A stretch of DNA of 64,000 nt, taken from NCBI GenBank assembly GCA_047495785.1, contig JBLDXI010000029.1, forward strand, positions 2,914,001 through 2,978,000, written 5' to 3'. This document shows, in pieces, positions 1 to 64,000 of this stretch (the stretch's first letter is position 1; every line of letters begins with the position of its first letter). Position numbers and translations under genes: made by a program. The DNA comes from Lepidodermella squamata. Its lineage: Eukaryota > Animalia > Gastrotricha. A model generated the notes under the pieces. It had not been told where the DNA came from and made no database searches. It saw nothing but the letters and a program-made list of their open reading frames with translations.

Positions 1-54
1 TTTCACGCTAATAATCACGAAACAGGACGCGGTGACCACGTAATTACAGCTATA

Positions 55-2688
55 CTACGCTAGATTTCGAAGAATAGCTACGCATACTTCAAATGGCAGC
101 TTAACGAAGATAATTGTGTCATCGCCCATGTTGGACTTCAAGCTGTACCATTCATTGAGGCCAACGACCTTTTTCTGTCCATAAATAGATCGACGGGCGT
201 CATTAGGAACGATTCTGAAGCCCTCAGAGCAAGAATTGCGCAGATTATCGCGACAGAGTATGGTATCATTGATAGCCTTTGAGGATACAGTTTTTGCATA
301 ATCGATATGGTGAGTTGATGGGATCATCAAATAGCCTTCAAAACGCGATGTAATGTCATTGCAAGTCTCATTCCATGAATCCTCTTCGCTTTCCAAATTG
401 TTCACTGCTCGCTCGTCATTTCTTTCGACAGAAGAGATGTTCTGATCCTGGTAAGTTGATTGATTCAAAAGTTTCGAATTGGTAAGATTCAGCTGTAGCT
501 CGAAGCATGTATCCAGTGGTAACTTTATGACAACTGGACGTTTCTCTGAGTCCCGTAACAAACTCTGCCTGAACCGAAACCAATCGGGGAAACTGACGAT
601 TTTCCTTCTTCCAGTAAATCTCCCTCCGATACTTGAAATGAAAAGACCGCTGAGGCAGATATCCTGAAGAGAGTTAGGACAGGACACTTTGTCCGTTGAG
701 TTCAGTGTCTCGAAAGCGAGGCGATGAGACGGCGGAATGATCAAGATTTGTCTTAAACGGGTGACGAAATCAAAACAAGTTAAATTGGGCAAATTCACTT
801 GAACTAATGTGTCGTTGTAGTCAGAAAAATTTGAAGAATTGATTGCCAACGATGTATTTATCGGAAAAGTCTTAGATACTGCGTAATCCTCTTGAATTTT
901 TCCTGTTGAATTCCGAATGTTGTAGTCAGAAAAATTAGAAAAATTGAAAGCCAAAGTTATATTAATCGGTAAGGTCTTAGATACTGTGTAATCCTTCTTA
1001 ACATTTGTCGTTAAATTCCGAATATTCAAAAGCACTGATGTGCTGTTGTAGTCAGAAAAATTCGAAGAATTGAGCACCATCAACGTAGAATTAACTGGAA
1101 AAGGTTTAGATGTTACGTAATCCTCCTTAATATTGTCTGTTAAATTCCCCGTCAAATTCCCATTGGAAACTTCCATGGACTCATTTCTAATGGGATAAGG
1201 GCGTGGGATGGTAACGTTGTGGATGTTACTTCTTGCATTCGTCGTATTTTTCTTTACTGTAGTTGACCAGTTCACGGATTTGGTTGTTACATCCAGTAAG
1301 GTTGGTTCAGTCGGAGAATAGGTCGCGTTAAGTGCCGAAGTTGAGACCTCTCGAATTTTTCTCGCACTCGTACTAGGGCTCGCTGTAGTCGATATTTGGG
1401 GGAACACGTCAATTTTAGTATCATTCGCGCCTTGGAAGCTTGAGGCAAACTCTGAAAAACCGACAGCACCGGCAACGCCGCCAACTCCGCCGAAAATAGC
1501 TGCTCCTATAGCTCCGAATATTGAGGCAAACGCAGAGCTAGCCCCGGCTGCTCCACCTCCGCCGCCGCCGCCGCCGCCGATACCCGGGGAGAGACCTGGA
1601 CTTAACATAGGGTTCATGGATGTTGAGTCAAAAGCTGGATCAACCGGCTCTGAAAATGGGTCTGGAAATTCTACGTCCATCCCTTCATTTGGCAGGGATC
1701 CAAAAGGATCGGAATTAGGGCTGAAGAATGAGCTGAAAGCTCCGACAGTCCCAGCTGCTCCTGCAGCCGAAGCCCCGCCGATACCAAGCCCAGTGATTTC
1801 CCCAATGGATAAGGATGAATTATCCGTGAAAACTGGAGTTGGCGCATTGAATACGTTCACTCCTTTCTTGAGAAGGCCGATATTGGAGGTAGGAATTTCC
1901 GGCACAACTGAGCTACTGAAATCAACAAGTCGGGCCGTATGATTTGCAATGGCAGTTGTAGAAACAGCTGAGGCGTTAAAATCATCAAGCTTGGCCGTTA
2001 GACTTGGATTGACAGTTGTAGAAACATTCTCAACTAAATCACTCAAGACCTTGGCTATGAATGAATCTTTCATCGCTGGGATTTCTTCGTCTTTACGGGC
2101 TTGAATAGATTGTTCGGAAGATTTATTGAAGTTGACTGCCTCCTTAGTAAGATCTTCCCATTCGATAGGAATCTCGTGAAAGTCCAAAGGTGTCGCCTGA
2201 GCTAGTTTCTGAATCATTGCTGAGAAGAGCCTATCAAATGCCAGGGTTGTATTAGAGACGTTCGAATCAGCATTTATCTTAGGTGCTTGAATGGTTGAGT
2301 TTGAAATTGAGTTGGAACTCGAAACATTTCTCGCAAAATCTGATTCGAAATGTTTCTTGAAGAAAGAGTTCAAGCTAGATGCATTTGAGGAAAGCAGCGA
2401 TGCAGAAATTGGCACCGAAGCATTCGAATCCTCCGTTTGGTCCCGAATTGATGCCGAACCTGGTTTGAGCGTTAAAATCAGAGAAATAAGCAGAACAAGC
2501 AGTAATAACCCGACAGCGAGACTAATTGCTATAATATGGCAGTGTTTCTTCTTCAGGCGATGCATTGAGGTTAGCGGTGTGGTCGAATTCACAGCTTCGA
2601 ACATCCGATAATCCCGCCATGCTACGTCAATTGTTGCCGGCTCGTTCCCAACAGGATGGACTTTCCACGTTTTACATAGAAATTTCAT
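55..2688 (-). CDS. Intronless mucin-like type II membrane glycoprotein with internal ~33-aa repeats and two tandem C-terminal 4-Cys domains
   Basis: 877-aa ORF. Basic KKKH followed by TM segment IIAISLAVGLLLLVLLISLILTL; S/T/N-rich stalk with many NxS/T sequons; three repeats of type N(L/S)TxxxxxDYxxSKxxPxNxxLxxNxSNFSDYN; duplicated C-terminal domain. Confidence 0.75.
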   Translation of the reverse strand: MKFLCKTWKVHPVGNEPATIDVAWRDYRMFEAVNSTTPLTSMHRLKKKHCHIIAISLAVGLLLLVLLISLILTLKPGSASIRDQTEDSNASVPISASLLSSNASSLNSFFKKHFESDFARNVSSSNSISNSTIQAPKINADSNVSNTTLAFDRLFSAMIQKLAQATPLDFHEIPIEWEDLTKEAVNFNKSSEQSIQARKDEEIPAMKDSFIAKVLSDLVENVSTTVNPSLTAKLDDFNASAVSTTAIANHTARLVDFSSSVVPEIPTSNIGLLKKGVNVFNAPTPVFTDNSSLSIGEITGLGIGGASAAGAAGTVGAFSSFFSPNSDPFGSLPNEGMDVEFPDPFSEPVDPAFDSTSMNPMLSPGLSPGIGGGGGGGGGAAGASSAFASIFGAIGAAIFGGVGGVAGAVGFSEFASSFQGANDTKIDVFPQISTTASPSTSARKIREVSTSALNATYSPTEPTLLDVTTKSVNWSTTVKKNTTNARSNIHNVTIPRPYPIRNESMEVSNGNLTGNLTDNIKEDYVTSKPFPVNSTLMVLNSSNFSDYNSTSVLLNIRNLTTNVKKDYTVSKTLPINITLAFNFSNFSDYNIRNSTGKIQEDYAVSKTFPINTSLAINSSNFSDYNDTLVQVNLPNLTCFDFVTRLRQILIIPPSHRLAFETLNSTDKVSCPNSLQDICLSGLFISSIGGRFTGRRKIVSFPDWFRFRQSLLRDSEKRPVVIKLPLDTCFELQLNLTNSKLLNQSTYQDQNISSVERNDERAVNNLESEEDSWNETCNDITSRFEGYLMIPSTHHIDYAKTVSSKAINDTILCRDNLRNSCSEGFRIVPNDARRSIYGQKKVVGLNEWYSLKSNMGDDTIIFVKLPFEVCVAILRNLA

Positions 2689-3119
2689 GTTTTTCGAGGT
2701 AGAACTAACAAATTTTCACTCTGCTGACCGCAGTTACATTCTTGAATCGATCATAAGTGCGAAGATTTTTTCCGTGTTCAAGTGCAGCTCGAAAAAAACG
2801 TTTGAAGATCGAATGACATGAAAGGGTATTGAATAACACACATGTTGATCGATACAATTTTTTTCTAGCTACAACTGACCATCAAAAATCGTTATGAATC
2901 ATCAGCGGCTTCTTTAGAGCGGAAATGCACCGGGAAGCCATTTTGCGACGCGTCGCCATAGCAACGCGCGCGACAACAGATAACATCAGGCCAATTTAGA
3001 TAAGGAACTCTATGCTTGTATGCGACGAGATAAGCCTATGCTCTAGCATAAATGGACACGTGAACGCCCATTTTTTCCAGTTCCATGCTAGGTATATAGA
3101 CTATAGTCATTATTTAGAT

Positions 3120-4240
3120 ATGCCTTCGGATCCAGAATCGTACGACTTGATCCGCGGCTGTTCGGAAATCGACGACCGAAACAAGCAGTTGATTTACACA
3201 ATTTTGAAAAGTAATTAAAAAATCTACCTTAATTACCCTTATTTTTTGTATTTTTTTTAGAAAAAGGCTGGTCGGCTGGAGATTTGTTGACAAAACCTCT
3301 CGATGTGATTGCCCCAGCTTTTACAACTGCGGAAGTTTTGACGCAAATCATAACATGGCGTAAGGTTGAAATGTGGAAAATCGAGAAGTTACCCAACGAG
3401 TCAACGCTATTCCACGCGGCGGCGAAAACTGGCAATTTAATCGCAGCTCGTGATATTTTAACGCGATACGACCTGCCAGCGCCAACATGCCGTGCCTACC
3501 TAGCAAACCATGCAGATCGATCAAACAACAACAGAACACCACTTTTCGACGCCTCGATCAATGGACACCCTGGGATGGTTCGGTTGTTGGTTGATGAACT
3601 GAACGCGAATGTCAAACATATTGATGCGACCAATTCTTTAGCAGTCCATCTGGCTGCAGATAACGGGCGGCTACATTGCGTGATGTTTCTGACTGAAAAA
3701 TACCCGGATTTGCTGATGTATGCGGATAAGGACAACAATACGCCTTTGACACGATCTGCGTCCCACGGCCAAATTGCTGTCGTTGAGTATTTGGTGTCGA
3801 AACGGGCCTATCTTGAGTCTTACGACGTTAAGGGCCGAACTCCGTTGCTTCAATCAGCCGCGAATGGTCATTTGAATGTTGTGAAGTTTTTAGTCTCAAA
3901 AGGGGCTGATATCTACGCACAGGAGTTCACGAAAGGCAATATGGCTGTTCATTTAGCTGCCGAGGAGGGCCATCCTGGGGTTGTAGCTTTCCTTCTCGAG
4001 AGCAATCCTGAATTTAGAAAGTCCGAGAACAAGGACGGGAAAACTCCGCTGGATTTGGCGAGGGAGCGCAATCAAGAGGATGTAGTTCGAGTTCTTGAGA
4101 CGGAAAGTTCAGGCCCTGTTTACGACTCTTCAGCGATGCATACGTCACTTCCATTGCTATCGCCGCGACTTATCGAAGAACAGCCGATTGTATCTGTTCC
4201 AGTTGCGCCGAGCATTGCGTCGTACTCTAGCGACTTTTGA
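3120..4240 (+). CDS. Ankyrin-repeat protein with N-terminal SAM-like helical domain (2 exons: 3120-3210, 3261-4240)
   Basis: ATG at 3120 and a GT-AG intron 3211-3260 join in frame to the 3284 ORF. About 6-7 ankyrin repeats (RTPLFDASINGH, AVHLAADNG, TPLTRSASHG, TPLLQSAANGH, AVHLAAEEGH, KTPLDLA). Confidence 0.88.
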
Positions 4241-4923
4241 AGCCAATCAAACTTCTTAGATTTTGCTTACGATTAATTCCAATTGATTATGTCTATTACG
4301 ATTGTTTTTGATTGATTTTATTGTAAAAATGAACCTGGCAAGACGCAATTATCCGGATGTTGGGTTGTTAAGACCAGGGCACGTGCTGAATTAGGCTTAG
4401 TCTTACGGAATTATAACAGGAGCACCAACATAGAAATCATCTGTAACCTCGTTTCCATCCACACGAAGACGAACATTTTCACTGATTCATAAAGGCACAG
4501 AAAATATTCTTTAAAGTGATCTTTCTCTACTATTTAGATCAAGGCTTTTTTGGAACAAAGTAGTTTGCAAGAATTTGGATTTGTCCGCTAACAAGAGAAA
4601 AGTGGGGCTTGGCAAAATGTCCGTCTTTTTGAGATTGTTATATCAAGAATCAAGATCTTTGAACCGGATAGCCATCAGGGGTGGCCGAAAAATTGGTTTC
4701 AAGGAAAAAGGCAAATATTTAGCAAACTGCACGCTTAATAGTTGCCGGTTATTTTCCGGCAAAAATGTCATCAGCGGTTTGTCATCTGGCAAACCGTTGA
4801 AAAAAATACTAAAATTAGTTTAACCTTGTTCATAATTAGCTTAAATTCCTCGATATAAAAATTATCAAGTAAACATTTTGGAACCGTAAAAACAGCTTTA
4901 CAGCTCTATCCAGCAAGATCGAA

Positions 4924-7217
4924 ATGACCAGCATTCTTTTCGGATTTTTGCTGTTTTTCTTTATCGGAATCAACGGCGCACCCGAGGTGGATGTGCCTCT
5001 ACCAGCGCCGAAACCACGGCCAGCAGCTTGCCGAGGCAATGTTGACGGCAAAGCGTCCGACCACGATGTCAATATGAAATATTTCCAACCCTACAACAAA
5101 TGGGAACGGCCCAGATTGAATTCGAGCGAAACTGTTGTTGTAAAGCTCACTTTCGTCCTTTCTCAGGTCAACGATGTCGTAAGCGTACAATGTTAATGTG
5201 AAATTCCTTGTAGTAACTCATGGGTTAAACCCCAGGTTGAACGAGACAGAGGGATGAAGATTTCTGGATACATCGGGGTGGTGAGATTTTGATTCAAGTA
5301 TGTGCTTCTTCAAATGTTTACTGGAAATTCTGAAGAGATGGATGGATGAGTTTCGAGTATGGGAAAACGACTATCCTTACAATTGCGTTGATTACGTTGG
5401 TGAGCATTCGGTTCTTCCATGGTTCTTCCTAAATTGTAAGCATTAACCGTAATTTTCCATATTTAGTTCTACCAGCAGAAGACATTTGGGTACCAGATGT
5501 CGCTCAAGTGAGTTCGAAATCAATGATACTGAATGTCTAAAATCACACAGAATATATTTCCCACAGAAAGTTAATGATTTAATCATCAAATCATCAAAAT
5601 GAGATCAGATTTACATTTTCAGATTTTGTTGCTGGCTGTGAGCAAATTGCGTTTCACTTTATTTTTGCCTTTTACAGATGAATTCAGAGGGGCGATATCA
5701 ATTAATGCGGATGGACGGCGAAAAGGTCCGCGTCTATTCCAACGGACAGGCCTATTTTAGCCCGGGCGGAACTTTTGCTATCTTTTGCGACTACGATCTA
5801 ACTATGTAAATTTAAATTTTATAGAGCAAAAGTTATAATGTATTTCTGCAATTTATAGGTTCCCCTTTGATACGCAAACTTGCGCCCTGAAGTTGGAAAG
5901 GTGGGACACTAATTTTTGAAACTTATTTTCTACATTTTAATCCGATTCATTTAGCTGGCGATATACGAGGGATTACATGACGTTTCAATTTGCAAACAAT
6001 TTCACGTTAAAATATTTTACTGTTAACGAACAATGGGATCTCGTAGCCACGGCACAAGCAATACGCGACTATTCCTATTTAGAACCATGGAACTCGTTCG
6101 ATCACGTTGAATTCTACATTACTATAAAACGGAAAGTGATGTATTACATGTAAGAAAATCTAAGTTATTATTGAACCAACAATTAGTCATTTTGTTAAGG
6201 ATGAATGTTATCATTCCGAGTATGCTGATTGCCTTAGCACACATGGCCGCGTTCACGTTGCCAATCGGTGATATTGAGAAAGTTCAGATTTCCTTCACCT
6301 GTCTGCTGGCTTATTCGGTGTTTCAAGTCATGGTTATTGGAGATATGCCGAAATCCAGCGATCACATTCCCCTCCTGTCCATATACATCGATCTACAGAT
6401 GGGATACATTGCGTTCTCTATGGTTAGTTATAATTGTCTTACATCGTGCTGAACCAGTTACCATCGGGTTTTTACGGGATTTCTCTGGTTAATTTGTATT
6501 TTTTCGGTAAAATCGCGAATAAAGGATGGAATTGTATCTCTCAAGCACAATTTTTCAAAAACATTTCCCTCACAAAGTTTGAAAAACAGACAATGGTTGC
6601 GCAACTTGTATTTTGAGATATTTACTAATATTTTTTATCAGCTTGGTGAGGGAATGGCCTTCTTCGCTATGGAAAACATTGACGAACGAGGCATAAATGA
6701 GCACCACAAGCGCCAAATCCCACCCTGGATTATGAGAATCATCGAATTCGTCGCTAAGCTGCTTCTCATCGGACACCACCCGCCAACTCACGAACCGGAT
6801 GATAGTGATGACGAGAGCGATGACGAGCGTCATAGCTATAAAGAGCCACCAAGCCAAGACGTCGCAGATTATTCGACCGGCATCAAGTACTATTCGATTT
6901 TTGGTGAATGCCCTGATAAACATTTGAATGGAGTCAAAGTCGAGCCTCATACAACTAAGCGACAAAGTCGAATGGAGACAAGAAACAAGAAAGCGAGGAA
7001 GAATCAAAGCAATTTCCTAAGCCGGAGTCAGGCGGAACATACGGATTTTCTGGACACCCCGGAACCCCTGGATCTGAGGCAATTGAGATGGCAATTCACT
7101 GCGTTGGTCATCGAGAGACTTATTGCGGTTATTTACGGCATTTTAGTCGTCATAACGCCAACTTGCATGTTCGTCATTTACCCAGCTTTAAACCCATACA
7201 AAAATCCGTTCTTCTAA
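4924..7217 (+). CDS. Cys-loop ligand-gated ion channel subunit (nAChR-like, non-alpha, predicted cation-selective), copy 1, multi-exon
   Basis: Manual splicing gives a signal peptide, WMDEFRVW, IWVPD, Cys-loop CDYDLTMFPFDTQTC, loop B ESWRY, M1 NVIIPS, (D)IEK before M2, and M4 WQFTALVIERL. Confidence 0.92.
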
Positions 7218-7401
7218 TAACCATTCCCTATTGATTTGAGCTTGGAGTTTTTCAAGTTGTTGAACTATATGTTTGAGAATCTCTCGAACCTTTTCACAAC
7301 AATTAAAGTGCTGTTTTCTAGCTCTTGAACTCAAATCGTTATTTATCATTCAGAAATTTCAAAGAAATTTGTGTTGTTGTCTTCATTGTGTTGTTTCTCC
7401 G

Positions 7402-7580
7402 ATGCTGAAAATATGCAAAAAAACACAAATATTTGCCGTCATGTTCAATTCTGCATCCTCTTGCAACATTTCTCGTGAAAATACGACAATATAATTGCTT
7501 GAATATCCTTCATCATGTACCTATAAAAGAAAGACTCGATCTCGGAAAATCAATGCAGATTCGTATGTCGCTGAAGTTGT
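7402..7580 (+). pseudogene. Decayed 5' remnant of the glycosyltransferase-like gene at 12607
   Basis: atgctgaaaatatgcaaaaa and ttgcttgaatatccttca match 12607-12735, at the same position downstream of a channel gene; frame disrupted. Confidence 0.7.
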
Positions 7581-8487
7581 GAAACGCAATTGCATAATGT
7601 ATCTCAGGATGGCTATAGATTTTCCTTGGCTATAATTTCTCGATCAAAGACTATTAGATGTTATGTGCCCATGTTGTTCTATACAAATCTCCACCTATCC
7701 AAAGCTTAGTATAGTTCCAATCGTTTTACCACTCTCTATATTAATAAGCTCCGCGATATTTGCGTTTCTGGCAAGCTGCACGATTGGATTTGAGCTTTTC
7801 TGCCTTGTCATTATTTTAGAACATTGTTCTATTGATTTAATAAAAAATTCGAAGCGAAGTTATTTGCTAAAGATGCTAAATTATTACCTTGTCATTCGAC
7901 GTCTGATCGACTGCACCGAACTCCAGCAAGATCTGGGTGAAATCATGTTTTTGATTCACAGCATGGCCTGTCTGCTAATTTAAAGAAGTGTGGTATTGCT
8001 TGGTATTAACATTTATTCTCTCAATTTTTAGATTATAAATAAATAAAGAAGTAGAAATGACCGTGCTTTAGGCAGTTTGATATAATTTGTTCTGGGTTCA
8101 ACAGTATAACAATGCTCACCCTACAGAACAATGCTTCTCAACCCGACGAATCTACAGAATCTCTTTCAACCCGCATATTTACGCTTTTTTACGCTATTTT
8201 TCATGTCGCTGAAACTTGAAAGCCTGGGTTACTGAACGAGTCGGTATTTGCAGCATTGGTATCTATTCCGGACACGCCTCATGGAAAGGAATCCTATCCG
8301 TTCCATATGAGTGCCAGGCTAATCAACCTTCAAAATCCTTCAAAAAAAATACGAATTTTATGCAGATCGATGATCAGAATCCGTGCGATGTAAGGCAAAT
8401 AATCTTGAATCTTGATAGCAGTTAAAGGTCGTAAATCGTAAATCATCACGGCGGCGAAGTTCATTCAGCTCCTGAGGAGGGCCATTC

Positions 8488-9295
8488 CGGAGCAATCCTG
8501 AGTTCAGAAAAACAGAGAAAAAGGACGGGAAAACTCCGTTGGATTTAGCCAGGAAGCGCAATCAAGAGGATGTGGTTCGCGCGTTTGAGACGGAAACTGC
8601 CATTCTTTTTTACGATTCTTCAGTGATTCATTCGATACTTCCATTACTGTCGCCATGACTTATAGAAGAACAGCCGCCCAGACCGGCATTTGCACTGCAG
8701 AACAACGCCGAACACAGGGGCAGGGGTTGAAAATGTCTGTTGAACAAAGGGGTGAAATCAAATTGTACTGAATTGTTCGGGCTTTTATGCAAATTTGTTT
8801 GTCCTTGTTAGGAGGTTTCGAACACTGACTTCAAGAGAGTTGATGGCTTAGTGGTGAGAGAGGCTGGGTAAGGAGTGTGAGAACGATGGTTCAACTCCCA
8901 CAGACTTCGCAAATTTATATTTTTTTGGCTGTAATTATTTTCCTTGAAGAATTCCGAACAAGGACGAACAAAAGCCCGAAAAAGTCAGTACAATTCGATT
9001 TCACCCTTTGTTCGGCAGACATTTTCAACCCCTGTGTTCGGCGTTGTTCTGCAGTGCAAATGCCGGTCTGGGCGATTGTATCTTTTCCTGTTGCGCCGAG
9101 CATTGCGTCATACCCAAGCTATTTTTGAGGCTAATCAGACTTCGCTAAGAAAAGATTTCGCTTACGCCTAATTTCAATTGATTATTTCTATTACGATTTT
9201 CTTTTGATCGATTTTATTCGAATAAATGAATGGCGAGACGTAATTATCCGATTTTCCGGATGTTGGGTTGTTCAGACTCAAGGCCGCGCGGAATA
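8488..9295 (+). pseudogene. 3' remnant of the ankyrin gene at 3120-4240 plus its 3' UTR, interrupted by a MITE
   Basis: gagcaatcctga..aaggacgggaaaactccg..gttgcgccgagcattgcgtc aligns with ~3999-4390; in-frame stop (ccatga at ~8653-8658). Confidence 0.85.
8677..9072. mobile_element. Non-autonomous TIR element (CMC/EnSpm-like MITE), CCCAG...CTGGG ends, 2-bp CG target duplication
   Basis: ~100-bp imperfect TIRs (cccagaccggcatttgcactgcagaacaacgccgaacacagggg and its reverse complement). The empty site in the paralog at ~4181 reads cagccgattg, giving a CG duplication at 8675-8676 and 9073-9074. Confidence 0.85.
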
Positions 9296-10348
9296 GGACG
9301 TATATTCTAGAGGCCGTCCCAGGCAATGTAATACTTTCAGCAGCTGACGTTCGTTGCCATGCTCTAATCCTTGTGTGAGCGCATTATTCAAGACTAGGCC
9401 GAAAATGTGCAGCAAGACTAGGGACTTCAACTGTCCAGTGTAGCGTAGACATTTAGGTCTTAAAATTAGCTTGATTTAATAGCTAGAAAACCGATACAGT
9501 GAATACCACTTATAGTGAATTTTCGCTATAGTGGACGGAATCACTGGCGCGTGGTGCAAAACAGGCTTACTATTGGGAAAGACATGGATTCAGATTTTCT
9601 ATAACACTCAGCCTGAAAGCTACCTGTTCCATCGTAATCAGTCAAATTCTGCTTCATTCGGAAACACAGATGACTGTTAACAAGTGAAAAGTGGGATTTG
9701 TCTACATCGTGAGAAATCCAGAAAAACAAGGAATCCAAACCCCTCTTCAAGTCAATACACTTTTTGCCATTTGCTGGAAATTACAGAAAATACGCCAGAC
9801 CCAACTTTCCCTTGTTAACGGTCAGATGAATCTTCGCTACACATTCCCGTACTTGAAGGCTTAACCGGGCTTATTTAGCTCGTAACACAAAATTGGGACA
9901 CGCCTTAAGAATGGGGGCTTATCCGTTGTTGATGAATGCTAAGGCCAACCTTACAAATCATAAATTATTCAGGTTAATTTTTTGAGAATCTCGAATGCCT
10001 GCGGACGATGTCATTTACAGTAAATAGCCAGAAATCTTAATATAGCGGTCGAAAAATCGCACTCCGCGAGCGGCGATGTCTGATCTTCAACTGCGACATG
10101 CATTTCTGCCCGCTGGAAGTAGATGTGTCGCACAAGCACACACTTGATAAGCAAATACGTCGCGATCAATAGATGATCGCATGTCATTAGATTGCCCCCT
10201 ATTAGTATATACAACAGTGTTGTTTCTAGTCTGCCCCGGGGTGATGCTTCGATTTATTGACGCAATAAAATTAGTCTCAATAAAAAACCGTTTTCTAGAC
10301 TGTAAAAAATAACAGTTTTCCAGCTCTAAATATTCTGCGCAATCCAAA

Positions 10349-12436
10349 ATGATCAGCAACTATGTCGGATTTTCCCTTTTGATATTTTGCTCCAATGGAA
10401 TCAATGGAGCTGCTGAGGTGAATGTGCCTCTACCAGCGCCGAAACCACGACCACCAGCTTGCCGAGGCAATGTTGATGGCAAAGCGTCGGATCACGATGT
10501 CAATATGAAGTATTTCCAGCCTTACAATAGATGGGAACGTCCGAAATTAAATTCCAGCGAAACTGTAGTCGTAAAGCTCACTTTCGTCCTTTCTCAGGTC
10601 AACGATGTCGTAAGTCACTATACTCATTCAGAGCGCTGATTTTCATGGAGTAAACAGGTCGAGCGAGATAGAGTTATGAAGATTTCTGGTTACATTGGCG
10701 TGGTAAGATCCAGACTTCCCTGCATACTTTTGAAACATTTCTTGCGAATTTCGAAGAGATGGATGGATGAGTTTCGAGTGTGGGTCAATGACTATCCTTA
10801 CAACTGCGTTGATTACGTTGGTGAGTCATCATTTGCTCGTAAATTCGACGCTTCAGCCTCCATTTTATACGTGCAGTTTTACCAGCGGAAGAAATTTGGG
10901 TACCAGATGTTGCTCAGGTAAGTTCGGATTTTCTATCAGCCGGAATACATTATATTTTCTGTTTTTAATAGATGAATTCAGAGGGGCGATATCAATTAAT
11001 GCGGATGGAGGGTGAGAAAGTTCGTGTTTATTCCAACGGACAGGCCTACTTTAGCCCGGGCGGAACTTTCGCTATCTACTGCGACTACGATCTAACCATG
11101 TAAACTTAAAATTGGAGCAATGATTATGAATTCCCCGGTAATTTATAGGTTCCCCTTCGACACTCAAACCTGCGCTCTGAAGTTGGAAAGGTGAGACGTA
11201 TGTTGGAATGTATTTGCAACATCTTAATCCGATTTATAGTTGGCGATATACGAGGGAATACATGACGTTTCAATTTGCAAACAATGTAACGTTGAAGTAT
11301 TTTACTGTTAACGAACAATGGGATTTGGTGGCCACGTCACAAGCCAAACAGGACTATTCCTACCTGGAACCATGGAACTCGTTCGATCACGTTGAATTCT
11401 ACATTACTATTAGACGTAAAGTCATGTATTACATGTAAGTAAATCAGGAAAATACTACCAAATCATTTAATTTTTGAAATTTTGAAGGATGAATGTCATT
11501 ATACCGAGTTTGCTGATTGCCTTGGCACATATGGCCGCGTTCACGTTGCCGCTCGGCGATATTGAAAAAGTTCAGATTTCCTTCACTTGTTTACTGGCTT
11601 ATTCGGTATTTCAAGTCATGGTTATCGGAGATATGCCGAAATCTAGCGATCACATTCCTCTCCTGTCCATATACATCGACTTACAAATGGGATACATTGC
11701 CTTCTCTATGGTTAGTTGAAAGCTCAAAATTACAAGAACATTTTCGTTTCCTAACCCCAATCCTACTAACCTTAGGAACTAACCCTAACCCCAATCCTAA
11801 CCATAACCTTTATTTGTTAAAAAATGTTAATAAATATTCATTTGTTTCTAGCTTGGTGAAGGAATTGCATTCTTTGCCATGGAAAACATAGACGAACGAG
11901 GCATAAATGAGCACCACAAGCGTCAAATCCCACCCTGGATGATGCGAACCATCGAATTCGTCGCTAAGCTGCTTCTTATTGAACACCGCCCACCAGATCA
12001 CGAACCGGATGATAGCGATGACGATAGCGATGACGAGCGTCAGAATCATCATCATCATAAGCCACTAAGCCAAGATTACACCGCAGATTATTCCAAAGAA
12101 ATTAAATACAATTCGCTGTTCGATAAATACGCTGATGAACATTTGGATGGCGTCAAAGTCGAGCCTCATAAACCTAAGCGCCAAAGTCGAATGGGGACAA
12201 GAAACAAAAAAGCGAGGAAGAGTCAAAGCAATTTTCTTGGCCGGAGTCAGACGGAGCATACCGACTTCCTGGACACCCCGAAACCTCTGGATCTGAGGCA
12301 ATTGAGGTGGCAATTTACGGCTTTGGTCATCGAGCGACTTATTGCGGTTATTTACGGCATTTTAGTCGTCTTAACTCCAATTTGCATGTTCGGCATTTAC
12401 CCAGCTTTGAAGCCGTACAAAAATCCGTTCTTTTAA
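10349..12436 (+). CDS. Cys-loop ligand-gated ion channel subunit, copy 2 (tandem paralog)
   Basis: Same exon structure and near-identical TM segments as copy 1; Cys-loop CDYDLTMFPFDTQTC; ends PYKNPFF. Confidence 0.92.
11750..11810. repeat. Degenerate (CCCTAA)n-like intronic repeat
   Basis: cctaaccccaatcctactaacc..ctaaccctaaccccaatcctaaccataacc. Confidence 0.6.
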
Positions 12437-12606
12437 ATAATACTTTTTCGTCTTTTCGTGCCTCACAGTAACCGTGAATTTTTGCCTTTTACATCAATGA
12501 AAGCGCCTTTTCATATAATTCATAAGAAATTTATGAAGTTGTATTGATGAAGTTCTTTGAGAATATGCTAATAGAAACCATAACACATCATTGAAGTTTT
12601 TTTCCA

Positions 12607-13893
12607 ATGCTGAAAATATGCAAAAAGCAAAGATTTTTTGCATTAATCCTTTGGCTATGTTCCATTCTACTGTATTTCGTTTACCAATCATTTCTCCCAA
12701 GGGAGAACCGAGATAACTGCTTGAATATCCTTCACCCATGGCCGGACATCGAAATTATAGTGCCAGCTGGTTCGGCTGAGGAAAGCTTCGTCGAATACCG
12801 CGATTACTTCCTTCGGTCCTTGGCTATATTTTGGCCTAGGAACGCCCTTAAATTACGAATTTTGTCCGATTCTGAACGAGAAAATGCAAGCTATTACGCT
12901 GATGAGTTCGAGAAAACGACTCGCAAAGTTTTGGGGCAATCGATTGAGTTCAACCTTGACTTAGTCGGGCCGATAACTGGTCCTCGTGATTCTTATGGCT
13001 GGCATAAATCGCAGTGGATGAAGTTTTGGATCGACAACTTTACAAAATCAGAATTTATCGCGATGGTCGATACGGATGCAGTTTTCATATCGAGAGTCAC
13101 GCTTTACGACTTATTTCGTGATGGGAAACCGATTGTTAGACCGGTTTTTGGGAAACCAAAGGATGACTCGTTATACTGGCGAACCTCTCCTCTTAAAACA
13201 TATCAATTTAGCGGCTATAAAGGTTGTTTTAATTTCCAACGATTTTCAAACATTTTCATTTCATTTACAGAGCCCTTCACCTGCATGTCCTATTTCCCTG
13301 TGGTGCTGAAAACTGCTCATTTGAAAATATTTCGGGATCGAATGATCAAAGTGGGCCGGAGATTTCGAAATTTTTCGAGTTTTGACGAATTATTTCAACG
13401 GCTGATTGAACTCGATGATTACAGCGAGTTTAGCATTATGTGTGCAATCATGTGGAACGAGCTGCGAGATGAATATCATTGGATTATTGCCGAGGAGCAA
13501 CCTGGCTGGTCGGGCGTTATTCTAGGCCAAGTTTCTGGATTCAAAGAGGCTGGTATTGATCCGACTAAACATTTGGCCGTAGAACCTCATGTCACGGTCC
13601 ATTGGACGTACCAACACGAACAATTAGGCGATAATTTGACGTTGGTACTAAGAAGAGGAATTTGCTACTCGATGGCTGATTCTGAAGTCAATAGGCCTGA
13701 ATATTGTGATTCAGAATTTCCTCAACGAAATACCACGATTGATCCAGCTCAATTTCAGTTCGACTGGTCTGATTTCAGTGAAAGACCGGGTGCATTGGAT
13801 TCGCACCTACGTCGGATTAACTTTATCGATTCATGCCCACATACCTGGTTACGATCTGAGCTGGCAGCTTTGCAAACTAGATCCATTGAATGA
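12607..13893 (+). CDS. Type II membrane GT-A-fold glycosyltransferase-like protein, probably with a 48-nt in-frame intron at 13223-13270
   Basis: Short basic N-tail plus TM FFALILWLCSILLYFVY; DxD motif in FIAMVDTDAVF; gttgtt...tttacag segment looks like an intron. Confidence 0.75.
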   Translation: MLKICKKQRFFALILWLCSILLYFVYQSFLPRENRDNCLNILHPWPDIEIIVPAGSAEESFVEYRDYFLRSLAIFWPRNALKLRILSDSERENASYYADEFEKTTRKVLGQSIEFNLDLVGPITGPRDSYGWHKSQWMKFWIDNFTKSEFIAMVDTDAVFISRVTLYDLFRDGKPIVRPVFGKPKDDSLYWRTSPLKTYQFSGYKGCFNFQRFSNIFISFTEPFTCMSYFPVVLKTAHLKIFRDRMIKVGRRFRNFSSFDELFQRLIELDDYSEFSIMCAIMWNELRDEYHWIIAEEQPGWSGVILGQVSGFKEAGIDPTKHLAVEPHVTVHWTYQHEQLGDNLTLVLRRGICYSMADSEVNRPEYCDSEFPQRNTTIDPAQFQFDWSDFSERPGALDSHLRRINFIDSCPHTWLRSELAALQTRSIE

Positions 13894-14583
13894 CATGAAA
13901 TCCAGAAGTAGTAAGGATTAGAACTTTGGATCAGTAATAAATATATGATTTTCGAACCCCAGTTTTGCACGATTGATCTTCTAACAGCTTGAATGATTCA
14001 CGCACCGAGTGTTACATTGGGTATGTATAGCTTTACTACGCTATAATGTAGCAATGGGTGTAAGTTTCAGCTAGTTTTTTTAGAAAAAATACTCATGAAG
14101 TTTGTATAGACGTGAACGTTTGAAGCAATGTATAACGTCGTAAAATGCGTCGTGTGTATACAGTTTTATTAAAGATGAATCATAGCAAAAAAAGCCGCAA
14201 AAAATGGATGAAGAAGTATGTGAAACAGGGGTTGTCGAAAAATCCTTACTATTTCCATATTATTTTCGGTTTCTCGTTTATTACGTCGCCAGCTATAGTG
14301 ACCTTTATAGAATCATGAGTGTCTGATCATCAATGGATGTCCCGGAGATCTTTTTTGTGGCTCACACAGATTGAGCTGAATGCTGAATAAAACACGCCTC
14401 ATTTGACCGCGTTGCCTTGGGCACGATTTGACCACGATCTTTCACTTGCGGCAGAACTTCGTGTCGACGAGCGATGAGTCACCACGGCTTACACGTTGAT
14501 AAGAAAAGTTATCCACTTCTACACCTAACGAAGACTTGCTTATTTTTGTGAATTTTATTTTTAAACTGTTCATTGAACCTGAA

Positions 14584-15549
14584 ATGGCAAGTGAGCAACC
14601 ACGATGCCACGCTGGCTCAGAAGCCGAACCATTAGAACGTGGTTCGCCGTGGTCTGATCATGCGATTTGTCAAATTCCAGGCAGTAGATTTACCGCGACT
14701 GGTTTCATTGTTGTGATTGAACCCAAGACTTACCTCCTGACCAACTACCACGTAATCGGCTGCGATGGAGCGCCCATACTGCTTGGAAAGGGCAGCAAAT
14801 TTACCATCTCATTCCACCAACACCTTCTGGGACCTAACAAAGTGACAGTGAAAATCGGCAAGCATGGGCGATTCTTCTTTGGCTTACGCGAGCTCGATGT
14901 CACTGTCATCGAATTGGGCGAGAAAAAGTGGAAATTACTGCAAAGGCTGGGCATCACCCATTGCCCTTTGGCTCGCCCTGGAAGCCGGGCCGCCATTCCT
15001 ATTGTTAGCGCAGCCGTCGACGTGGTCGGCTATCCTTACATAAAACCTTCGCATGCGAGGTTGGTCAGTCGTATCTCTAGCGGAACAATCGGCGAAGTTG
15101 ATTATCCAACTGTTTTGTACACGGCGCAAACGCATGCGGGCTCATCTGGCGGCCCAGTCTACGTTGGCTCGGTCGTTGTCGGGGTCCATTGCGGCTACAA
15201 TGGCAATGTTGGTTACAACTTCGCGACGCTGTTCGAAGCAATCTGGGAGGGTGTGAGAAGGCCAATGAGGGAGAATCAAGAAAAAAGGGCCGCGCTGCTT
15301 AAAAAAATCCGCGAGGATCGCTTGCGGGCGATTGGAAGGGTTGGATTGGATTTGAGCGACATACCTTACTCGGAGTTCTCGTCTGTTCCCGGGTTGTATG
15401 CGGACGCTGATATCTCGCAGGATAATATGTCAATTGAGGACGCGGAACTCGATTCACCCGACTCGGGGTCAAGCTCAATCTCAGTGTGGGAGAAAACCAA
15501 GTCCGAAGCGTCCAACTCAAACTCGGGCTTCGACTGTCGAATAATGTAA
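14584..15549 (+). CDS. Leaderless trypsin-fold (Trypsin_2 / V8 / FAM111-like) serine protease, group A, C-terminal CaaX
   Basis: Triad motifs LTNYHVI, ELDVTVIEL, THAGSSGGPV, and VGVHCG; no signal peptide; ends DCRIM-stop; ATG at 14584. Confidence 0.85.
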   Translation: MASEQPRCHAGSEAEPLERGSPWSDHAICQIPGSRFTATGFIVVIEPKTYLLTNYHVIGCDGAPILLGKGSKFTISFHQHLLGPNKVTVKIGKHGRFFFGLRELDVTVIELGEKKWKLLQRLGITHCPLARPGSRAAIPIVSAAVDVVGYPYIKPSHARLVSRISSGTIGEVDYPTVLYTAQTHAGSSGGPVYVGSVVVGVHCGYNGNVGYNFATLFEAIWEGVRRPMRENQEKRAALLKKIREDRLRAIGRVGLDLSDIPYSEFSSVPGLYADADISQDNMSIEDAELDSPDSGSSSISVWEKTKSEASNSNSGFDCRIM

Positions 15550-15950
15550 AAAAACCTTTTGGGCCTGAAATTGGCCTGTTTCTCTATTCTCGGCCACTTG
15601 GATTCCTCCTCGGGATTCCTTCTCAGAAGTTGTGCAGCTTGGCTGCATGATTCGCGGCGCCAAAGCTATGCCGGTATGGTTTCGCCTTGGTGACGGCTGA
15701 CGGCTCAGTCACTGTTTATGGCTACGCATCTCTTCGTTTACGGCGGTCAAGCGTTGATAGGGGAAGTCTCTGGTCGACCCAACGTCGACAACTCGCTGGA
15801 TTTTGCAACATTTTTGAATGGCAACGATCCCGTGAATTCGAGCATTGCCGTGTCTCGGATCTGCATGTTTGTGATCTCCTGCGAAATATTTGGCTTCGCG
15901 ATTCTCGTACTTCATTTTTCGTTTCGGTTTTCAACGAAAATTGCCTTTGT

Positions 15951-16730
15951 CAAATGGCTCGACATCTTTCGACTTGAGCTTGTTATCTTTACCTCTTGAC
16001 CCGAGATCACAATTCAGCCCGGTTCTTTGGCGTTGTCCGTCCGTTGGATAGCGCGGTCGCATCGCAATTTTCCCAGACCGAAGAACGCGCTTCGCGATTT
16101 CCGTGGCTACCAAGCGGCCCTGGGAGGTGTTTGCGGATGGCTAAGAGTAAGGATGTGCAATCGGCGCATCGGCACAATGACTCAGAACAATATTGCGATT
16201 CTCATATGATAATAACTGATTAGTAAGTATTCACTTGTTCGACTTAGATTCGAATTGTAAATTTTAAGCCTTGGGAACTCCGCTTATCATGTTCGTTTCA
16301 TTCTCTCAATAAAGTAGAGTTATACACAACACTAATTTTTTTAAATGAAATACCGCATTTTTTTCCTATAATAGCCCACTCCCAAATTGGGTCGCCCATC
16401 TTGAGACGTCAATGTCAACAAATCGCCCGCGCCTCATTCTCGTGGCATAGTCGAAATTCAGAAATTCGACTCAACATAGTCCACGGCTTCTCAACGTCCT
16501 ATATCCCCGCCCTTATCGTTTGGTTTTTTGGTTTGATAAGGAATTTTGTAATTGAGATAATGTTATTTTTATCTCAGCTTGTAAATGTGCAAATTAACGA
16601 GACTGGAAGTTGAAGGCAAATTTTTATTGCTTCCGCAACGCAGATAAATCTGCAAAACTCTCAAGCGTAGGTGCCCAAATTTTGCTAATCAACGCCTGTT
16701 AAAGTCTTCCGTTACAATTGTACATCTTTA
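15951..16730. repeat. Segmental duplicate of ~22866-23680 (upstream region of the group B proteases)
   Basis: aatggctcgacatctttcga, agaacgcgcttcgcgatttccgtggctacc and tttttggtttgataaggaat occur in both places. Confidence 0.85.
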
Positions 16731-17927
16731 TGCTGCAAAATTGTCGTCAGCGCCGTGGAAGGCTTGTTTAATTTTTTTGTCATATTTACCGCCAACGACG
16801 CTGCACTTAATCCAAACTACTTTTTATATTTTTTTATTCAAACTAAATGTAAGCTAAGCATTCCGGCAAGACGCTTTCCACAATCACAAGTAGTTGAAGA
16901 AACGTGAGCATTAAGGCTCTGTAAGTTTTTCATCGTCACAGACTGCAGCATAATTCATTGCCATGAATCCGTCTATTATTATAGGTTTCCAATGATTAAA
17001 CATAAAAAATATTACAGGATTAATATGTATAGTTTATTCAACTTAATTTTACACCTTCAACTTCTTATCATTATCATTTTTTACTATGACTACATTAGTA
17101 TTCACTCAGTATTAGATGACTACTAACGCAGCTCATATTTTCGAATTCGATGGTAATCTGCCTCGTATTAAGAAAATGGACAGAACAACTTCCACACGTA
17201 AGTGTGTTCTATCTGTGAGCTTGAAAAAATTCCCATTAAAATTTCGATTTGCCTAGAAAAACGGGCTTTCCAACGGTAATAATCAAAGGTGGTCTGAAAT
17301 GTACCTGTTTTTATTATAAATAAAGGGAATCCATGCCTCAAAACGTACATTTGGGACCCTCTTATTCCCTGTCAACCTGAAAGCCGATTTTTCGAAAAAA
17401 TTTACCAGCACTAGTTGACGCCGTGGGGCCATTCTGAATTTTTTTTCGGAATTTCAAGAAAGCCTTAAAGTTCTGCACCGATTATGAATATGCTAATGAG
17501 GTTTTCAAAATTACCCCACAAGTGTCCAAAATTAAACAAATCATGCACCGTACTTGTAAAATCAAGGTTACGTTCGGAAAAATTACAGAATTTTGTAACC
17601 CTCATGCCCTGAAATTGCCATTTTTCCTGATTTTCTAGAGCAGAAAACCAATGTTTTGTCCGCATTCTTCTGCTGCAGCTTTGAACTATTCTTTTTTTGC
17701 ATGCAAAGAAAATCAAATAAATAGCTCGATTATGTAGTGCTTTTTTGAGTTCAGCCTCCGTACTCCCCCACCTCTCCCCATTCGAGTATTTTTTCTGTAA
17801 ATGTAGAAAGATTGAGTGCTTTGTGAAATGCAGTCTCCTCTGCATTTAAACTAATGCCAGTCTCCTCGTTTAGATTCTACAGTTTTGTTCAAAACCAGCA
17901 AAATTAAACTAAACGATTCAGGAGGAA

Positions 17928-19034
17928 ATGCAACCGCGATGCACCGCTGGATCAGAGCCTGAAATATTAAAACGTGATTCGCCGTACTCTATGCATGCGA
18001 GCGGACAAATAATTTTACCCGATGGATCTACTGCGACTGGTTTCATTGTTGTGACTTACGACAAGGCATGGCTCATGGCGAACTACCACGTAATCGGCGG
18101 CGGCGAAAAGGCCATGCCGCTTGAGAGGGGCAATAAATTCGCCATCGCCTTTCACCCACAACTTTTGGGACCTAACAGGACAACAGTGAAAATCGGCAGG
18201 CATGGCCGATTCTACTTCGGCTATCCCGACATCGATGCTACTGTCATCGAATTGGGGGAGAATTGGGAGAAACGACTGAATAAGCTGGGTGTTACCGATT
18301 GCCCATTGGCTCGCCCAGGAAGCCGGGCCGCCATTCCTAACGTGAACGCAGTTGTCGATGTGATCGGCTATCCTCGCGTGGAACCTTCGCGTGCGAGCTT
18401 CTTGTATTATCTACTAAAAATGTTCGGCTTTGGAAGCAGCTTTGTTATTACAGGCACAATTGTTGAAGTCCAGCATCCGTTCGTTTTTTACACGGGGCAA
18501 ACGGATGTCGGTTCCTCAGGCAGTCAACTCTCTGATGGTCAAGTTTCTGATGTTGTTGCCATTCATTCCGGCTATGTCGGCGAGAATACTGGCGTCAATC
18601 GTGCTACGCTAATTGAAGCAATCTTGGAACGTGTGAAAAAAGATATAAGGACGGCCGGGCGTAAAGATGCTACCTCCAAAGGCAGTCTAGTCTATGTTGG
18701 TCAGATTGCTGTCGGAATAATGGAACCTATCTTGAGCGAGATACCGAACTCGGAGTTTCAGGACGGTAACGGGAGATTCGAAGATGTTGATTTCTCACCG
18801 CAGTACAATCTTACGAATACTAACGAGCAGCAGGAGCAAAATCTTCAAAAATCGTCCGACTCAGAGTCAGACTTCGAATTTCGAATAAACCAGTGGTTCG
18901 CAAATACCCCTCCTCTGAGGCGCAAGAGTGGCGAAAGCAGGACCGGCCTCAAAGTCAGTCTATTTTTTGCTGGGTCGGTTGCGGTGGCGGGGTTGGTGGG
19001 GTTAGCGGGTGTGATTTTTTATAAACAAAACTAA
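17928..19034 (+). CDS. Leaderless trypsin-fold serine protease, group B, C-terminal tail anchor
   Basis: MANYHVI, DIDATVIEL, TDVGSSGSQL, VAIHSG; C-terminal TM LFFAGSVAVAGLVGLAGVIFY followed by KQN. Confidence 0.85.
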   Translation: MQPRCTAGSEPEILKRDSPYSMHASGQIILPDGSTATGFIVVTYDKAWLMANYHVIGGGEKAMPLERGNKFAIAFHPQLLGPNRTTVKIGRHGRFYFGYPDIDATVIELGENWEKRLNKLGVTDCPLARPGSRAAIPNVNAVVDVIGYPRVEPSRASFLYYLLKMFGFGSSFVITGTIVEVQHPFVFYTGQTDVGSSGSQLSDGQVSDVVAIHSGYVGENTGVNRATLIEAILERVKKDIRTAGRKDATSKGSLVYVGQIAVGIMEPILSEIPNSEFQDGNGRFEDVDFSPQYNLTNTNEQQEQNLQKSSDSESDFEFRINQWFANTPPLRRKSGESRTGLKVSLFFAGSVAVAGLVGLAGVIFYKQN

Positions 19035-19591
19035 TCAAGTGAAAGAGTTCGCCCGGCATGCAAATGTTGAGAAACTTGACTTGCAGAAGTCTACTCTGAT
19101 ATTATATAATTTGCTATCTGAATTGATATTTTTTATTCTGAGGCTATAGCACAAGTAAAAAGTCTATGTCTGAACGGAGCCGGCCGAGATTTACGAATCG
19201 CGGAGACGAATGGAGAGTAAATCGAGTACGGCAAGTTTCGCCGAGCCTTTAATTCGCGATCTTAACGCCCCGCTATCGGCCGATTCCTGTGCCCCTTCTC
19301 GGTTAAACGGTTGTTTTGCGATAAAAAATGTTTTGAGCTGACAGAAGCAGGTGGAATCAAGAAATTAATTTATCGCACTCCGTGGCAATATAGAAAAAGT
19401 ATAGCGTTACGCATTTTATTTTAAGGAAAAATAGACCGTCCACTTGGCTGATCAACATTATCGGCAAAAGATTCGCCGCGAAGGAAAAATTCGTATATAT
19501 TAATATCCATGAAGCAAAAGCAGATCAAAAGAATGAGTTATGATGTTCCAAAGTCAAACTAGAGAGTTTTCAGTGATCGCAACTGACACAG

Positions 19592-22307
19592 CTACATGCC
19601 CTCGTAGCATTTGAAAGGATCCGTAAACGGCGACGTTGCATCCGAAACCTGTTAAGGAGCAGAGGAGTTTTCAAATTTTAAAAGCGGAGAAGTGACCAAC
19701 CTCAGTCGGTTTGCATCCGAAATCTGCATGTCGGCAGTCTGCGAACGGCTTGCCTGGCGTGTTACGGTAGCAGCGGATGTATTTCTATGCGCAATGATTT
19801 ATCAACAATATTATCAGCATTAGCCCGATTGAAACGAACCCAATTGAGATCAGCTCGATGGTTACACGCTAGTAAATTACGGCCGAAGAAGGCGTAGGTG
19901 TTGAACATCTAAAGAAGTAGATTGCAGAATCTCGCCGAAATTTCCCAATTGTTCAACAAAAACTCACAATTTTACTCTCACCGGTGGCACAGCCTTGGTC
20001 GCCGGCGATACAACGAAAAGTCGAGCCTTTGACGCATTTCTTGACGTTCTACAAAAGAAACAGCGCTAATTTGGCTAGATTGGATTAGATTATTTTAACT
20101 CACGCCTTTACTGCAAGTGTCAATGAAGCGAGTTGTCCACTCCTTAAAAGGAGTTTCCCCAACCAAGCAGTACCGCCTGCACGCTTCGAACTGGCCAGTT
20201 ACCGAGTTGATGCAACGCGAAGCTAATTGAGCTATTGAGCAATTAAATTAAGAAAGGGGGATTCGATATAGAGTAAATTCAAAGTAAAATGACTCACTGC
20301 AGCTTTTAATTTTGTCGTAATTCTCGCAGTCGGTAATTCCACCGTTACTCCAGCATTTTAAAGAAGAAAAATAGAGATTGCGACATGCATTTCCAGAGGC
20401 ATTGAAATCGCCTCTCGGTATATACATGTAGCGCAGCCCGGAATCTTCGGACCAGCGCGAGCAGGTTGCACCAGTTGCAGTCTTGGAAATGAGCGATCCT
20501 TCATAGTCACTAGCCACTGGCGTGATTCGGCATTCCTTACTCAACTCGGTCGCTTTAACGCCGGGACAAGTTGCGAAGACAGTCACACGGCCGCGTTCGC
20601 CCGCTTCCGGGTACACTATGCCTGAGTAGAGCAAAGCTTGATTGTTGTTGGTTACAAAAACACGCCCATTCATATTAGCGACACTGCAAAATCTAAACGG
20701 TGGAAAAATTTATAGCCATTTCAAGGCTAATTTCTTCGCGCTTACATAAACCCGGGAACTCTGCTCTCGAGCCCCAAGCCTCTTATGAGGACGAAGTTCA
20801 TACAATTTACAGATCCTGAAAATAAAGTTATTAGACAGATATTCTCAGTTTAGCAGATTTGCCCACCATGATATTCCAGAAAGAGCCAAGTTGGAAAGGC
20901 GAAGATCAATCCACTCGTAACACCCTGAAAAAGGAAAGGAAACGTGCAGGAAATCGAAAAGGGAAATAATTTGCAAACCGTTGTTACACGCCAGGAGCAA
21001 CGAGTCGAATTCGTTGTGCCAACTTTGGGTGTTGATATGTCAACGGTAGTACAAGGCTCAACGTAGATTTCGCCGCCACAGCCGTTCGCTATATCAGTCG
21101 GGTATGGGATTTCGCAAAAATCGCCAGCAAGACCAACAGGGCAGAAGCATTTTGTACAGTTCACGCTCGGATTAGGGTAGCCACTATTTTGGCATGTGAT
21201 CGTTGGGTTCTTGCATGGATCAGTATCTAAATGAATACGTGTGATCAACAGCGTTTCTTCGCAGCCGCTTAAACTCACTGAAGCAGTTGTAGAGCGTGTT
21301 CAACTTCACCATGTCGAGCAGTGACAGGTGGCTAGACTGTCCCAAGCTTGTAACGTATCGCCGGTCGGGTGGGTACCTCTCGCCCACCTTCAGATCGCCC
21401 ACCATATTCATAATAGGATTGAAGAGCGACTCATAGTCAAACGGAGTCGAGCTGTAGTACGTTTGCGCCGTATTTACAGGGTAGCTATTCAGAAAAATGC
21501 AAAAATCAAAGTAGCTCAAATAAACCATGAATCAAACCTGTTCTCGGAGCCAGGGAAGGGTGTGAGATATTGATCACGATCTGGCCTTCTGAGCTCATAC
21601 GTCAACCCTAGGACGTAGCCAATTTTTCTAATCGCAAATTGAACCTGATTCGAAGCCAGCTGATTTTTGTTTCAAGTGTTAAATAGGAAACTAACCGCGA
21701 AGCTTGAATCTTGGATGCCGTAAGAATTCCCGATAGCAACGAGCTTTGCAGGATAATCAACGCTATGATAACCTTGGGAGTTCCTGATTGAAAAAGAGAC
21801 TCATTATGAATTTCCAAGCTGCAACACAGCAACTCACCCATATTGTAAGAAAATAATCGAGTTTGACGTATTCACGTTGATGGAAGGTCGCTCCTCGAAC
21901 CGCAAACAGGTGACTGATTCGAGTTGAGCTATTGCTTGCCTGATAACGGCAGTATCGACCTCGGCTGCCACGTGAATATTAACATCATAAACAAGGACAT
22001 TTCATGAGTCACTCGTCAACTCACACAAAGATGCATCGCGGCAATCTGATGGGACGCTGCAACTGCCGCGTTTCCAGGTGTTGTTATTTAATGCGTAAGG
22101 TATCGGCAACGGCCACGGTTTCGCCGGCGGTTGGCCCGGGACGAAGCCGTCATAAGAGTAAGGGTACATGGTCGTTGTTATTACGGTTGAGACGACGTCA
22201 CCGTTAAAAATGGCAAAGGTGACGTTTTCAGCTCTCTCTGAGAGTGAGGAGACAGGGTGGAGATAAGCGCAAGCCAACACAAGCGTAATAAGGCGCACTG
22301 CCATCAT
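19592..22307 (-). CDS. Secreted astacin-like pseudoprotease with EGF, CUB-like, kringle-like and Cys-rich C-terminal modules (multi-exon)
   Basis: Signal peptide; WPLPIPY; AIAQLESVTCLRF; zinc-motif equivalent RKIGYVLGLTYELRRPDRDQY; FDYES; LGQ..LSLLD..KLNTLYNC; CQNSGYPNP..C.CP.GL.G.FC; DYEG..SKTATGATCSRW..NACRN; stop TAG at 19592-19594. Confidence 0.82.
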
Positions 22308-23877
22308 TGATCAATGTGTGAAACCGCCAAATGTATAAAAGAAAATGAACTAGCAGAATTTTATTGATTGAATGGTAAAAATAACGAAGTATTTCGCGAT
22401 TTAATAACAAGAAAAGCATGCATTAGGAGCACAGCACGCGATTTAAATTAACCGTAAACCTTTCAATGAATCGGTTGTAATTTATTTATTTATTTATTTA
22501 TTCAATGAGCATTGATCCCGTTGTTGAGAGCTCGACTTGGAAAACTAGGTGCCAGTATCAAAAAAGTGTGCGGAGAGCCGTTAGATGTGTCTGTTCCGTT
22601 ACGTTATTGGTCAAAACAAAGTGAGATGAATGTAGTAGAAAATAATCAACAATAAAGTAAATGTCTATATATACAGTTATACAGCCTTAGTCAGTGTGCG
22701 ACGTAGGATCCGGGATCTGAGGCGTTTTCTACTTGTTTTCCAGCACCCAGCCGAAGGAACCAAAGGGTCCCCCTGTGGTTTTTCCAGCCTTCCTCTGGTA
22801 GGAGTCCCAGAGCTGGGGTGTCGACACCCCAGCACCCCTGTACTTTGCATCCTGGCCATAATCAAGAATGGCTCGACATCTTTCGATCTCAGCCGGTTAT
22901 CTTAACCTCTTGACCGGAGGTCACAATTCAGCCCAGTTCCGTAGCGTCGTCACTCCGTTGGACTCCGTTGCGGTCGCATCGCATTTTTTCGGACTGGAGA
23001 ACGCGCTTCGCGATTTCCGTGGCTACCGAGCGGCTCTGGGCTCTGGGATGTGTTTGCGGATATATGGCAAAGTGTAAGAATGTACCCGATGGCATCGGCG
23101 CAAAGACTATGAACAATATTTTGATTCTCATATGATAACTGATTGGTAAGTCTTCATTTGTTCGAGTTTTGTATCGCTAAATTTTGAGCCTTGAAATTCC
23201 ATTTATCAATGTCCGTTTCATTCTCTCAATAAAGAAGAATAGAGTTATACACAACACTAATTTTTTTTAAATGAAATCCCGCATTTGTTCCAATAACAGC
23301 CAAGTCGCAAATTGGGTCGCCCATCTTTAATAGTTGTCTATGTTGAGACGTCAATGTCGCCCATACCTCATTCTCGTGCCATAGTCGAAATTCAGACATT
23401 CGAGTCACCATGGTCCACGGCCTCACGCCTCCCGATATCCCCAGCCTTATCGCTTAGTCTTTTGGTTTGATAAGGAATCCTGTAATTTAAATAATGTTGT
23501 TTTATCTCAACCTATAAATATGCGAATAAACGAGACGTCGTAGTGGAAGTTGGTACAGAAGCAAGAACAAGATAAAGACATTTTTTATTGCACTAGCAGC
23601 GCAGATAAACCTTCAAACCTCTCAAACGGAGGTTCCCAAATTTTGCTAATCATCGTCCGTTCAAAGCTTCCATTACAATTTTAAAACTTTCCAGGAACAA
23701 GTTTTGAACTGATCGATTTTTTTTCATGCGAAAAATGCCAATAAAATACTAGCGCGAGGATGTAGTGTCCTTTTAGAAAGATTGTGAAATGCATGTCTTA
23801 ACAGTCTTCCCTGTATTCAAACTGATGTCTGCCTTCTCGTTTCGATTCTATAGTTTCATTCAAACCTGAAACAAGTA

Positions 23878-25002
23878 ATGTCAAGTGCGACATCGCGATG
23901 CACCGCTGGATCAGAGCCCGAACTATTAAAACGTGATTCGCCGTACTCTATGCATGCGAACGGACAAATCATTTTACCCGATGGAGGTACTGCGACCGGT
24001 TTGATTGTTATGATTTACGACAAGGCATGGCTCGTGGCGAACAACCATGTAATCGGCGACGGCGAAAAGGCCATGCCGCTTGAGAGGGGCAATAAATTCG
24101 CCATCGCCTTTCACCCACAACTTCTGGGACCTAACAGGACAACAGTGAAAATCGGCAGGCATGGCCGATTCTTCTTCGGCTATCCCGACCTCGACGCCAC
24201 TGTCATCGAATTGGGGGAGAATTGGGAGAAACGACTGAATAAGCTGGGCCTTACTGAGTGTCCGTTGGTGCGCCCAGGAAGCCGGGCCGCCATTCCTAAT
24301 GTGAATGCAGAGGTCGATGTGATCGGCTATCCTCGCGTGGAACCTTCTCGAGCGAGCGTTTTGTATTATCTGCTAAAAGTATTCGGCTTCGGAAGCAGCT
24401 TCATTATTACCGGCAAAATTGTCGCAGTTGAGCGTCCGTTCGTTATCTTCACGGGGCAAACGGATGTCGGTTCCTCAGGCAGTCAGCTCTCTGATGGTAA
24501 GGTTTCTGATGTTATTGCCATTCATTCCCGCTACCTCGGGGAGAATAATGGCGTCAATCGTGCAACGCTAATTGAAGCAATCTTGGAACGTGTGACGAAA
24601 GATATAAGGACGGCCGGGCGTAAGGATGGTATAATCTCCAAAGGCAGTCCAGTCTATGTTGGTCAGATTGTTGTCGGAATAATGGGACCAATCTTGGACG
24701 AGATACCGACGGAGGACGAGTTTCAGGATGGTAACGGGAGATTCGATGATATTGACTTCTCACCACAGAACGATCTTACGAATACTTACGAGATGCAAGA
24801 GCAAAATCCTCAAAACTCGTCCGACTCGTCGGAGTCAGACTTCGAATTTCTTATTAGCAAATGGTTCGCAAAAACTTCTCCCCCGGTGCGCAAGGGTGGC
24901 GAAAGCAGGACCGACCACAAAGTCAATCTATTTTTTGCTGGGTCAGTCGCGGTGGCGGGCTTGGTGGGGTTGGCGGGTGTGATTTTTTACAAACAAAACT
25001 AA
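23878..25002 (+). CDS. Leaderless trypsin-fold serine protease, group B, tail-anchored (paralog of 17928)
   Basis: VANNHVI, DLDATVIEL, TDVGSSGSQL; identical C-terminal TM plus KQN. Confidence 0.85.
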   Translation: MSSATSRCTAGSEPELLKRDSPYSMHANGQIILPDGGTATGLIVMIYDKAWLVANNHVIGDGEKAMPLERGNKFAIAFHPQLLGPNRTTVKIGRHGRFFFGYPDLDATVIELGENWEKRLNKLGLTECPLVRPGSRAAIPNVNAEVDVIGYPRVEPSRASVLYYLLKVFGFGSSFIITGKIVAVERPFVIFTGQTDVGSSGSQLSDGKVSDVIAIHSRYLGENNGVNRATLIEAILERVTKDIRTAGRKDGIISKGSPVYVGQIVVGIMGPILDEIPTEDEFQDGNGRFDDIDFSPQNDLTNTYEMQEQNPQNSSDSSESDFEFLISKWFAKTSPPVRKGGESRTDHKVNLFFAGSVAVAGLVGLAGVIFYKQN

Positions 25003-25142
25003 TCATGAGTGAAAGAATTAGCCCGGCATTCCAATTGTGACTGGCAGAAGTCTACTCTTATAATAATATAATCTGTTATCTGAATTACTATTTTTTTATT
25101 GAAGAGAAAACAAATCGGCAGAGAACTCTTATTCACTTTATA

Positions 25143-25430
25143 TAAAAGTGACGTTTCGGCCCTCTCGAGAGCCATCATCAGACTAGAAAGCAAAACAAGA
25201 AAAATAACCAGTTATAAGGAAAATCACAAGAAAAAAAGTCCACAACAACAATTATGAAAATAGCTTCAATTTGATAGAATCTGAGTGCACGTTTAGGTCT
25301 CATTGCTAGTTTGATCTTCTTTATCAATAAGCTCTCGTGCAATAAGTAGTTCCATGTGTTTCTGCATTTGCATAACACTTTGAAAAAAGCATGCAAGTTG
25401 AAGCCATCAGGCAATTCGTGTGACGAGGCA
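25143..25430 (-). mobile_element. 5'-truncated Penelope-like retroelement: GIY-YIG C-terminal end plus 3' UTR hammerhead
   Basis: FKVLCKCRNTWNYLLHESLLIKKIK, then (frameshift) DLNVHSDSIKLKLFS-stop, typical of a PLE endonuclease tail, followed by the hammerhead. Confidence 0.75.
25147..25184 (-). ncRNA. Minimal type I hammerhead ribozyme of Penelope-like-element type
   Basis: Minus strand reads AGT-CTGATGA-T-GGCTCTC-GA-GAGGGCC-GAAAC-GTC-ACT: conserved cores, 7-bp stem II, palindromic ACGT stem III, 3-bp stem I. Confidence 0.8.
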
Positions 25431-25554
25431 CTAGCGGTTGACTAGGCCTGGCTTCGGTTCCATGGCCCCAAAATGTTCCGCCATCATCCGGCTGGTGAAG
25501 ATCATGTCCACACCAGAAGAGACCAAGCGCGAGCTATAGTTGGGTTGCTATAGT

Positions 25555-25738
25555 TGAGCGCCCTACTGCTTGGAAAGGGTAGCGAATTTACGACCACCTC
25601 ATTTCGTCAGCACCTTCTAGGACCTAACAAAGTTACAGTGAAAGCATGGCCGATTATTCTTCGGATTACGCGAACTCGATGTCACTGTCATCGAATTGGG
25701 AGAGAAAAGATGCGGAATCTACTGCAAAAGCTGGGTGT
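25555..25738 (+). pseudogene. Fragment of a group A protease, truncated where the LINE tail begins
   Basis: gagcgccctactgcttggaaaggg, caccttctaggacctaacaaag and gaactcgatgtcactgtcatcgaattggg match 14769-14955 with frameshifts. Confidence 0.85.
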
Positions 25739-28700
25739 TATTTATTTATTTATTTATGAGCATTAATATCCAAGGGATGTAGGACAGCTCAGCTGAAAAA
25801 GAAGCATGATTAGTACAATTAGATTCGACGTGAAGAGGTCATTATGTAGATATCAACAAAGAAAGTTAGGAAATTAGGAAAAAGACAATGACATGCATAC
25901 CAGTATAAAAATATCGTATTTAGACTCAACAAGGAATTGGAAATTAATCATCAGTAACGGTATTTACAATTTCACCGCTTGCCTCGATGACGTCACAACC
26001 TTCCTCAGTGTTTGCAGTAGGTTCAGACAGTAAATAATAATAAGTTAGGTTCCGGCATTGATCCGCGCTGGTAGCTAAGCGAATTTCGTTCGGCAAGCCA
26101 TTTCAGAACGTGGCGCCACGGTATCGAAGGCATCGCATCGAAGTATCGGTCTTCACGCGAGGGACAACCAGCAGGTTGTTCGATGCATTTATGTTGACTT
26201 GCCTCCTTGTGACCCCAGCGGTTTTCTCTTGCAGTTTGAAGAACTCGGCTAAGGCAGCCGGTGCTTCGCCATTGATGCAGCGCCATATCATGGTTGCCAA
26301 ATGAACTTTCCTTTTACCATCAAGGTCTAGCCATTTTAGCTTTTTCCTCAGAGATTCGATGTCAACGTTTTCATTCGCATGACAAATTATGCGAATGGCT
26401 TTGTCCTGTCGTCGTTGAAGTTAGTTTTTGCCGCTTGGGCTAGGACGCTGTCACAGTACATTAGGTGACAGAAGATGACACCATTAGCCATCAATTTGAG
26501 GGTTTTTCGATCAAGGAATTTAGCCGCAAATTTCAGAGCAAAGAGACCACCCCTGGGTTTGTTACCCACATGTTTGAGCTGTTCAGTGTGCAATAGTTTG
26601 TTGTCAATAATATAGCCCAGGACTTTGAGCGATGTGGTGATTTCAACTCTCGTATTTTCGATTTTGATGGAGATTTCTGGGGGAGGTGCATCGGGATCAG
26701 TGATCAGTGGCTATGATTATCATCTGCGACTTTTTTCCATTGACTAGTAAGCTATTTGCTGCTAACCAGTCACTCTACCGGTTGATGTCGGATTGAAGGC
26801 GATCCTGAAGGCGTTCAACGTTTTTATCTGACAAGTAAATAGTGGTGTCATCTGCGAATTGAGCTATTTTCGAATATATTGGAATCGAAGCCATTTCATT
26901 TACGTAGATGGTAAATAGCAATGGCCCTAGGACACTGCTCTGAGGTACGCCGAATTCCACCTTAGCTTTACTTGAGCGACTTTGGTTAATTTCTACATAC
27001 TGGTAACGATCACTGAGATAGTTTTCGATCAACTGAATAGCTTCCAGTTCAAAACCTGCACTAGCCAAGGACCTATGGAGGAGTCAGAAGGAGTCAGAAA
27101 AATCGACTTTTTGCCCCTCCGGCGCCTTGGTACCCCCTTAGGGGAGATCTTGGGTCATCTTGGTGATCTCTCTGGATCTCTAATCGTGACACCTGGAAGC
27201 TTCTAATATTGATTTTCGAATTCTCCGTACTCGATTTAGTAATGAAATGATCTTTTTGAGAGAACATCCCTAAACATCAAGTCGTAAGAGATCTTCATTA
27301 GTCATCTTTAGTTAAGGTGGGTTAGCGTGTCATCTTGACCTACAACCCCATTTCGTCAAATGACTTTGGGCGGTTATGATCTCTCAAAAAGATCTTTTCA
27401 ATACAAAATCAAGTCCGGGGAGTAAGAAAATCAATATTAGAAGCTTCCAGGTGTTATGGTTAGAGATCTCACAGTTTTTCATCTACAACATTGGGAACGC
27501 TAGAACGACGCCGCGGCCTCGCGCGCGCTCGTTGCCCAACGAACGAACGAAAACCCGTTGCTAATGTAAACAAAATATTTTTTTAAATTCTAATTTCTTT
27601 CTTATTTTAATCTTTAAATTTGTTTTCAAATACAAATTTGATTTGCAGTGAAAAACATGCAGAAAAACGCGGAATTTGAATTTCTCGTCGTTCACTTTTC
27701 TAGGGGGGGGGTCTGCAAATAAGCCGAAATGTGCCAGTCTTCGGTGAGTTTTGCAAGGCAGCTGTCTGTTGAATGGAATTTGCGGAACCCAAACTGAGTA
27801 GGCGACAAGAACCTTGTTTCCGGCTTATTTAAATGCGATTTAATTTGGAACGAGATGCACCTCTCAAACGTCCTAGATATTGGCGATAGAATTGAAATTG
27901 GCCTGAAATTCGACACGTCATCTTTAGATCCTCCTTTGTGCAAAGGATGCACAATTGCCGTTTTCCATTGCTCGGGAATTGTTTTCGATCGAATTATTTC
28001 ATTGAATAAAGCAAGTAAATGCGGAGCAACAACGCTGGCACTCATTTTCAAAACTGACTCAGGTATTTCATCTATACCAGTTGTCGGTTTATTCTTTACC
28101 TTAGCCAATGCATCCAGCAGTTCCCTTGCGCGATTGCGCGAAAATTGAACTTTTCCGTGGTCTGGAATGCACGGTGAAAATTTAGGCGTTGCAGCATTGC
28201 AATGGCAATGTTTTTTCCAACATTGGCGAAAAGACTGTTGAAGGCATTGGCTAAGGTAATAGCCTGATTTTTTTCAAGTCCAGAAAAATCATTTTCCCCC
28301 GTTTTCTTTTTGGGCCGAAATTCATTTACAATCTTCCATAATTTTCGTGGGTCTTTTCCAGCTAATTTCACCTTTTGTCTCCACTTGGCGCGACGAGATT
28401 TCCTGACTTTCCTGCGGTCTGACCGTTGCTTTTCTTGGGAAATAAATGTTGAGTGCAACATTTTCGCTTATTTTTCGAGATCTTTTTTGTTCTTAATGGA
28501 GAGTTTGTTGAGCACAGTAATGAAAGCACCTTGGATCCTGTCGCAGTATCCTTGTTGATCCTCGTCTCGTTGAAGTCCGGAATCTCCTAGGGCCTTTTGA
28601 AGCTCACATTGAAATTGATCAGCCTTAATTTCACGCAGATTACGAAATGATATTATATCTGGCTTCGGTGTTGTTTTCGGTTTTTTGCCTAGGTCTCTAA

Positions 28701-29000
28701 TCGATAAAACTATCCCATGATGGTCGCTTAAACCAATTATTGTACCTGAGATGATGATTTCTTGAGCTGTAGCAGTTGACCAGAAGTGATCGATCATCGT
28801 GCCTTTCTTAGTGCGAGTGTCTACCCGAGTGAATGCTGGAGGAAAACTATGAGTCATTTTGAAAGAATCAAAAGTTTGCTCCAGATCCTCTGCAATCTGC
28901 GGTTTCAAGAGATCCCAATTTAGGTCGCCGCCCAGAATTCTATGCTCGATTTCGCTAGTCTTAGCTACGAGTTCGACCATCATGTCGGGTGTCACAGATT
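25739..29000 (-). mobile_element. Decayed L2/CR1-clade LINE (APE endonuclease plus RT) with internal insertion
   Basis: APE motifs GGDLNWDLL, MIDHFWS, SDHHGI; RT motifs FRPISILS, QFGFR, GVPQSSVLGPLLF, FADD; (TAAA)n tail at 25739-25757; multiple frameshifts. Confidence 0.88.
27061..27712. mobile_element. Unclassified insertion inside the LINE RT containing a perfect 28-bp inverted repeat
   Basis: RT coding is interrupted; cacctggaagcttctaatattgattttc (27190-27217) has its exact reverse complement at 27426-27453. Boundaries approximate. Confidence 0.5.
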
Positions 29001-29049
29001 GTCCATTGGCTCGCCAAGAATGGCTCGATATGTTTCGTCATCGGCGTGT

Positions 29050-29286
29050 CCCAGTCGAAAAAAAGTAGACCATGGGTGGATCTAAATTTGACACTGGGAT
29101 AGATCGTATGGGTTCGACCCTACATAGATCGAATGGTAAAATTAGGACCTACACAGGATCGATGCCCGTAGATCCAGTCTAATAGATCGACAATAGGTCG
29201 GAAAAACAGCAATTTTGGACGAATATTTTGCCTTTTGGATCTACGTAGGATCTACTGAGCTCTCGGTCTACTGATTTTCGTCTGGG
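29050..29286. mobile_element. CMC/EnSpm-like MITE, CCCAG...CTGGG ends, 2-bp GT target duplication
   Basis: TIRs cccagtcgaaaaaaagtagacc and ggtctactgattttcgtctggg; GT at 29048-29049 and 29287-29288; internal GATC-rich subrepeats. Confidence 0.78.
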
Positions 29287-29289
29287 GTT

Positions 29290-29480
29290 ATACGAAAACA
29301 CACGGTCGATTTCCTCCTGCACCCGTGATTCAGGAACCTCCGAAAAGGAATAACCGGTACCGAGGGCGGTCAAATCGTCGGTCAAGGACGCTACCAGGAG
29401 CGTCAGGGTGTCAAGAAGATGTGTGAATATTATATAGATCAGAGGGGACAGCTGCGAGCCCTGCAGCACTCCGCACAACG
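29290..29480 (-). mobile_element. Non-LTR retrotransposon RT fragment
   Basis: GVLQGSQLSPLIYIIF..LTDDLTAL, a degenerate GVPQGS..LSP / YADD region. Confidence 0.65.
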
Positions 29481-30469
29481 GAGCGACAACGGAGCCATAA
29501 GTCTCTCAACTGCCAATTCAAAGAGCATTCATCATCAAAATGTTGCCATCGCGGCGTTTAGGTCGATATCAAAGTGAAAAAAGTCCGCGAAGTGAAAAAA
29601 GTGAAAATTATTGGAGCGGCTCACCGATTTTGCTAAGAAACAAGTCGAGATGTGCAGACTCCAAGTATGGCAAGAGGAAGAAAGGAAGCACTGGCCATTA
29701 GTCATCGGCATGAATAATCGCCGAGGAGAAACTTGGCTGGTCGGGTTTTTGGAACATCCATATCGCAAAAAGGATGGAGACAACGTCACGTCACATCGGT
29801 TCGCCGTTCTATTCCTTTTTTGATAAGATAAGGAAGAGGTGTTAGCCTTTATTCTGCTACGCCGCATTTTCGCATTGTGGCTTATTTCGTTTTTCTATCT
29901 ATCTATATTTCATTTTTTACATTCATGGTTTAATCTGCAAATAACAATTAGTCGAGTTTGGAGTTTGGAGTTTCATGGCCGAGAATTCAGCACATTCCGA
30001 TACACATTTTCCACATTCAATCGAGAGTTTAATTCACAAGTCTCTGAACTGAAGCGTTAGAAGCAATGGGGTGCGTTTCTTCATCTACAACAGAGATGAA
30101 ATTATTAACGAAATAAGCTATAAACAAACCATTTCTTTATTTTTGTTGAAATTATTAGCTCAACAAAAAGTTATTTATTTATGCTTATTTTTGCCGCTTA
30201 AAGTTATTTATTTATGCTTAATAATCAGCCAGCGTTTCATTCATTAAACATGTTTTTTGCCCGAAATTACCAACAACGTAATTTTTGGACATTGAGACGT
30301 TTTTGGAGCAATTTTTTCCAAGTCGTACGCATCATGACCCAGCCCAACGTTGACAGAAGAAGATACTATCTTATTTTTCTACACATTTTTTCCAAGTTAT
30401 GGATAAAAATGGATATAAAAAATGGTCCCTGTTTTTTGCCTTGTTTTCAACAAAATCTGTTGATATTAA

Positions 30470-31480
30470 AGAAACGTACCAAGCCAATCACGATGCAATG
30501 CTGGATCAGAAGCCGAATTATTACAACATGGTTCGCTGTGGTCTCGTCATGCGATCTGTCGAATTTCACACTGCAAAGGCACTGCGTCTTGTTTCATTGT
30601 CATTATTGAATCAGTGGCATACCTCCTGACGAACCACCACGTCATCGGCGACGGTGAAGCGTCAATACCACTCAGAAAGGGAACAATAATCAATATCACA
30701 ATTCACCCACACCTTCTGAGATCTAAGACGTTTACAGTGAAAATCGGCAAGCACGGGCGATTCTTGTTCGGCTCCCCCGACCTCGATGTAACTGTCATCG
30801 AATTGGGCGAGAACAAATGGAAAATGATGCAAAAGTTGGGCGTCACCGATTGTCCAATTCGTCCGAAAAGCCAGTACGCTATTCCTATGGTAAATCAAGC
30901 CGCCGATGTGGTCGGCTATCCCAACATGAGGCCGTTGCATGAGGAGTTGGACAGTCGCATTTCTAGCGGAAAAATTTTCCAAATAAAGTATCCAACTGTT
31001 TATTACACGGCCCAAACGCGGGTGGGCTCATCAGGCGGTCCAGTATACGTTGATTCGTTCGTTATCGGAGTCCATGGCGGTTACAATGGCAAAATTGGTT
31101 ACAATTATGCGACGCTATTTGAAGCAATCTGGGAGCGTGTGCGTAAACCAATAAAAGACAATCGATTAAGGAGGGCCATGTGGTGTCACCAAGTCCGCGT
31201 GGATCGCTTGCTACCGAAGAATATGGCGACTGGACGAAGCGAAGAGAACCAGAACGATGTCGGCAATTTGAGCGACATACCTTACTCGGCGGAGTTCATG
31301 TCTTTATTCCTGTTACATGCAGAACCTGATATTACACTGGATGATTTGTCAACTGTGGACGAAGAACTCGATTCGCCCGACTCAGGATCAAGCTTAATCT
31401 TAGAGTTCGAGAAATCCAAGTCCGAAGGCTTCGAAACAAACGCGTGCCCGCGTTGTGCCGGCGCCTTGAATGTCATGTAA
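30470..31480 (+). CDS. Leaderless trypsin-fold serine protease, group A; start codon or upstream exon not resolved
   Basis: Frame is open from 30470 (QSRCNAGSEAELL..., homologous to the paralog N-termini); LTNHHVI, DLDVTVIEL, TRVGSSGGPV, IGVHGG; no in-frame ATG before the domain. Confidence 0.7.
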   Translation, partial: RNVPSQSRCNAGSEAELLQHGSLWSRHAICRISHCKGTASCFIVIIESVAYLLTNHHVIGDGEASIPLRKGTIINITIHPHLLRSKTFTVKIGKHGRFLFGSPDLDVTVIELGENKWKMMQKLGVTDCPIRPKSQYAIPMVNQAADVVGYPNMRPLHEELDSRISSGKIFQIKYPTVYYTAQTRVGSSGGPVYVDSFVIGVHGGYNGKIGYNYATLFEAIWERVRKPIKDNRLRRAMWCHQVRVDRLLPKNMATGRSEENQNDVGNLSDIPYSAEFMSLFLLHAEPDITLDDLSTVDEELDSPDSGSSLILEFEKSKSEGFETNACPRCAGALNVM

Positions 31481-31959
31481 TTATAATATTATATTGCCCG
31501 CTTAGGGCGGATTATTAGTCAAGCTGAAAAAATCGTCCCAGCTGCCTAAAATTACTATAAACTATAAACTTATTATTACAAAATTGAAACTTCGCCCTAA
31601 TCCGATTTTGCTTAGCGAGGAAGTTGTTAAGGCTCTTTCCGCTGTTATCTGTAATCCCATCTTGGATAGTACAATCACAGAAAAATTTGAAAGGTAATGC
31701 GAATCGCGTGCTTTTGGAACCAACCAATCACAGACGTCAAACCACCCGACCAATCAGAAAATTATTGATTCACTGATTCTACTATGAAAAGTTTGCTTGC
31801 TTTATGCATAAAATGATACCTTGGCTATTATTTCAAACGCTTCCGTTTTGAATCGAAATAAAAAACTTAATTTCTCAGCATTTTGATCATATGGATAACA
31901 TATATCACGAAGCCTCAAGTTGATCAAGTTTTACGCTTCTCACAATTTTCGAGGCCATA

Positions 31960-32228
31960 TTAAGCGATGATACTTGTACGCCTCGAATCTTCTTCGCGCC
32001 TCAACTCTCCAACAAGTCCAGAATAGCAGTACGCCTCTCCTCCCGGGCCAGCATATACGCCGTTTTCTCATCTCGATTTTCAACCTCCACCAACTCAGGC
32101 TTCATGTCCAGTAGGTAGGCCACAACATCAACATGGTCAAAATAGGCAGCCAGCTGGATCGGGTTCGAAATCAAATCATCTGCATTACTCATGCCTCTCA
32201 AATTCGCACGCTTCTCAACGAAATACTT
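31960..32228 (-). pseudogene. 3' fragment duplicate of the ankyrin gene at 39615-42004
   Basis: DDLISNPIQLAAYF..VDVVAYLLDMKPELVEVENRDEKTAY..AREERRTAILDLLES with a premature stop; 3' UTR also duplicated. Confidence 0.85.
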
Positions 32229-32262
32229 TAATTCTGGTCAAATTCAATTTTTCTATTCATAA

Positions 32263-32330
32263 ATTTCAGAACCGTACAAAAGCATGGCCTCTTTCCCTAT
32301 TGTGCTGAAAACCACCCATTTAAAATTGTG
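32263..32330 (+). pseudogene. Short fragment of a glycosyltransferase-like exon 2
   Basis: tttcagaaccgtac..tttccctattgtgctgaaaaccacccatttaaaat resembles 13264-13328. Confidence 0.5.
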
Positions 32331-33576
32331 TGTCATGGTCACTGATTCACCGGGGTCTCACAATGCTATCACTTGCCAACTGGCCTTCATATCTCTGGGA
32401 ACGCAATTTCTTGGTCTCGTCGTCGTTCCAATTTTTGTGCGCCTTGTTAACCAAAACTGAAGCCAAATAATATGATAATGCGGTATATGATACGTATAAT
32501 ATATACGGGGAAGGCATGATTAAGTCCCCGCAGTGACCTTTCTATGTTGGTTAAGTGTTTATCTGCTCTACAGGGGCAATAAAAACCCCCAAACGGAGAT
32601 TTAAGTCACATTTACTTGTATGATTGTTACTTCGCAATCGTAAGAGGCAGTAACATCCTTATAGTAAAGGGCGGTTATATATTTGTGAGCCCTTGGACTC
32701 GTGACTCAGACCCCGGTGATACGATGTTTTACCGCATGCGATTATTGTGAGCGATGAGTCAACGCGGTCAAGGTCGCTAGCCTAGTCATCGAACTAACTG
32801 CACTGCGACCAATATCACGCGTTACGGAGTTTCGTCGCTTGGAAAGAGATCACTCGTGAATGAGGAAACTTTTATCACGCGTGACGCACACTTTCCTGGC
32901 TATGTACATTTCTGGCTGACACCATTCAGTCAAAATATCAGGCTTGGCGCTTTTTTTAATCGGTCACGCATAATCCTTTTTCCGCTGCGGGTCACGCACG
33001 AATTATTTATACTGGCCCAGCATTTCTTATATCACCTTCTTCCAGGATATAGGCGTAGATCACGTGATGATCATCTATCAGCTGCTTACCTGTTGTCCCA
33101 TTCTATATATTTTTTATTAAAACACGGATGTTTTCAAATATTCTCATTCATTGTCTTCATTCATGATCAGCTACGGTGCCGGTGCGGCCAGTCACTACGG
33201 CGCCGTAGCAAATCCGCTTGGTTTTCGGCCCTATTTCACGGGTTCCGGGGATTCCATTCCCCAGCTCAGATTGTCAACGAGTTCCCCGGTCTCCCAGCTG
33301 TCAGTTGCAATCACTGCAGCCCGCCCTGCTTTCACCAGGTTGTCAACGACTTCCTTTAGGACTCATCTTTGTATGCATTTCGCTTTTCGCTGCAATTAGT
33401 ATTTAGTGCATCTACTCGGGAAGTATCCGATATACATTCAGCCAATGATATTCAGCTGGCTACATGCTGAATCTTTGAAAATTTTTAGCCTTACTGTGTT
33501 TTTTAAGTTATTCACTTGTTTTAATGTAGCCTCCCTTTTATACAGACGCAATCTACGGAAATTCGTGAAATTCCTA

Positions 33577-34254
33577 GGGTAGAGTCTCCTAATGACCGAC
33601 AAATTTGGTATTTAGCGATTCGAAATTGGTTTAATTTTTACTCTAAATAACCGGCCGTGCTAAATGTCAAGTGCTAAATAGCGAAATTCTTTTTACAGTG
33701 TACCAATTGGCAACTTGGCATGGCCAAGGCATGGCCAAACAGTAATGAATAATTGGTGGTCTCGAAGTTATAATCGTTTTATAAATTTGAAGCGCAAAAT
33801 TTTCGATTTCGTTGCGAATTCAACCTCATCGGAAGTTATCACGTCTACCAACTACCAATGTCCATTTGTGGGCGATTTGGTCAAAAACGGGGTTTCTATA
33901 AATTTATGGTGCATTCTGACATCAGAATCTTGATCTACGTGGTCGATTTACCCATTCCAGTGATTTTCAGGTCAAAATCGTAAGTTATGCATATTGGGGC
34001 AGGAAAAAAAAATAAGTTGTGCATCAGAATGGCACGGCCCCAATGGTGCATAATCGTGGCTCACTTCGGCTGATCAACAATGGCTCATCGGCCATGTGTT
34101 GCATAATCGTGAGTCGTGAGCTTTTGCGCGGTGATTAAAGGGACCCTAAGACACATCCCAGCGCAAACCGCTTCGAAAAAGACCCAACGGCTGATGAGAA
34201 ACTCATTTTCAAAATTTTGACCCTTCATTTATGCATCATTAGGAGACTCTACCC
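33577..34254. mobile_element. MITE with 19-bp TIRs flanked by TA
   Basis: ta-gggtagagtctcctaatga (33575-33595) and tcattaggagactctaccc-ta (34236-34256). Confidence 0.78.
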
Positions 34255-34399
34255 TACAGAGATGAGAATGGGTCAAAAACATCGACCCAGGACCCGAGGA
34301 GACCCATGTTGGGAGGACCCATAAATCTAAATTTCGTAATTTTGAAGCGGATTACTCGTGACGTTGTTTTTATGCATATCACCCTTCATTCTCATTGAA

Positions 34400-36275
34400 A
34401 CACCATGCGTCTATTGTCCTCGAGGCTGACATGCCTCGCACTAAGTGCATGTACTTCAACTATAAACACACAAGCCCTTGGATGCCAACGGTTGGCCCAA
34501 GGTGCGCCCTATAACTGACGGTTTTAAGACGTCGTTAGCGTTTCGGTATAACTCTCCATTTGACGGTAACTCCATCTCGCCATTGTTCTCTAGTTGCGGT
34601 AAAAAATTTACCGTAAACGGCACTACCTCGACTCTGAAGCATACATATACTCCTGAGCGGTAAAATTACTTTTTCTGCGGTAAGTTCAGCTCATATTATG
34701 GAGAAAAAGGATAATGGAGTCGGCACTGCGCGCAGATCTGATGGTGCGCGCGCATCCGCTCGCGTCTTGGCTCGCGTTCTTACAATAGAGCGTGTTACGC
34801 AACCGCTGTAGGGCATGACTATAACAGAAGAATTGCCAGTTGATTTACGGTGTTATAAATTGACGCGTTACCATGGTGCGCGAGCGGGATTCCTCCACGG
34901 CTCACATGCAGCATGCTTCTTGCGCTCGCTGTGTCAGCCGTACAGTAAGCGGAAAGACAAAAGCTTACGTTAAATAGTAACTGCCGCAATTGCTTCTACG
35001 TTCTACGGTAAAACTAACGCCGCGTGCGGTAAAAATGTACAAACGCGGCGGCGTTCGTTTTACCGCACAAGCATTGAGGTGACCTTGTTTGCGTGCTGCG
35101 GTAAAATAATTACCGCCAGATGGAGAGTTATACCGAAACGCTAGCGACGTACACATCGCGTCTCGACCGGATATTGAGCTTACTCGATTGAGCTTATTGG
35201 TGGGACGAATTTTCGTCCTGGTGAGGGACACCTCCGCAAGTTAATCCAGGATCACACACCCATTTGGGAGAATTTGCATACCACCGCCAAGGACACCCTT
35301 CAAGTCGTGAGGCGCCTACGGGCTCTCACGCTTCGGGACGCGGAACGTGTGACATACATGATGTCCGCTGATGTCAATGCCATGTATAACCAAGTGCCCC
35401 TCTCAGAGGCTGTCACTGCAGTACGGTGGTATCTAGAGGAATTCCGCAGGTTGCCCGATGATGCAATTGCGCCGGTGTGCGACCTGACGGAGCTGGTCTT
35501 GCGGCACAACACTGTTTCCTTCAATGATAAGTTCTACCGGCAGACGCGCGGCCTTGCCATGGGCGGAAACATCTCGCCCCCAGTGGCCATTTGCTGGCTG
35601 TTCTATAAGGAACGTTGGCTTTCAGTAGGCTCGGGGGCGCTATACACGACGCGTTTCCTTGACGACATTTTCTCCATCTCCCACATGCGGGAGGGACTGG
35701 AGCGCTTTGTTGATGCCTACGAGGGCAGTCACCCTAACATCAAGATAACCGCGGATATTGCGGTGGATAGTCAGCACTTCCTCGACATAAACGTTCAGCG
35801 TTGTGGGAATAGACTGCTGACGTCGCTGTACGTCAAGCCGACAGACAACTTAGCTCTCCTCCATGGTAGCTCGAATCACCCTCGCCATATTTTCACGGGG
35901 ATTATGCGCGGGCAGATCTTGCGATTTCTCCGCATCTGTCAGACACACAGCGCCTTTATGTCAGCATGCGTCCAACTTGGCACTCACCTTAGTAAACGGG
36001 GGTACAGTTGGCACAGCTTTGTTACCCAGCTACACCGGGTAAGTGCTGAGCGCAAGGGACTCAAGTGGCCCTTCGCCAAAGCACGCCGCCCTAGCAGGGC
36101 ATATGCATCGTCGCACACCTTGCCTTACAGCAAGGCGTTGAACCCCCTCTTGGGATTTTTGAAGAGTAAGGTACCACTGGCCTACACGCTTGAGAGCTCC
36201 ATCGGGCAGCGCTATAGGCGTTCAAAGTTCTCACTAACCCCCACTTCTGTATTTACAGGTGTGGCGCCGCGCTGA
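34400..36275 (+). mobile_element. Penelope-like reverse transcriptase, disrupted in its 5' part, with no GIY-YIG domain visible
   Basis: PRTKCMYFNYK, frameshift, HKPLDANGWPKVRPITDG; TTAKDT; SADVNAMY; GLAMGG; RFLDDIF; HFLD; LYVKPTD; SNHP..FTGI..GQILRFLRIC; RGY; LPYS. Confidence 0.88.
34533..35146. mobile_element. MITE with ~37-bp TIRs inserted at an ACGT site in the PLE RT
   Basis: acgt-cgttagcgtttcggtataactctccatttgacggtaa and ttaccgccagatggagagttataccgaaacgctagcg-acgt; removing it restores the frame GFKTYTSRLDRILSLL. Confidence 0.8.
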
Positions 36276-36516
36276 TCACCGGCCGATGTGGACAACAATG
36301 CCAGGCAAGGACTGCCTCTATATGACTGTTTCATACATATGAGTCACGCATTTTGTTGAATAAACATTTATGCCATGCTTACTCTAGCGGTGTTTTTCAC
36401 TTTCCTCTTGCCTTATCACAGGCAGAATTCAGCTACCTCTGAGTCGCCGAGGAAACACATGCACCAACCGCGCGTGGGAGCTGCCGGACTCGGGCTGCTC
36501 CAGCCAGTTTGCCAAC

Positions 36517-36897
36517 TTGAAGCGCCCGGTGGATCCTGCCTCCGAGGGGGATCGTGCCGTAGGCCAACACGCATTCTGGTTACGCATGTGGGAAGAAAAG
36601 CGCAAGGTTCCGTTCTTTCGGACACATCCCGAAGAACTCCTCTGCCTGTTCCGTAGTTGTGGCGCCACCACCCGCACCATATATGGCATGTACACCCATT
36701 TCATGCAGCGCCACAGGAAGGCAGGGTGCATTTTCCGCAATTTCTGGAAGCTGATTGTAGGTCAGCCGTGGAAAAAGAAGACTTCCCACTCGCCCTACAC
36801 AGTTCCTTGGCCGGAGTGCTGGTGTGAGGTGATTTACGGCTATGAAGATAAGCTGACCCGCCGCCAACTTCCGGAACATGGCGAAGCATCATCGTGA
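36517..36897 (+). CDS. Possible exon encoding a C2H2-like zinc finger within the transposon cargo
   Basis: CLFRSCGATTRTIYGMYTHFMQRH (C-x4-C-x12-H-x4-H); upstream acceptor-like site (ttatcacag at ~36421); AATAAA at ~36927. Confidence 0.4.
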   Translation: MKRPVDPASEGDRAVGQHAFWLRMWEEKRKVPFFRTHPEELLCLFRSCGATTRTIYGMYTHFMQRHRKAGCIFRNFWKLIVGQPWKKKTSHSPYTVPWPECWCEVIYGYEDKLTRRQLPEHGEASS

Positions 36898-38389
36898 CTA
36901 TCACTGTTTTGTGACTTGGCTCCATAATAAAAGTGTGCCCTTTCACCTAGTAAACGTCTGTTCTTTGACATCACCAACCACACCCGCCGTGATGCCCCAG
37001 TAAGTCACTTGCTGCACTTGGCTCTGGCCTGTAGCCTAATGTGGTGCACTGCAACCACGTCTCTGGGGACTAGAGACGCACAGGCGGTCCACTTCGTGTT
37101 GGACATGACTTTCCCTGGGGGTACCGGTCACGTGAGCCAGAACCAGAGCCACGTGAGTCGAGAGCCATGGCTGCCCGCGACCGCTATTGCGGGACCACGG
37201 GGGCACATTCCTGGCGCATTGCTTGGAGTGCGCGCTTTAGTGCGCGCTCCGGGTGCACACCTCTCGCCAATCGGCGTCACGGGCACGGACTTGGTCATTC
37301 TGCCTTTTTTCAATTTGAAAGAAAGCAGAATTTTGGGGATGTGGACCATTCGGCCTACAGAATGAGGGCTCACTGAACCCTCGCCCCAGGGCAAATGTCC
37401 CAAATAAAAAAAAACGGACCAATACACTGGAACCTTGACGTGGTGGTACCGCTTGACTGTTAGCTGTTCTCCGGACCTACCGAGTTGGCACTGTCGACTC
37501 CACCCTGTGAGGGACCCTGGCCGGACACTCTCAGTTGCCTAATCCCAGTGTACATACCGGATCACTGCTCCGGCTGTTGGGCTTTGCCACATTGACCAAT
37601 CACCTGCCAATGGTTGTGATTGTGCCCTGCCTCCATGTGCTATGTGCCCACCTTGCATACATGGAATGTGATGAATGACAGGCGTCACATTTTGAAGCTC
37701 GGACGAGATTGCTTGTAGCGTGGATTCCTCGCTGCACCCAACATGGGCCTCCATGTTGGCGACTGAAAACGACCCATTCTCATCTCTGCTACCCTATGCT
37801 GGTGTTGATGTTTTTTTTAACAAATTTAAGCTGGCCGTAGCACTGCGATAGCACTGAAATAGTAGTCGCCGTAGCGAAGACAAGTTATTTGTGTGCTACC
37901 ATTTTCGTATAATGTGAAAATTTATGTCGTGGAGTGGTTTCTAGCTATCTGTGGGTTACGTCCCACAAGAAACTGGATACTAACATGAATGGATACTCAC
38001 CACTTGAGCTTTCCCATTTGCGCTACCTGCGCTTTCTCATTTCAATTTCAATTTCAGAATATTGCCAAATACGTGTAATCAACGAGGAATTCATGTAAAA
38101 TAATGAAATAATAATAAAGCAGAGCTCAAAATTTGGACCAAAATTGTCAAAATTGTACGATGTTTCAATGAAAATCTCTCGATAATGAAAGGGATGTAAA
38201 AATGCTTTCAAGCCAGGATTCGTTTAATCAACTGCAAGGAGGTCGTCGAGGCCCCTCGAATGACTTTGTTGATGGCCAGGTTGTCGAATTAGCATTTAGT
38301 GGTGCGCGCCAGTAGATTTTAGCGGTAGATTTCGACTTGTCAAGATTATTTGAAGTTTTCGCGGGCACAACAATTCAACGCACAACAAA

Positions 38390-39060
38390 ATGATTTCAAG
38401 CGCGCACAACAATTCACTGGCTCACCACTCCTGCAACCGCGAAGCCAAACTTGGTCAGAAGCCGAATTATTACAGATTACAGCCTGGTGTGCCTTGAGCT
38501 GCGATCTGTCAAGTTATTTCAAACTTTACTTTCAATCCTGTCAATTTACTGCTTCATTGCCAGGATTCACCGTAAGAAATTCCTCCTGACCAACTACCGC
38601 GTAATTGGCGGCGGTAAAGCGCCAATACGGCTTGAAAAGGGCAATAAATTTACGATCACATTTTACCAACACCTTCTGGGACCTAACAAAGTGGAATTGG
38701 AAATCGGCTCAGACGGCCTATTCTTCTACGGCTTCCCCGAGCTCGATGTAACTGTCATCGAATTAGGGCAGAAGACGTTGAGACAAGTGCAAAGTCTGTG
38801 CTTCACGGTTTGTCCTTTGGTTCGCCCGAAAAGCCAGAACGCCATTCCCAGGGTAGAACAAGTCGTCAATGCCAGCTTGGGCATTCGTGTTTCTACCGGT
38901 ATTATTAGATCTGTTGATTCTCAGCAGGCTTTTTATAAGGCGCGAATCGGCCTCTCCGGCTCTCCAGTCTATACTGGTTCAGTCGTTATCGGATTCAATC
39001 GTCTGTGGAAGCTGGTTGTGATTCGGCCACGCTAATTGAAGCAATCCGGCTGCGTCTAAG
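38390..39060 (+). pseudogene. Frameshifted, catalytically dead group A protease copy
   Basis: LTNYRVI (His replaced by Arg), ELDVTVIEL, GLSGSPV; frameshifts at both ends. Confidence 0.82.
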
Positions 39061-39614
39061 AAGACTGATCAGGGGATCGTAAGAAGCAAACGGAGATTCT
39101 TAGCAACTTACAGCTGGACCCTGAGTTCCGCCGGCTCGGTTAGCAGACTTTGATGTTCTACGGGACAATTTGTCAACCGCTGACAGCATTCAGCTTGGTC
39201 GCTAGCAGCTCATTGCCTCCGACTCAGAAGCAGGCTCAGTCTCTTGCTCTGATGAATCCAAGTTTTCCAACTCGTCTGACTCGGAAATTTAATATTTCTA
39301 GGCATTGCTTCTGAAATGCCAAACTCAACTTCGAATTCAACGGATATATCGGTTGTTAAATGACTCTGTTTCTGATTGATTCTGATTGATAATCCCGAAT
39401 GAATCTTGGGATAAGCCCGAATCCATGGCAGCCGGTGCTCATGAACAATTGAAACTTTGCTTGCTTCATGCACAAAATGATGCCTTGACTAAGCTTAGTC
39501 TCTGAGTCAAAAATAACTTAATTTCTCAACATTTTTATTTTATTGATAACATATATCACCAAGCCTCAATATGTTGATCAAGTTTTGCGGTTCTGCACGC
39601 AATTTTTGAGGCCA

Positions 39615-42004
39615 TCAAGCGATGATGCTTGTACGCCTTGACATTTTTTTCGCGCCTCGACTCTCCAACAAGTCCAGAATAGCAGTCCGTCTCTCCTCTC
39701 GAGCCAACAAATACGCAGTTTTCTCATCTCGATTTTCAACCTCCACCAACTCAGGCTTCATGTCCAGCAGGTAGGCCACAACATCAACATGGCCGAAATA
39801 AGCAGCCAGATGGATAGGGTTCGAAATCAAATCATCAGTATTACTCATCGCACTCAAATTTGCGCCCTTCTTAACCAAATACTTCACCACAGTCAAATGG
39901 CCACCCAGGGCAGCTTGATGTAACGGGGTTCGGCCAAGGCCGTTGATAGCCTCGATAAGGCTAGGTTTGCTTTCGATGAAGAAAGAAACGGCGTCCAAGT
40001 GGCCGAATCTAGCTGCCCAATGTACGCCCATATCGGCGTGTTTTTCGTCCTTGGCGCAGATATCGGCGCCTTTTTCAACCAGGAATTTAATGACGTGGGC
40101 GTGACCTTTCTCAGCAGCGCACAGCAGTGGGGTCATGCCGTATTGACCTCGATTTTCCAAATTAGCCCGCTTCTCGTTAACTGTAAAAACAGGCAACAAA
40201 TCAGAAGCAATCAAATAAATGTGGCCCAATTCTGGACAAAGTCGAAATTCTTCAATATGACCTAATTTCAGACATTTTTGAAAATTTAGGGAATTCAGCT
40301 TAAAATCGTGCTAAGCAAAGAAATTTGACCTAATTTAGGACATCTTCAAATTTTGAATTTTCGCGTGATTTTGTTCAATTTTTCGAAATTCCGAAATATT
40401 CCGGAATTTGACCTAGTTTTGGACAAAATGTCATTTTCGTGAATATTCAAATATACAGCTGATATTTTTCGATTATCGTTACCTAGGCATTCGATAACAG
40501 ATATTTTTCCATAGACAGCAGCCATGTTGAGCGGCGTATCGCCATATCGATTTTTCGCCTCGACCAGGTCAGAATCCAAACCAACAAGGAACCTCACAAT
40601 ATCGACAAAACCGCCCTGCGCCGCGAAATGAATCGGCATCGATTGCAGTTTGTGAGCATCGCGTAGGTGGTAATCGGCGCTTTGGGCCTTTACCAAATAG
40701 CCGACTACAGCAAGGTGGCCGTGCCGAGCGGCATGCATCAGTGGCGTTCGGTCGTGCGATTGAGCATCGCGGCAGTCGATCAACAGGTGGCGGCCTGTTG
40801 GTGGAATGCCGGGTTTTGACGTGATCTCTTTGACTACGTCGAGATTGCCAACTTTTGACGCATTTATCAGCCTTAAAGCTTCAGTAGGTAGCTTTGAAAA
40901 AAATCGGAAAAAATTGAGAAAAAATCAAATATATTATTATTTAACTTTAACTATCGGGAAGTATAACCTCAATTTTTGCGATTTTTATAGGAATTATTTA
41001 TTTGAAAAATGTTTATTCAATCAATAAATTTTTTATAATTTATTGGTCAAGGCTATCTGCACCCACCTGGTGGGTGTCATAAGGTGACTATTTACACCCA
41101 GTGGGTGCTCTAATCTTGCTATTTACACCCGAAAAGGGTGTATTTAGCAGCTTAAGAACACCCACTGGGTGTAAATAGTCACCTTGTGACACCCTTTAGT
41201 GGGTGTAAATAGCCACTTCCTAATTTATTAAGTAATTAATTGCAGATTCGAATTTGTTGAACTCACCTTGTCTCGTTTCCAAATTTCCAGAGCTCGAAAG
41301 TCTCCGACGGCCTTTCGAATAGTTGGATCAGGAAATAGGAAATCGACATCTTCGTCCGATTTTGCTACGAGATCATCCGCTTTTATTCCCCTTTCTGAAA
41401 TTGAGAAAATATTCTATTAAATCATTTTTATTCAAAAGTGGAAAGGAGAGAACTTGAATTTTACAAAAAATATTATTCTTTTTTTTAATAATTTTTTGTA
41501 ATTTTTTAATAATTTTATCCTACATCCTAAATGGAATTCCCAAAAATTTGGAAAAATTCATAAATAATCCAAAGCTCAAAAATATTTTTTTATTGCTTTC
41601 GAACATTTCAAACCCCTTTTTTGTGAATTTATTTGTGAATTTTTGGAAGTACATTACAAAATGTTCTGAATTTCTTGGCTCAAACCTTGCAGCGTGCTGC
41701 AAATTTCTTCCTTCAAGTTGGTCGGAATCGCCTCGCAATCGCGAACCAGCTTCAAATCTTGCTGCCTAATCGAGCTCGGCGAAACCAGCGTCGGATCTTC
41801 ATGGTCAACATTTTCATCGAGGTAGAACGCCGACTGGTCGGGCTCTTCTAGAACATTCGCATTGCGGATATCTTCGACGTAGCCGCAAAAGCTCGGGTCA
41901 CGCTTGAGTGGCTGCGCGCCGGGTTGAAGCAGCATGGTATTACTGCTATTCGACCTCATAAAATACGTATCATCTTCGGCCTGATTTTCCTCAACAGATG
42001 CCAT
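39615..42004 (-). CDS. Ankyrin-repeat protein with acidic N-terminus and SAM-like domain (exons 42004-41686, 41394-41267, 40891-40483, 40180-39615)
   Basis: All junctions are GT-AG and in frame; about 9 ankyrin repeats (TPLMHAARHGH, PIHFAAQGG, TPLNMAAVYG, TPLLCAAEKGH, VHWAARFGH, TPLHQAALGGH, PIHLAAYFGH). Confidence 0.88.
41045..41220. mobile_element. Mutator-like foldback MITE with 9-bp TSD, intronic
   Basis: Near-complete hairpin of tatttacaccc / gggtgtaaata units; taatttatt at 41036-41044 and 41221-41229. Confidence 0.82.
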
Positions 42005-42396
42005 GATCACAAATTTTCTATAGTGGAAAAAAGTTAAATTTCCTAAGAAAATGATCGAAGCGTGGGGAAATGCACTCAACCGTTGCGGTGTTCAGTTTTA
42101 AGGTGGCGAAAAATATATAGAAAAAAATCGATCAAGGAATGGATTGTTTCCTTTGTGTTTTTTGCGTTGCTATAAACCACCGAGGTGAGAAAGAAAAGAT
42201 GTCACGCTCTAACGCGCACCTTAATATATTAATGAGCGCGCAAAAAATGATTTTTCCGATCACCCGGAATAGCGTATAAAAAAACCAGACACGCAAATAT
42301 TGATGTTTATTCCACCGTTGTAAAATCGAATAATCAATTTAAAAAATATCGATAATTTGAAATAGCACCAGGATTTTCGATCAACTCAGAAATCGA

Positions 42397-44145
42397 TCAA
42401 GCGAATAAATTAGCGACATCGGCTAGGGTGGAATTATTAGGCGGTGGGGTGATGCCGACAATGTGGGCAATCATTGCGTAAATGTCCTTTGTTTTGAAAG
42501 ATCGCGTTGATTTATAGCCACCGGCTTTGAAAGCTGGGCCTCGGGCCATGAACAGTGGCTGCATGTGACGCTCAGATGGCAGGTAACCATGCGTAGCCGT
42601 GTTACCACCCGATGATTTTTTCTAAAAAAAATCACAACATTTAATTGAAAAATTATAATAATATTTCCAGAAATTTTCAAAAAATTAGAAAAATTCGAAA
42701 TTAATTCGGGAATTTCCTAAAAAATTATTTTATGCTTGATTGATTTTTGCTTACCGGTCCCATGAAAAATCCGAGATTGCAGACAATAATGACCTCCATA
42801 ATGCGGTCATTGCTCGAATAGTGGAAATCAGACGGCATCGTAGCTTTGGTATAAACTGAAAATTTTCCCGTCGATTTAGCCGCGGCTGACAAAGTTTTGT
42901 AGACATAGTCCAACTGTCCTGCCTTGGGTTCAATATTCATCACAGCACCATAGGACGGAATCTAAGAATTTTCGAATTTTTTTTTTAATTTTTTAATTTT
43001 TTCTAAAATTTACCCGTTCGATGTAAGTTGAAACACTGATGTAATCCTCGAGATTGAGTCGTTCAACGACTTTGGTCATGCCGTGATCAGCGCACAGAAT
43101 AACGTTCAATTTATCGGTACCGAGTCCAACCTCGTCTAACCGGGTCATTAAATAGGACAGGTACCAGTCCAATAGCGATAATTGGGTCGCAGTGTCAGTA
43201 GCATCTGGGCCCTTTGAGTGACCTAATAATGAAAAAAAATTAAAATTGAAAAATATTTGAATTTCTTTTCACTGACCGACATTATCAGGCTGGTTGTAGT
43301 AAATAAAGGCCATATCGACATTTTTCTCCGTTAAATAGTCAATCGCTTCATCGATACGCGTTTCCATCGGCAAATTCGACTCGTATTTAGGGCGGTAATA
43401 ATCCGGGGTCAACCCTCCCGGGAAAACAACGGCCGAACCTGGCCACAGGGTGACTGAAGTTTTCTTATTTTGTTTACGAGCTGTGATCCAAATCGGCTCG
43501 GCCTGGCCCCACCATGCAATATCGACATTGTCCATAGAAAACGTTGCGTTAAGGTGAGGATCGTACATGTTATTACCGGTTATTCCATGGCTTTCTGAGT
43601 ACATTCCAGTAACTATGGACCACTGGAAAAAAATGCAAGAAAATATAAAAAATATTATAAATACATAGGTTCATTCCAGAACTGCCTTAATTGAATAATT
43701 AATTTGAAAAATCAATAAATTTGTATAATAAATAGTAATAAAATAATAAATTAGTATAAAATAATTTTAAAATATTAGGAAAATTTTTGAAATTGTTTAG
43801 ATAATTATAGGATAGGAACTATGGGAATTATAGAATTAGTATAATTAAAGGAATTTTGTGAATTCAAAAAATTATTTAATCAATAAATATATTGGCTATT
43901 TCAAAATTTCAAAATTAAAATTTAAGGCTCACATGGTTTGGAAATGTCTCGCTAGGGAAGACGCTTTGAGTCGAAGCCGCGTAGACACCATCGTCTCGAA
44001 ATTTGTTGAACCAAGGCAAGAACCGATTGTCGAAATAAATTTGCCGAAATCCATCGAAAGAAACAACAAGCAACTTCTGATTCAACCCAACAGCATGGGT
44101 CGAACCGGCAAAAATCGCAAAAATTGCAAATAAATATGCCAACAT
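42397..44145 (-). CDS. Secreted ectonucleotide pyrophosphatase/phosphodiesterase (ENPP4/5/7-like), multi-exon
   Basis: Signal peptide; LLVVSFDGFR; FPSETFPNH (Thr nucleophile); ESHGITGN; EPIW; QPDNVGH; ADHGM; NHRGG.HGY; PNNST. Confidence 0.92.
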
Positions 44146-44632
44146 GGTTTTTGACAGCCCTGTAACGAGTACAAAAAATTGAGTAATGAACTCTCTGTCC
44201 GAACTTGCTTTTTTACATACCCCTATATGACCGTTATCTTTTTTGTCTTTATCAGCATTTATTTTACTTCTATTGTTTATTCATTGGCGTATAATTGCGA
44301 CCGCTGCCACGTGTCAAAAGTGTAAAAATAAACGATAATATTGTTATAGATGACTGATAGGCAGGAAGAAGCAAGCGAGGTAATATATTCGAAAAAGCGT
44401 CAATTTTTGCGCGCGCAAAGTGCGAAAAACATTGGCGTTGCGCGCAAAAAAACAGCGCGCCGCCGCACGTTCACACCTGTGCGACACGTATGTTTTCGCA
44501 GCTCACAAAGCAGCGTTTGCTTACACCCGCAATCAAATATTTTGCGCGAAAAGGGTTGAAAATTTGCATTGCTTAAAACAAAAAAAAATCCGCCTTAATT
44601 TTTATTGTCGCGCATAATTTTGTGTGTATATT

Positions 44633-46091
44633 ATGCCTCGCCGACGCAATAATAATTTTTGCGCACTCATTTTTTTGTTAATAACAAGTGGGCCGATAAT
44701 TAATGGCGACATAACGCCGTCGATGGCGCGCGTTGTCTACGCCGATGCTGGCATGAGTCCTGATTTTCAATTTTGGGCTGTTTCCGTTGTTGAAGATGCG
44801 TTGACCTACTTTGATACGCACATTCGTAATCCTAATGTTAGCGGGCTATTAACCGCCATGTCGGAATTTGTGCGCAAAAGATTCGACCAAGCGTATGGAT
44901 TCTACTGGGCTACCATTGTTATGCGCAATGGTGGCAGGGATTCAGGTAGGAATAAATTTCCTCTCAATTTAGCAAAAATTGAAACTTTGACAAATCCACG
45001 GTTTTCTAAGGATTTTTCTCAGGAGATTCTGAAAAAAATGAAATTTATGTGGACAGACTGATTCCAAATTTTCCAGTGAATTTTCTTATGTCTTACAATA
45101 TTTTCTGGAAATTTTAGATATTGTAGATATTCCATGGATTCGAATGGATTTGCATATTCATGAGTTTTGAGATTTGGCTCGAATTCCGAAGAAAATTTGG
45201 CAAATTATTTAAATTATTTCCTGTTTTTAACTTGGAACTGCTTTTTGTCTATACCGAATCAATTTTTTAAAAATTTAGAAATTATTGATGTTATTGATAT
45301 TGACTTCGCTCGACCTTAATAATTTACCCTTTTGCATCACTAATCGCCCTCATAATTGAAAGCATTAAAAAATTTCTACTCTATTTTCGCCAACAATATT
45401 TTAATTTCGAATTTTCGAAAATTTGATTTTTTAATTTTTCTGAAGTGCAAGGGTCCTAAATTCGAACCTTGGAAAAATTCGAAAATCGACCTAAACCTAA
45501 CCCCAACCCTAACCCTAACCCTGAACCCTTATCCAGCCATAAACCCAACCTTAAACCTAGAACCCTAATCTACCTAATCTACCCTAACCCCAGCACTGAA
45601 TCCTAACCTTAAAACCTAACCTCAACTCCTAATTATCGTTTTCTGAAAAACACGATTTTATGGAAAACAATATGTGTGAAAGAACACTTGGCTTCATAAA
45701 TTCAAATTTTTAGGATCTATTGATGGTTTTTCATTGTTAATTTTGGCATAAAAAATTTCGATATCTTCAATTGTTTTCTCAAGGCTGGAAAGTCTGGTAC
45801 GACATTCCGAACTACGTTGTAGTCGGTACTGATTCCGGTTTTACCTTTGTTATTTACAAAAACGCCTGCGATCCACCGCAACGGCCTGAGCCTTACAACT
45901 ACGACAACGGCGGCTTTGATTATCGCGACTCCCAGGCGGGTCTAGCGGCGACAACCTCACGCCCGCGGCGCATCACCGTGCCGAAAAAGGTCATGATGAA
46001 TGGCGCCACGACGCGCCGGGCGCCGCTGCGACGGCCGGCTGTATCGCGCAAACCACTCGGCCTTACTAAAGCGCCTAAATACGACGTGTAA
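44633..46091 (+). CDS. Signal-peptide protein with a dynein light chain (LC8)-like domain and basic tail (exons 44633-44945, 45784-46091)
   Basis: FCALIFLLITSG leader; GMSPDFQFWAVSVVEDAL..EFVRKRFDQAYGFYWATIV..GWKV..YVVV..FTFVIYK parallels LC8 DMSEEMQ..KKEFDKKY.PTWHCIVG..ILLFK. Confidence 0.7.
45490..45632. repeat. Degenerate telomere-like (CCCTAA)n tract in an intron
   Basis: cctaaacctaaccccaaccctaaccctaaccctgaaccc..cctaacc. Confidence 0.7.
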
Positions 46092-46417
46092 AAATCGGCT
46101 AAAAAATTATTTAATTCAAAAAATATTTTTCGAGAGAAACGGTCAGCAAATACTGAATATTATTTATCTCCCTGATTTTCCTTATTTTTTTTGTTTCGCC
46201 TTAGATTCGACAAACTCTTTTAAAGAGCGTGCGTCAAATTTGATTTTTTTAATAAATATATTTTTGATAAAAAAATCACCGTTATTGATAATTCTGTTGA
46301 TAGTTTATTTTGATTGGTCAATTATCAAAAATTAATTAAATTAATCATTGTTTCATAAAATCGATTAGAGTGGTACAAAAAATCTGGGAACAAAGTTCAA
46401 TTTTTTCGAGTTTTTTT

Positions 46418-47645
46418 TCAGTTGGGCAGCATGCGGAAGCCCTGTTCGCCGTCGAATCGCGGATAGATAACGCCCTGGCACATGTAGACAACGAAGCGGT
46501 TGTTCTTCTCGTACGAGATCAGATCGTCGACGAGTCGGCCGAAAAAGTTGACCTGGCGATCCTTGCCGAACTTGCGGACAAAGAATTTCGAATACGCACC
46601 GTCCTATAATTAAGTAGAACAAAAAAATTAGGTCAAATTGGCGCACAGTAAATCAGATTTTTTAGGCATTATAATATTTTGAAAGTTGAAAATTTGAAAA
46701 AATTAAAAAATTTGAAAAATTTGAAAAAAATTTGAAAATTGAAAAAAATAAAAAATTGAAAAAATTGAAAAAATTGAAAAATTTGAAAAATTTGAAAAAT
46801 TAAACAAATTTGAATTTACGGACATGAAAGGAAAACTGATTTCGAAGTAGGAAAAAATGAAAAAATTGAATAATTCATATTTTGAAATTTAGAAAAATAT
46901 TTAAATTTTGAAATTTTGAAAAATATTATTTCCATAAAAAAATCTCGGATTTTTCACAAAATTCTGCAAAATCGAGAATTTTACGAATATAGGAAAATTT
47001 TGGAAATGACCGTAAATATTTCAAAAAAAGTTTAAAAATAAAGCATTCATGAAACTTTACCTGGAACATGAAGGTCTTTTCCTCGATAGCCTCAGTGACA
47101 TTGAACGCAATCGGCGTTGGTTCATAGGCCTCGACGGGCGAGAAAATCTCGTCCTTGAGCTTCATGAAGTGCTCAGCCGGCACGTAAGTGCGATGAGTCG
47201 AACAGTCGGTCGCATTCGCCTTGGGCAGGTCACGCTCGAGCAAATCCAACGGCGAACAGCCGCCGAAGTACTTGCGCTTATGGCACTTCATGTTCAACCG
47301 CGTCATTTCAGCAAAAACTTCATTGCCACCCGCGCAACTGCGATCGGCGCACAGGTGCTTATCGCGAAATTCGATGGCAATGTCGCCGAATGAGCCGATG
47401 ATAGCTTTAGCAGTGGTTTCGAACAGTTCGATCGACGAGCCGAGTGCGATTGATAGCTTGGCGTCGGCGCCGCACGGCGATGCCTGCGAGATCGAGTTGG
47501 CCGCGACCGAAATCGAGCCGACGAGTTGGATGGGCGCACGGCGGCGCGACGCCTCGCGAATCGCACTGTCGATAGCCTGCTCTTGCGACATTACACTTCC
47601 AGCCACCATGAGAAGAAAAACGCAATAAAAATTGAACAGCATCAT
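46418..47645 (-). CDS. Orphan secreted Cys-containing protein (exons 47645-47061, 46603-46418)
   Basis: Signal peptide MMLFNFYCVFLLMVAGSVMS; GC-rich exons against an AT-rich intron; in-frame junction FMFQ|DGAYSKFF. Confidence 0.72.
46680..46815. repeat. AT-rich ~9-bp tandem repeat (AAAA(A/T)TTGA) in an intron
   Basis: aaatttgaaaaa..aaattgaaaaaattgaaaaaattgaaaaatttgaaaaatttg. Confidence 0.7.
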
Positions 47646-48823
47646 GATTTATTGTTAACCGCTCTTAACCGCAGATAAAACTGAACAAAAATGTGTGTAT
47701 GTAGTGAGATGTGTTGTAATGATATTAACTGAATTTTAAGGTGGATTTTGCGTGGGTTTTATAGCGCGAATTAGGGCGCGGAAAAGTGTGATTTCCAGCG
47801 CACGCGTTTGAAACGTGTGCAGTCAAGCGTGTGTTGTCTGCTCGTTGTGTTTGTTTTCATTTGACAGCCAATTGTTGCCGGACCGAATAACCAGGACTAA
47901 TATAAAAAAAGTTCAAAATCATTCAAAATTTGATTTTTTTGTTGATTCAATAGAAATGCTTTGAATTAGATTCTAGTAAATTTCTGCACGATTCTGAATA
48001 AAATTGAAGTTCCAGTTCACTGCTCAAGTGTCACTGCGCAATTGACGCTGTTGAGAAGTCGTAAAACCGTGGCGTGGATCATAATTAACGTCAAAAGCCA
48101 TATTTTAAGGAAATATTAAATTAGGCATTAAATTAGATTCTGGAACTCCGCAGTTAAATTGCCCATGTAAAACTTGAAATAACGATCTTTATTTGAAGTA
48201 TTTTCACATTTTTTTCCAATATTTTTCGCAAGAATTTGAAATTTAAATTTTTTCATTGCTAGTTTGAACTTCGAAAAAACGATTATTATAGTCGTAGTTG
48301 ACTAAAAAATTGGATAGTGAGGGTACTGAAACCGGAATATCTTTTAACGGAACTAAATTTGTCTTTTGCGGAAGCTTACTCGAAATATGCCAAGAGACAC
48401 TTTTTGAATAATTCTATAAATTCGTGGCGAAGCATGAGTTCTGAATTGAAAGCTCATTCTTATAGAGAGTAGTACGCTGAATTTAATAGTGATTTTTTCA
48501 GAATTACTATGGTCAATCTTGACACCCAGAAAATATCCGAAAAGTGATTTTAGGCTTCTAGAAACTTCCAAAATTTGGTTCCGCTAACAGGCATAGTTAC
48601 ATTCTAGGTCGCCATTCCATTTTCAGCTTTATCAATTTTTTTGCATCGAAAGCCGTCCCTATAATAACAGTTGGCCGTTGATTTTCGAAGTTTCATCAGG
48701 CATCACTGCCGATTTTAAATCTTCTAGATCTCATCTAGAAGGCTGATAACTTGGCTAGAACTGAGAAAACTTGGCATTATCAATTTTGCTGGGGAAATCT
48801 GGGGTCTTGACCTATAGGTTAAA

Positions 48824-48920
48824 AGGTCCCTAACCTTGGATTGAACTTCATGAATTTATAAAAAATTTATAAAAAATTATTTTCATAAATTCATGAAGTT
48901 CGATCCAAGGTTCGGGACCT
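48824..48920. repeat. ~97-bp hairpin, probable small MITE
   Basis: aggtccctaaccttggattgaacttcatgaatttat and ataaattcatgaagttcgatccaaggttcgggacct. Confidence 0.7.
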
Positions 48921-49937
48921 ATTAGGTTTCCTGAGCTTTCCAACCCTATTTTCATGTGTTTTGCCTGCAAATTTTATCATAAGAAGTTATCTCAGCTTTC
49001 TAGATGAGCTATGATCCTTACTCAGGTTTAAATCAGAATATTACTGAAAAGAAATCGAATATTACGTGACCGGAAATCCGTTCAAGTACGAATGAAAAAT
49101 ACGTTAAAAAAACGCATACGAGTATCCAGTCAGCAGAAAAAATTATTGTCCTCAGCGTTCAACTTTTTCATCCTGCTTTCAATTTATCATTAAACAAGAT
49201 TTTACACGTTGTTACGACCGCAATCTGGCCGTTTTTTGATGACCGCAGGCATAAAGAAGTATTGTCAAAAAAAAACGAAAAAAAACTCTTGGGAGAAAAA
49301 CAAGATTCTCGTGCCGGTGAAGGGGTTTCCTACCCGCTGACCACGAAATTACAGGTATATGAACGCATGTTAAGATCTCTTGACAAAAAAAATGCAGAAA
49401 AAATGACCACCTCCTTATTACGCAGGCAATTAAAATTCGCGAAGTCGTGTGAGGGCTATTAGAATTAAAACGCTTTTTCTTGAAGTAATAAAGATTGAAA
49501 CTTATCACAATATTATTATTACCCACAAATTTTTTTCCACCATCATTATTTAGATGGAGGTGTAATAAGGAATCACACGTGCCGACACGAGAGTAAAGCT
49601 TGATGAGCTGTTATACAGGTATAAAATTGATGCTTGGAAATGCAAAAAAGAGGCGTGCGTAGATGATGGAAAAAAAAAGTCATGACCATTTTTGTGGCCA
49701 TTAAAATAACAAAAATGCGCGTAAAAGCGTGATATTTAGCTGTAATGTAAGATCTACTAATTTATCAAGGGATTTTCACGATTAAGCTAACCGCATGTCA
49801 AGTCCCTCCTAATGCCTAAATAATTTGCACCTGCCCATTGAAAATTTAATTGTTTTGAATTTCGTAACTTGAATAATTTAAAAAAATTGGATTTTTCTTA
49901 ATTAATTTGTGAATTTTTATGTTAGGGCTTTCAAAGA

Positions 49938-52900
49938 ATGGAGCGCCTTCGAAGTTTCGCGCTGGTCGCTATTTTTATTATGAATAATTTTTCAATGGGA
50001 ATAGCGGCGAATTTAGAGCGCGACCGGCGAACTGTCGACGATCCCAATGTTGGCTGGCTGGTATTCGGCGGATCTTTTGCTCAAAAACACGAATTTCCGT
50101 GGATGGTAAGCATCTTGAAATCTATTTACTAATTTTTAGATAATTTTTTAAGATAATTTTCTAAATTTTTCTGAATTTTTATCAAAGCCTGAAAATTACA
50201 AAAGTCTCAATACTTTGAAATCTCGATCCAATATTGGTGATCTGATTGAAAACTGAAGGTTGAAAATCAGCTCAAAAATTCAACACAATTTTTTAGACAA
50301 AATAGAGCGATTTCCGCTTTTCTCTGATTTTTTTAGAATTTTTTCGAATTTACCGGATTTTTTACAATATAAATGTAATAAATCAGAAATTTCGCTCATT
50401 TGCATATTCAAAGGCCTCATGAATTTCAAACCTCGTTGCTTATTTTTACTTAAATTTATCATTTTTAGTTTACTTTATCATTTAGAACTTTGTTGTAGTA
50501 AAGGGAAGCCATTTATCAGTTGGATCACGTCATAATATGGTAATTTACCAAAAACCTCGAAACTCCAAATGTTCAGCCTTAGGTTTTGCAGGCCTGAAAC
50601 TAGCATGTTTTTCAAACCGGAAATCCTGTATTTTTTACTGCAGTTTTATGTTTAATTTATGAAAAAATCTAGGTTCGACTTTATACCGATATTCCTAATA
50701 CGGACACATTTTCATGCGGCGCCACGCTTATCGACGAGCAGTGGATTATTACAGCCGCTCATTGCGTCTCAACCGGAAGAAACAAGGCGGACAGTGTGCG
50801 CGCCTACCTGGGCAAACACGACCTATCTGTACCCGGCGAGGCTGGTGAAGAGTACCGAGCAGCGTCTTCGGCCGATATTTATGTTCACCCAGATTTTTAC
50901 GCTGGCGCCAATACCGATCACGATTTCGCTTTGTTAGTTTTCTTAAAAATTGAAATTTCAAAATTTTATATTTCGTATTGAATAACTGAAAATTTGAAAT
51001 TTGAGAATTGTCTTATTTTTAGCTAATTTTAATTTTTTTATTTAATTCAAATTTATTTTAAAATTTCTGATTTTTTTCTAAAATTTTGGAGAATTTTGAA
51101 TTTACTTTTGAATTTTAATTTAATTTAGAATCCGTTTAAAATCTCCTGTTCGTCGATCTCGAACGATTTCACCCATCGACCTGCCCGGACCCGATAGCTG
51201 TATGCCGGATGGTTCCTACTCCGACTACGACGATGAAATCGACGGCTGCTCCGAGGCCATCGCAACCGGATGGGGCCGCCCAGGGCCCGCCGACTACATG
51301 TCGTACAACTTGAAAAAAGTCACACTCAGCTTCATCCCGTTTTCAATCTGCAGCCGGACCTTCGTTAAAGACTACTTCAGCCAGGCGAAGATGTGCGCCC
51401 GAGGCAGGGCGGGTGAGCAGACGTGCCGGGGCGACTCTGGAGGCCCGTTGGCTTGTTATAGCAAACCGAAGCCTTTCATCATTGGAATCACGTCCTATGG
51501 CAATATTAACTGCAATGACACAACGGGAACCAAACCGGCAGTTTATTCAAGGTATTGAAAAGTGTAAAAATGTCAATGAATTTTCTAAAATTTCAAAATT
51601 CAACAAAATTGAATTAAAATTTGAAGCTCAATTCCGGGCCCATATTAGTTCCGTCCGTCCCCCAAGCGTCGGTTGCGCAATTGGAGGGTAAAAGTGGACT
51701 TCACGCAAAACGCTAAGTCGAAATTTTAAACAAAATTTTGGCCGCGCGCGCTGATGTCAAAGGGGAAGTATCAAATATCCTAGCGGTTTTTATTCCAAAA
51801 TGAAGCTTAATTAATTCTCTATCAATTGAATATGGGTGTCTCGCGCGAAAAAATTAAAATTAAAAGGTTTTCCGCGCACTCTAACTTTTCATTTGCGCGT
51901 GTGCACGCTCCGGAACACCGCGCGGAATTTGGAGTGCGCGTAAAACTTTTTTATTTTAATTTTTTCGCGCGAGAACACCATATTCAATCGATAGAGAATT
52001 GTCCGAATTATTTTTTAGTATAAAAACCGACGCGATATTTGAAAGTAACCCTCTGTCATCTTTGCGCGCGGTTTTGAATTTGTTAAAAATCAGAACTTGG
52101 CTCATGCGCATCAGTTGAATTATTTTTAACAAATTCAAAACCGCGCGCAAAGATGACAGAGGGTTACTTTCAAATATCGCGTCGGTTTTTATACTAAAAA
52201 ATAATTCGGACAATTCTCTATCGATTGAATATGGCGTTCTCGCGCGAAAAAATTAAAATAAAAAAGTTTTACGCGCACTCTAAATTTTGCGCGCTAGTTG
52301 AGAGCGCGCGCACTCGCTCCACAAAAGTGAAGATGTACGTAAAACTGTTTTCCGTTCTTTTTTCACTCAAGAAATCCATATCTATTCGATAGAGAATTTT
52401 CTGAATCATCGTTTGGTATAAAAACCGCCCAAATAATCAAAACTTGCCCTTTGACTTTACCGCGCGCGGCCTTGAAATTTCTAAAATTTTCGACTTAGCA
52501 TTTTGCGTTAAGTCCACTTTTACCCTCCAATTGCGCAACCGACGCTTGGGGGACGGACGGAACTAATATGGGCCCGGAATTGAGCAAATTTGAAATTGAG
52601 AGAGTTGAATTAAATTAGAATTTTCGTTTTGTTCAATAACATTTTGAAAAATTTGAAAAATTTCCAGAAATTCAAATTTCATGTTTTCATGATTTTTCGG
52701 ATTTTTAATAATTTGATGAATTTAAAAAATTGATTAAAATATTTCTGATTTTTTATGGAAAAAATAAAACAGCCGTTCACTGATTTTTTTCTTTAATTAA
52801 GAATTTGCGCTGGTTTACCTTGGATTCGATCCGTCATGGACGAATGGGCGAATAAAACTGGTTCATGGGCGCGATCATCGGCGCGGCCACCAGCGTCATA

Positions 52901-53872
52901 CACCACGCAATTGCCTTTCATCGACAGCGAAATAATCGCTCAAATTTACGACCAGTCGCCTAATAAAACATCAAACAGCTCGCTATTCACGCCGCCGAAC
53001 GACCCAACGGCTAATTGCTCTGACCCAGATTACGTCATTTTAAAGCTGCTTACAGGTCAAATGACGTCATGCCCTCTCGCGACCTTGAATAGAAATGTTG
53101 GCAAATTAGCGTTATTCAACGCGATTCGAGCTGATTTATCGAGTGTTGTGCGGCTGTTAATTGACGATGGTAAACTCGACGTGAATTCTGAAGAGTCCTA
53201 CCCGGATTACGGCTACACCCAACCTGCCCTCATTGTCGCAGCTCGATGGGACAGGCCGGCTGTTGTCGGGGTTTTATTAGACCGGAAGGCTAATATCCAC
53301 GCCAAGGATAGTTATTACAAGCGGACGGCGATAAATTGGGCGATTTGTGAGCGAAAACCGCGGGTTGTTTCGATTTTACTGCAGCGGGGTGGTTCGGTTA
53401 ATGCGAAAGATTGTAAATGTACGGATGAGCCGTGTTCGACTTTGTGGCAAGCCATGCCGTTGGTTCAGGATTCGGGCCAGTCTGGTGGCAGCCAGGCCAG
53501 GGCAGTTGGCAGGACTTACCGATATGATGCAGGTAAAATTCGGATTTTTTTTTTAAATTGATAGAAAAATTTCAGAAAATTTCAAAATTAATTGAAAAAA
53601 ATCTTGAAATTATACTTAAAAATTAATTAAAATTTTTGATTTTTTATTAATCAATTTTTATTTTTTTTTATTTTACAGCTCCTAGTGGAAACTCAACTGA
53701 CCAGGTGCAATTTTGGTATGCCGACCAGCCGAATGGTGGCTCATCGACTTCAAACCGTTCCGGTCAGAAGGTGATTATATCAAACGGAGCGAATCGCCAA
53801 AAATCGCCTCGATTAATTTTATTCACATTCTTAAATTTATCAACATTTTTAATTGTATCCAGACAACGGTGA
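49938..53872 (+). CDS. Secreted S1A serine protease fused to ankyrin repeats with a GPI-like C-terminus (exons 49938-50105, 50673-50931, 51129-51551, 52802-53532, 53679-53872)
   Basis: Signal peptide, RDRR, VFGG, EFPWM, TAAHC, HDFAL, GDSGGP; in-frame splice YSR|ICAGLPWI continues into ankyrin repeats (ALIVAARWD, TAINWAICE); hydrophobic tail LILFTFLNLSTFLIV. Confidence 0.82.
51626..52585. mobile_element. 960-bp Mutator-like foldback element with 9-bp TSD, intronic
   Basis: The whole element is an imperfect palindrome centred at ~52105; perfect ~75-bp terminal IR gctcaattccgggcccatattagttccgtcc...; aaatttgaa at 51617-51625 and 52586-52594. Confidence 0.9.
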
Positions 53873-54076
53873 TTTATTTTTGAGGAATATTCTTTTTATT
53901 TAATGGCTTGTGCTTTGTGATAAATTGTAAATAGCTGTACTTTTCGCCCGGCGATGCAGTCAATCAATCCGATGATTGTTACAACATTGTATAAATTTCG
54001 TTTAAACGCGCTTGAAAAAATTAACCGGTGGTTTATTTAATAAAAAAAATGAGAAATTTTAAGGTAGATTTTTTTA

Positions 54077-55529
54077 TTACATAACAAGTGTGCTATTTGT
54101 TATTCCATTAGCTGCGATCATTGCGTTCAACTGCCGAACGGTGAAAATCAGTAGAACACGGGTCAACCGGTCGGCTTGTTCCCAATCGAGATTAGCCTCA
54201 TTATCGTTGATAGTGTGCCAAACTTTCGGAAACGGATAAGGAATCATGTGCAAAATAGGCACGCTGCGACGCAAAAACGGCAAATGATCCGCCTTAATGT
54301 ACGTCGAACTACTGAGTGCAGGGCTGAAAACTGGCGCGAGGGCGTTTGCTGATGAGTCATTGAATTTTGCCCATTTGCCGCGGAGTCGAGATTCAGCGTC
54401 GCCTAGAGCTTCGAAGAAAGGCAGTGTTTCGCTAAAATAGGACGAGAGCTGCGAATCTGTGGCAATAAAAATTGCAAATAATTTAATTTAGGTCAAATGC
54501 GAAAAGTGTGAAAGTAGGTCAATACCAGTTGCACCGAGCAAATCTAATAGCACTAATAGGTCAATGCCAGAAATTTGGTTCTCGCTATCAAAAAAATTAT
54601 TGAAAAAAATCAGAAAAAATTCAAATTATTATTAAATTTTTAAAAATTTACCGAGTCCATTTAACTGCCAATTTTCGAGCTCCATAGATCGAATCAGTTT
54701 CCGTCCACGATTCGATCGCCTCCTCGGCATCGAAAAATACGAATTGCAGCGCCACATTAGCCCTTCGGAGCAACTGCTGATTAACCGGCCTCGCAAATAC
54801 AGGCCTCAACACATCGGCGATCAGTAATAGCATTCCGCACGGTAGCGCGGCGTCTATGGCGCCGATGAAAGGCAGGCCGGCTAGATATTTCGAGTCCCAA
54901 TGGCAGGATAGGATTAAACGGCGAGTTGTAGGCGAGTAAGGCCTGTTGGTTGCGATTATATTAGCCCCGGTGAATTCAGTACCGTTCGGCATTTGGTCTT
55001 GGAAAACGTGCTCCTCGGTCACATATCGGCGTTCTTTGAAAAAATTGGCCAGATACTAGGAAGGTACACAAATTTGAAAAAATTAATAATGAAAAATTTG
55101 AAAAATTCAAATATATTTTTTAAATTAACCAAACTTCAAAAAATTAAAAAACAAATCCTAAAATCAAATTACCAGGTTAAAATTAAAGTTTTCAAAAATT
55201 CGAAAAAAGTTTCAAAATTTTGGAAATTTCTTAAAAATTACAGTTTTGACTGCTTCATGGCCCTCAGAATTGAGATGTCTGACTCTCAGCATCGGTTTCG
55301 TGAATTGATAAAGCTTCTGGCGGTCGTACAAATTATCGAGGGTTGTAATCTCATCATCGGTTAGTCTGTCTGGAATAGCTGCCAAAGCTTCAAGCCGCGT
55401 CTTAAAGCAAATCGAATCAATCAATCGATAAATTTTCGAATCACGGTTGCAACTCACCAATGCAGCCTTGGATGGTAAAATGTAACATGAACTCAAAAAA
55501 GTAGCAAAGAGACTTGGGAATAATTTCAT
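54077..55529 (-). CDS. QPCT: Glutaminyl-peptide cyclotransferase-like protein (M28 fold), secreted, multi-exon
   Basis: Signal peptide; CHWDSK; GAIDAALPC; FFDAEEA; DSIYGAR; LLDLLG; ADHLPF; PFPKVWHT..D. Confidence 0.88.
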
Positions 55530-55958
55530 TTTTTTATCCAAGAGATATGCAATTTTAACTTTGCCACCCTTGTAACGTGTGCAGGTGCAATATTATTAGC
55601 TACGTGTAGGCGTTTAGGATTAAAATTCATCTTCTCATCACCATTTACGGCTTGGTAAAAAAATAATCTTTTTGGTTAGACTATTAGCCATTTTTTGGAG
55701 CCCTAAACTTGGATAAATTCAAAATCTTTATGGGCCGAGGAAAATAAAAATGAGCTCTTTTTTCAAGCATATGGAAACCTACCTCGAAAGGTCCCAACCG
55801 TCTCAATGGAAAATCGCCCTCAGTCAATAACCTTTGATTTTCTGGACAATTGATTATAGTTTATTAGTTAATAGTACATGCAGGTTATATAGGTTATATA
55901 GGAGACAATAAATATGGTTTTTCAGCAGTGATGAAATGGCGGAACATTTATTGGGTGG

Positions 55959-56526
55959 TTAGTCAAGGCCGACATCCAATAAAGCACCGCCAAAGGGTGT
56001 CATTATCATAAGTCGCAATCGATATATCCCGGGAATAGCAACAATCCCTGTTTCACCCTGTGGAGCGATGGTTTGAAGTCGAAATCGGAAATATGGACCA
56101 AATTCGTAAAATTGATGTTCAATTAATAGGTTGACCTGCAACTGGAAAATAGGCAAACAAAAATGCGAAAAATTAGTAAAAAATAGTAAAAAATAGCTTT
56201 AAATTGATAAATTAATTTAATTTAATTTATTTATTGGACACCTGGAAGTTCACTGGACTTCGAAACCATCTATTGCCATTGATTTCCTGAGGCGAATGCA
56301 CAATTTCTTCTATCTCTTCTTCCGGCGGGTTATTATCAGTCACGCTTGGCTGACTTGGGACCAGTTGTTGCTGGCTCGGCTGTGATTGCGGCGGTAACTC
56401 CAGGTCGGCATTTTGCATTTCCTGGAACGGTTGACGGGCCGGCACAATAGCTTTATTGCTATTGGCGAGCGAAGCGTTCTCATTGTTATTGTTTTCATCA
56501 GCGTAATTTTCAGAAATAGGATCCAT
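55959..56526 (-). CDS. Small orphan protein with a disordered Q/N/E-rich N-terminus and beta-rich C-terminus (2 exons)
   Basis: ORFs 56227-56526 and 55959-56156 join through a GT-AG intron (VNFQ|LQVNLL). Confidence 0.55.
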
Positions 56527-58626
56527 GAGACAGCTTCAAATTGCTTCAAACTGAAAATTAATTGTAAATAATATTTTCTGACACGCTTCAGTTCAGTTGG
56601 AAAGGATGATATGTGGATTTTCCAGCCTATTACTCCAAATCAAAATATAACAAATTGTTTAGAATTTTTTTATATTAAAATTCTTATTTTTGATTTATAT
56701 TGCTCTTGTGCGAAGTTACCACCATGAACGGTGAATGTGTTCATTATGTGCTACCTATTTTATTACTATATAATAAGCGCACACGGGCACATGATTGACA
56801 TGCGCGCGTAACAGGCGCGGTGCTGTAATAAAGTAACGACCGATTAGTGTAAAAAAATATGCGAGTGAATGTTACAGTTTAACGTTTATATTTCACGCAC
56901 CCTTAACGAAATTTAAACTATCAAATTAGAAAAATGGATGGACACGCTCAAATTAGTGCTGCGGGATAAATTCAATTTTTTATTGCTGCACTTCCAATAT
57001 CGATAATACAATTCGGTTATTTCTGTAGTATCAGCAATCAGCAGCCTGCAGAGCCAACCTTGAAAATATTTCTAGGTACCTGAGGTCACCAAATAGCGAA
57101 AATGAAATATCCAAGGGGCGAAGGGTGCATTACAAAATTTCAAAAATAGATAAATGGGATTCGATTTCAGGACTCGATTCAAAGGCTACGTAAGTAATAC
57201 CAGTTATCACTTGGAGGAATAGAGACTTCAACTTAGCAATACATTATTAAAACCTTATCGCGATACAGTTCGCCGATTTGACGAGTCAAAATGCTAAAAA
57301 TTGCATTTGCTCATCATTTTTGTCTTATAACGTCCGTTAAATCGCGTCTTCTTGAAAATCCGTTGACGCGGCTGAGTAGCCAGTGTTTCTAGGAGCATTT
57401 TGATATTATATAACAAGCCCACTAATCTCTTATAATAAAATACGCGGCGGGTGTTCTCATTGAACAGCGCGTTTTGTCACGCGCCTCCTTGTCAAAACGC
57501 GCGCGCCTATTGTTAACGGCGGGTGGTGACACAATGTGGTTATCAAATTTAAATAGAGCACATCATGTTAGTAATTGTCACAGAAATTCATTAATTTAGT
57601 CCACGCGTAAACCTACTTTTCAGTCGCTGAAAATATGCGCACACAGAGTGTTTGAATTTGATGGGAAAATGAGTGAGTAGGGCTAACTTTAAACTGGCGT
57701 AATTCAGGTGTATTTGAAAACGGAAAATGCGCAAGTGAGCTCATAGCGCGACTTCGCCCCTTTATATACCCTGTGGTTGACCGCAATTAATCATTTCCTT
57801 GTTAAATTGAGGCAATTAAACCTTCAAATTGTTCGACATTATGACATAATTTCGACGTTTTTCTGACATTTAAGACTACCTGCCACGAAATTTGATGGAT
57901 TAATTGCTTAATTGATGGATATGTTACATAACTTGATTAGTTTCAATCGCCATTAATCAAATACTTGACAGGTATACTCTAAAATTATGACATTTTAATG
58001 GCTCAATCAACCACATTAAGTTGTGCAACATAGTTTTATTGCACCTGATTTCTGAGCGCGCTGATTGGTTCACGCGTGCATTAACCGCGCACGCTGATTG
58101 GCCAATTCAATTTTCACACTAAATTTTATTAGGCGCTGAAATTATTGCGCGCAATATATTATATTATGCGCGCGAGTGTCAAAATGCGGATTATTGCGTT
58201 AGAGTGCGGCTATTATGCATTTTCCATAATTATTGGTACCTAATATTTTTATAGCTCATTTATTTTAAGGCGGCGTTGTTGAACCAATGATGAGTTTTTG
58301 ACCTGTTTTGTGCCCAATTTTCAGCCCCGCATCTTTGATTGCAACAGTCTCCCGTTTTTCCTATTATTCAAGGTGGAATAAGTGCAAATCCTATGGGGGT
58401 GTAACGCGATACCTAATATCCGCGCTCAGCTACTCAATCATATTTGTCAATGAGAACGCGCGAGTGTTTATCGCCATATACAACTAATGACCCATGTTTA
58501 CCACCTATTGTCCTGATATAAGTCGCGATAGCCTCTTCACTTGACAACACGAAAAACCATCGTTATAAACAAAAGTCTTATAACCGGACGCGCATCATAT
58601 TTTCCGCGCGGCTCATTGCAGTTATT

Positions 58627-60354
58627 ATGGCGAATAAATTTCCACATCAAATCGCTAGCCAGTTGTTCGATTCGGTTGACTGGCTTCAGCTTAATTCACG
58701 CCTCAATCGATTGAGATACATTGATGACTCATCATCGGTCGCATCTTCATCGAGGTCGAATAAACCGCCGAAACCAACCGTGCGACTCGTCACGCTTGAC
58801 CACGTCACGGCTATCAGTGAAGCGAGACGAATTATCAACGATGAAGCGGCAGCTTTGCGACATTTGGCCAACTCAATGATAGGTTACAAAAAAATTGGGT
58901 TATAATAAAATCCACCTTAATATTTTGAAAATTATAAAATCCTCCTTAATTTGAATTTTTCAATTATTATTTTTTAGGCGCTTCCTTCGCCAAAGCATGT
59001 GAAGTTTTACTCACCCTACGAGGTCGAATTATTGTCAGCGGCCTGTCGAAAGGTGGCCATGTCGAACGAAAATTGGCCGCCGCTCTCGCTCAAACAGGCT
59101 CGCCCGCCTTCTTCCTACACCCGGACGACCTAGGCTACCACGGCGAGTTGGACTCGATTAATCAGGGCGATGCTTTTATTGTGCTGTCGCAGAGTGGCGA
59201 AGTTCCAGAATTGATACCGGCGCTTTTACGGGCTCAACGGCTGGGTGTTGCAATAATTGCAGTTACGGCTAAAAAAGGCAGCCAATTAGGCGATTTTGCG
59301 CAAATTTGTGTAAGCTCAAAAATTAGAAAAATTTGAAAGTTTCAACTGTTTTGAAAATTTTGAATTTTGAAATTTCTTGAAATTAAAAAATGAAGATTTC
59401 AAATTATTAAAGTTTCAAAATTACTGACTCGGTTTAATAATTTGAAAAATTATTTTAAAATTTTCTGATTTTTTTTGAAAAATTGAAATCCATTGAAACT
59501 GAATTTTTTGAAAAATTCTATTTTTAAACGATCAAAATTGAAATTTAATAATTAAAATATTCTTTTTAGCTGGAAATTCCGGATTTACCCGAGGCTCATT
59601 TGCTATCGAATTTTCCGACCACGTCGAGCCAGTGCATGGCCGCCCTGGGTGACGCCCTCGCTGTGTGCACCCAACGAGCGAGGCGAGGCGTGGCGAGTCG
59701 TGACTACCACATTCAACGCACGAAATGGCGCCACCGACCCGTTAAAGATATCATGTCAACTGTAAGTTCAAAATTTTCAAATTTATTTAGGATTTTTTCA
59801 AATTTTCAAATTTACCCGATATTTTAATTTTAATTTTCAATTTGAAAAAATCGAAATTCCTAAATTTTGGATTGATAGCCGATTATTTGACTAGCTTCCC
59901 AATTTTTGTCCAGGATCCTCTTCGATTGCCATGTACAGTCCTTCAGTCATGCAAATTAACCGAAGCGATGCCGAAATTGCTGTACAGCCACGCTGGCCTC
60001 GTCGGCGTAATTAACGACCAGGGTCAATTGATCGACGCAATAACCGACGCCGACATTCGCCTGCTCGCTAAATCGAATTGCCTCGATCTAACCGTAGATG
60101 AAGCGCTGATTCAAGCGAATTCTCTAGGCCGTAGTAGCGCGCTTACCCTAGGCTATTGCGTGCTGTTTGAAACTGAACATGTTATGGATGCGGTGGTCAA
60201 AATGTCGGCTCACGGCCTACGAGGCGCGTTTGTTATCAACGAACAGGCTGAAACTGTTGGCTATTTGTCGCTGGCTGATTGCTTAGAGGCTGGAATTCTA
60301 CCCGTTTCGGCTCTTATCAAGGCAGAAACTGGCGCGGAGCCTACTAAATTATGA
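58627..60354 (+). CDS. KdsD/KpsF/GutQ-like SIS-CBS protein (arabinose-5-phosphate isomerase family), 4 exons: 58627-58882, 58978-59309, 59570-59761, 59914-60354
   Basis: EARRII..EAAAL, GRIIVSGLSKGGHV.RKLAA.LA.TGSPAFFLHP..HGEL, LSQSGE, EA....PTTS...LGDALAV, VKDIM, and a CBS pair (LIDAITDADIR, VGYLSLADCL); three GT-AG introns. Confidence 0.9.
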
Positions 60355-61726
60355 AAATAATATTTCAAAAATAAATGTTCGAAAATAAATTCTCGACATC
60401 CCTCTGAGACCAAACATGAACTATATTATCGGGAGCAGTAATGGTGCTTAATCATATTTTTGGTAAATGAAATGTCTGTCCTACCTGAATTTTTCATTAA
60501 TTTTTCCAATAAAATGTTGTATCGTCATTCGTAAAAATAGGTAACTCTATACTCTATGGTTCTCGCATTCTTCACTTAGCGAGTTTTTGGTTTGTTTTTC
60601 ACATCGAATTTCCCGCATTTCTCGCATGCTCAACAAATTGCTGCTACTGAATCGCAAAATTGGGCTGTAGGACGCAAGATGGTTCTGCTCGGTTGGCTTC
60701 GGATGGCTGTCAAACTGTCAAAAGACCCTTCAACACCTCAGTTAACAGAGCGCTTTCAAAGTCGACGAAAAACTCGAGTGGCGAAATCCGTTCTTGAACG
60801 AAAGGCTGCTATTTGCCATGGTGTCAGGAATCGCTCGAAACATCTGTATCGCTGTTCTGTATCTTCTTGCTTTCAATGTCGCAATCGATGCCCTGTTGCG
60901 ATTTCTGGGATTCAATGCTGCCTGAGCTCTCTTCGATTTCATCGAATGCTGGCCGATTGTTTGGATTGATTGGAATTAATTTTCCAAGTTCCAGTTCTGG
61001 GTATAAGGCATATCCTAGCTAAATGGCTGAGATCAGATACGAGTAGGTATGCGCCAGTGAGCACAGGTATATGTCAGAAACTGCCCATGACACCATGGCG
61101 AATCTTTTAAAATCTTGAAAGAATTTACCCTTAAATATGTCCACCTCGAAAAGCTGAACAACATTGTTTTTGGAAAATGAGGCGACAATTTTGCATTGAA
61201 AACTGTATTGAGTTGAAAACCGGCGAAATTCTTGGCTTCAAATGAATATTGGTCACCATTTTAACATAGAAAAATAGGGATGGTCGAATCGTTTTCAGTG
61301 TTAAATTGAGACTCGAGGACAACAAAATCATTGGCAAAATTTTTAAAAAGCTGAATCAAATCTTTGCGCAAAAACAAGTCAAACAATTTTAAATCAAATC
61401 TTTCGAAATCAAACCTCAATAAAAACCCAAACACAGCAACAAATGCACCCAAATACACCTAATCAAAATTAATACGAGAGCGAAACGTCATCCTTTAATT
61501 GCATTGTTTATTCACAAGGTAAGGCGATAGTGATGACCTAAAGAAGCGATTGTTTCCATGATTGCAAGGAGAAAAGTATGCTTTTTTTTCCTGCCATCAT
61601 TAGAGCATTATGATTTATGAGCGCAATTAGGATGCAACGAATAAAATAAACTCGGGCGAAAACTTATACAAGTCTCTTCCCTTGTAGTGGAATATGACAA
61701 TCGCAGTAGCAATCGCTTAAAATTAT

Positions 61727-62600
61727 TTAAGCTTCCTGGTAGCCAGCTTCGCGGCGCTGGGCCTCTTCGTAACCTGCTTCGCGGCGCTGAGCCTCTTCGT
61801 AGCCAGCTTCGCGGCGCTGAGCCTCTTCGTAGCCTGCTTCACGGCGCTGGGCCTCTTCGTAACCTGCTTCGCGGCGCTGAGCCTCTTCGTAACCTGCTTC
61901 GCGGCGCTGAGCCTCTTCGTAGCCTGCTTCACGGCGCTGAGCCTCTTCGTAGCCAGCTTCACGGCGCTGGGCCTCTTCGTAACCTGCTTCGCGGCGCTGA
62001 GCCTCTTCGTAGCCAGCTTCACGGCGCTGGGCCTCTTCGTAACCTGCTTCGCGGCGCTGAGCCTCTTCGTAGCCAGCTTCGCGGCGCTGGGCCTCTTCGT
62101 AACCTGCTTCGCGGCGCTGGGCCTCTTCGTAACCTGCTTCGCGGCGCTGAGCCTCTTCGTAGCCTGCTTCACGGCGCTGGGCCTCTTCGTAACCTGCTTC
62201 GCGGCGCTGAGCCTCTTCGTAGCCAGCTTCGCGGCGCTGAGCCTCTTCGTAGCCTGCTTCACGGCGCTGGGCCTCTTCGTAACCTGCTTCGCGGCGCTGA
62301 GCCTCTTCGTAACCTGCTTCGCGGCGCTGAGCCTCTTCGTAGCCTGCTTCACGGCGCTGAGCCTCTTCGTAGCCAGCTTCACGGCGCTGGGCCTCTTCGT
62401 AACCTGCTTCGCGGCGCTGAGCCTCTTCGTAGCCAGCTTCACGGCGCTGAGCCTCACGCCTCATGGTCTCCCCGAGCGGATTCGAAAGGACCGCTGCTAC
62501 CTTGTTTCAAAACAAATTTATCATTGCCATTAGTTATATGATACGCTCGTCAATCGCAGAAACTCACCAGACATGCTGCTATCGTTAGCTTGCAGATCAT
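61727..62600 (-). CDS. Secreted multi-copy peptide precursor: signal peptide plus 23x EAGYEEAQ and one EAGYQEA separated by RR (exons 62600-62568, 62500-61727)
   Basis: MICKLTIAACL, 67-nt gtgagt...aag intron, VAAVLSNPLGETMRREAQ(RREAGYEEAQ)23RREAGYQEA-stop, 268 aa; repeat variation is synonymous in this frame. Confidence 0.82.
61731..62457. repeat. 30-bp coding tandem repeat, ~24 units
   Basis: Unit a(g/a)cc(a/t)gcttc(g/a)cggcgctg(g/a)gcctcttcgt. Confidence 0.95.
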
Positions 62601-63100
62601 TTCGGGCTTGAATGAAAGGGCTGACGGAATATTTCAAAGAGGAAATTGCTTTTGATGAAACGTTGGTATTCTATGAATTTGGGAATTTTCACCATTTTCA
62701 GCTACGTTTTATAGGCGAGCGATGCCGATCATTTCATCAGTTGCGCTAGATTAATTGTCTATTATGCTTGCGTTCCAGGGTGCCGTTAAAGTTGGCGCAG
62801 CTCCGAGCATGTTCAGCTGTCATTTCCATCACGCGCGCTCGCCGCAAAAAACCTATTTTAGCATCATAAGATTAACAATAATATTTGAATAATTATGAAT
62901 AGAATATATCATCGCGCATTATTTATTTTTTAACGATGAAATTTCATTCCACACCGGCATTATCGCTTGCCCGTAATTCAACTTGCCAGCCATTCCCTTC
63001 TACGAATAACTCCTTACACAAAGCTGATATTCCTTACATATTTTCAAGACGGCAGTTCAAGATATCGTTAGCGTCGTTGAATACCTCTGATTTATGCTTG

Positions 63101-63219
63101 TTTACAACTATTTCAAGATGATAGGTGACACAAGTAAAATGTCTTTTGTCTTTGCCTCTTTATTCACATCAGAAATCCCACTTTTTACTTGTCACCTATC
63201 ACTTTGAAATAGTTGTAAA
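63101..63219. repeat. Inverted repeat with ~38-bp arms, probable MITE relic
   Basis: tttacaactatttcaagatgataggtgaca..agtaaaa and ttttacttgtcacctatcactttgaaatagttgtaaa. Confidence 0.65.
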
Positions 63220-64000
63220 GAAATTTGCATGGGCCTTGCTGAAATAACACACTGGGGATCGAGAATACCAATTCATAGGTCCTGAACTGCTTGGAGCTTT
63301 CAGGTATCAATGTTTGTGGTAATTATGCGCTGGAATTTAAATTTATATAAGAATACCGTTAAATTATGTTACATCGCCATTTTTTATTGATATTCCAATT
63401 GAATGCTGGTGTGAAACGCGCCGTATCTCGCTCTTTCGAACGGTATAAAATGTATAAGAATAGGGCTAATACATCCGGAGATGATGACGGTAAAAACTTG
63501 TGAAAATAATTTTTGTTGCGCGCAAAATGACGCTTTTAATTTTACATTTTTCTCAAAATGTGAAAAAAATTATCTTTAAACGTCTATATACGCGATAACT
63601 ACGTCATTCTGAGGTATTTTGTCGAACGGTTTTCACCTATGGATTCGGGATGTCATGGCCAACAACCCCATGTACTCATCTGGAAATGTGAAAAAATTCG
63701 CCAAGATACACGTTTCACTTTGCAGCGGTCAAATGTTCAGGTCTGAAGTTGATGTTCAAAACCAAATGAAAAGTTCAAAAACGAATTTTCCCATTAAATT
63801 TCAATTTTCTTCAGTTTTCAGTGCTTGAACCATAACTTGGGAAGGTGTTTCGTCTCAATATCTCTTTTTTTAGAGAATTCAGAAAAAACAGGCGACAATT
63901 AAGAAGTTTAGATTTCATTTATTCTCCAAAATATAATTAAAAACATGATGCTAGAATTAATTTCCATTTTCCCAGAACAACTCGCTAAAATCGGAATTTT

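Follow-up and report, generated by a model that had tools for sequence, protein, structure and literature searches.

To our knowledge, almost all trypsin-fold proteases of animals act extracellularly or within organelle lumens. Only a few are intracellular, namely FAM111A/B, HTRA2 and TYSND1, which are conserved and well known; both the peroxisomal TYSND1 and the mitochondrial HTRA2 are leaderless trypsin-fold housekeeping enzymes. In FAM111, a UBL occurs at the N-terminus, ahead of the C-terminal protease domain (PMC9798293). The S1B proteases, i.e., V8/SspA, Esp, SplA-F and the exfoliative toxins, are bacterial secreted enzymes, made with a signal peptide and a propeptide and dependent on their processed N-terminus; their scaffold consists of a compact double barrel devoid of S1A disulphides, which carries an H-D-S triad together with a Thr residue at S-5 and a His residue at S+14. 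The S39 proteases of sobemoviruses and barnaviruses are excised from polyproteins in which they occur beside VPg and RdRp, and the pocket of the SeMV protease is formed by T279, H298 and N308, relative to S284 (PMC4488728). In prokaryotes, EAD-trypsin effectors belong to NTP-dependent conflict systems (Kaur et al. 2020, PMC7159879).

The window analysed here, a stretch of 64,000 nucleotides from the gastrotrich Lepidodermella squamata (contig JBLDXI010000029.1), contains six protease paralogues, c1 to c6, all on the + strand, as a previous sequence-only reading had located them. Three of them are intact, namely c1 (14584-15549, 321 aa), c2 (17928-19034, 368 aa) and c3 (23878-25002, 374 aa), the latter being a young duplicate of c2. 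The others comprise c4, an open frame of 336 codons at 30470-31480 with homology from 30482, c5, a frameshifted c1-like remnant detected by tblastn in two frames at 25563-25745 and spanning c1 residues 65-126, and c6, a dead copy with homology from about 38391 and an ORF at 38451-39035. The copies are interspersed with unrelated sequences: an astacin-like gene on the - strand between c2 and c3 (20248-22307; PF01400 4e-4 for one exon), the remnant of a LINE-type retrotransposon with reverse transcriptase and endonuclease ORFs, also on the - strand, between c5 and c4 (26775-28995), and a reverse-transcriptase ORF on the + strand between c4 and c6, inside a block rich in GC (35274-36275; RVT_1 1.7e-4). 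The copies share 46-62% identity at the protein level and group together in a clade supported at 100%, so that their paralogy is not due to chance. All copies of the cluster are single-exon genes, as anticipated, and so are the distant paralogues; the astacin-like gene consists of several exons, so genes adjoining the cluster do possess introns. About five additional leaderless Trypsin_2 genes occur elsewhere in the genome. Contamination or an assembly artefact was ruled out, the contig of about 3 Mb also carrying astacin, ankyrin and LINE sequences and the cluster being mirrored on a second contig, C40. No partner gene of the NTPase, TIR, death-like or gasdermin-like type was found within the window, and exact-protein look-ups with c1, c2 and the C30 paralogue, which sought transcripts, gave no match.

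The catalytic domain belongs to the Trypsin_2 family (PF13365) of clan PA, for which the gathering cut-off is 27.6 bits: c1 (36.4 bits, 1e-8) and c4 (31.9 bits, 2.6e-7) score above it, whereas c2 (18.5 bits) and c3 (16.2 bits), which are 46-58% identical to c1, stay below it when taken alone. The domain starts at about residue 7, aligned with the N-terminus of mature V8, and no other Pfam domain was found. The triad H56/D105/S188 (c1 numbering) is invariant across the intact copies, His occurring in NYHVIG, Asp in LDVTVIEL and Ser in GSSGGP in c1. The T-x-x-G-S-S-G motif noticed previously is present in c1 to c4, followed by (G/A)(V/I)H, and the Thr/His signature of the S1 site is completed by a conserved Asn residue, giving T183 (S-5), H202 (S+14) and N212 (S+24) in c1, with the same signature in c1 to c4. 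In an alignment of 57 sequences, H56, D105, T183, G186-S-S-G189, H202 and N212 are all at least 90% conserved. As judged from these residues, the predicted S1 pocket matches that of glutamate-specific proteases, and its Thr/His/Asn composition predicts cleavage after Glu, possibly Gln. In c2 and c3, the usual Gly-Pro following GSSG is replaced, which, together with their sub-threshold Pfam scores, makes their activity less certain; in c2 the second barrel additionally harbours a hydrophobic insert of 11 residues. Cys residues are missing both beside the nucleophile and at the equivalents of positions 42/58, and the lack of the S1A disulphide pattern, read from the sequences, thus agrees with the previous claim.

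The AF2 model of the protease (pLDDT 90.7, pTM 0.89) consists of a double β-barrel. The family profile retrieved SplB (3e-11), V8 (3e-10) and Esp (2e-9) from the PDB, Foldseek with the AF2 model placed V8 first (1.9e-11), and VIA aligned 181-201 residues with Esp, V8 and SplB at Z scores of 21.4-20, a small structural margin over HtrA/Deg (Z 20, a difference of about 1-2 units) and the sobemovirus proteases (Z 18.6). The assignment to the V8-type family is accordingly upheld by profile and fold alike (Z 21), and the S1B enzymes are the closest solved proteases in both respects. The cluster proteins differ from them in being animal-encoded and leaderless and in their C-terminal part, made up of a long helix, a disordered linker and a predicted membrane anchor; the identity to them amounts to only 17-23%. 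The resemblance to FAM111A/B, which likewise act inside animal cells and possess a protease domain of the Trypsin_2 type, is weak: FAM111A (8s9l) reached only E 0.029 (17.4 bits) with the family profile, far below S1B and HtrA, and is not among the listed top structural matches, and the cluster proteins possess neither the UBL, the PIP-box and the DNA-binding N-terminal region nor any other N-terminal domain. Searches in NCBIfam yielded nothing useful, and PADLOC gave only weak generic protease-domain matches to RT-protease and LmuA.

Two copies had been regarded as dead by the sequence-only reading, near 25555 and 38390, and they correspond to the c5 remnant, 82% identical at the nucleotide level to the C40 copy of c1, and to c6. 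In c6, the catalytic His is changed to Arg, no ATG is present, the DVVGYP segment is lost in a deletion of 11 residues, a second one, of 2 residues, falls at the Thr of T-x-x-G, and the frame is truncated past the strand following the nucleophile. The same reading had counted four copies with intact His/Asp/Ser motifs. With respect to motifs, triad and S1 residues this holds for c1 to c4, but in c4 the stretch from the upstream in-frame stop (30467-69) to the His motif is devoid of ATG and reads GTA at the site of the ATG of c1, so that "intact" applies only to the motifs of c4. Its C-terminus has also diverged, with Cys no longer at -4. An upstream start or a mini-intron was considered for c4 and rejected: the in-frame ATG at 30422 runs into two stops (30461, 30467), and a splice from it to the AG at 30470-71 leads to the wrong frame.

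None of the copies exhibits a signal peptide, in keeping with the earlier claim, the best 9-residue Kyte-Doolittle (KD) mean within the first 35 residues being only 0.4-1.0. Homology among the copies begins 4-8 codons past each ATG while the upstream flanks are unrelated, and in-frame stops are located just 5-8 codons upstream of the ATGs of c2 and c3. The C-termini, whose putative anchors the earlier reading had overlooked, are of two types. In c1, a long helix (residues 217-252) is followed by an acidic Ser-rich linker and by the terminal tetrapeptide CRIM, a CaaX box with Cys at -4, Arg at a1, an aliphatic a2 and a terminal residue of the farnesylation type, for which prenylation is predicted; it is kept in both c1 copies, in the window and on C40, and no second membrane signal was found upstream of it in c1. 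A CaaX box as a trait of the wider family was discarded, since Cys at -4 occurs in 5 of the 150 nearest relatives, about the chance expectation. In c2, by contrast with the CaaX type, the protein ends with a putative tail-anchor helix (19-residue KD mean 2.27, residues 345-363) followed only by KQN, and c3 shows the same putative anchor (KD 2.27). In c2, c3 and the C40 copy of c2, the 19-mer (KD 2.05-2.27) ends five residues before the stop and insertion is predicted. Lacking a signal peptide and having one hydrophobic helix in the last 30 residues or so, these proteins show the layout of the tail-anchored class.

Among 1.84 billion protein representatives, neither close relatives nor recognisable animal orthologues were found, the best profile match reaching E 2.8e-24. 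A word-based search with c1 gave no match and, with the 57-sequence profile, only metagenome proteins without names. With single sequences, the best outside matches were E 2e-5 for c1, a Thiothrix MAG protease, and 6e-9 for c4, both at library scale. The best profile matches are Trypsin_2 proteins of AT-rich protists with an MG start of the N-myristoylation type (e.g. P0001-P0007, from metagenomes and transcriptomes), which are leaderless and share the T/H/N signature. Like the cluster proteins, they are predicted to carry a lipid anchor on the cytosolic side, but at the N-terminus instead of the C-terminus; they often consist of tandem protease domains or of fusions with WD40, LRR or MORN, and form a separate clade. 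Among the 150 nearest relatives, a signal-like N-terminus occurs in two and an MG start in 47, of which 27 have a Cys at positions 3-6, and the T/H/N pocket is common to 132. Bacterial EAD11-Trypsin_2 proteins, one with a weak sub-threshold TIR_2 match, occupy the neighbouring branch of the FastTree phylogeny, the cluster itself lying on a long branch of poorly supported placement. These leaderless cytoplasmic Trypsin_2 proteins are among the nearest, though distant, non-protist relatives, whereas the cluster lacks the EAD adaptor domain (no EAD match in c1 to c4 or L010) and the linked STAND, vWA and MoxR genes.

C40 is collinear with the window region, 93-97% identical over about 295 kb, and probably represents the other haplotype. 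Its array contains four copies, one of them triple-substituted, and differs in content from that of the window, c3 being absent. The proposed birth-and-death turnover is thus supported by the dead copies, the young c2/c3 duplicate and the different gene content of C40. The c1 protein is 98% identical to its C40 counterpart, with a dN/dS of 0.16 (p 5e-6); the values are 0.33 for c2 and its counterpart (0.18 in the domain), 0.38 for c3 and c2 (dS 0.22, p 3e-6) and 0.56 for c4 and c1 (0.48 in the domain). Pairwise dN/dS ranges overall between 0.15 and 0.56 (0.15-0.5 in the domain, all significantly <1), and the cluster is under purifying selection. The check for positive selection attached to the earlier immune interpretation hence came out negative in these pairwise comparisons, which weakens that interpretation.

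Taken as a whole, we consider, with a probability of about 0.72, that the window and C40 harbour one polymorphic locus, occupied by a lineage-specific family of single-exon genes encoding catalytically competent Trypsin_2/S1B-like proteases that are cytosolic, membrane-tethered and endowed with a Glu/Gln pocket. The proteases, lacking a signal peptide, would be synthesized in the cytosol and then tethered by their C-termini to the cytosolic face of a membrane, c1 presumably by farnesylation of its CaaX box, c2 and c3 by the tail-anchor helix, with the catalytic domain carried by a disordered acidic linker of some 70-100 residues after the long helix. Tandem duplication, transposon insertion and decay would drive the turnover of the array; the gene content of the two homologous regions is different. 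We infer the actual prenylation or membrane insertion, the P1 specificity and the biological role. As to the role, intracellular conflict or innate defence is our best guess, although a tentative one, and what probability remains goes to a lineage-specific processing or quality control at the surface of an organelle. It is rather doubtful that the cluster would represent the animal's own, evolved or acquired, V8/3C-like conflict proteases, Glu/Gln-specific, membrane-tethered and haplotype-polymorphic, acting as antiviral or cell-death effectors or sensors, much like the trypsin effectors of bacterial NTPase conflict systems.

Several other explanations have to be weighed against this reading. 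It is quite conceivable, if short of an even chance, that the copies are lineage-private housekeeping proteases located at the surface of organelles or of the plasma membrane and devoid of any defence role, their change in number being neutral noise of the array. The purifying selection, the window free of immune-type partner domains and the housekeeping function of TYSND1 and HTRA2 all point that way, but animal orthologues would be expected and none occurs among the 1.84 billion representatives, and both the dead copies and the different gene content of the two homologous regions fit poorly. A horizontal acquisition from bacteria or protists followed by amplification appears unlikely. Single-exon genes amid intron-containing neighbours, nearest relatives of protist-like and bacterial type, including the Thiothrix match of c1, and the branch beside the EAD11-trypsin bacteria would suit it; however, the outside matches are so distant that no donor can be named, the branch is long and poorly supported, and the location on a 3-Mb contig, amid animal genes and LINEs, with several paralogues dispersed over the genome, implies that any transfer is old.

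It is highly improbable that the genes derive from sobemo-, barna- or picorna-like RNA viruses whose proteases were domesticated after endogenisation. Foldseek against viral models (BFVD) matched barnavirus and sobemo-like proteases at 5e-12, with a strength equal to that of V8, the SeMV protease (1zyo) has exactly the same T/H/N offsets from the nucleophile, and Pfam gave weak matches to S39 (12.8 bits) and Peptidase_C3 (17.5 bits). Both Pfam scores are nevertheless below the cut-off, the sequences score higher with cellular protist and bacterial proteins, the pocket also occurs in cellular S1B enzymes and in most of the cellular relatives, and the genes are stand-alone ORFs with no VPg, RdRp or capsid remnant adjoining any copy. 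Least probable of all is that the copies encode ordinary secreted proteases with signal peptides in unrecognised upstream exons. Such exons could be accommodated by 5' ends predicted from genomic sequence, and by the missing ATG of c4 with its nearby AG at 30470-71, but the homology confined to the region past the ATGs, the stops upstream of c2 and c3, the missing disulphide pattern and the leaderless relatives all speak against them, and a tail anchor or a CaaX box would be ill-fitting for a secreted protein.

A literature search found no paper on a cytosol-facing, C-terminally anchored trypsin-fold family of this kind. The claims are readily testable, owing to a catalytic domain that is small, devoid of the S1A disulphide pattern and encoded by one exon. 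If true, the tethered proteases of Lepidodermella squamata would represent a new trypsin-fold architecture, facing the cytosol, with two different C-terminal anchors and a Glu/Gln pocket like that of V8 and of viral 3C-type enzymes, and their nearest relatives, lipid-anchor-type protist proteins and bacterial conflict effectors, hint at a broader class of intracellular membrane-tethered serine proteases.

Six related stretches of Trypsin_2-type protease sequence (c1 to c6, not numbered by position) occur on the plus strand of the window, all located as the sequence-only reading had described them. Three of them consist of a complete single ORF running from ATG to stop, c1 (14584-15549, 321 aa), c2 (17928-19034, 368 aa) and c3 (23878-25002, 374 aa). 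The fourth copy considered intact, c4 (30470-31480), retains every catalytic motif in a 336-codon open frame but lacks a start codon: upstream of the His motif, no ATG occurs after the in-frame stop at 30467, and GTA stands where c1 has ATG; its C-terminus has diverged from that of c1. The two remaining copies are indeed dead: of c5 (25563-25745), once a c1-like copy, some 180 bp are left with the frame shifted, and c6 (approximately 38391-39035) lacks an ATG, has Arg in place of His and carries two internal deletions. The T-x-x-G-S-S-G motif followed by (G/A)(V/I)H is found in c1-c4, the S1A cysteine pattern is absent from the copies, and the N-termini are hydrophilic (best 9-mer Kyte-Doolittle mean 0.4-1.0), in agreement with their description as leaderless. 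Immediately 5' of c1, a 428-aa single-ORF protein (12607-13893, plus strand), intronless as the proteases are, matches DUF6492 (PF20102, 7e-6) and possesses a hydrophobic segment at its N-terminus. An 877-aa single ORF (55-2688, minus strand) has no Pfam match. At 34000-38000, where GC content rises to 50-53% vs. about 41% in the surroundings, there is probably a retroelement that differs in composition; this block contains several long ORFs that overlap, as well as an ORF for reverse transcriptase (35274-36275).

The Pfam cut-off for Trypsin_2 is exceeded by both c1 (36.4 bits) and c4 (31.9 bits). In a search of all PDB sequences with a profile of seven family members, staphylococcal SplB came top (3e-11), followed by V8 (3e-10), Esp (2e-9), the exfoliative toxins (4e-6) and HtrA and DegP (about 3e-4). 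The AlphaFold model built for c1 residues 1-242 from a 57-sequence alignment is confident (pLDDT 90.7, pTM 0.89); Foldseek ranks V8 in first place (1.9e-11), and VIA-align gives Z scores of 21.4-20 over 181-201 residues for Esp, V8, the Bacillus glutamyl endopeptidase and SplB. The V8-type kinship proposed earlier is borne out by these comparisons, and S1B appears as the best assignment for the family, by a margin which is not wide since Deg2 and Deg9 reach Z 20 and the sobemovirus proteases Z 18.6. Barnavirus and sobemo-like proteases, compared as viral models, match the c1 model at 5e-12. The link to FAM111 is weak, FAM111A (8s9l) reaching just 0.029 in the PDB profile search, and the comparison with FAM111 is an analogy only. 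A long propeptide is absent, since the alignment of the c1 model with mature V8 begins at residue 7.

Enzymes of the V8 and 3C types are characterized by a Thr/His pair. In the intact copies, the triad H56, D105, S188 (c1 numbering) is invariant. Across the 57 aligned sequences, conservation is 90% or more at T183, G186-S-S-G189, P191, H202 and N212; of these, T183, H202 and N212 occupy positions -5, +14 and +24 relative to the catalytic Ser. In the Sesbania mosaic virus protease, whose nucleophile is S284, the glutamate-binding residues T279, H298 and N308 have been defined by mutation (PMC4488728). Their offsets from the nucleophile are exactly those of the cluster residues. Owing to this coincidence with the viral glutamate pocket, together with the Thr/His signature, it is a well-founded prediction that the proteases cleave after Glu or perhaps Gln.

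The C-terminal anchor signals had been overlooked in the sequence-only reading. The protease domain continues into a long helix, placed at 217-252 by the first AlphaFold model, and then into a disordered, acidic Ser-rich linker containing short motifs in common between paralogues. Depending on the copy, two types of ending occur: c1 and its counterpart on another contig, C40, terminate in CRIM, a CaaX-type farnesylation box from which prenylation of c1 is predicted, whereas c2, c3 and the C40 copy of c2 possess a hydrophobic helix of about 21 residues with just three residues beyond it (19-mer Kyte-Doolittle mean 2.05-2.27), a tail-anchored protein signature predicting membrane insertion. Since these signals occur without a signal peptide, the catalytic domain would face the cytosolic side of a membrane. 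That an exon further upstream supplies a signal peptide is unlikely: the copies are homologous only from 4-8 codons past the respective ATG, their 5' flanks show no relationship, and in c2 and c3 in-frame stops precede the ATG by 5-8 codons. The acidic linker of c1 (15440-15500) also contains DSGSSS, a DSGxxS-like motif of phosphodegron type, with DSGSSL in c4. In c2 (18650-18720) and at the equivalent place in c3, the linker segment GSLVYVGQIAVGIM resembles the c1 β-strand following the nucleophile, GGPVYVGSVVVGVH, perhaps through a small internal duplication, perhaps by chance.

With respect to relatives, no orthologue was found among 1.84 billion representative proteins, since the best profile match is 2.8e-24 and c1 and c4 as single sequences reach 2e-5 and 6e-9, respectively; 3116 matches occur at E≤1e-3, 108 at ≤1e-10 and nothing at ≤1e-30. 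The top 150 relatives are mostly protist-like and Lys/Asn/Ile-rich; 132 carry the T...GSSG...H signature, just two have a signal-like N-terminus, and 47 start with MG, 27 of them with a Cys in positions 3-6 as well, which makes a start of myristoyl/palmitoyl type. A smaller group of ordinary composition contains bacterial EAD11 + Trypsin_2 proteins, one with a weak, sub-threshold TIR_2 match, and a Thiothrix MAG protease; EAD-coupled trypsin peptidases are effectors in prokaryotic NTP-dependent conflict systems (PMC7159879). In a FastTree analysis of 47 sequences, the seven sequences from the cluster group as a single clade with 100% support, and their long branch lies beside the smaller group that contains the bacterial EAD11 proteins, a deep placement which is weakly supported and not relied on, and the paralogues of the same genome on contigs C30, C15 and C13 are placed elsewhere. 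About 15 further Trypsin_2 loci occur in the genome, several being leaderless single ORFs, as on C30 (860117-861721; L010:1117-2721, plus strand), C15 (L022), C9 (L024), C32 (L029) and C13 (L033). One scattered paralogue of 534 aa, the family member nearest to the protist relatives (5e-20), is longer by some 120 residues at the N-terminus and 190 at the C-terminus, both of unknown fold. Two MG-start Trypsin_2 proteins from Logan/ENA (P0086, P0133), which group with the C15 paralogue, share a conserved domain at the C-terminus, some 100 residues long and with many Trp, Tyr and Pro, for which Pfam has no match.

Searching the 121.2-Mb, 151-contig animal assembly with c1 yielded 12 matches: six in the window, four on C40, one on C30 (the distant 534-aa paralogue) and one duplicate hit. 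The 386-kb C40 runs collinear, in inverted orientation, with C29, the contig of the window, at about 2.84-3.14 Mb; three sampled regions, spanning about 320 kb of C40, are 93-97% identical. C40 probably represents a divergent second haplotype left uncollapsed, in which case findings on both contigs may be one locus described twice; a recent large duplication is also possible. Common to both arrays, at 90-95% identity, are c1, c2 and an astacin gene. Beyond these their content differs: C29 carries c3, c5, a LINE, c4, another RT element and c6, and C40 carries a fragment of c1 type together with an ORF of 274 codons (L008:1309-2133, minus strand), still open, in which the triad is replaced (His to Asp, Asp to Gly, Ser to Pro), possibly a pseudoprotease, possibly a pseudogene of very recent origin. 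This difference supports the birth-and-death turnover suggested before, which is judged to be real. Nei-Gojobori dN/dS is 0.16 for c1 against its C40 counterpart (dS 0.079, p 5e-6), 0.33 for the c2 pair (0.18 in the domain), 0.38 for c2 against c3 (dS 0.22), 0.56 for c1 against c4 and 0.55 for c1 against c2. Since the domain values are significantly below 1 in every pair, the intact genes are under purifying selection; overall positive selection is not seen in the pairwise values.

The family may possibly be of horizontal or viral origin, the direction in which its single-exon genes and non-animal relatives point, but all outside relatives are too distant for a source to be named. That these proteases may act as immune effectors is a reasonable idea in view of the family's turnover, its dead members and its relation to proteases of conflict systems, although neither immune-type partner domains in the window nor positive selection is seen. 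What can be stated with confidence is that they constitute a lineage-specific, selectively maintained family of leaderless proteases, with predicted membrane-anchor signals and a Glu/Gln-type pocket.

What the first reader, a model, noticed from the sequence alone, without database searches (positions are those of the whole stretch)
58627..60354. Intron-containing bacterial-type KdsD/KpsF (SIS-CBS) gene in an animal, with an altered active site
Seen: a full SIS plus tandem-CBS protein split by three spliceosomal introns, lying among animal genes, so not contamination. Established: arabinose-5-phosphate isomerases feed Kdo synthesis in Gram-negative bacteria and plants, and animals are not known to make Kdo. 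Seen: equivalents of E. coli KdsD K59, H88, E111 and E152 appear retained, but the DFAxxHPGGxLG motif carrying catalytic H193 reads DYHIQRTKW, and GxGKSG reads GLSKGG. Inference: a domesticated horizontally acquired gene, possibly repurposed as a sugar-phosphate or nucleotide sensor, or with a new activity.
Basis: partly seen in the sequence, partly recalled or inferred. Interest (0 to 1): 0.78.

Follow-up and report, generated by a model that had tools for sequence, protein, structure and literature searches.

The report
Altered bacterial-type sugar isomerase gene in animal
A small invertebrate carries a spliced, transcribed and selectively maintained copy of a bacterial-type sugar-phosphate isomerase gene whose catalytic loop has been replaced, so it probably binds a ligand or regulates rather than making the bacterial sugar precursor.

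Summary
A four-exon gene with GT-AG introns (58627-60354, + strand) encodes a 406-residue SIS plus tandem-CBS protein. Its best family matches are KdsD/GutQ/KpsF arabinose-5-phosphate isomerases.

- **Transcription:** an RNA-like run covers only exons 2-4 and carries the exact intron-2 junction.
- **Selection:** 24 of 25 listed exonic differences from a second haplotype are synonymous.
- **Relatives:** it is one branch of a small eukaryotic family. Four paralogues sit on animal-type contigs of ENA metagenome assemblies. All five copies form one clade (100/100), share one intron position, and are nearest to bacterial KpsF at about 50% identity. That favours an old bacterial acquisition; the donor is unresolved.
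- **Active site:** three of those paralogues keep GKSG, HGxLG and HPGGxIG. The window gene and its 44%-identical orthologue share a remodelled loop (S/T-K-G-G-H-V-E-R-K) and have lost the His193 loop, which now reads K-W. Each keeps only one of the two invariant histidines.
- **Constraint:** it has shifted from the SIS domain (45% identity) to the CBS pair (52%).

Most likely this is a repurposed ligand-binding or regulatory paralogue, not a standard isomerase. The scan had already noted two other KdsD/KpsF genes elsewhere in this genome (s1-410364, s1-387844). The full-length protein could not be folded or searched.

The parts
58627..58882 (+). Exon 1. It encodes an N-terminal extension of about 55 aa absent from bacterial KdsD, then the first helix of the SIS domain. 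The extension holds a Y-I-D-D motif followed by a Ser-rich stretch, shared only with the L008-type orthologue.
   Evidence: Gene model. Alignment. The second haplotype has an in-frame 6-nt insertion at 58749.
58883..58977 (+). Intron 1 (95 nt, GT..AG, phase 1). It is absent from the homologues on the metagenome contigs.
   Evidence: The second haplotype has indels that are not multiples of three at 58923, 58961 and 58965.
58978..59309 (+). Exon 2: first half of the SIS domain. It holds the remodelled phosphate loop G-L-S-K-G-G-H-V-E-R-K (59040-59072), H140 (the H88 equivalent) and E163 (the E111 equivalent).
   Evidence: Pfam SIS 3.9e-14. KdsD/GutQ/KpsF models. 2xhz 3e-19. Conservation table.
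59310..59569 (+). Intron 2 (260 nt, GT..AG, phase 0). All four homologues on the metagenome contigs have an intron at the same position.
   Evidence: RNA-like run X2 has the joint 59309>59570 with GT..AG ends. Shared position.
59570..59761 (+). Exon 3: second half of the SIS domain. It holds E204 (the E152 equivalent), P-T-T-S-S, G-D-A-L-A, and the shortened loop D-Y-H-I-Q-R-T-K-W (59702-59728) in place of the invariant H-P-G-G-x-L-G.
   Evidence: Weak KpsF/KdsD match.
59762..59913 (+). Intron 3 (152 nt, GT..AG, phase 0). It is absent from the homologues.
   Evidence: In-frame stop at 59827. X2 has no depth over 59839-59919, though exons 3 and 4 on either side are covered..
59914..60354 (+). 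Exon 4: tandem CBS (Bateman) pair with a roughly 12-residue insert between the two CBS motifs, shared by all five eukaryotic copies, then the stop codon. The sequences I-T-D-A-D-I-R and Y-L-S-L-A-D are kept.
   Evidence: Pfam CBS 2.2e-08. Alignment. It is 52% identical to the orthologue, against 45% for the SIS domain.

Best explanation
This is a functional animal gene. It descends from a bacterial-type KpsF/KdsD arabinose-5-phosphate isomerase gene that entered this lineage long ago, gained introns and duplicated. The window copy belongs to an old, fast-evolving branch of that family. In this branch the phosphate-binding loop was rebuilt (G58S, S60G, G64E) and the loop that carries the second catalytic histidine (H-P-G-G-x-L-G) was deleted and replaced by a basic K-W loop. 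The new states were then conserved. I infer that it no longer works as a standard arabinose-5-phosphate isomerase. It more likely acts as a ligand-binding or regulatory SIS-CBS protein. It could work alone as a small-molecule sensor, or as a non-catalytic subunit that assembles with the canonical paralogues; bacterial KdsD is a tetramer whose active sites are built from several subunits (stated from my own knowledge). Shown here: gene structure, transcription, purifying selection, family membership, shared derived changes, and monophyly of the eukaryotic copies. Inferred: loss of isomerase activity, the regulatory role, and the bacterial donor.
For: - **Structure and family:**
- **Transcription and splicing:** run X2 covers only exons 2-4 and carries the joint 59309>59570.
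- **Selection:** 24 synonymous against 1 non-synonymous among the 25 listed exonic differences. P is about 6e-14 under neutrality. The only exonic indel is an in-frame 6-nt insertion.
- **Orthologue:** the L008/P0007 type is 44% identical over residues 22-391 (tblastn 1e-102).
- **Tree:** all five eukaryotic copies form one clade (100/100). Window plus L008 group at 100/99 on a stem of 1.40 changes per site. The canonical three group at 98/91.
- **Shared features:** a shared phase-0 intron position and a shared CBS insert.
- **Conserved columns:** of 82 columns that are at least 90% conserved in 76 bacterial sequences, the canonical copies keep 55-59, the window protein 49 and L008 40. H193, P194, G196 and G199 are 100% invariant in those bacteria and present in the three canonical eukaryotic copies, but missing here.
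- **Histidines:** the window protein keeps H88 but not H193. L008 keeps a His at the 193 position but has N at 88.
- **Frozen new motif:** K-G-G-H-V-E-R-K is identical in both orthologues, although their SIS domains are only 45% identical.
- **Constraint pattern:** window against L008 is SIS 45% and CBS 52%. Canonical L004 against L002 is SIS 69% and CBS 31%.
- **Nearest non-eukaryotic relatives:** bacterial KpsF at about 50% identity, and every named one is bacterial.
- **Nesting:** with the divergent pair left out and E. coli KdsD as outgroup, the canonical copies nest weakly (84) inside an alphaproteobacteria-rich group.
Against: - K59, H88, E111, E152 and most Ser/Thr phosphate-binding residues are still present in the window protein, so residual or altered isomerase activity is not excluded.
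- The catalytic roles of H88 and H193 are cited from memory of the E. coli and Bacteroides fragilis structure papers, which I could not open. Only their invariance was measured here.
- No structure could be predicted for the full protein.
- No interaction data exist.
- The canonical paralogues of this genome are known to me only from other agents' notes.
- The donor is unresolved. The stem is long and the bacterial sample was chosen by similarity to one paralogue.
- No plant or algal sequences were in the tree.
Confidence: 0.6

Rival explanations
1. It is still an arabinose-5-phosphate isomerase, or a closely related sugar-phosphate isomerase, with a variant active site. Another residue, such as H243 or H251 near the shortened loop, replaces H193.
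For: K110, H140, E163, E204, S-Q-S-G-E and P-T-T-S-S are retained. The window protein has a much shorter terminal branch than its orthologue (0.45 against 1.32), so it is the more conservative of the two. Strong purifying selection.
Against: H193, P194, G196 and G199 are invariant in 76 bacterial and 3 canonical eukaryotic sequences, and all are absent here. S60G and G64E alter the phosphate loop. The orthologue lacks H88 and G89. Constraint is now higher in the CBS pair than in the SIS domain.
Confidence: 0.2
2. The family is not a bacterial transfer. It is either an old eukaryotic gene lost from most animals, or a gene acquired from another eukaryote such as an alga.
For: The eukaryotic clade sits on a long stem (0.45 + 1.15 changes per site) and has no well-supported bacterial sister. 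Plant and algal KdsD could not be added to the tree. A short AT-rich contig (L157, P0107) may hold a further eukaryotic homologue.
Against: In an exhaustive HMMER search of 1.84 billion representatives, and in a word search of 5.8 billion proteins, every relative outside the four metagenome clusters looks bacterial, and every named one is bacterial. No annotated animal, plant or algal protein appears among the best 120-150 hits. With E. coli KdsD as outgroup, the canonical copies nest inside bacterial diversity. A 2024 paper states that eukaryotes have no obvious homologues of this isomerase (PMC11301363).
Confidence: 0.15
3. It is a decaying pseudogene, or bacterial contamination or a chimera of the amplified-DNA assembly.
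For: Active-site residues are lost. The genome was probably assembled from amplified DNA of a single animal (PMC11660948).
Against: The reading frame is intact across four exons with canonical splice sites. The polymorphism ratio is 24 synonymous to 1 non-synonymous. An intact orthologue exists in a second species. Coverage in X2 is restricted to exons and includes a splice junction, and a third run holds exon 4. GC content matches the flanks. DNA depth across the gene is similar to its immediate flanks.
Confidence: 0.03

Closest known systems
Bacterial KdsD / GutQ / KpsF arabinose-5-phosphate isomerases (NCBIfam NF008141, NF008581, TIGR00393; PDB 2xhz, 5uqi, 3etn)
   Same: Same SIS plus tandem-CBS layout. 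Best family and structure matches. K59, H88, E111, E152, the S-x-S-G-E motif, the P-T-x-S motif and G-D-A-L-A are all retained.
   Different: It has three spliceosomal introns, a roughly 55-aa N-terminal extension and a roughly 12-aa insert in the CBS pair. G58S, S60G and G64E change the phosphate loop. One residue is inserted before H88. The invariant H-P-G-G-x-L-G loop is deleted. SIS identity to E. coli KdsD is only 31%.
Canonical eukaryotic paralogues on ENA metagenome contigs (L002/P0003, L004/P0001, L005/P0002), and the two KdsD/KpsF genes noted elsewhere in this genome (s1-410364, s1-387844)
   Same: Same clade (100/100), same phase-0 intron position, same CBS insert, and all have N-terminal extensions.
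   Different: Those copies keep G-K-S-G-H, H-G-[DE]-L-G and N-H-P-G-G-N-I-G, so they look catalytically competent. Two of them have lost the CBS T-D-x-D motif, which the window protein keeps.
L008/P0007-type gene (ENA assemblies ERZ23486787 and ERZ27333047)
   Same: It is the orthologue. It shares K-G-G-H-V-E-R-K, the Tyr insertion before the H88 position, the deleted loop with K-W, and the Y-I-D-D plus Ser-rich N-terminal motif. Full-length identity is 44%.
   Different: It has one intron instead of three. H88 is N and G89 is R. It keeps a His at the 193 position. Its terminal branch is three times longer.
Non-catalytic SIS domains of bacterial RpiR/MurR regulators, and pseudoenzyme paralogues that regulate their active relatives (from my own knowledge; not tested here)
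   Same: A sugar-phosphate-binding fold kept without the full catalytic set. The paralogue is maintained by selection alongside copies that look active.
   Different: It has no DNA-binding domain. There is no evidence yet that it binds a ligand or pairs with the canonical copies.

Membership tests
KpsF/GutQ/KdsD arabinose-5-phosphate isomerase | One SIS domain followed by a tandem CBS pair | tested here: met
   Pfam SIS in exon 2 and CBS in exon 4. Full-length alignment to E. coli KdsD.
KpsF/GutQ/KdsD arabinose-5-phosphate isomerase | Scores above the curated whole-protein cut-off of the family model | tested here: inconclusive
   Only exon pieces could be scanned. The TIGR00393 bit scores of 75, 15.2 and 25.7 add to about 116, against a cut-off of 203.7. 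That is a rough sum, and the spliced protein could not be submitted.
KpsF/GutQ/KdsD arabinose-5-phosphate isomerase | Invariant G-x-G-K-S-G-H-I-G-R-K phosphate loop | tested here: not met
   It reads G-L-S-K-G-G-H-V-E-R-K. K59 is kept. G58, S60, I63 and G64 are each 100% conserved in 76 bacterial sequences, and all four are changed here.
KpsF/GutQ/KdsD arabinose-5-phosphate isomerase | First invariant histidine (H88) in H-G-D-L-G | tested here: met
   H140-G-E-L-D. The His and Gly are kept and the last Gly is Asp.
KpsF/GutQ/KdsD arabinose-5-phosphate isomerase | Second invariant histidine (H193) in H-P-G-G-x-L-G | tested here: not met
   The loop is four residues shorter and reads H-I-Q-R-T-K-W, with R246 at the H193 position.
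KpsF/GutQ/KdsD arabinose-5-phosphate isomerase | Acidic residues E111 and E152 | tested here: met
   E163 and E204.
KpsF/GutQ/KdsD arabinose-5-phosphate isomerase | Interconverts ribulose-5-phosphate and arabinose-5-phosphate | not testable with these tools
   Needs an enzyme assay or complementation of the E. coli kdsD gutQ mutant described in PMC11301363.
Gene acquired by an animal from bacteria | Resides in the host genome: introns, host-like composition, transcription | tested here: met
Gene acquired by an animal from bacteria | No orthologues in other animals; nearest relatives are bacterial | tested here: met
   The only eukaryote-like relatives are four clusters from one set of metagenome assemblies. 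No named animal protein was found. The searches used pieces or paralogues, not the full protein.
Gene acquired by an animal from bacteria | Nested inside a bacterial clade with support | tested here: inconclusive
   The clade attaches among alphaproteobacterial groups with weak support (84) when E. coli KdsD is the outgroup. No plant or algal sequences were included.
Pseudoenzyme or repurposed enzyme paralogue | Loss of invariant catalytic residues while purifying selection continues | tested here: met
   The orthologue shows the same derived states.
Pseudoenzyme or repurposed enzyme paralogue | Lacks the ancestral activity and has a regulatory or binding role | not testable with these tools
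   Requires biochemistry.

The most novel reading that the evidence does not exclude
The protein is a non-catalytic subunit, or a stand-alone sensor, that controls the canonical isomerase paralogues descended from the same acquired bacterial-type gene. That would give an animal a regulated route to arabinose-5-phosphate-derived sugars built entirely from a gene of bacterial type. Alternatively, the rebuilt pocket (K-G-G-H-V-E-R-K plus the K-W loop) catalyses or binds something that no known SIS protein does.
Probability: 0.25. Interest if true: 0.75.

Novelty: new variant of a known kind. Interest (0 to 1): 0.55.

Why it matters
Arabinose-5-phosphate isomerase is treated as a bacterial (and plant) enzyme with no obvious homologue in other eukaryotes (PMC11301363). 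Here an animal lineage keeps a whole family of such genes. One branch has been rebuilt around a changed pocket and a conserved CBS module, and it has been maintained across two species. This gives a natural case of an acquired bacterial enzyme diversifying into active-looking and repurposed forms inside animals. It also raises a testable question: which arabinose-5-phosphate-derived or related metabolite do these animals make or sense?

Tried and rejected
- **Spliced protein has no reference.** No full-length database search, cluster look-up, structure prediction or fold search was run. Exon pieces and paralogue ids were used instead.
- **Word search with the exon-4 open reading frame** gave nothing. 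Given its limits, this is uninformative.
- **Word search with P0007** found only itself.
- **JGI metagenome scan** for K-G-G-H-V-E-R-K and S-F-A-K-A patterns returned 65 loci of ordinary bacterial type. None has a K-G-G-H loop.
- **Synteny.** tblastx of the metagenome contigs against the window found no matches beyond the gene itself and ankyrin repeats.
- **Exon 3 alone** has no PDB match. The CBS exon gives only generic CBS matches.
- **E. coli KdsD active-site paper** (PMC3009410) is not held.
- **Supplements of the metazoan gene-transfer compendium** are not held.
- **Sample names of the metagenome assemblies** found no paper, so the second host is unidentified.
- **Earlier notes** mention no kdsA, kdsB or kdsC in this genome. 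That is not evidence of absence.
- **Pseudogene and contamination readings** were rejected; see the rival explanations.

Full report
**1. What is in the sequence**

On the + strand, four open segments join through canonical GT..AG introns into a 1221-nt coding sequence of 406 residues. The exons are 58627-58882, 58978-59309, 59570-59761 and 59914-60354.

- Exon 2 matches Pfam SIS (3.9e-14) and exon 4 matches CBS (2.2e-08).
- Among NCBI's curated models, the best for every informative exon are GutQ, KdsD and KpsF arabinose-5-phosphate isomerases.
- The best solved structure is the SIS domain of E. coli KdsD (2xhz, 3e-19).
- GC content matches the surrounding DNA.

**2. Is it a live gene of this organism?**

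Contigs of three public runs were laid on 58300-60700.

- **X1** covers exons, introns and flanks. It contains the window's haplotype plus a second one.
- **X2** matches without differences but covers only exons 2, 3 and 4. It has no depth over most of intron 2 (59353-59514) or the 3' half of intron 3 (59839-59919). It holds a contig that joins 59309 to 59570 with GT..AG ends, which is exactly the predicted intron 2. X2 is therefore RNA-like and shows splicing. Exon 1 and the junctions of introns 1 and 3 were not covered.
- **X3** holds most of exon 4 with a few differences.

Of the 25 listed differences between the window and the second haplotype that fall in exons, 24 are synonymous and one is a Val/Leu change. 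About 25-27% of random single-base changes in this coding sequence would be synonymous. The chance of at most one non-synonymous change in 25 is therefore about 6e-14 to 6e-13. The table was truncated (28 rows were not shown), so this is a sample.

The only exonic indel is an in-frame 6-nt insertion in the Ser-rich N-terminal region. Intron 1 and the 3' flank carry indels that are not multiples of three. This is a gene under strong purifying selection, not a decaying copy or a contaminant.

**3. Relatives**

An exhaustive HMMER search with exon 2 against 1.84 billion representative proteins found no hit better than 55% identity. The top three hits (P0001-P0003) and P0007 have long N-terminal extensions. 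They come only from ENA metagenome assemblies.

Their contigs have 36-40% GC. They carry animal-type neighbours: a Cys-loop receptor ligand-binding domain, a kinase-guanylate cyclase, C2H2 zinc fingers and ankyrin proteins. The four genes recur together in the same assemblies, so they are probably four paralogues of one unidentified eukaryote.

Each is split by a single phase-0 intron at exactly the position of the window's intron 2. Full-length models were built in scripts. By tblastn, the window protein is 44% identical to the P0007-type gene (locus L008) over residues 22-391 (1e-102). It is 30-52% identical to the other three over shorter segments.

A word search with the canonical paralogue P0003 returned its paralogues first. 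After those came only bacterial-type KpsF proteins at about 45-56% identity. Every named one is bacterial, mostly Alphaproteobacteria. No annotated animal, plant or algal protein appeared.

**4. Tree**

I used 75 named bacterial KpsF genes from species-representative genomes (5 of the 80 loci fell outside the length filter), E. coli KdsD and the five eukaryotic models.

- A careful IQ-TREE run places the five eukaryotic copies in one clade (100/100).
- The window protein and L008 are sisters (100/99) on a stem of 1.40 changes per site.
- The three canonical copies form the other branch (98/91).
- The tool warned about long branches. The groupings are independently backed by rare shared characters: the intron position, a roughly 12-residue insert between the two CBS motifs in all five copies, and, for the divergent pair, the indels described below.
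- The duplication that produced the divergent branch therefore predates the split of the two host species.

With the divergent pair left out and E. coli KdsD as outgroup, the canonical trio nests in an alphaproteobacteria-rich group. Support is weak (84) and the stem is 2.29.

An old acquisition from bacteria is the best reading, but the donor is unresolved. The bacterial sample was chosen by similarity to one paralogue, and no plant or algal KdsD could be included.

**5. The active site**

In an alignment with 76 bacterial sequences, 82 columns are at least 90% conserved. The canonical eukaryotic copies keep 55-59 of them, the window protein 49 and L008 40.

The canonical copies keep G-L-G-K-S-G-H-I, H-G-[DE]-L-G and N-H-P-G-G-N-I-G-R-R.

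The window protein keeps these residues:

| E. coli KdsD | Window protein |
|---|---|
| K59 | K110 |
| H88 | H140 |
| E111 | E163 |
| E152 | E204 |

It also keeps S-x-S-G-E, P-T-T-S-S and G-D-A-L-A.

Its changes fall into two groups.
- **Shared with L008:** G58S (Thr in L008), S60G, I63V, G64E, a Tyr inserted before H88, and a shortened loop in place of H-P-G-G-x-L-G (four residues shorter in the window protein, three in L008) that now contains K-W.
- **At positions where L008 differs:** G92D and C154H.
- R246 now sits at the H193 position.

L008 has also lost H88 (N) and G89 (R), but it keeps a His at the 193 position. Each orthologue therefore retains only one of the two invariant histidines, and a different one in each.

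From my own knowledge of the E. coli and Bacteroides fragilis structure papers, which I could not open here, these two histidines are the proposed catalytic pair, and the second is supplied across a subunit interface of the tetramer. What I measured is only their 100% invariance.

The rebuilt loop K-G-G-H-V-E-R-K is identical in the two orthologues, although their SIS domains are only 45% identical. The new state is therefore itself constrained.

**6. Where the constraint lies**

| Pair | SIS identity | CBS identity |
|---|---|---|
| Window vs L008 | 45% | 52% |
| Canonical L004 vs L002 | 69% | 31% |
| E. coli KdsD vs a Terasakiella KpsF | 52% | 40% |

- The divergent pair also keeps the CBS sequences T-D-x-D-I and S-L-A-[DE].
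- Two canonical copies have lost the first of these.
- A Y-I-D-D motif followed by a Ser-rich stretch in the N-terminal extension is shared only by the divergent pair.

**7. Interpretation**

The most economical reading is this. A transferred isomerase gene became established and duplicated. One branch was released from catalytic constraint, rebuilt its ligand pocket, and has since been conserved for a function centred on ligand binding. It would act either as a sensor or as a non-catalytic partner of the canonical paralogues.

A residual or altered isomerase activity of the window protein cannot be excluded, because most first-shell residues remain. I put about 0.6 on repurposing and about 0.2 on retained isomerase-type activity. 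Whether the gene came from bacteria or from another eukaryote is a separate question; I give the alternative origin about 0.15.

**8. Organism and earlier notes**

Other agents' notes attribute this genome to the gastrotrich Lepidodermella squamata (s1-421969). I checked only that the published assembly fits: 122 Mb, 157 contigs, 43% GC, year 2024 (PMC11660948). This matches the scan's statistics (about 1995 windows on about 148 pieces), the window's roughly 42% GC and the year of X1. That is circumstantial. The genome paper never uses the word 'horizontal'.

The scan had already noted two other KdsD/KpsF genes on other pieces of this genome (s1-410364, s1-387844). I could not read them. I infer, but did not test, that they correspond to the canonical paralogues.

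A 2024 paper states that eukaryotes have no obvious homologues of this isomerase and describes the E. coli complementation assay that would settle activity (PMC11301363).

**9. Limits**

The spliced protein has no reference, so it was not searched, folded or looked up as a whole. Pathway partners (kdsA, kdsB, kdsC) could not be sought in the genome. 

Noticed in passing
window 60568-60700: Just downstream of the gene, contig depth in run X1 jumps from about 100 to about 3800, with several variant contigs. This marks a high-copy repeat.
   Followed up: no
window 58616-58626: The sequence T-T-G-C-A-G lies five bases upstream of the ATG (T-T-A-T-T in between) and has no donor paired to it in the model. 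Other agents report spliced-leader trans-splicing in this genome, so this may be a leader acceptor site. X2 gave no coverage of exon 1 to test it.
   Followed up: no
window 58749 (second haplotype in run X1): An in-frame 6-nt insertion (two residues) in the Ser-rich N-terminal stretch. Across the gene the second haplotype differs at roughly 3% of sites, almost all synonymous in exons.
   Followed up: partly
window introns 58883-58977 and 59762-59913, compared with L008, L002, L004 and L005: The window gene has three introns. All four homologues on the metagenome contigs have only the shared middle one. So introns 1 and 3 were either gained in this lineage or lost in the other. Introns 2 and 3 are full of short TTTGAAA/TTTCAAA-type repeats. 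An X1 contig joint at 59375>59767 is probably caused by them.
   Followed up: partly
window 12607-13893 (+), 14536-15549 (+), 30614-31480 (+), 35274-36275 (+): Long single open reading frames: a DUF6492 protein (428 aa), two Trypsin_2-type peptidases, and a reverse-transcriptase fragment. The first three could be further candidates for bacterial-type genes.
   Followed up: no
L157 147-740 (P0107, ENA ERZ27233573, 954-nt contig): A SIS fragment of canonical type with a Gln/Ser-rich N-terminal extension of about 90 aa. It ends two codons from the family's shared intron position and has AT-rich flanks. It may be a further eukaryotic homologue, but the contig is too short to tell.
   Followed up: partly
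L002, L004, L005-L007 and L008-L010 (ENA ERZ23486787, ERZ23486764, ERZ27333047, ERZ27332993): One unidentified eukaryote in these metagenome assemblies carries four paralogues of this family: three canonical and one divergent. They sit on contigs of 36-40% GC with animal-type neighbours (Cys-loop receptor domain, kinase-guanylate cyclase, zinc fingers, ankyrin proteins).
   Followed up: partly
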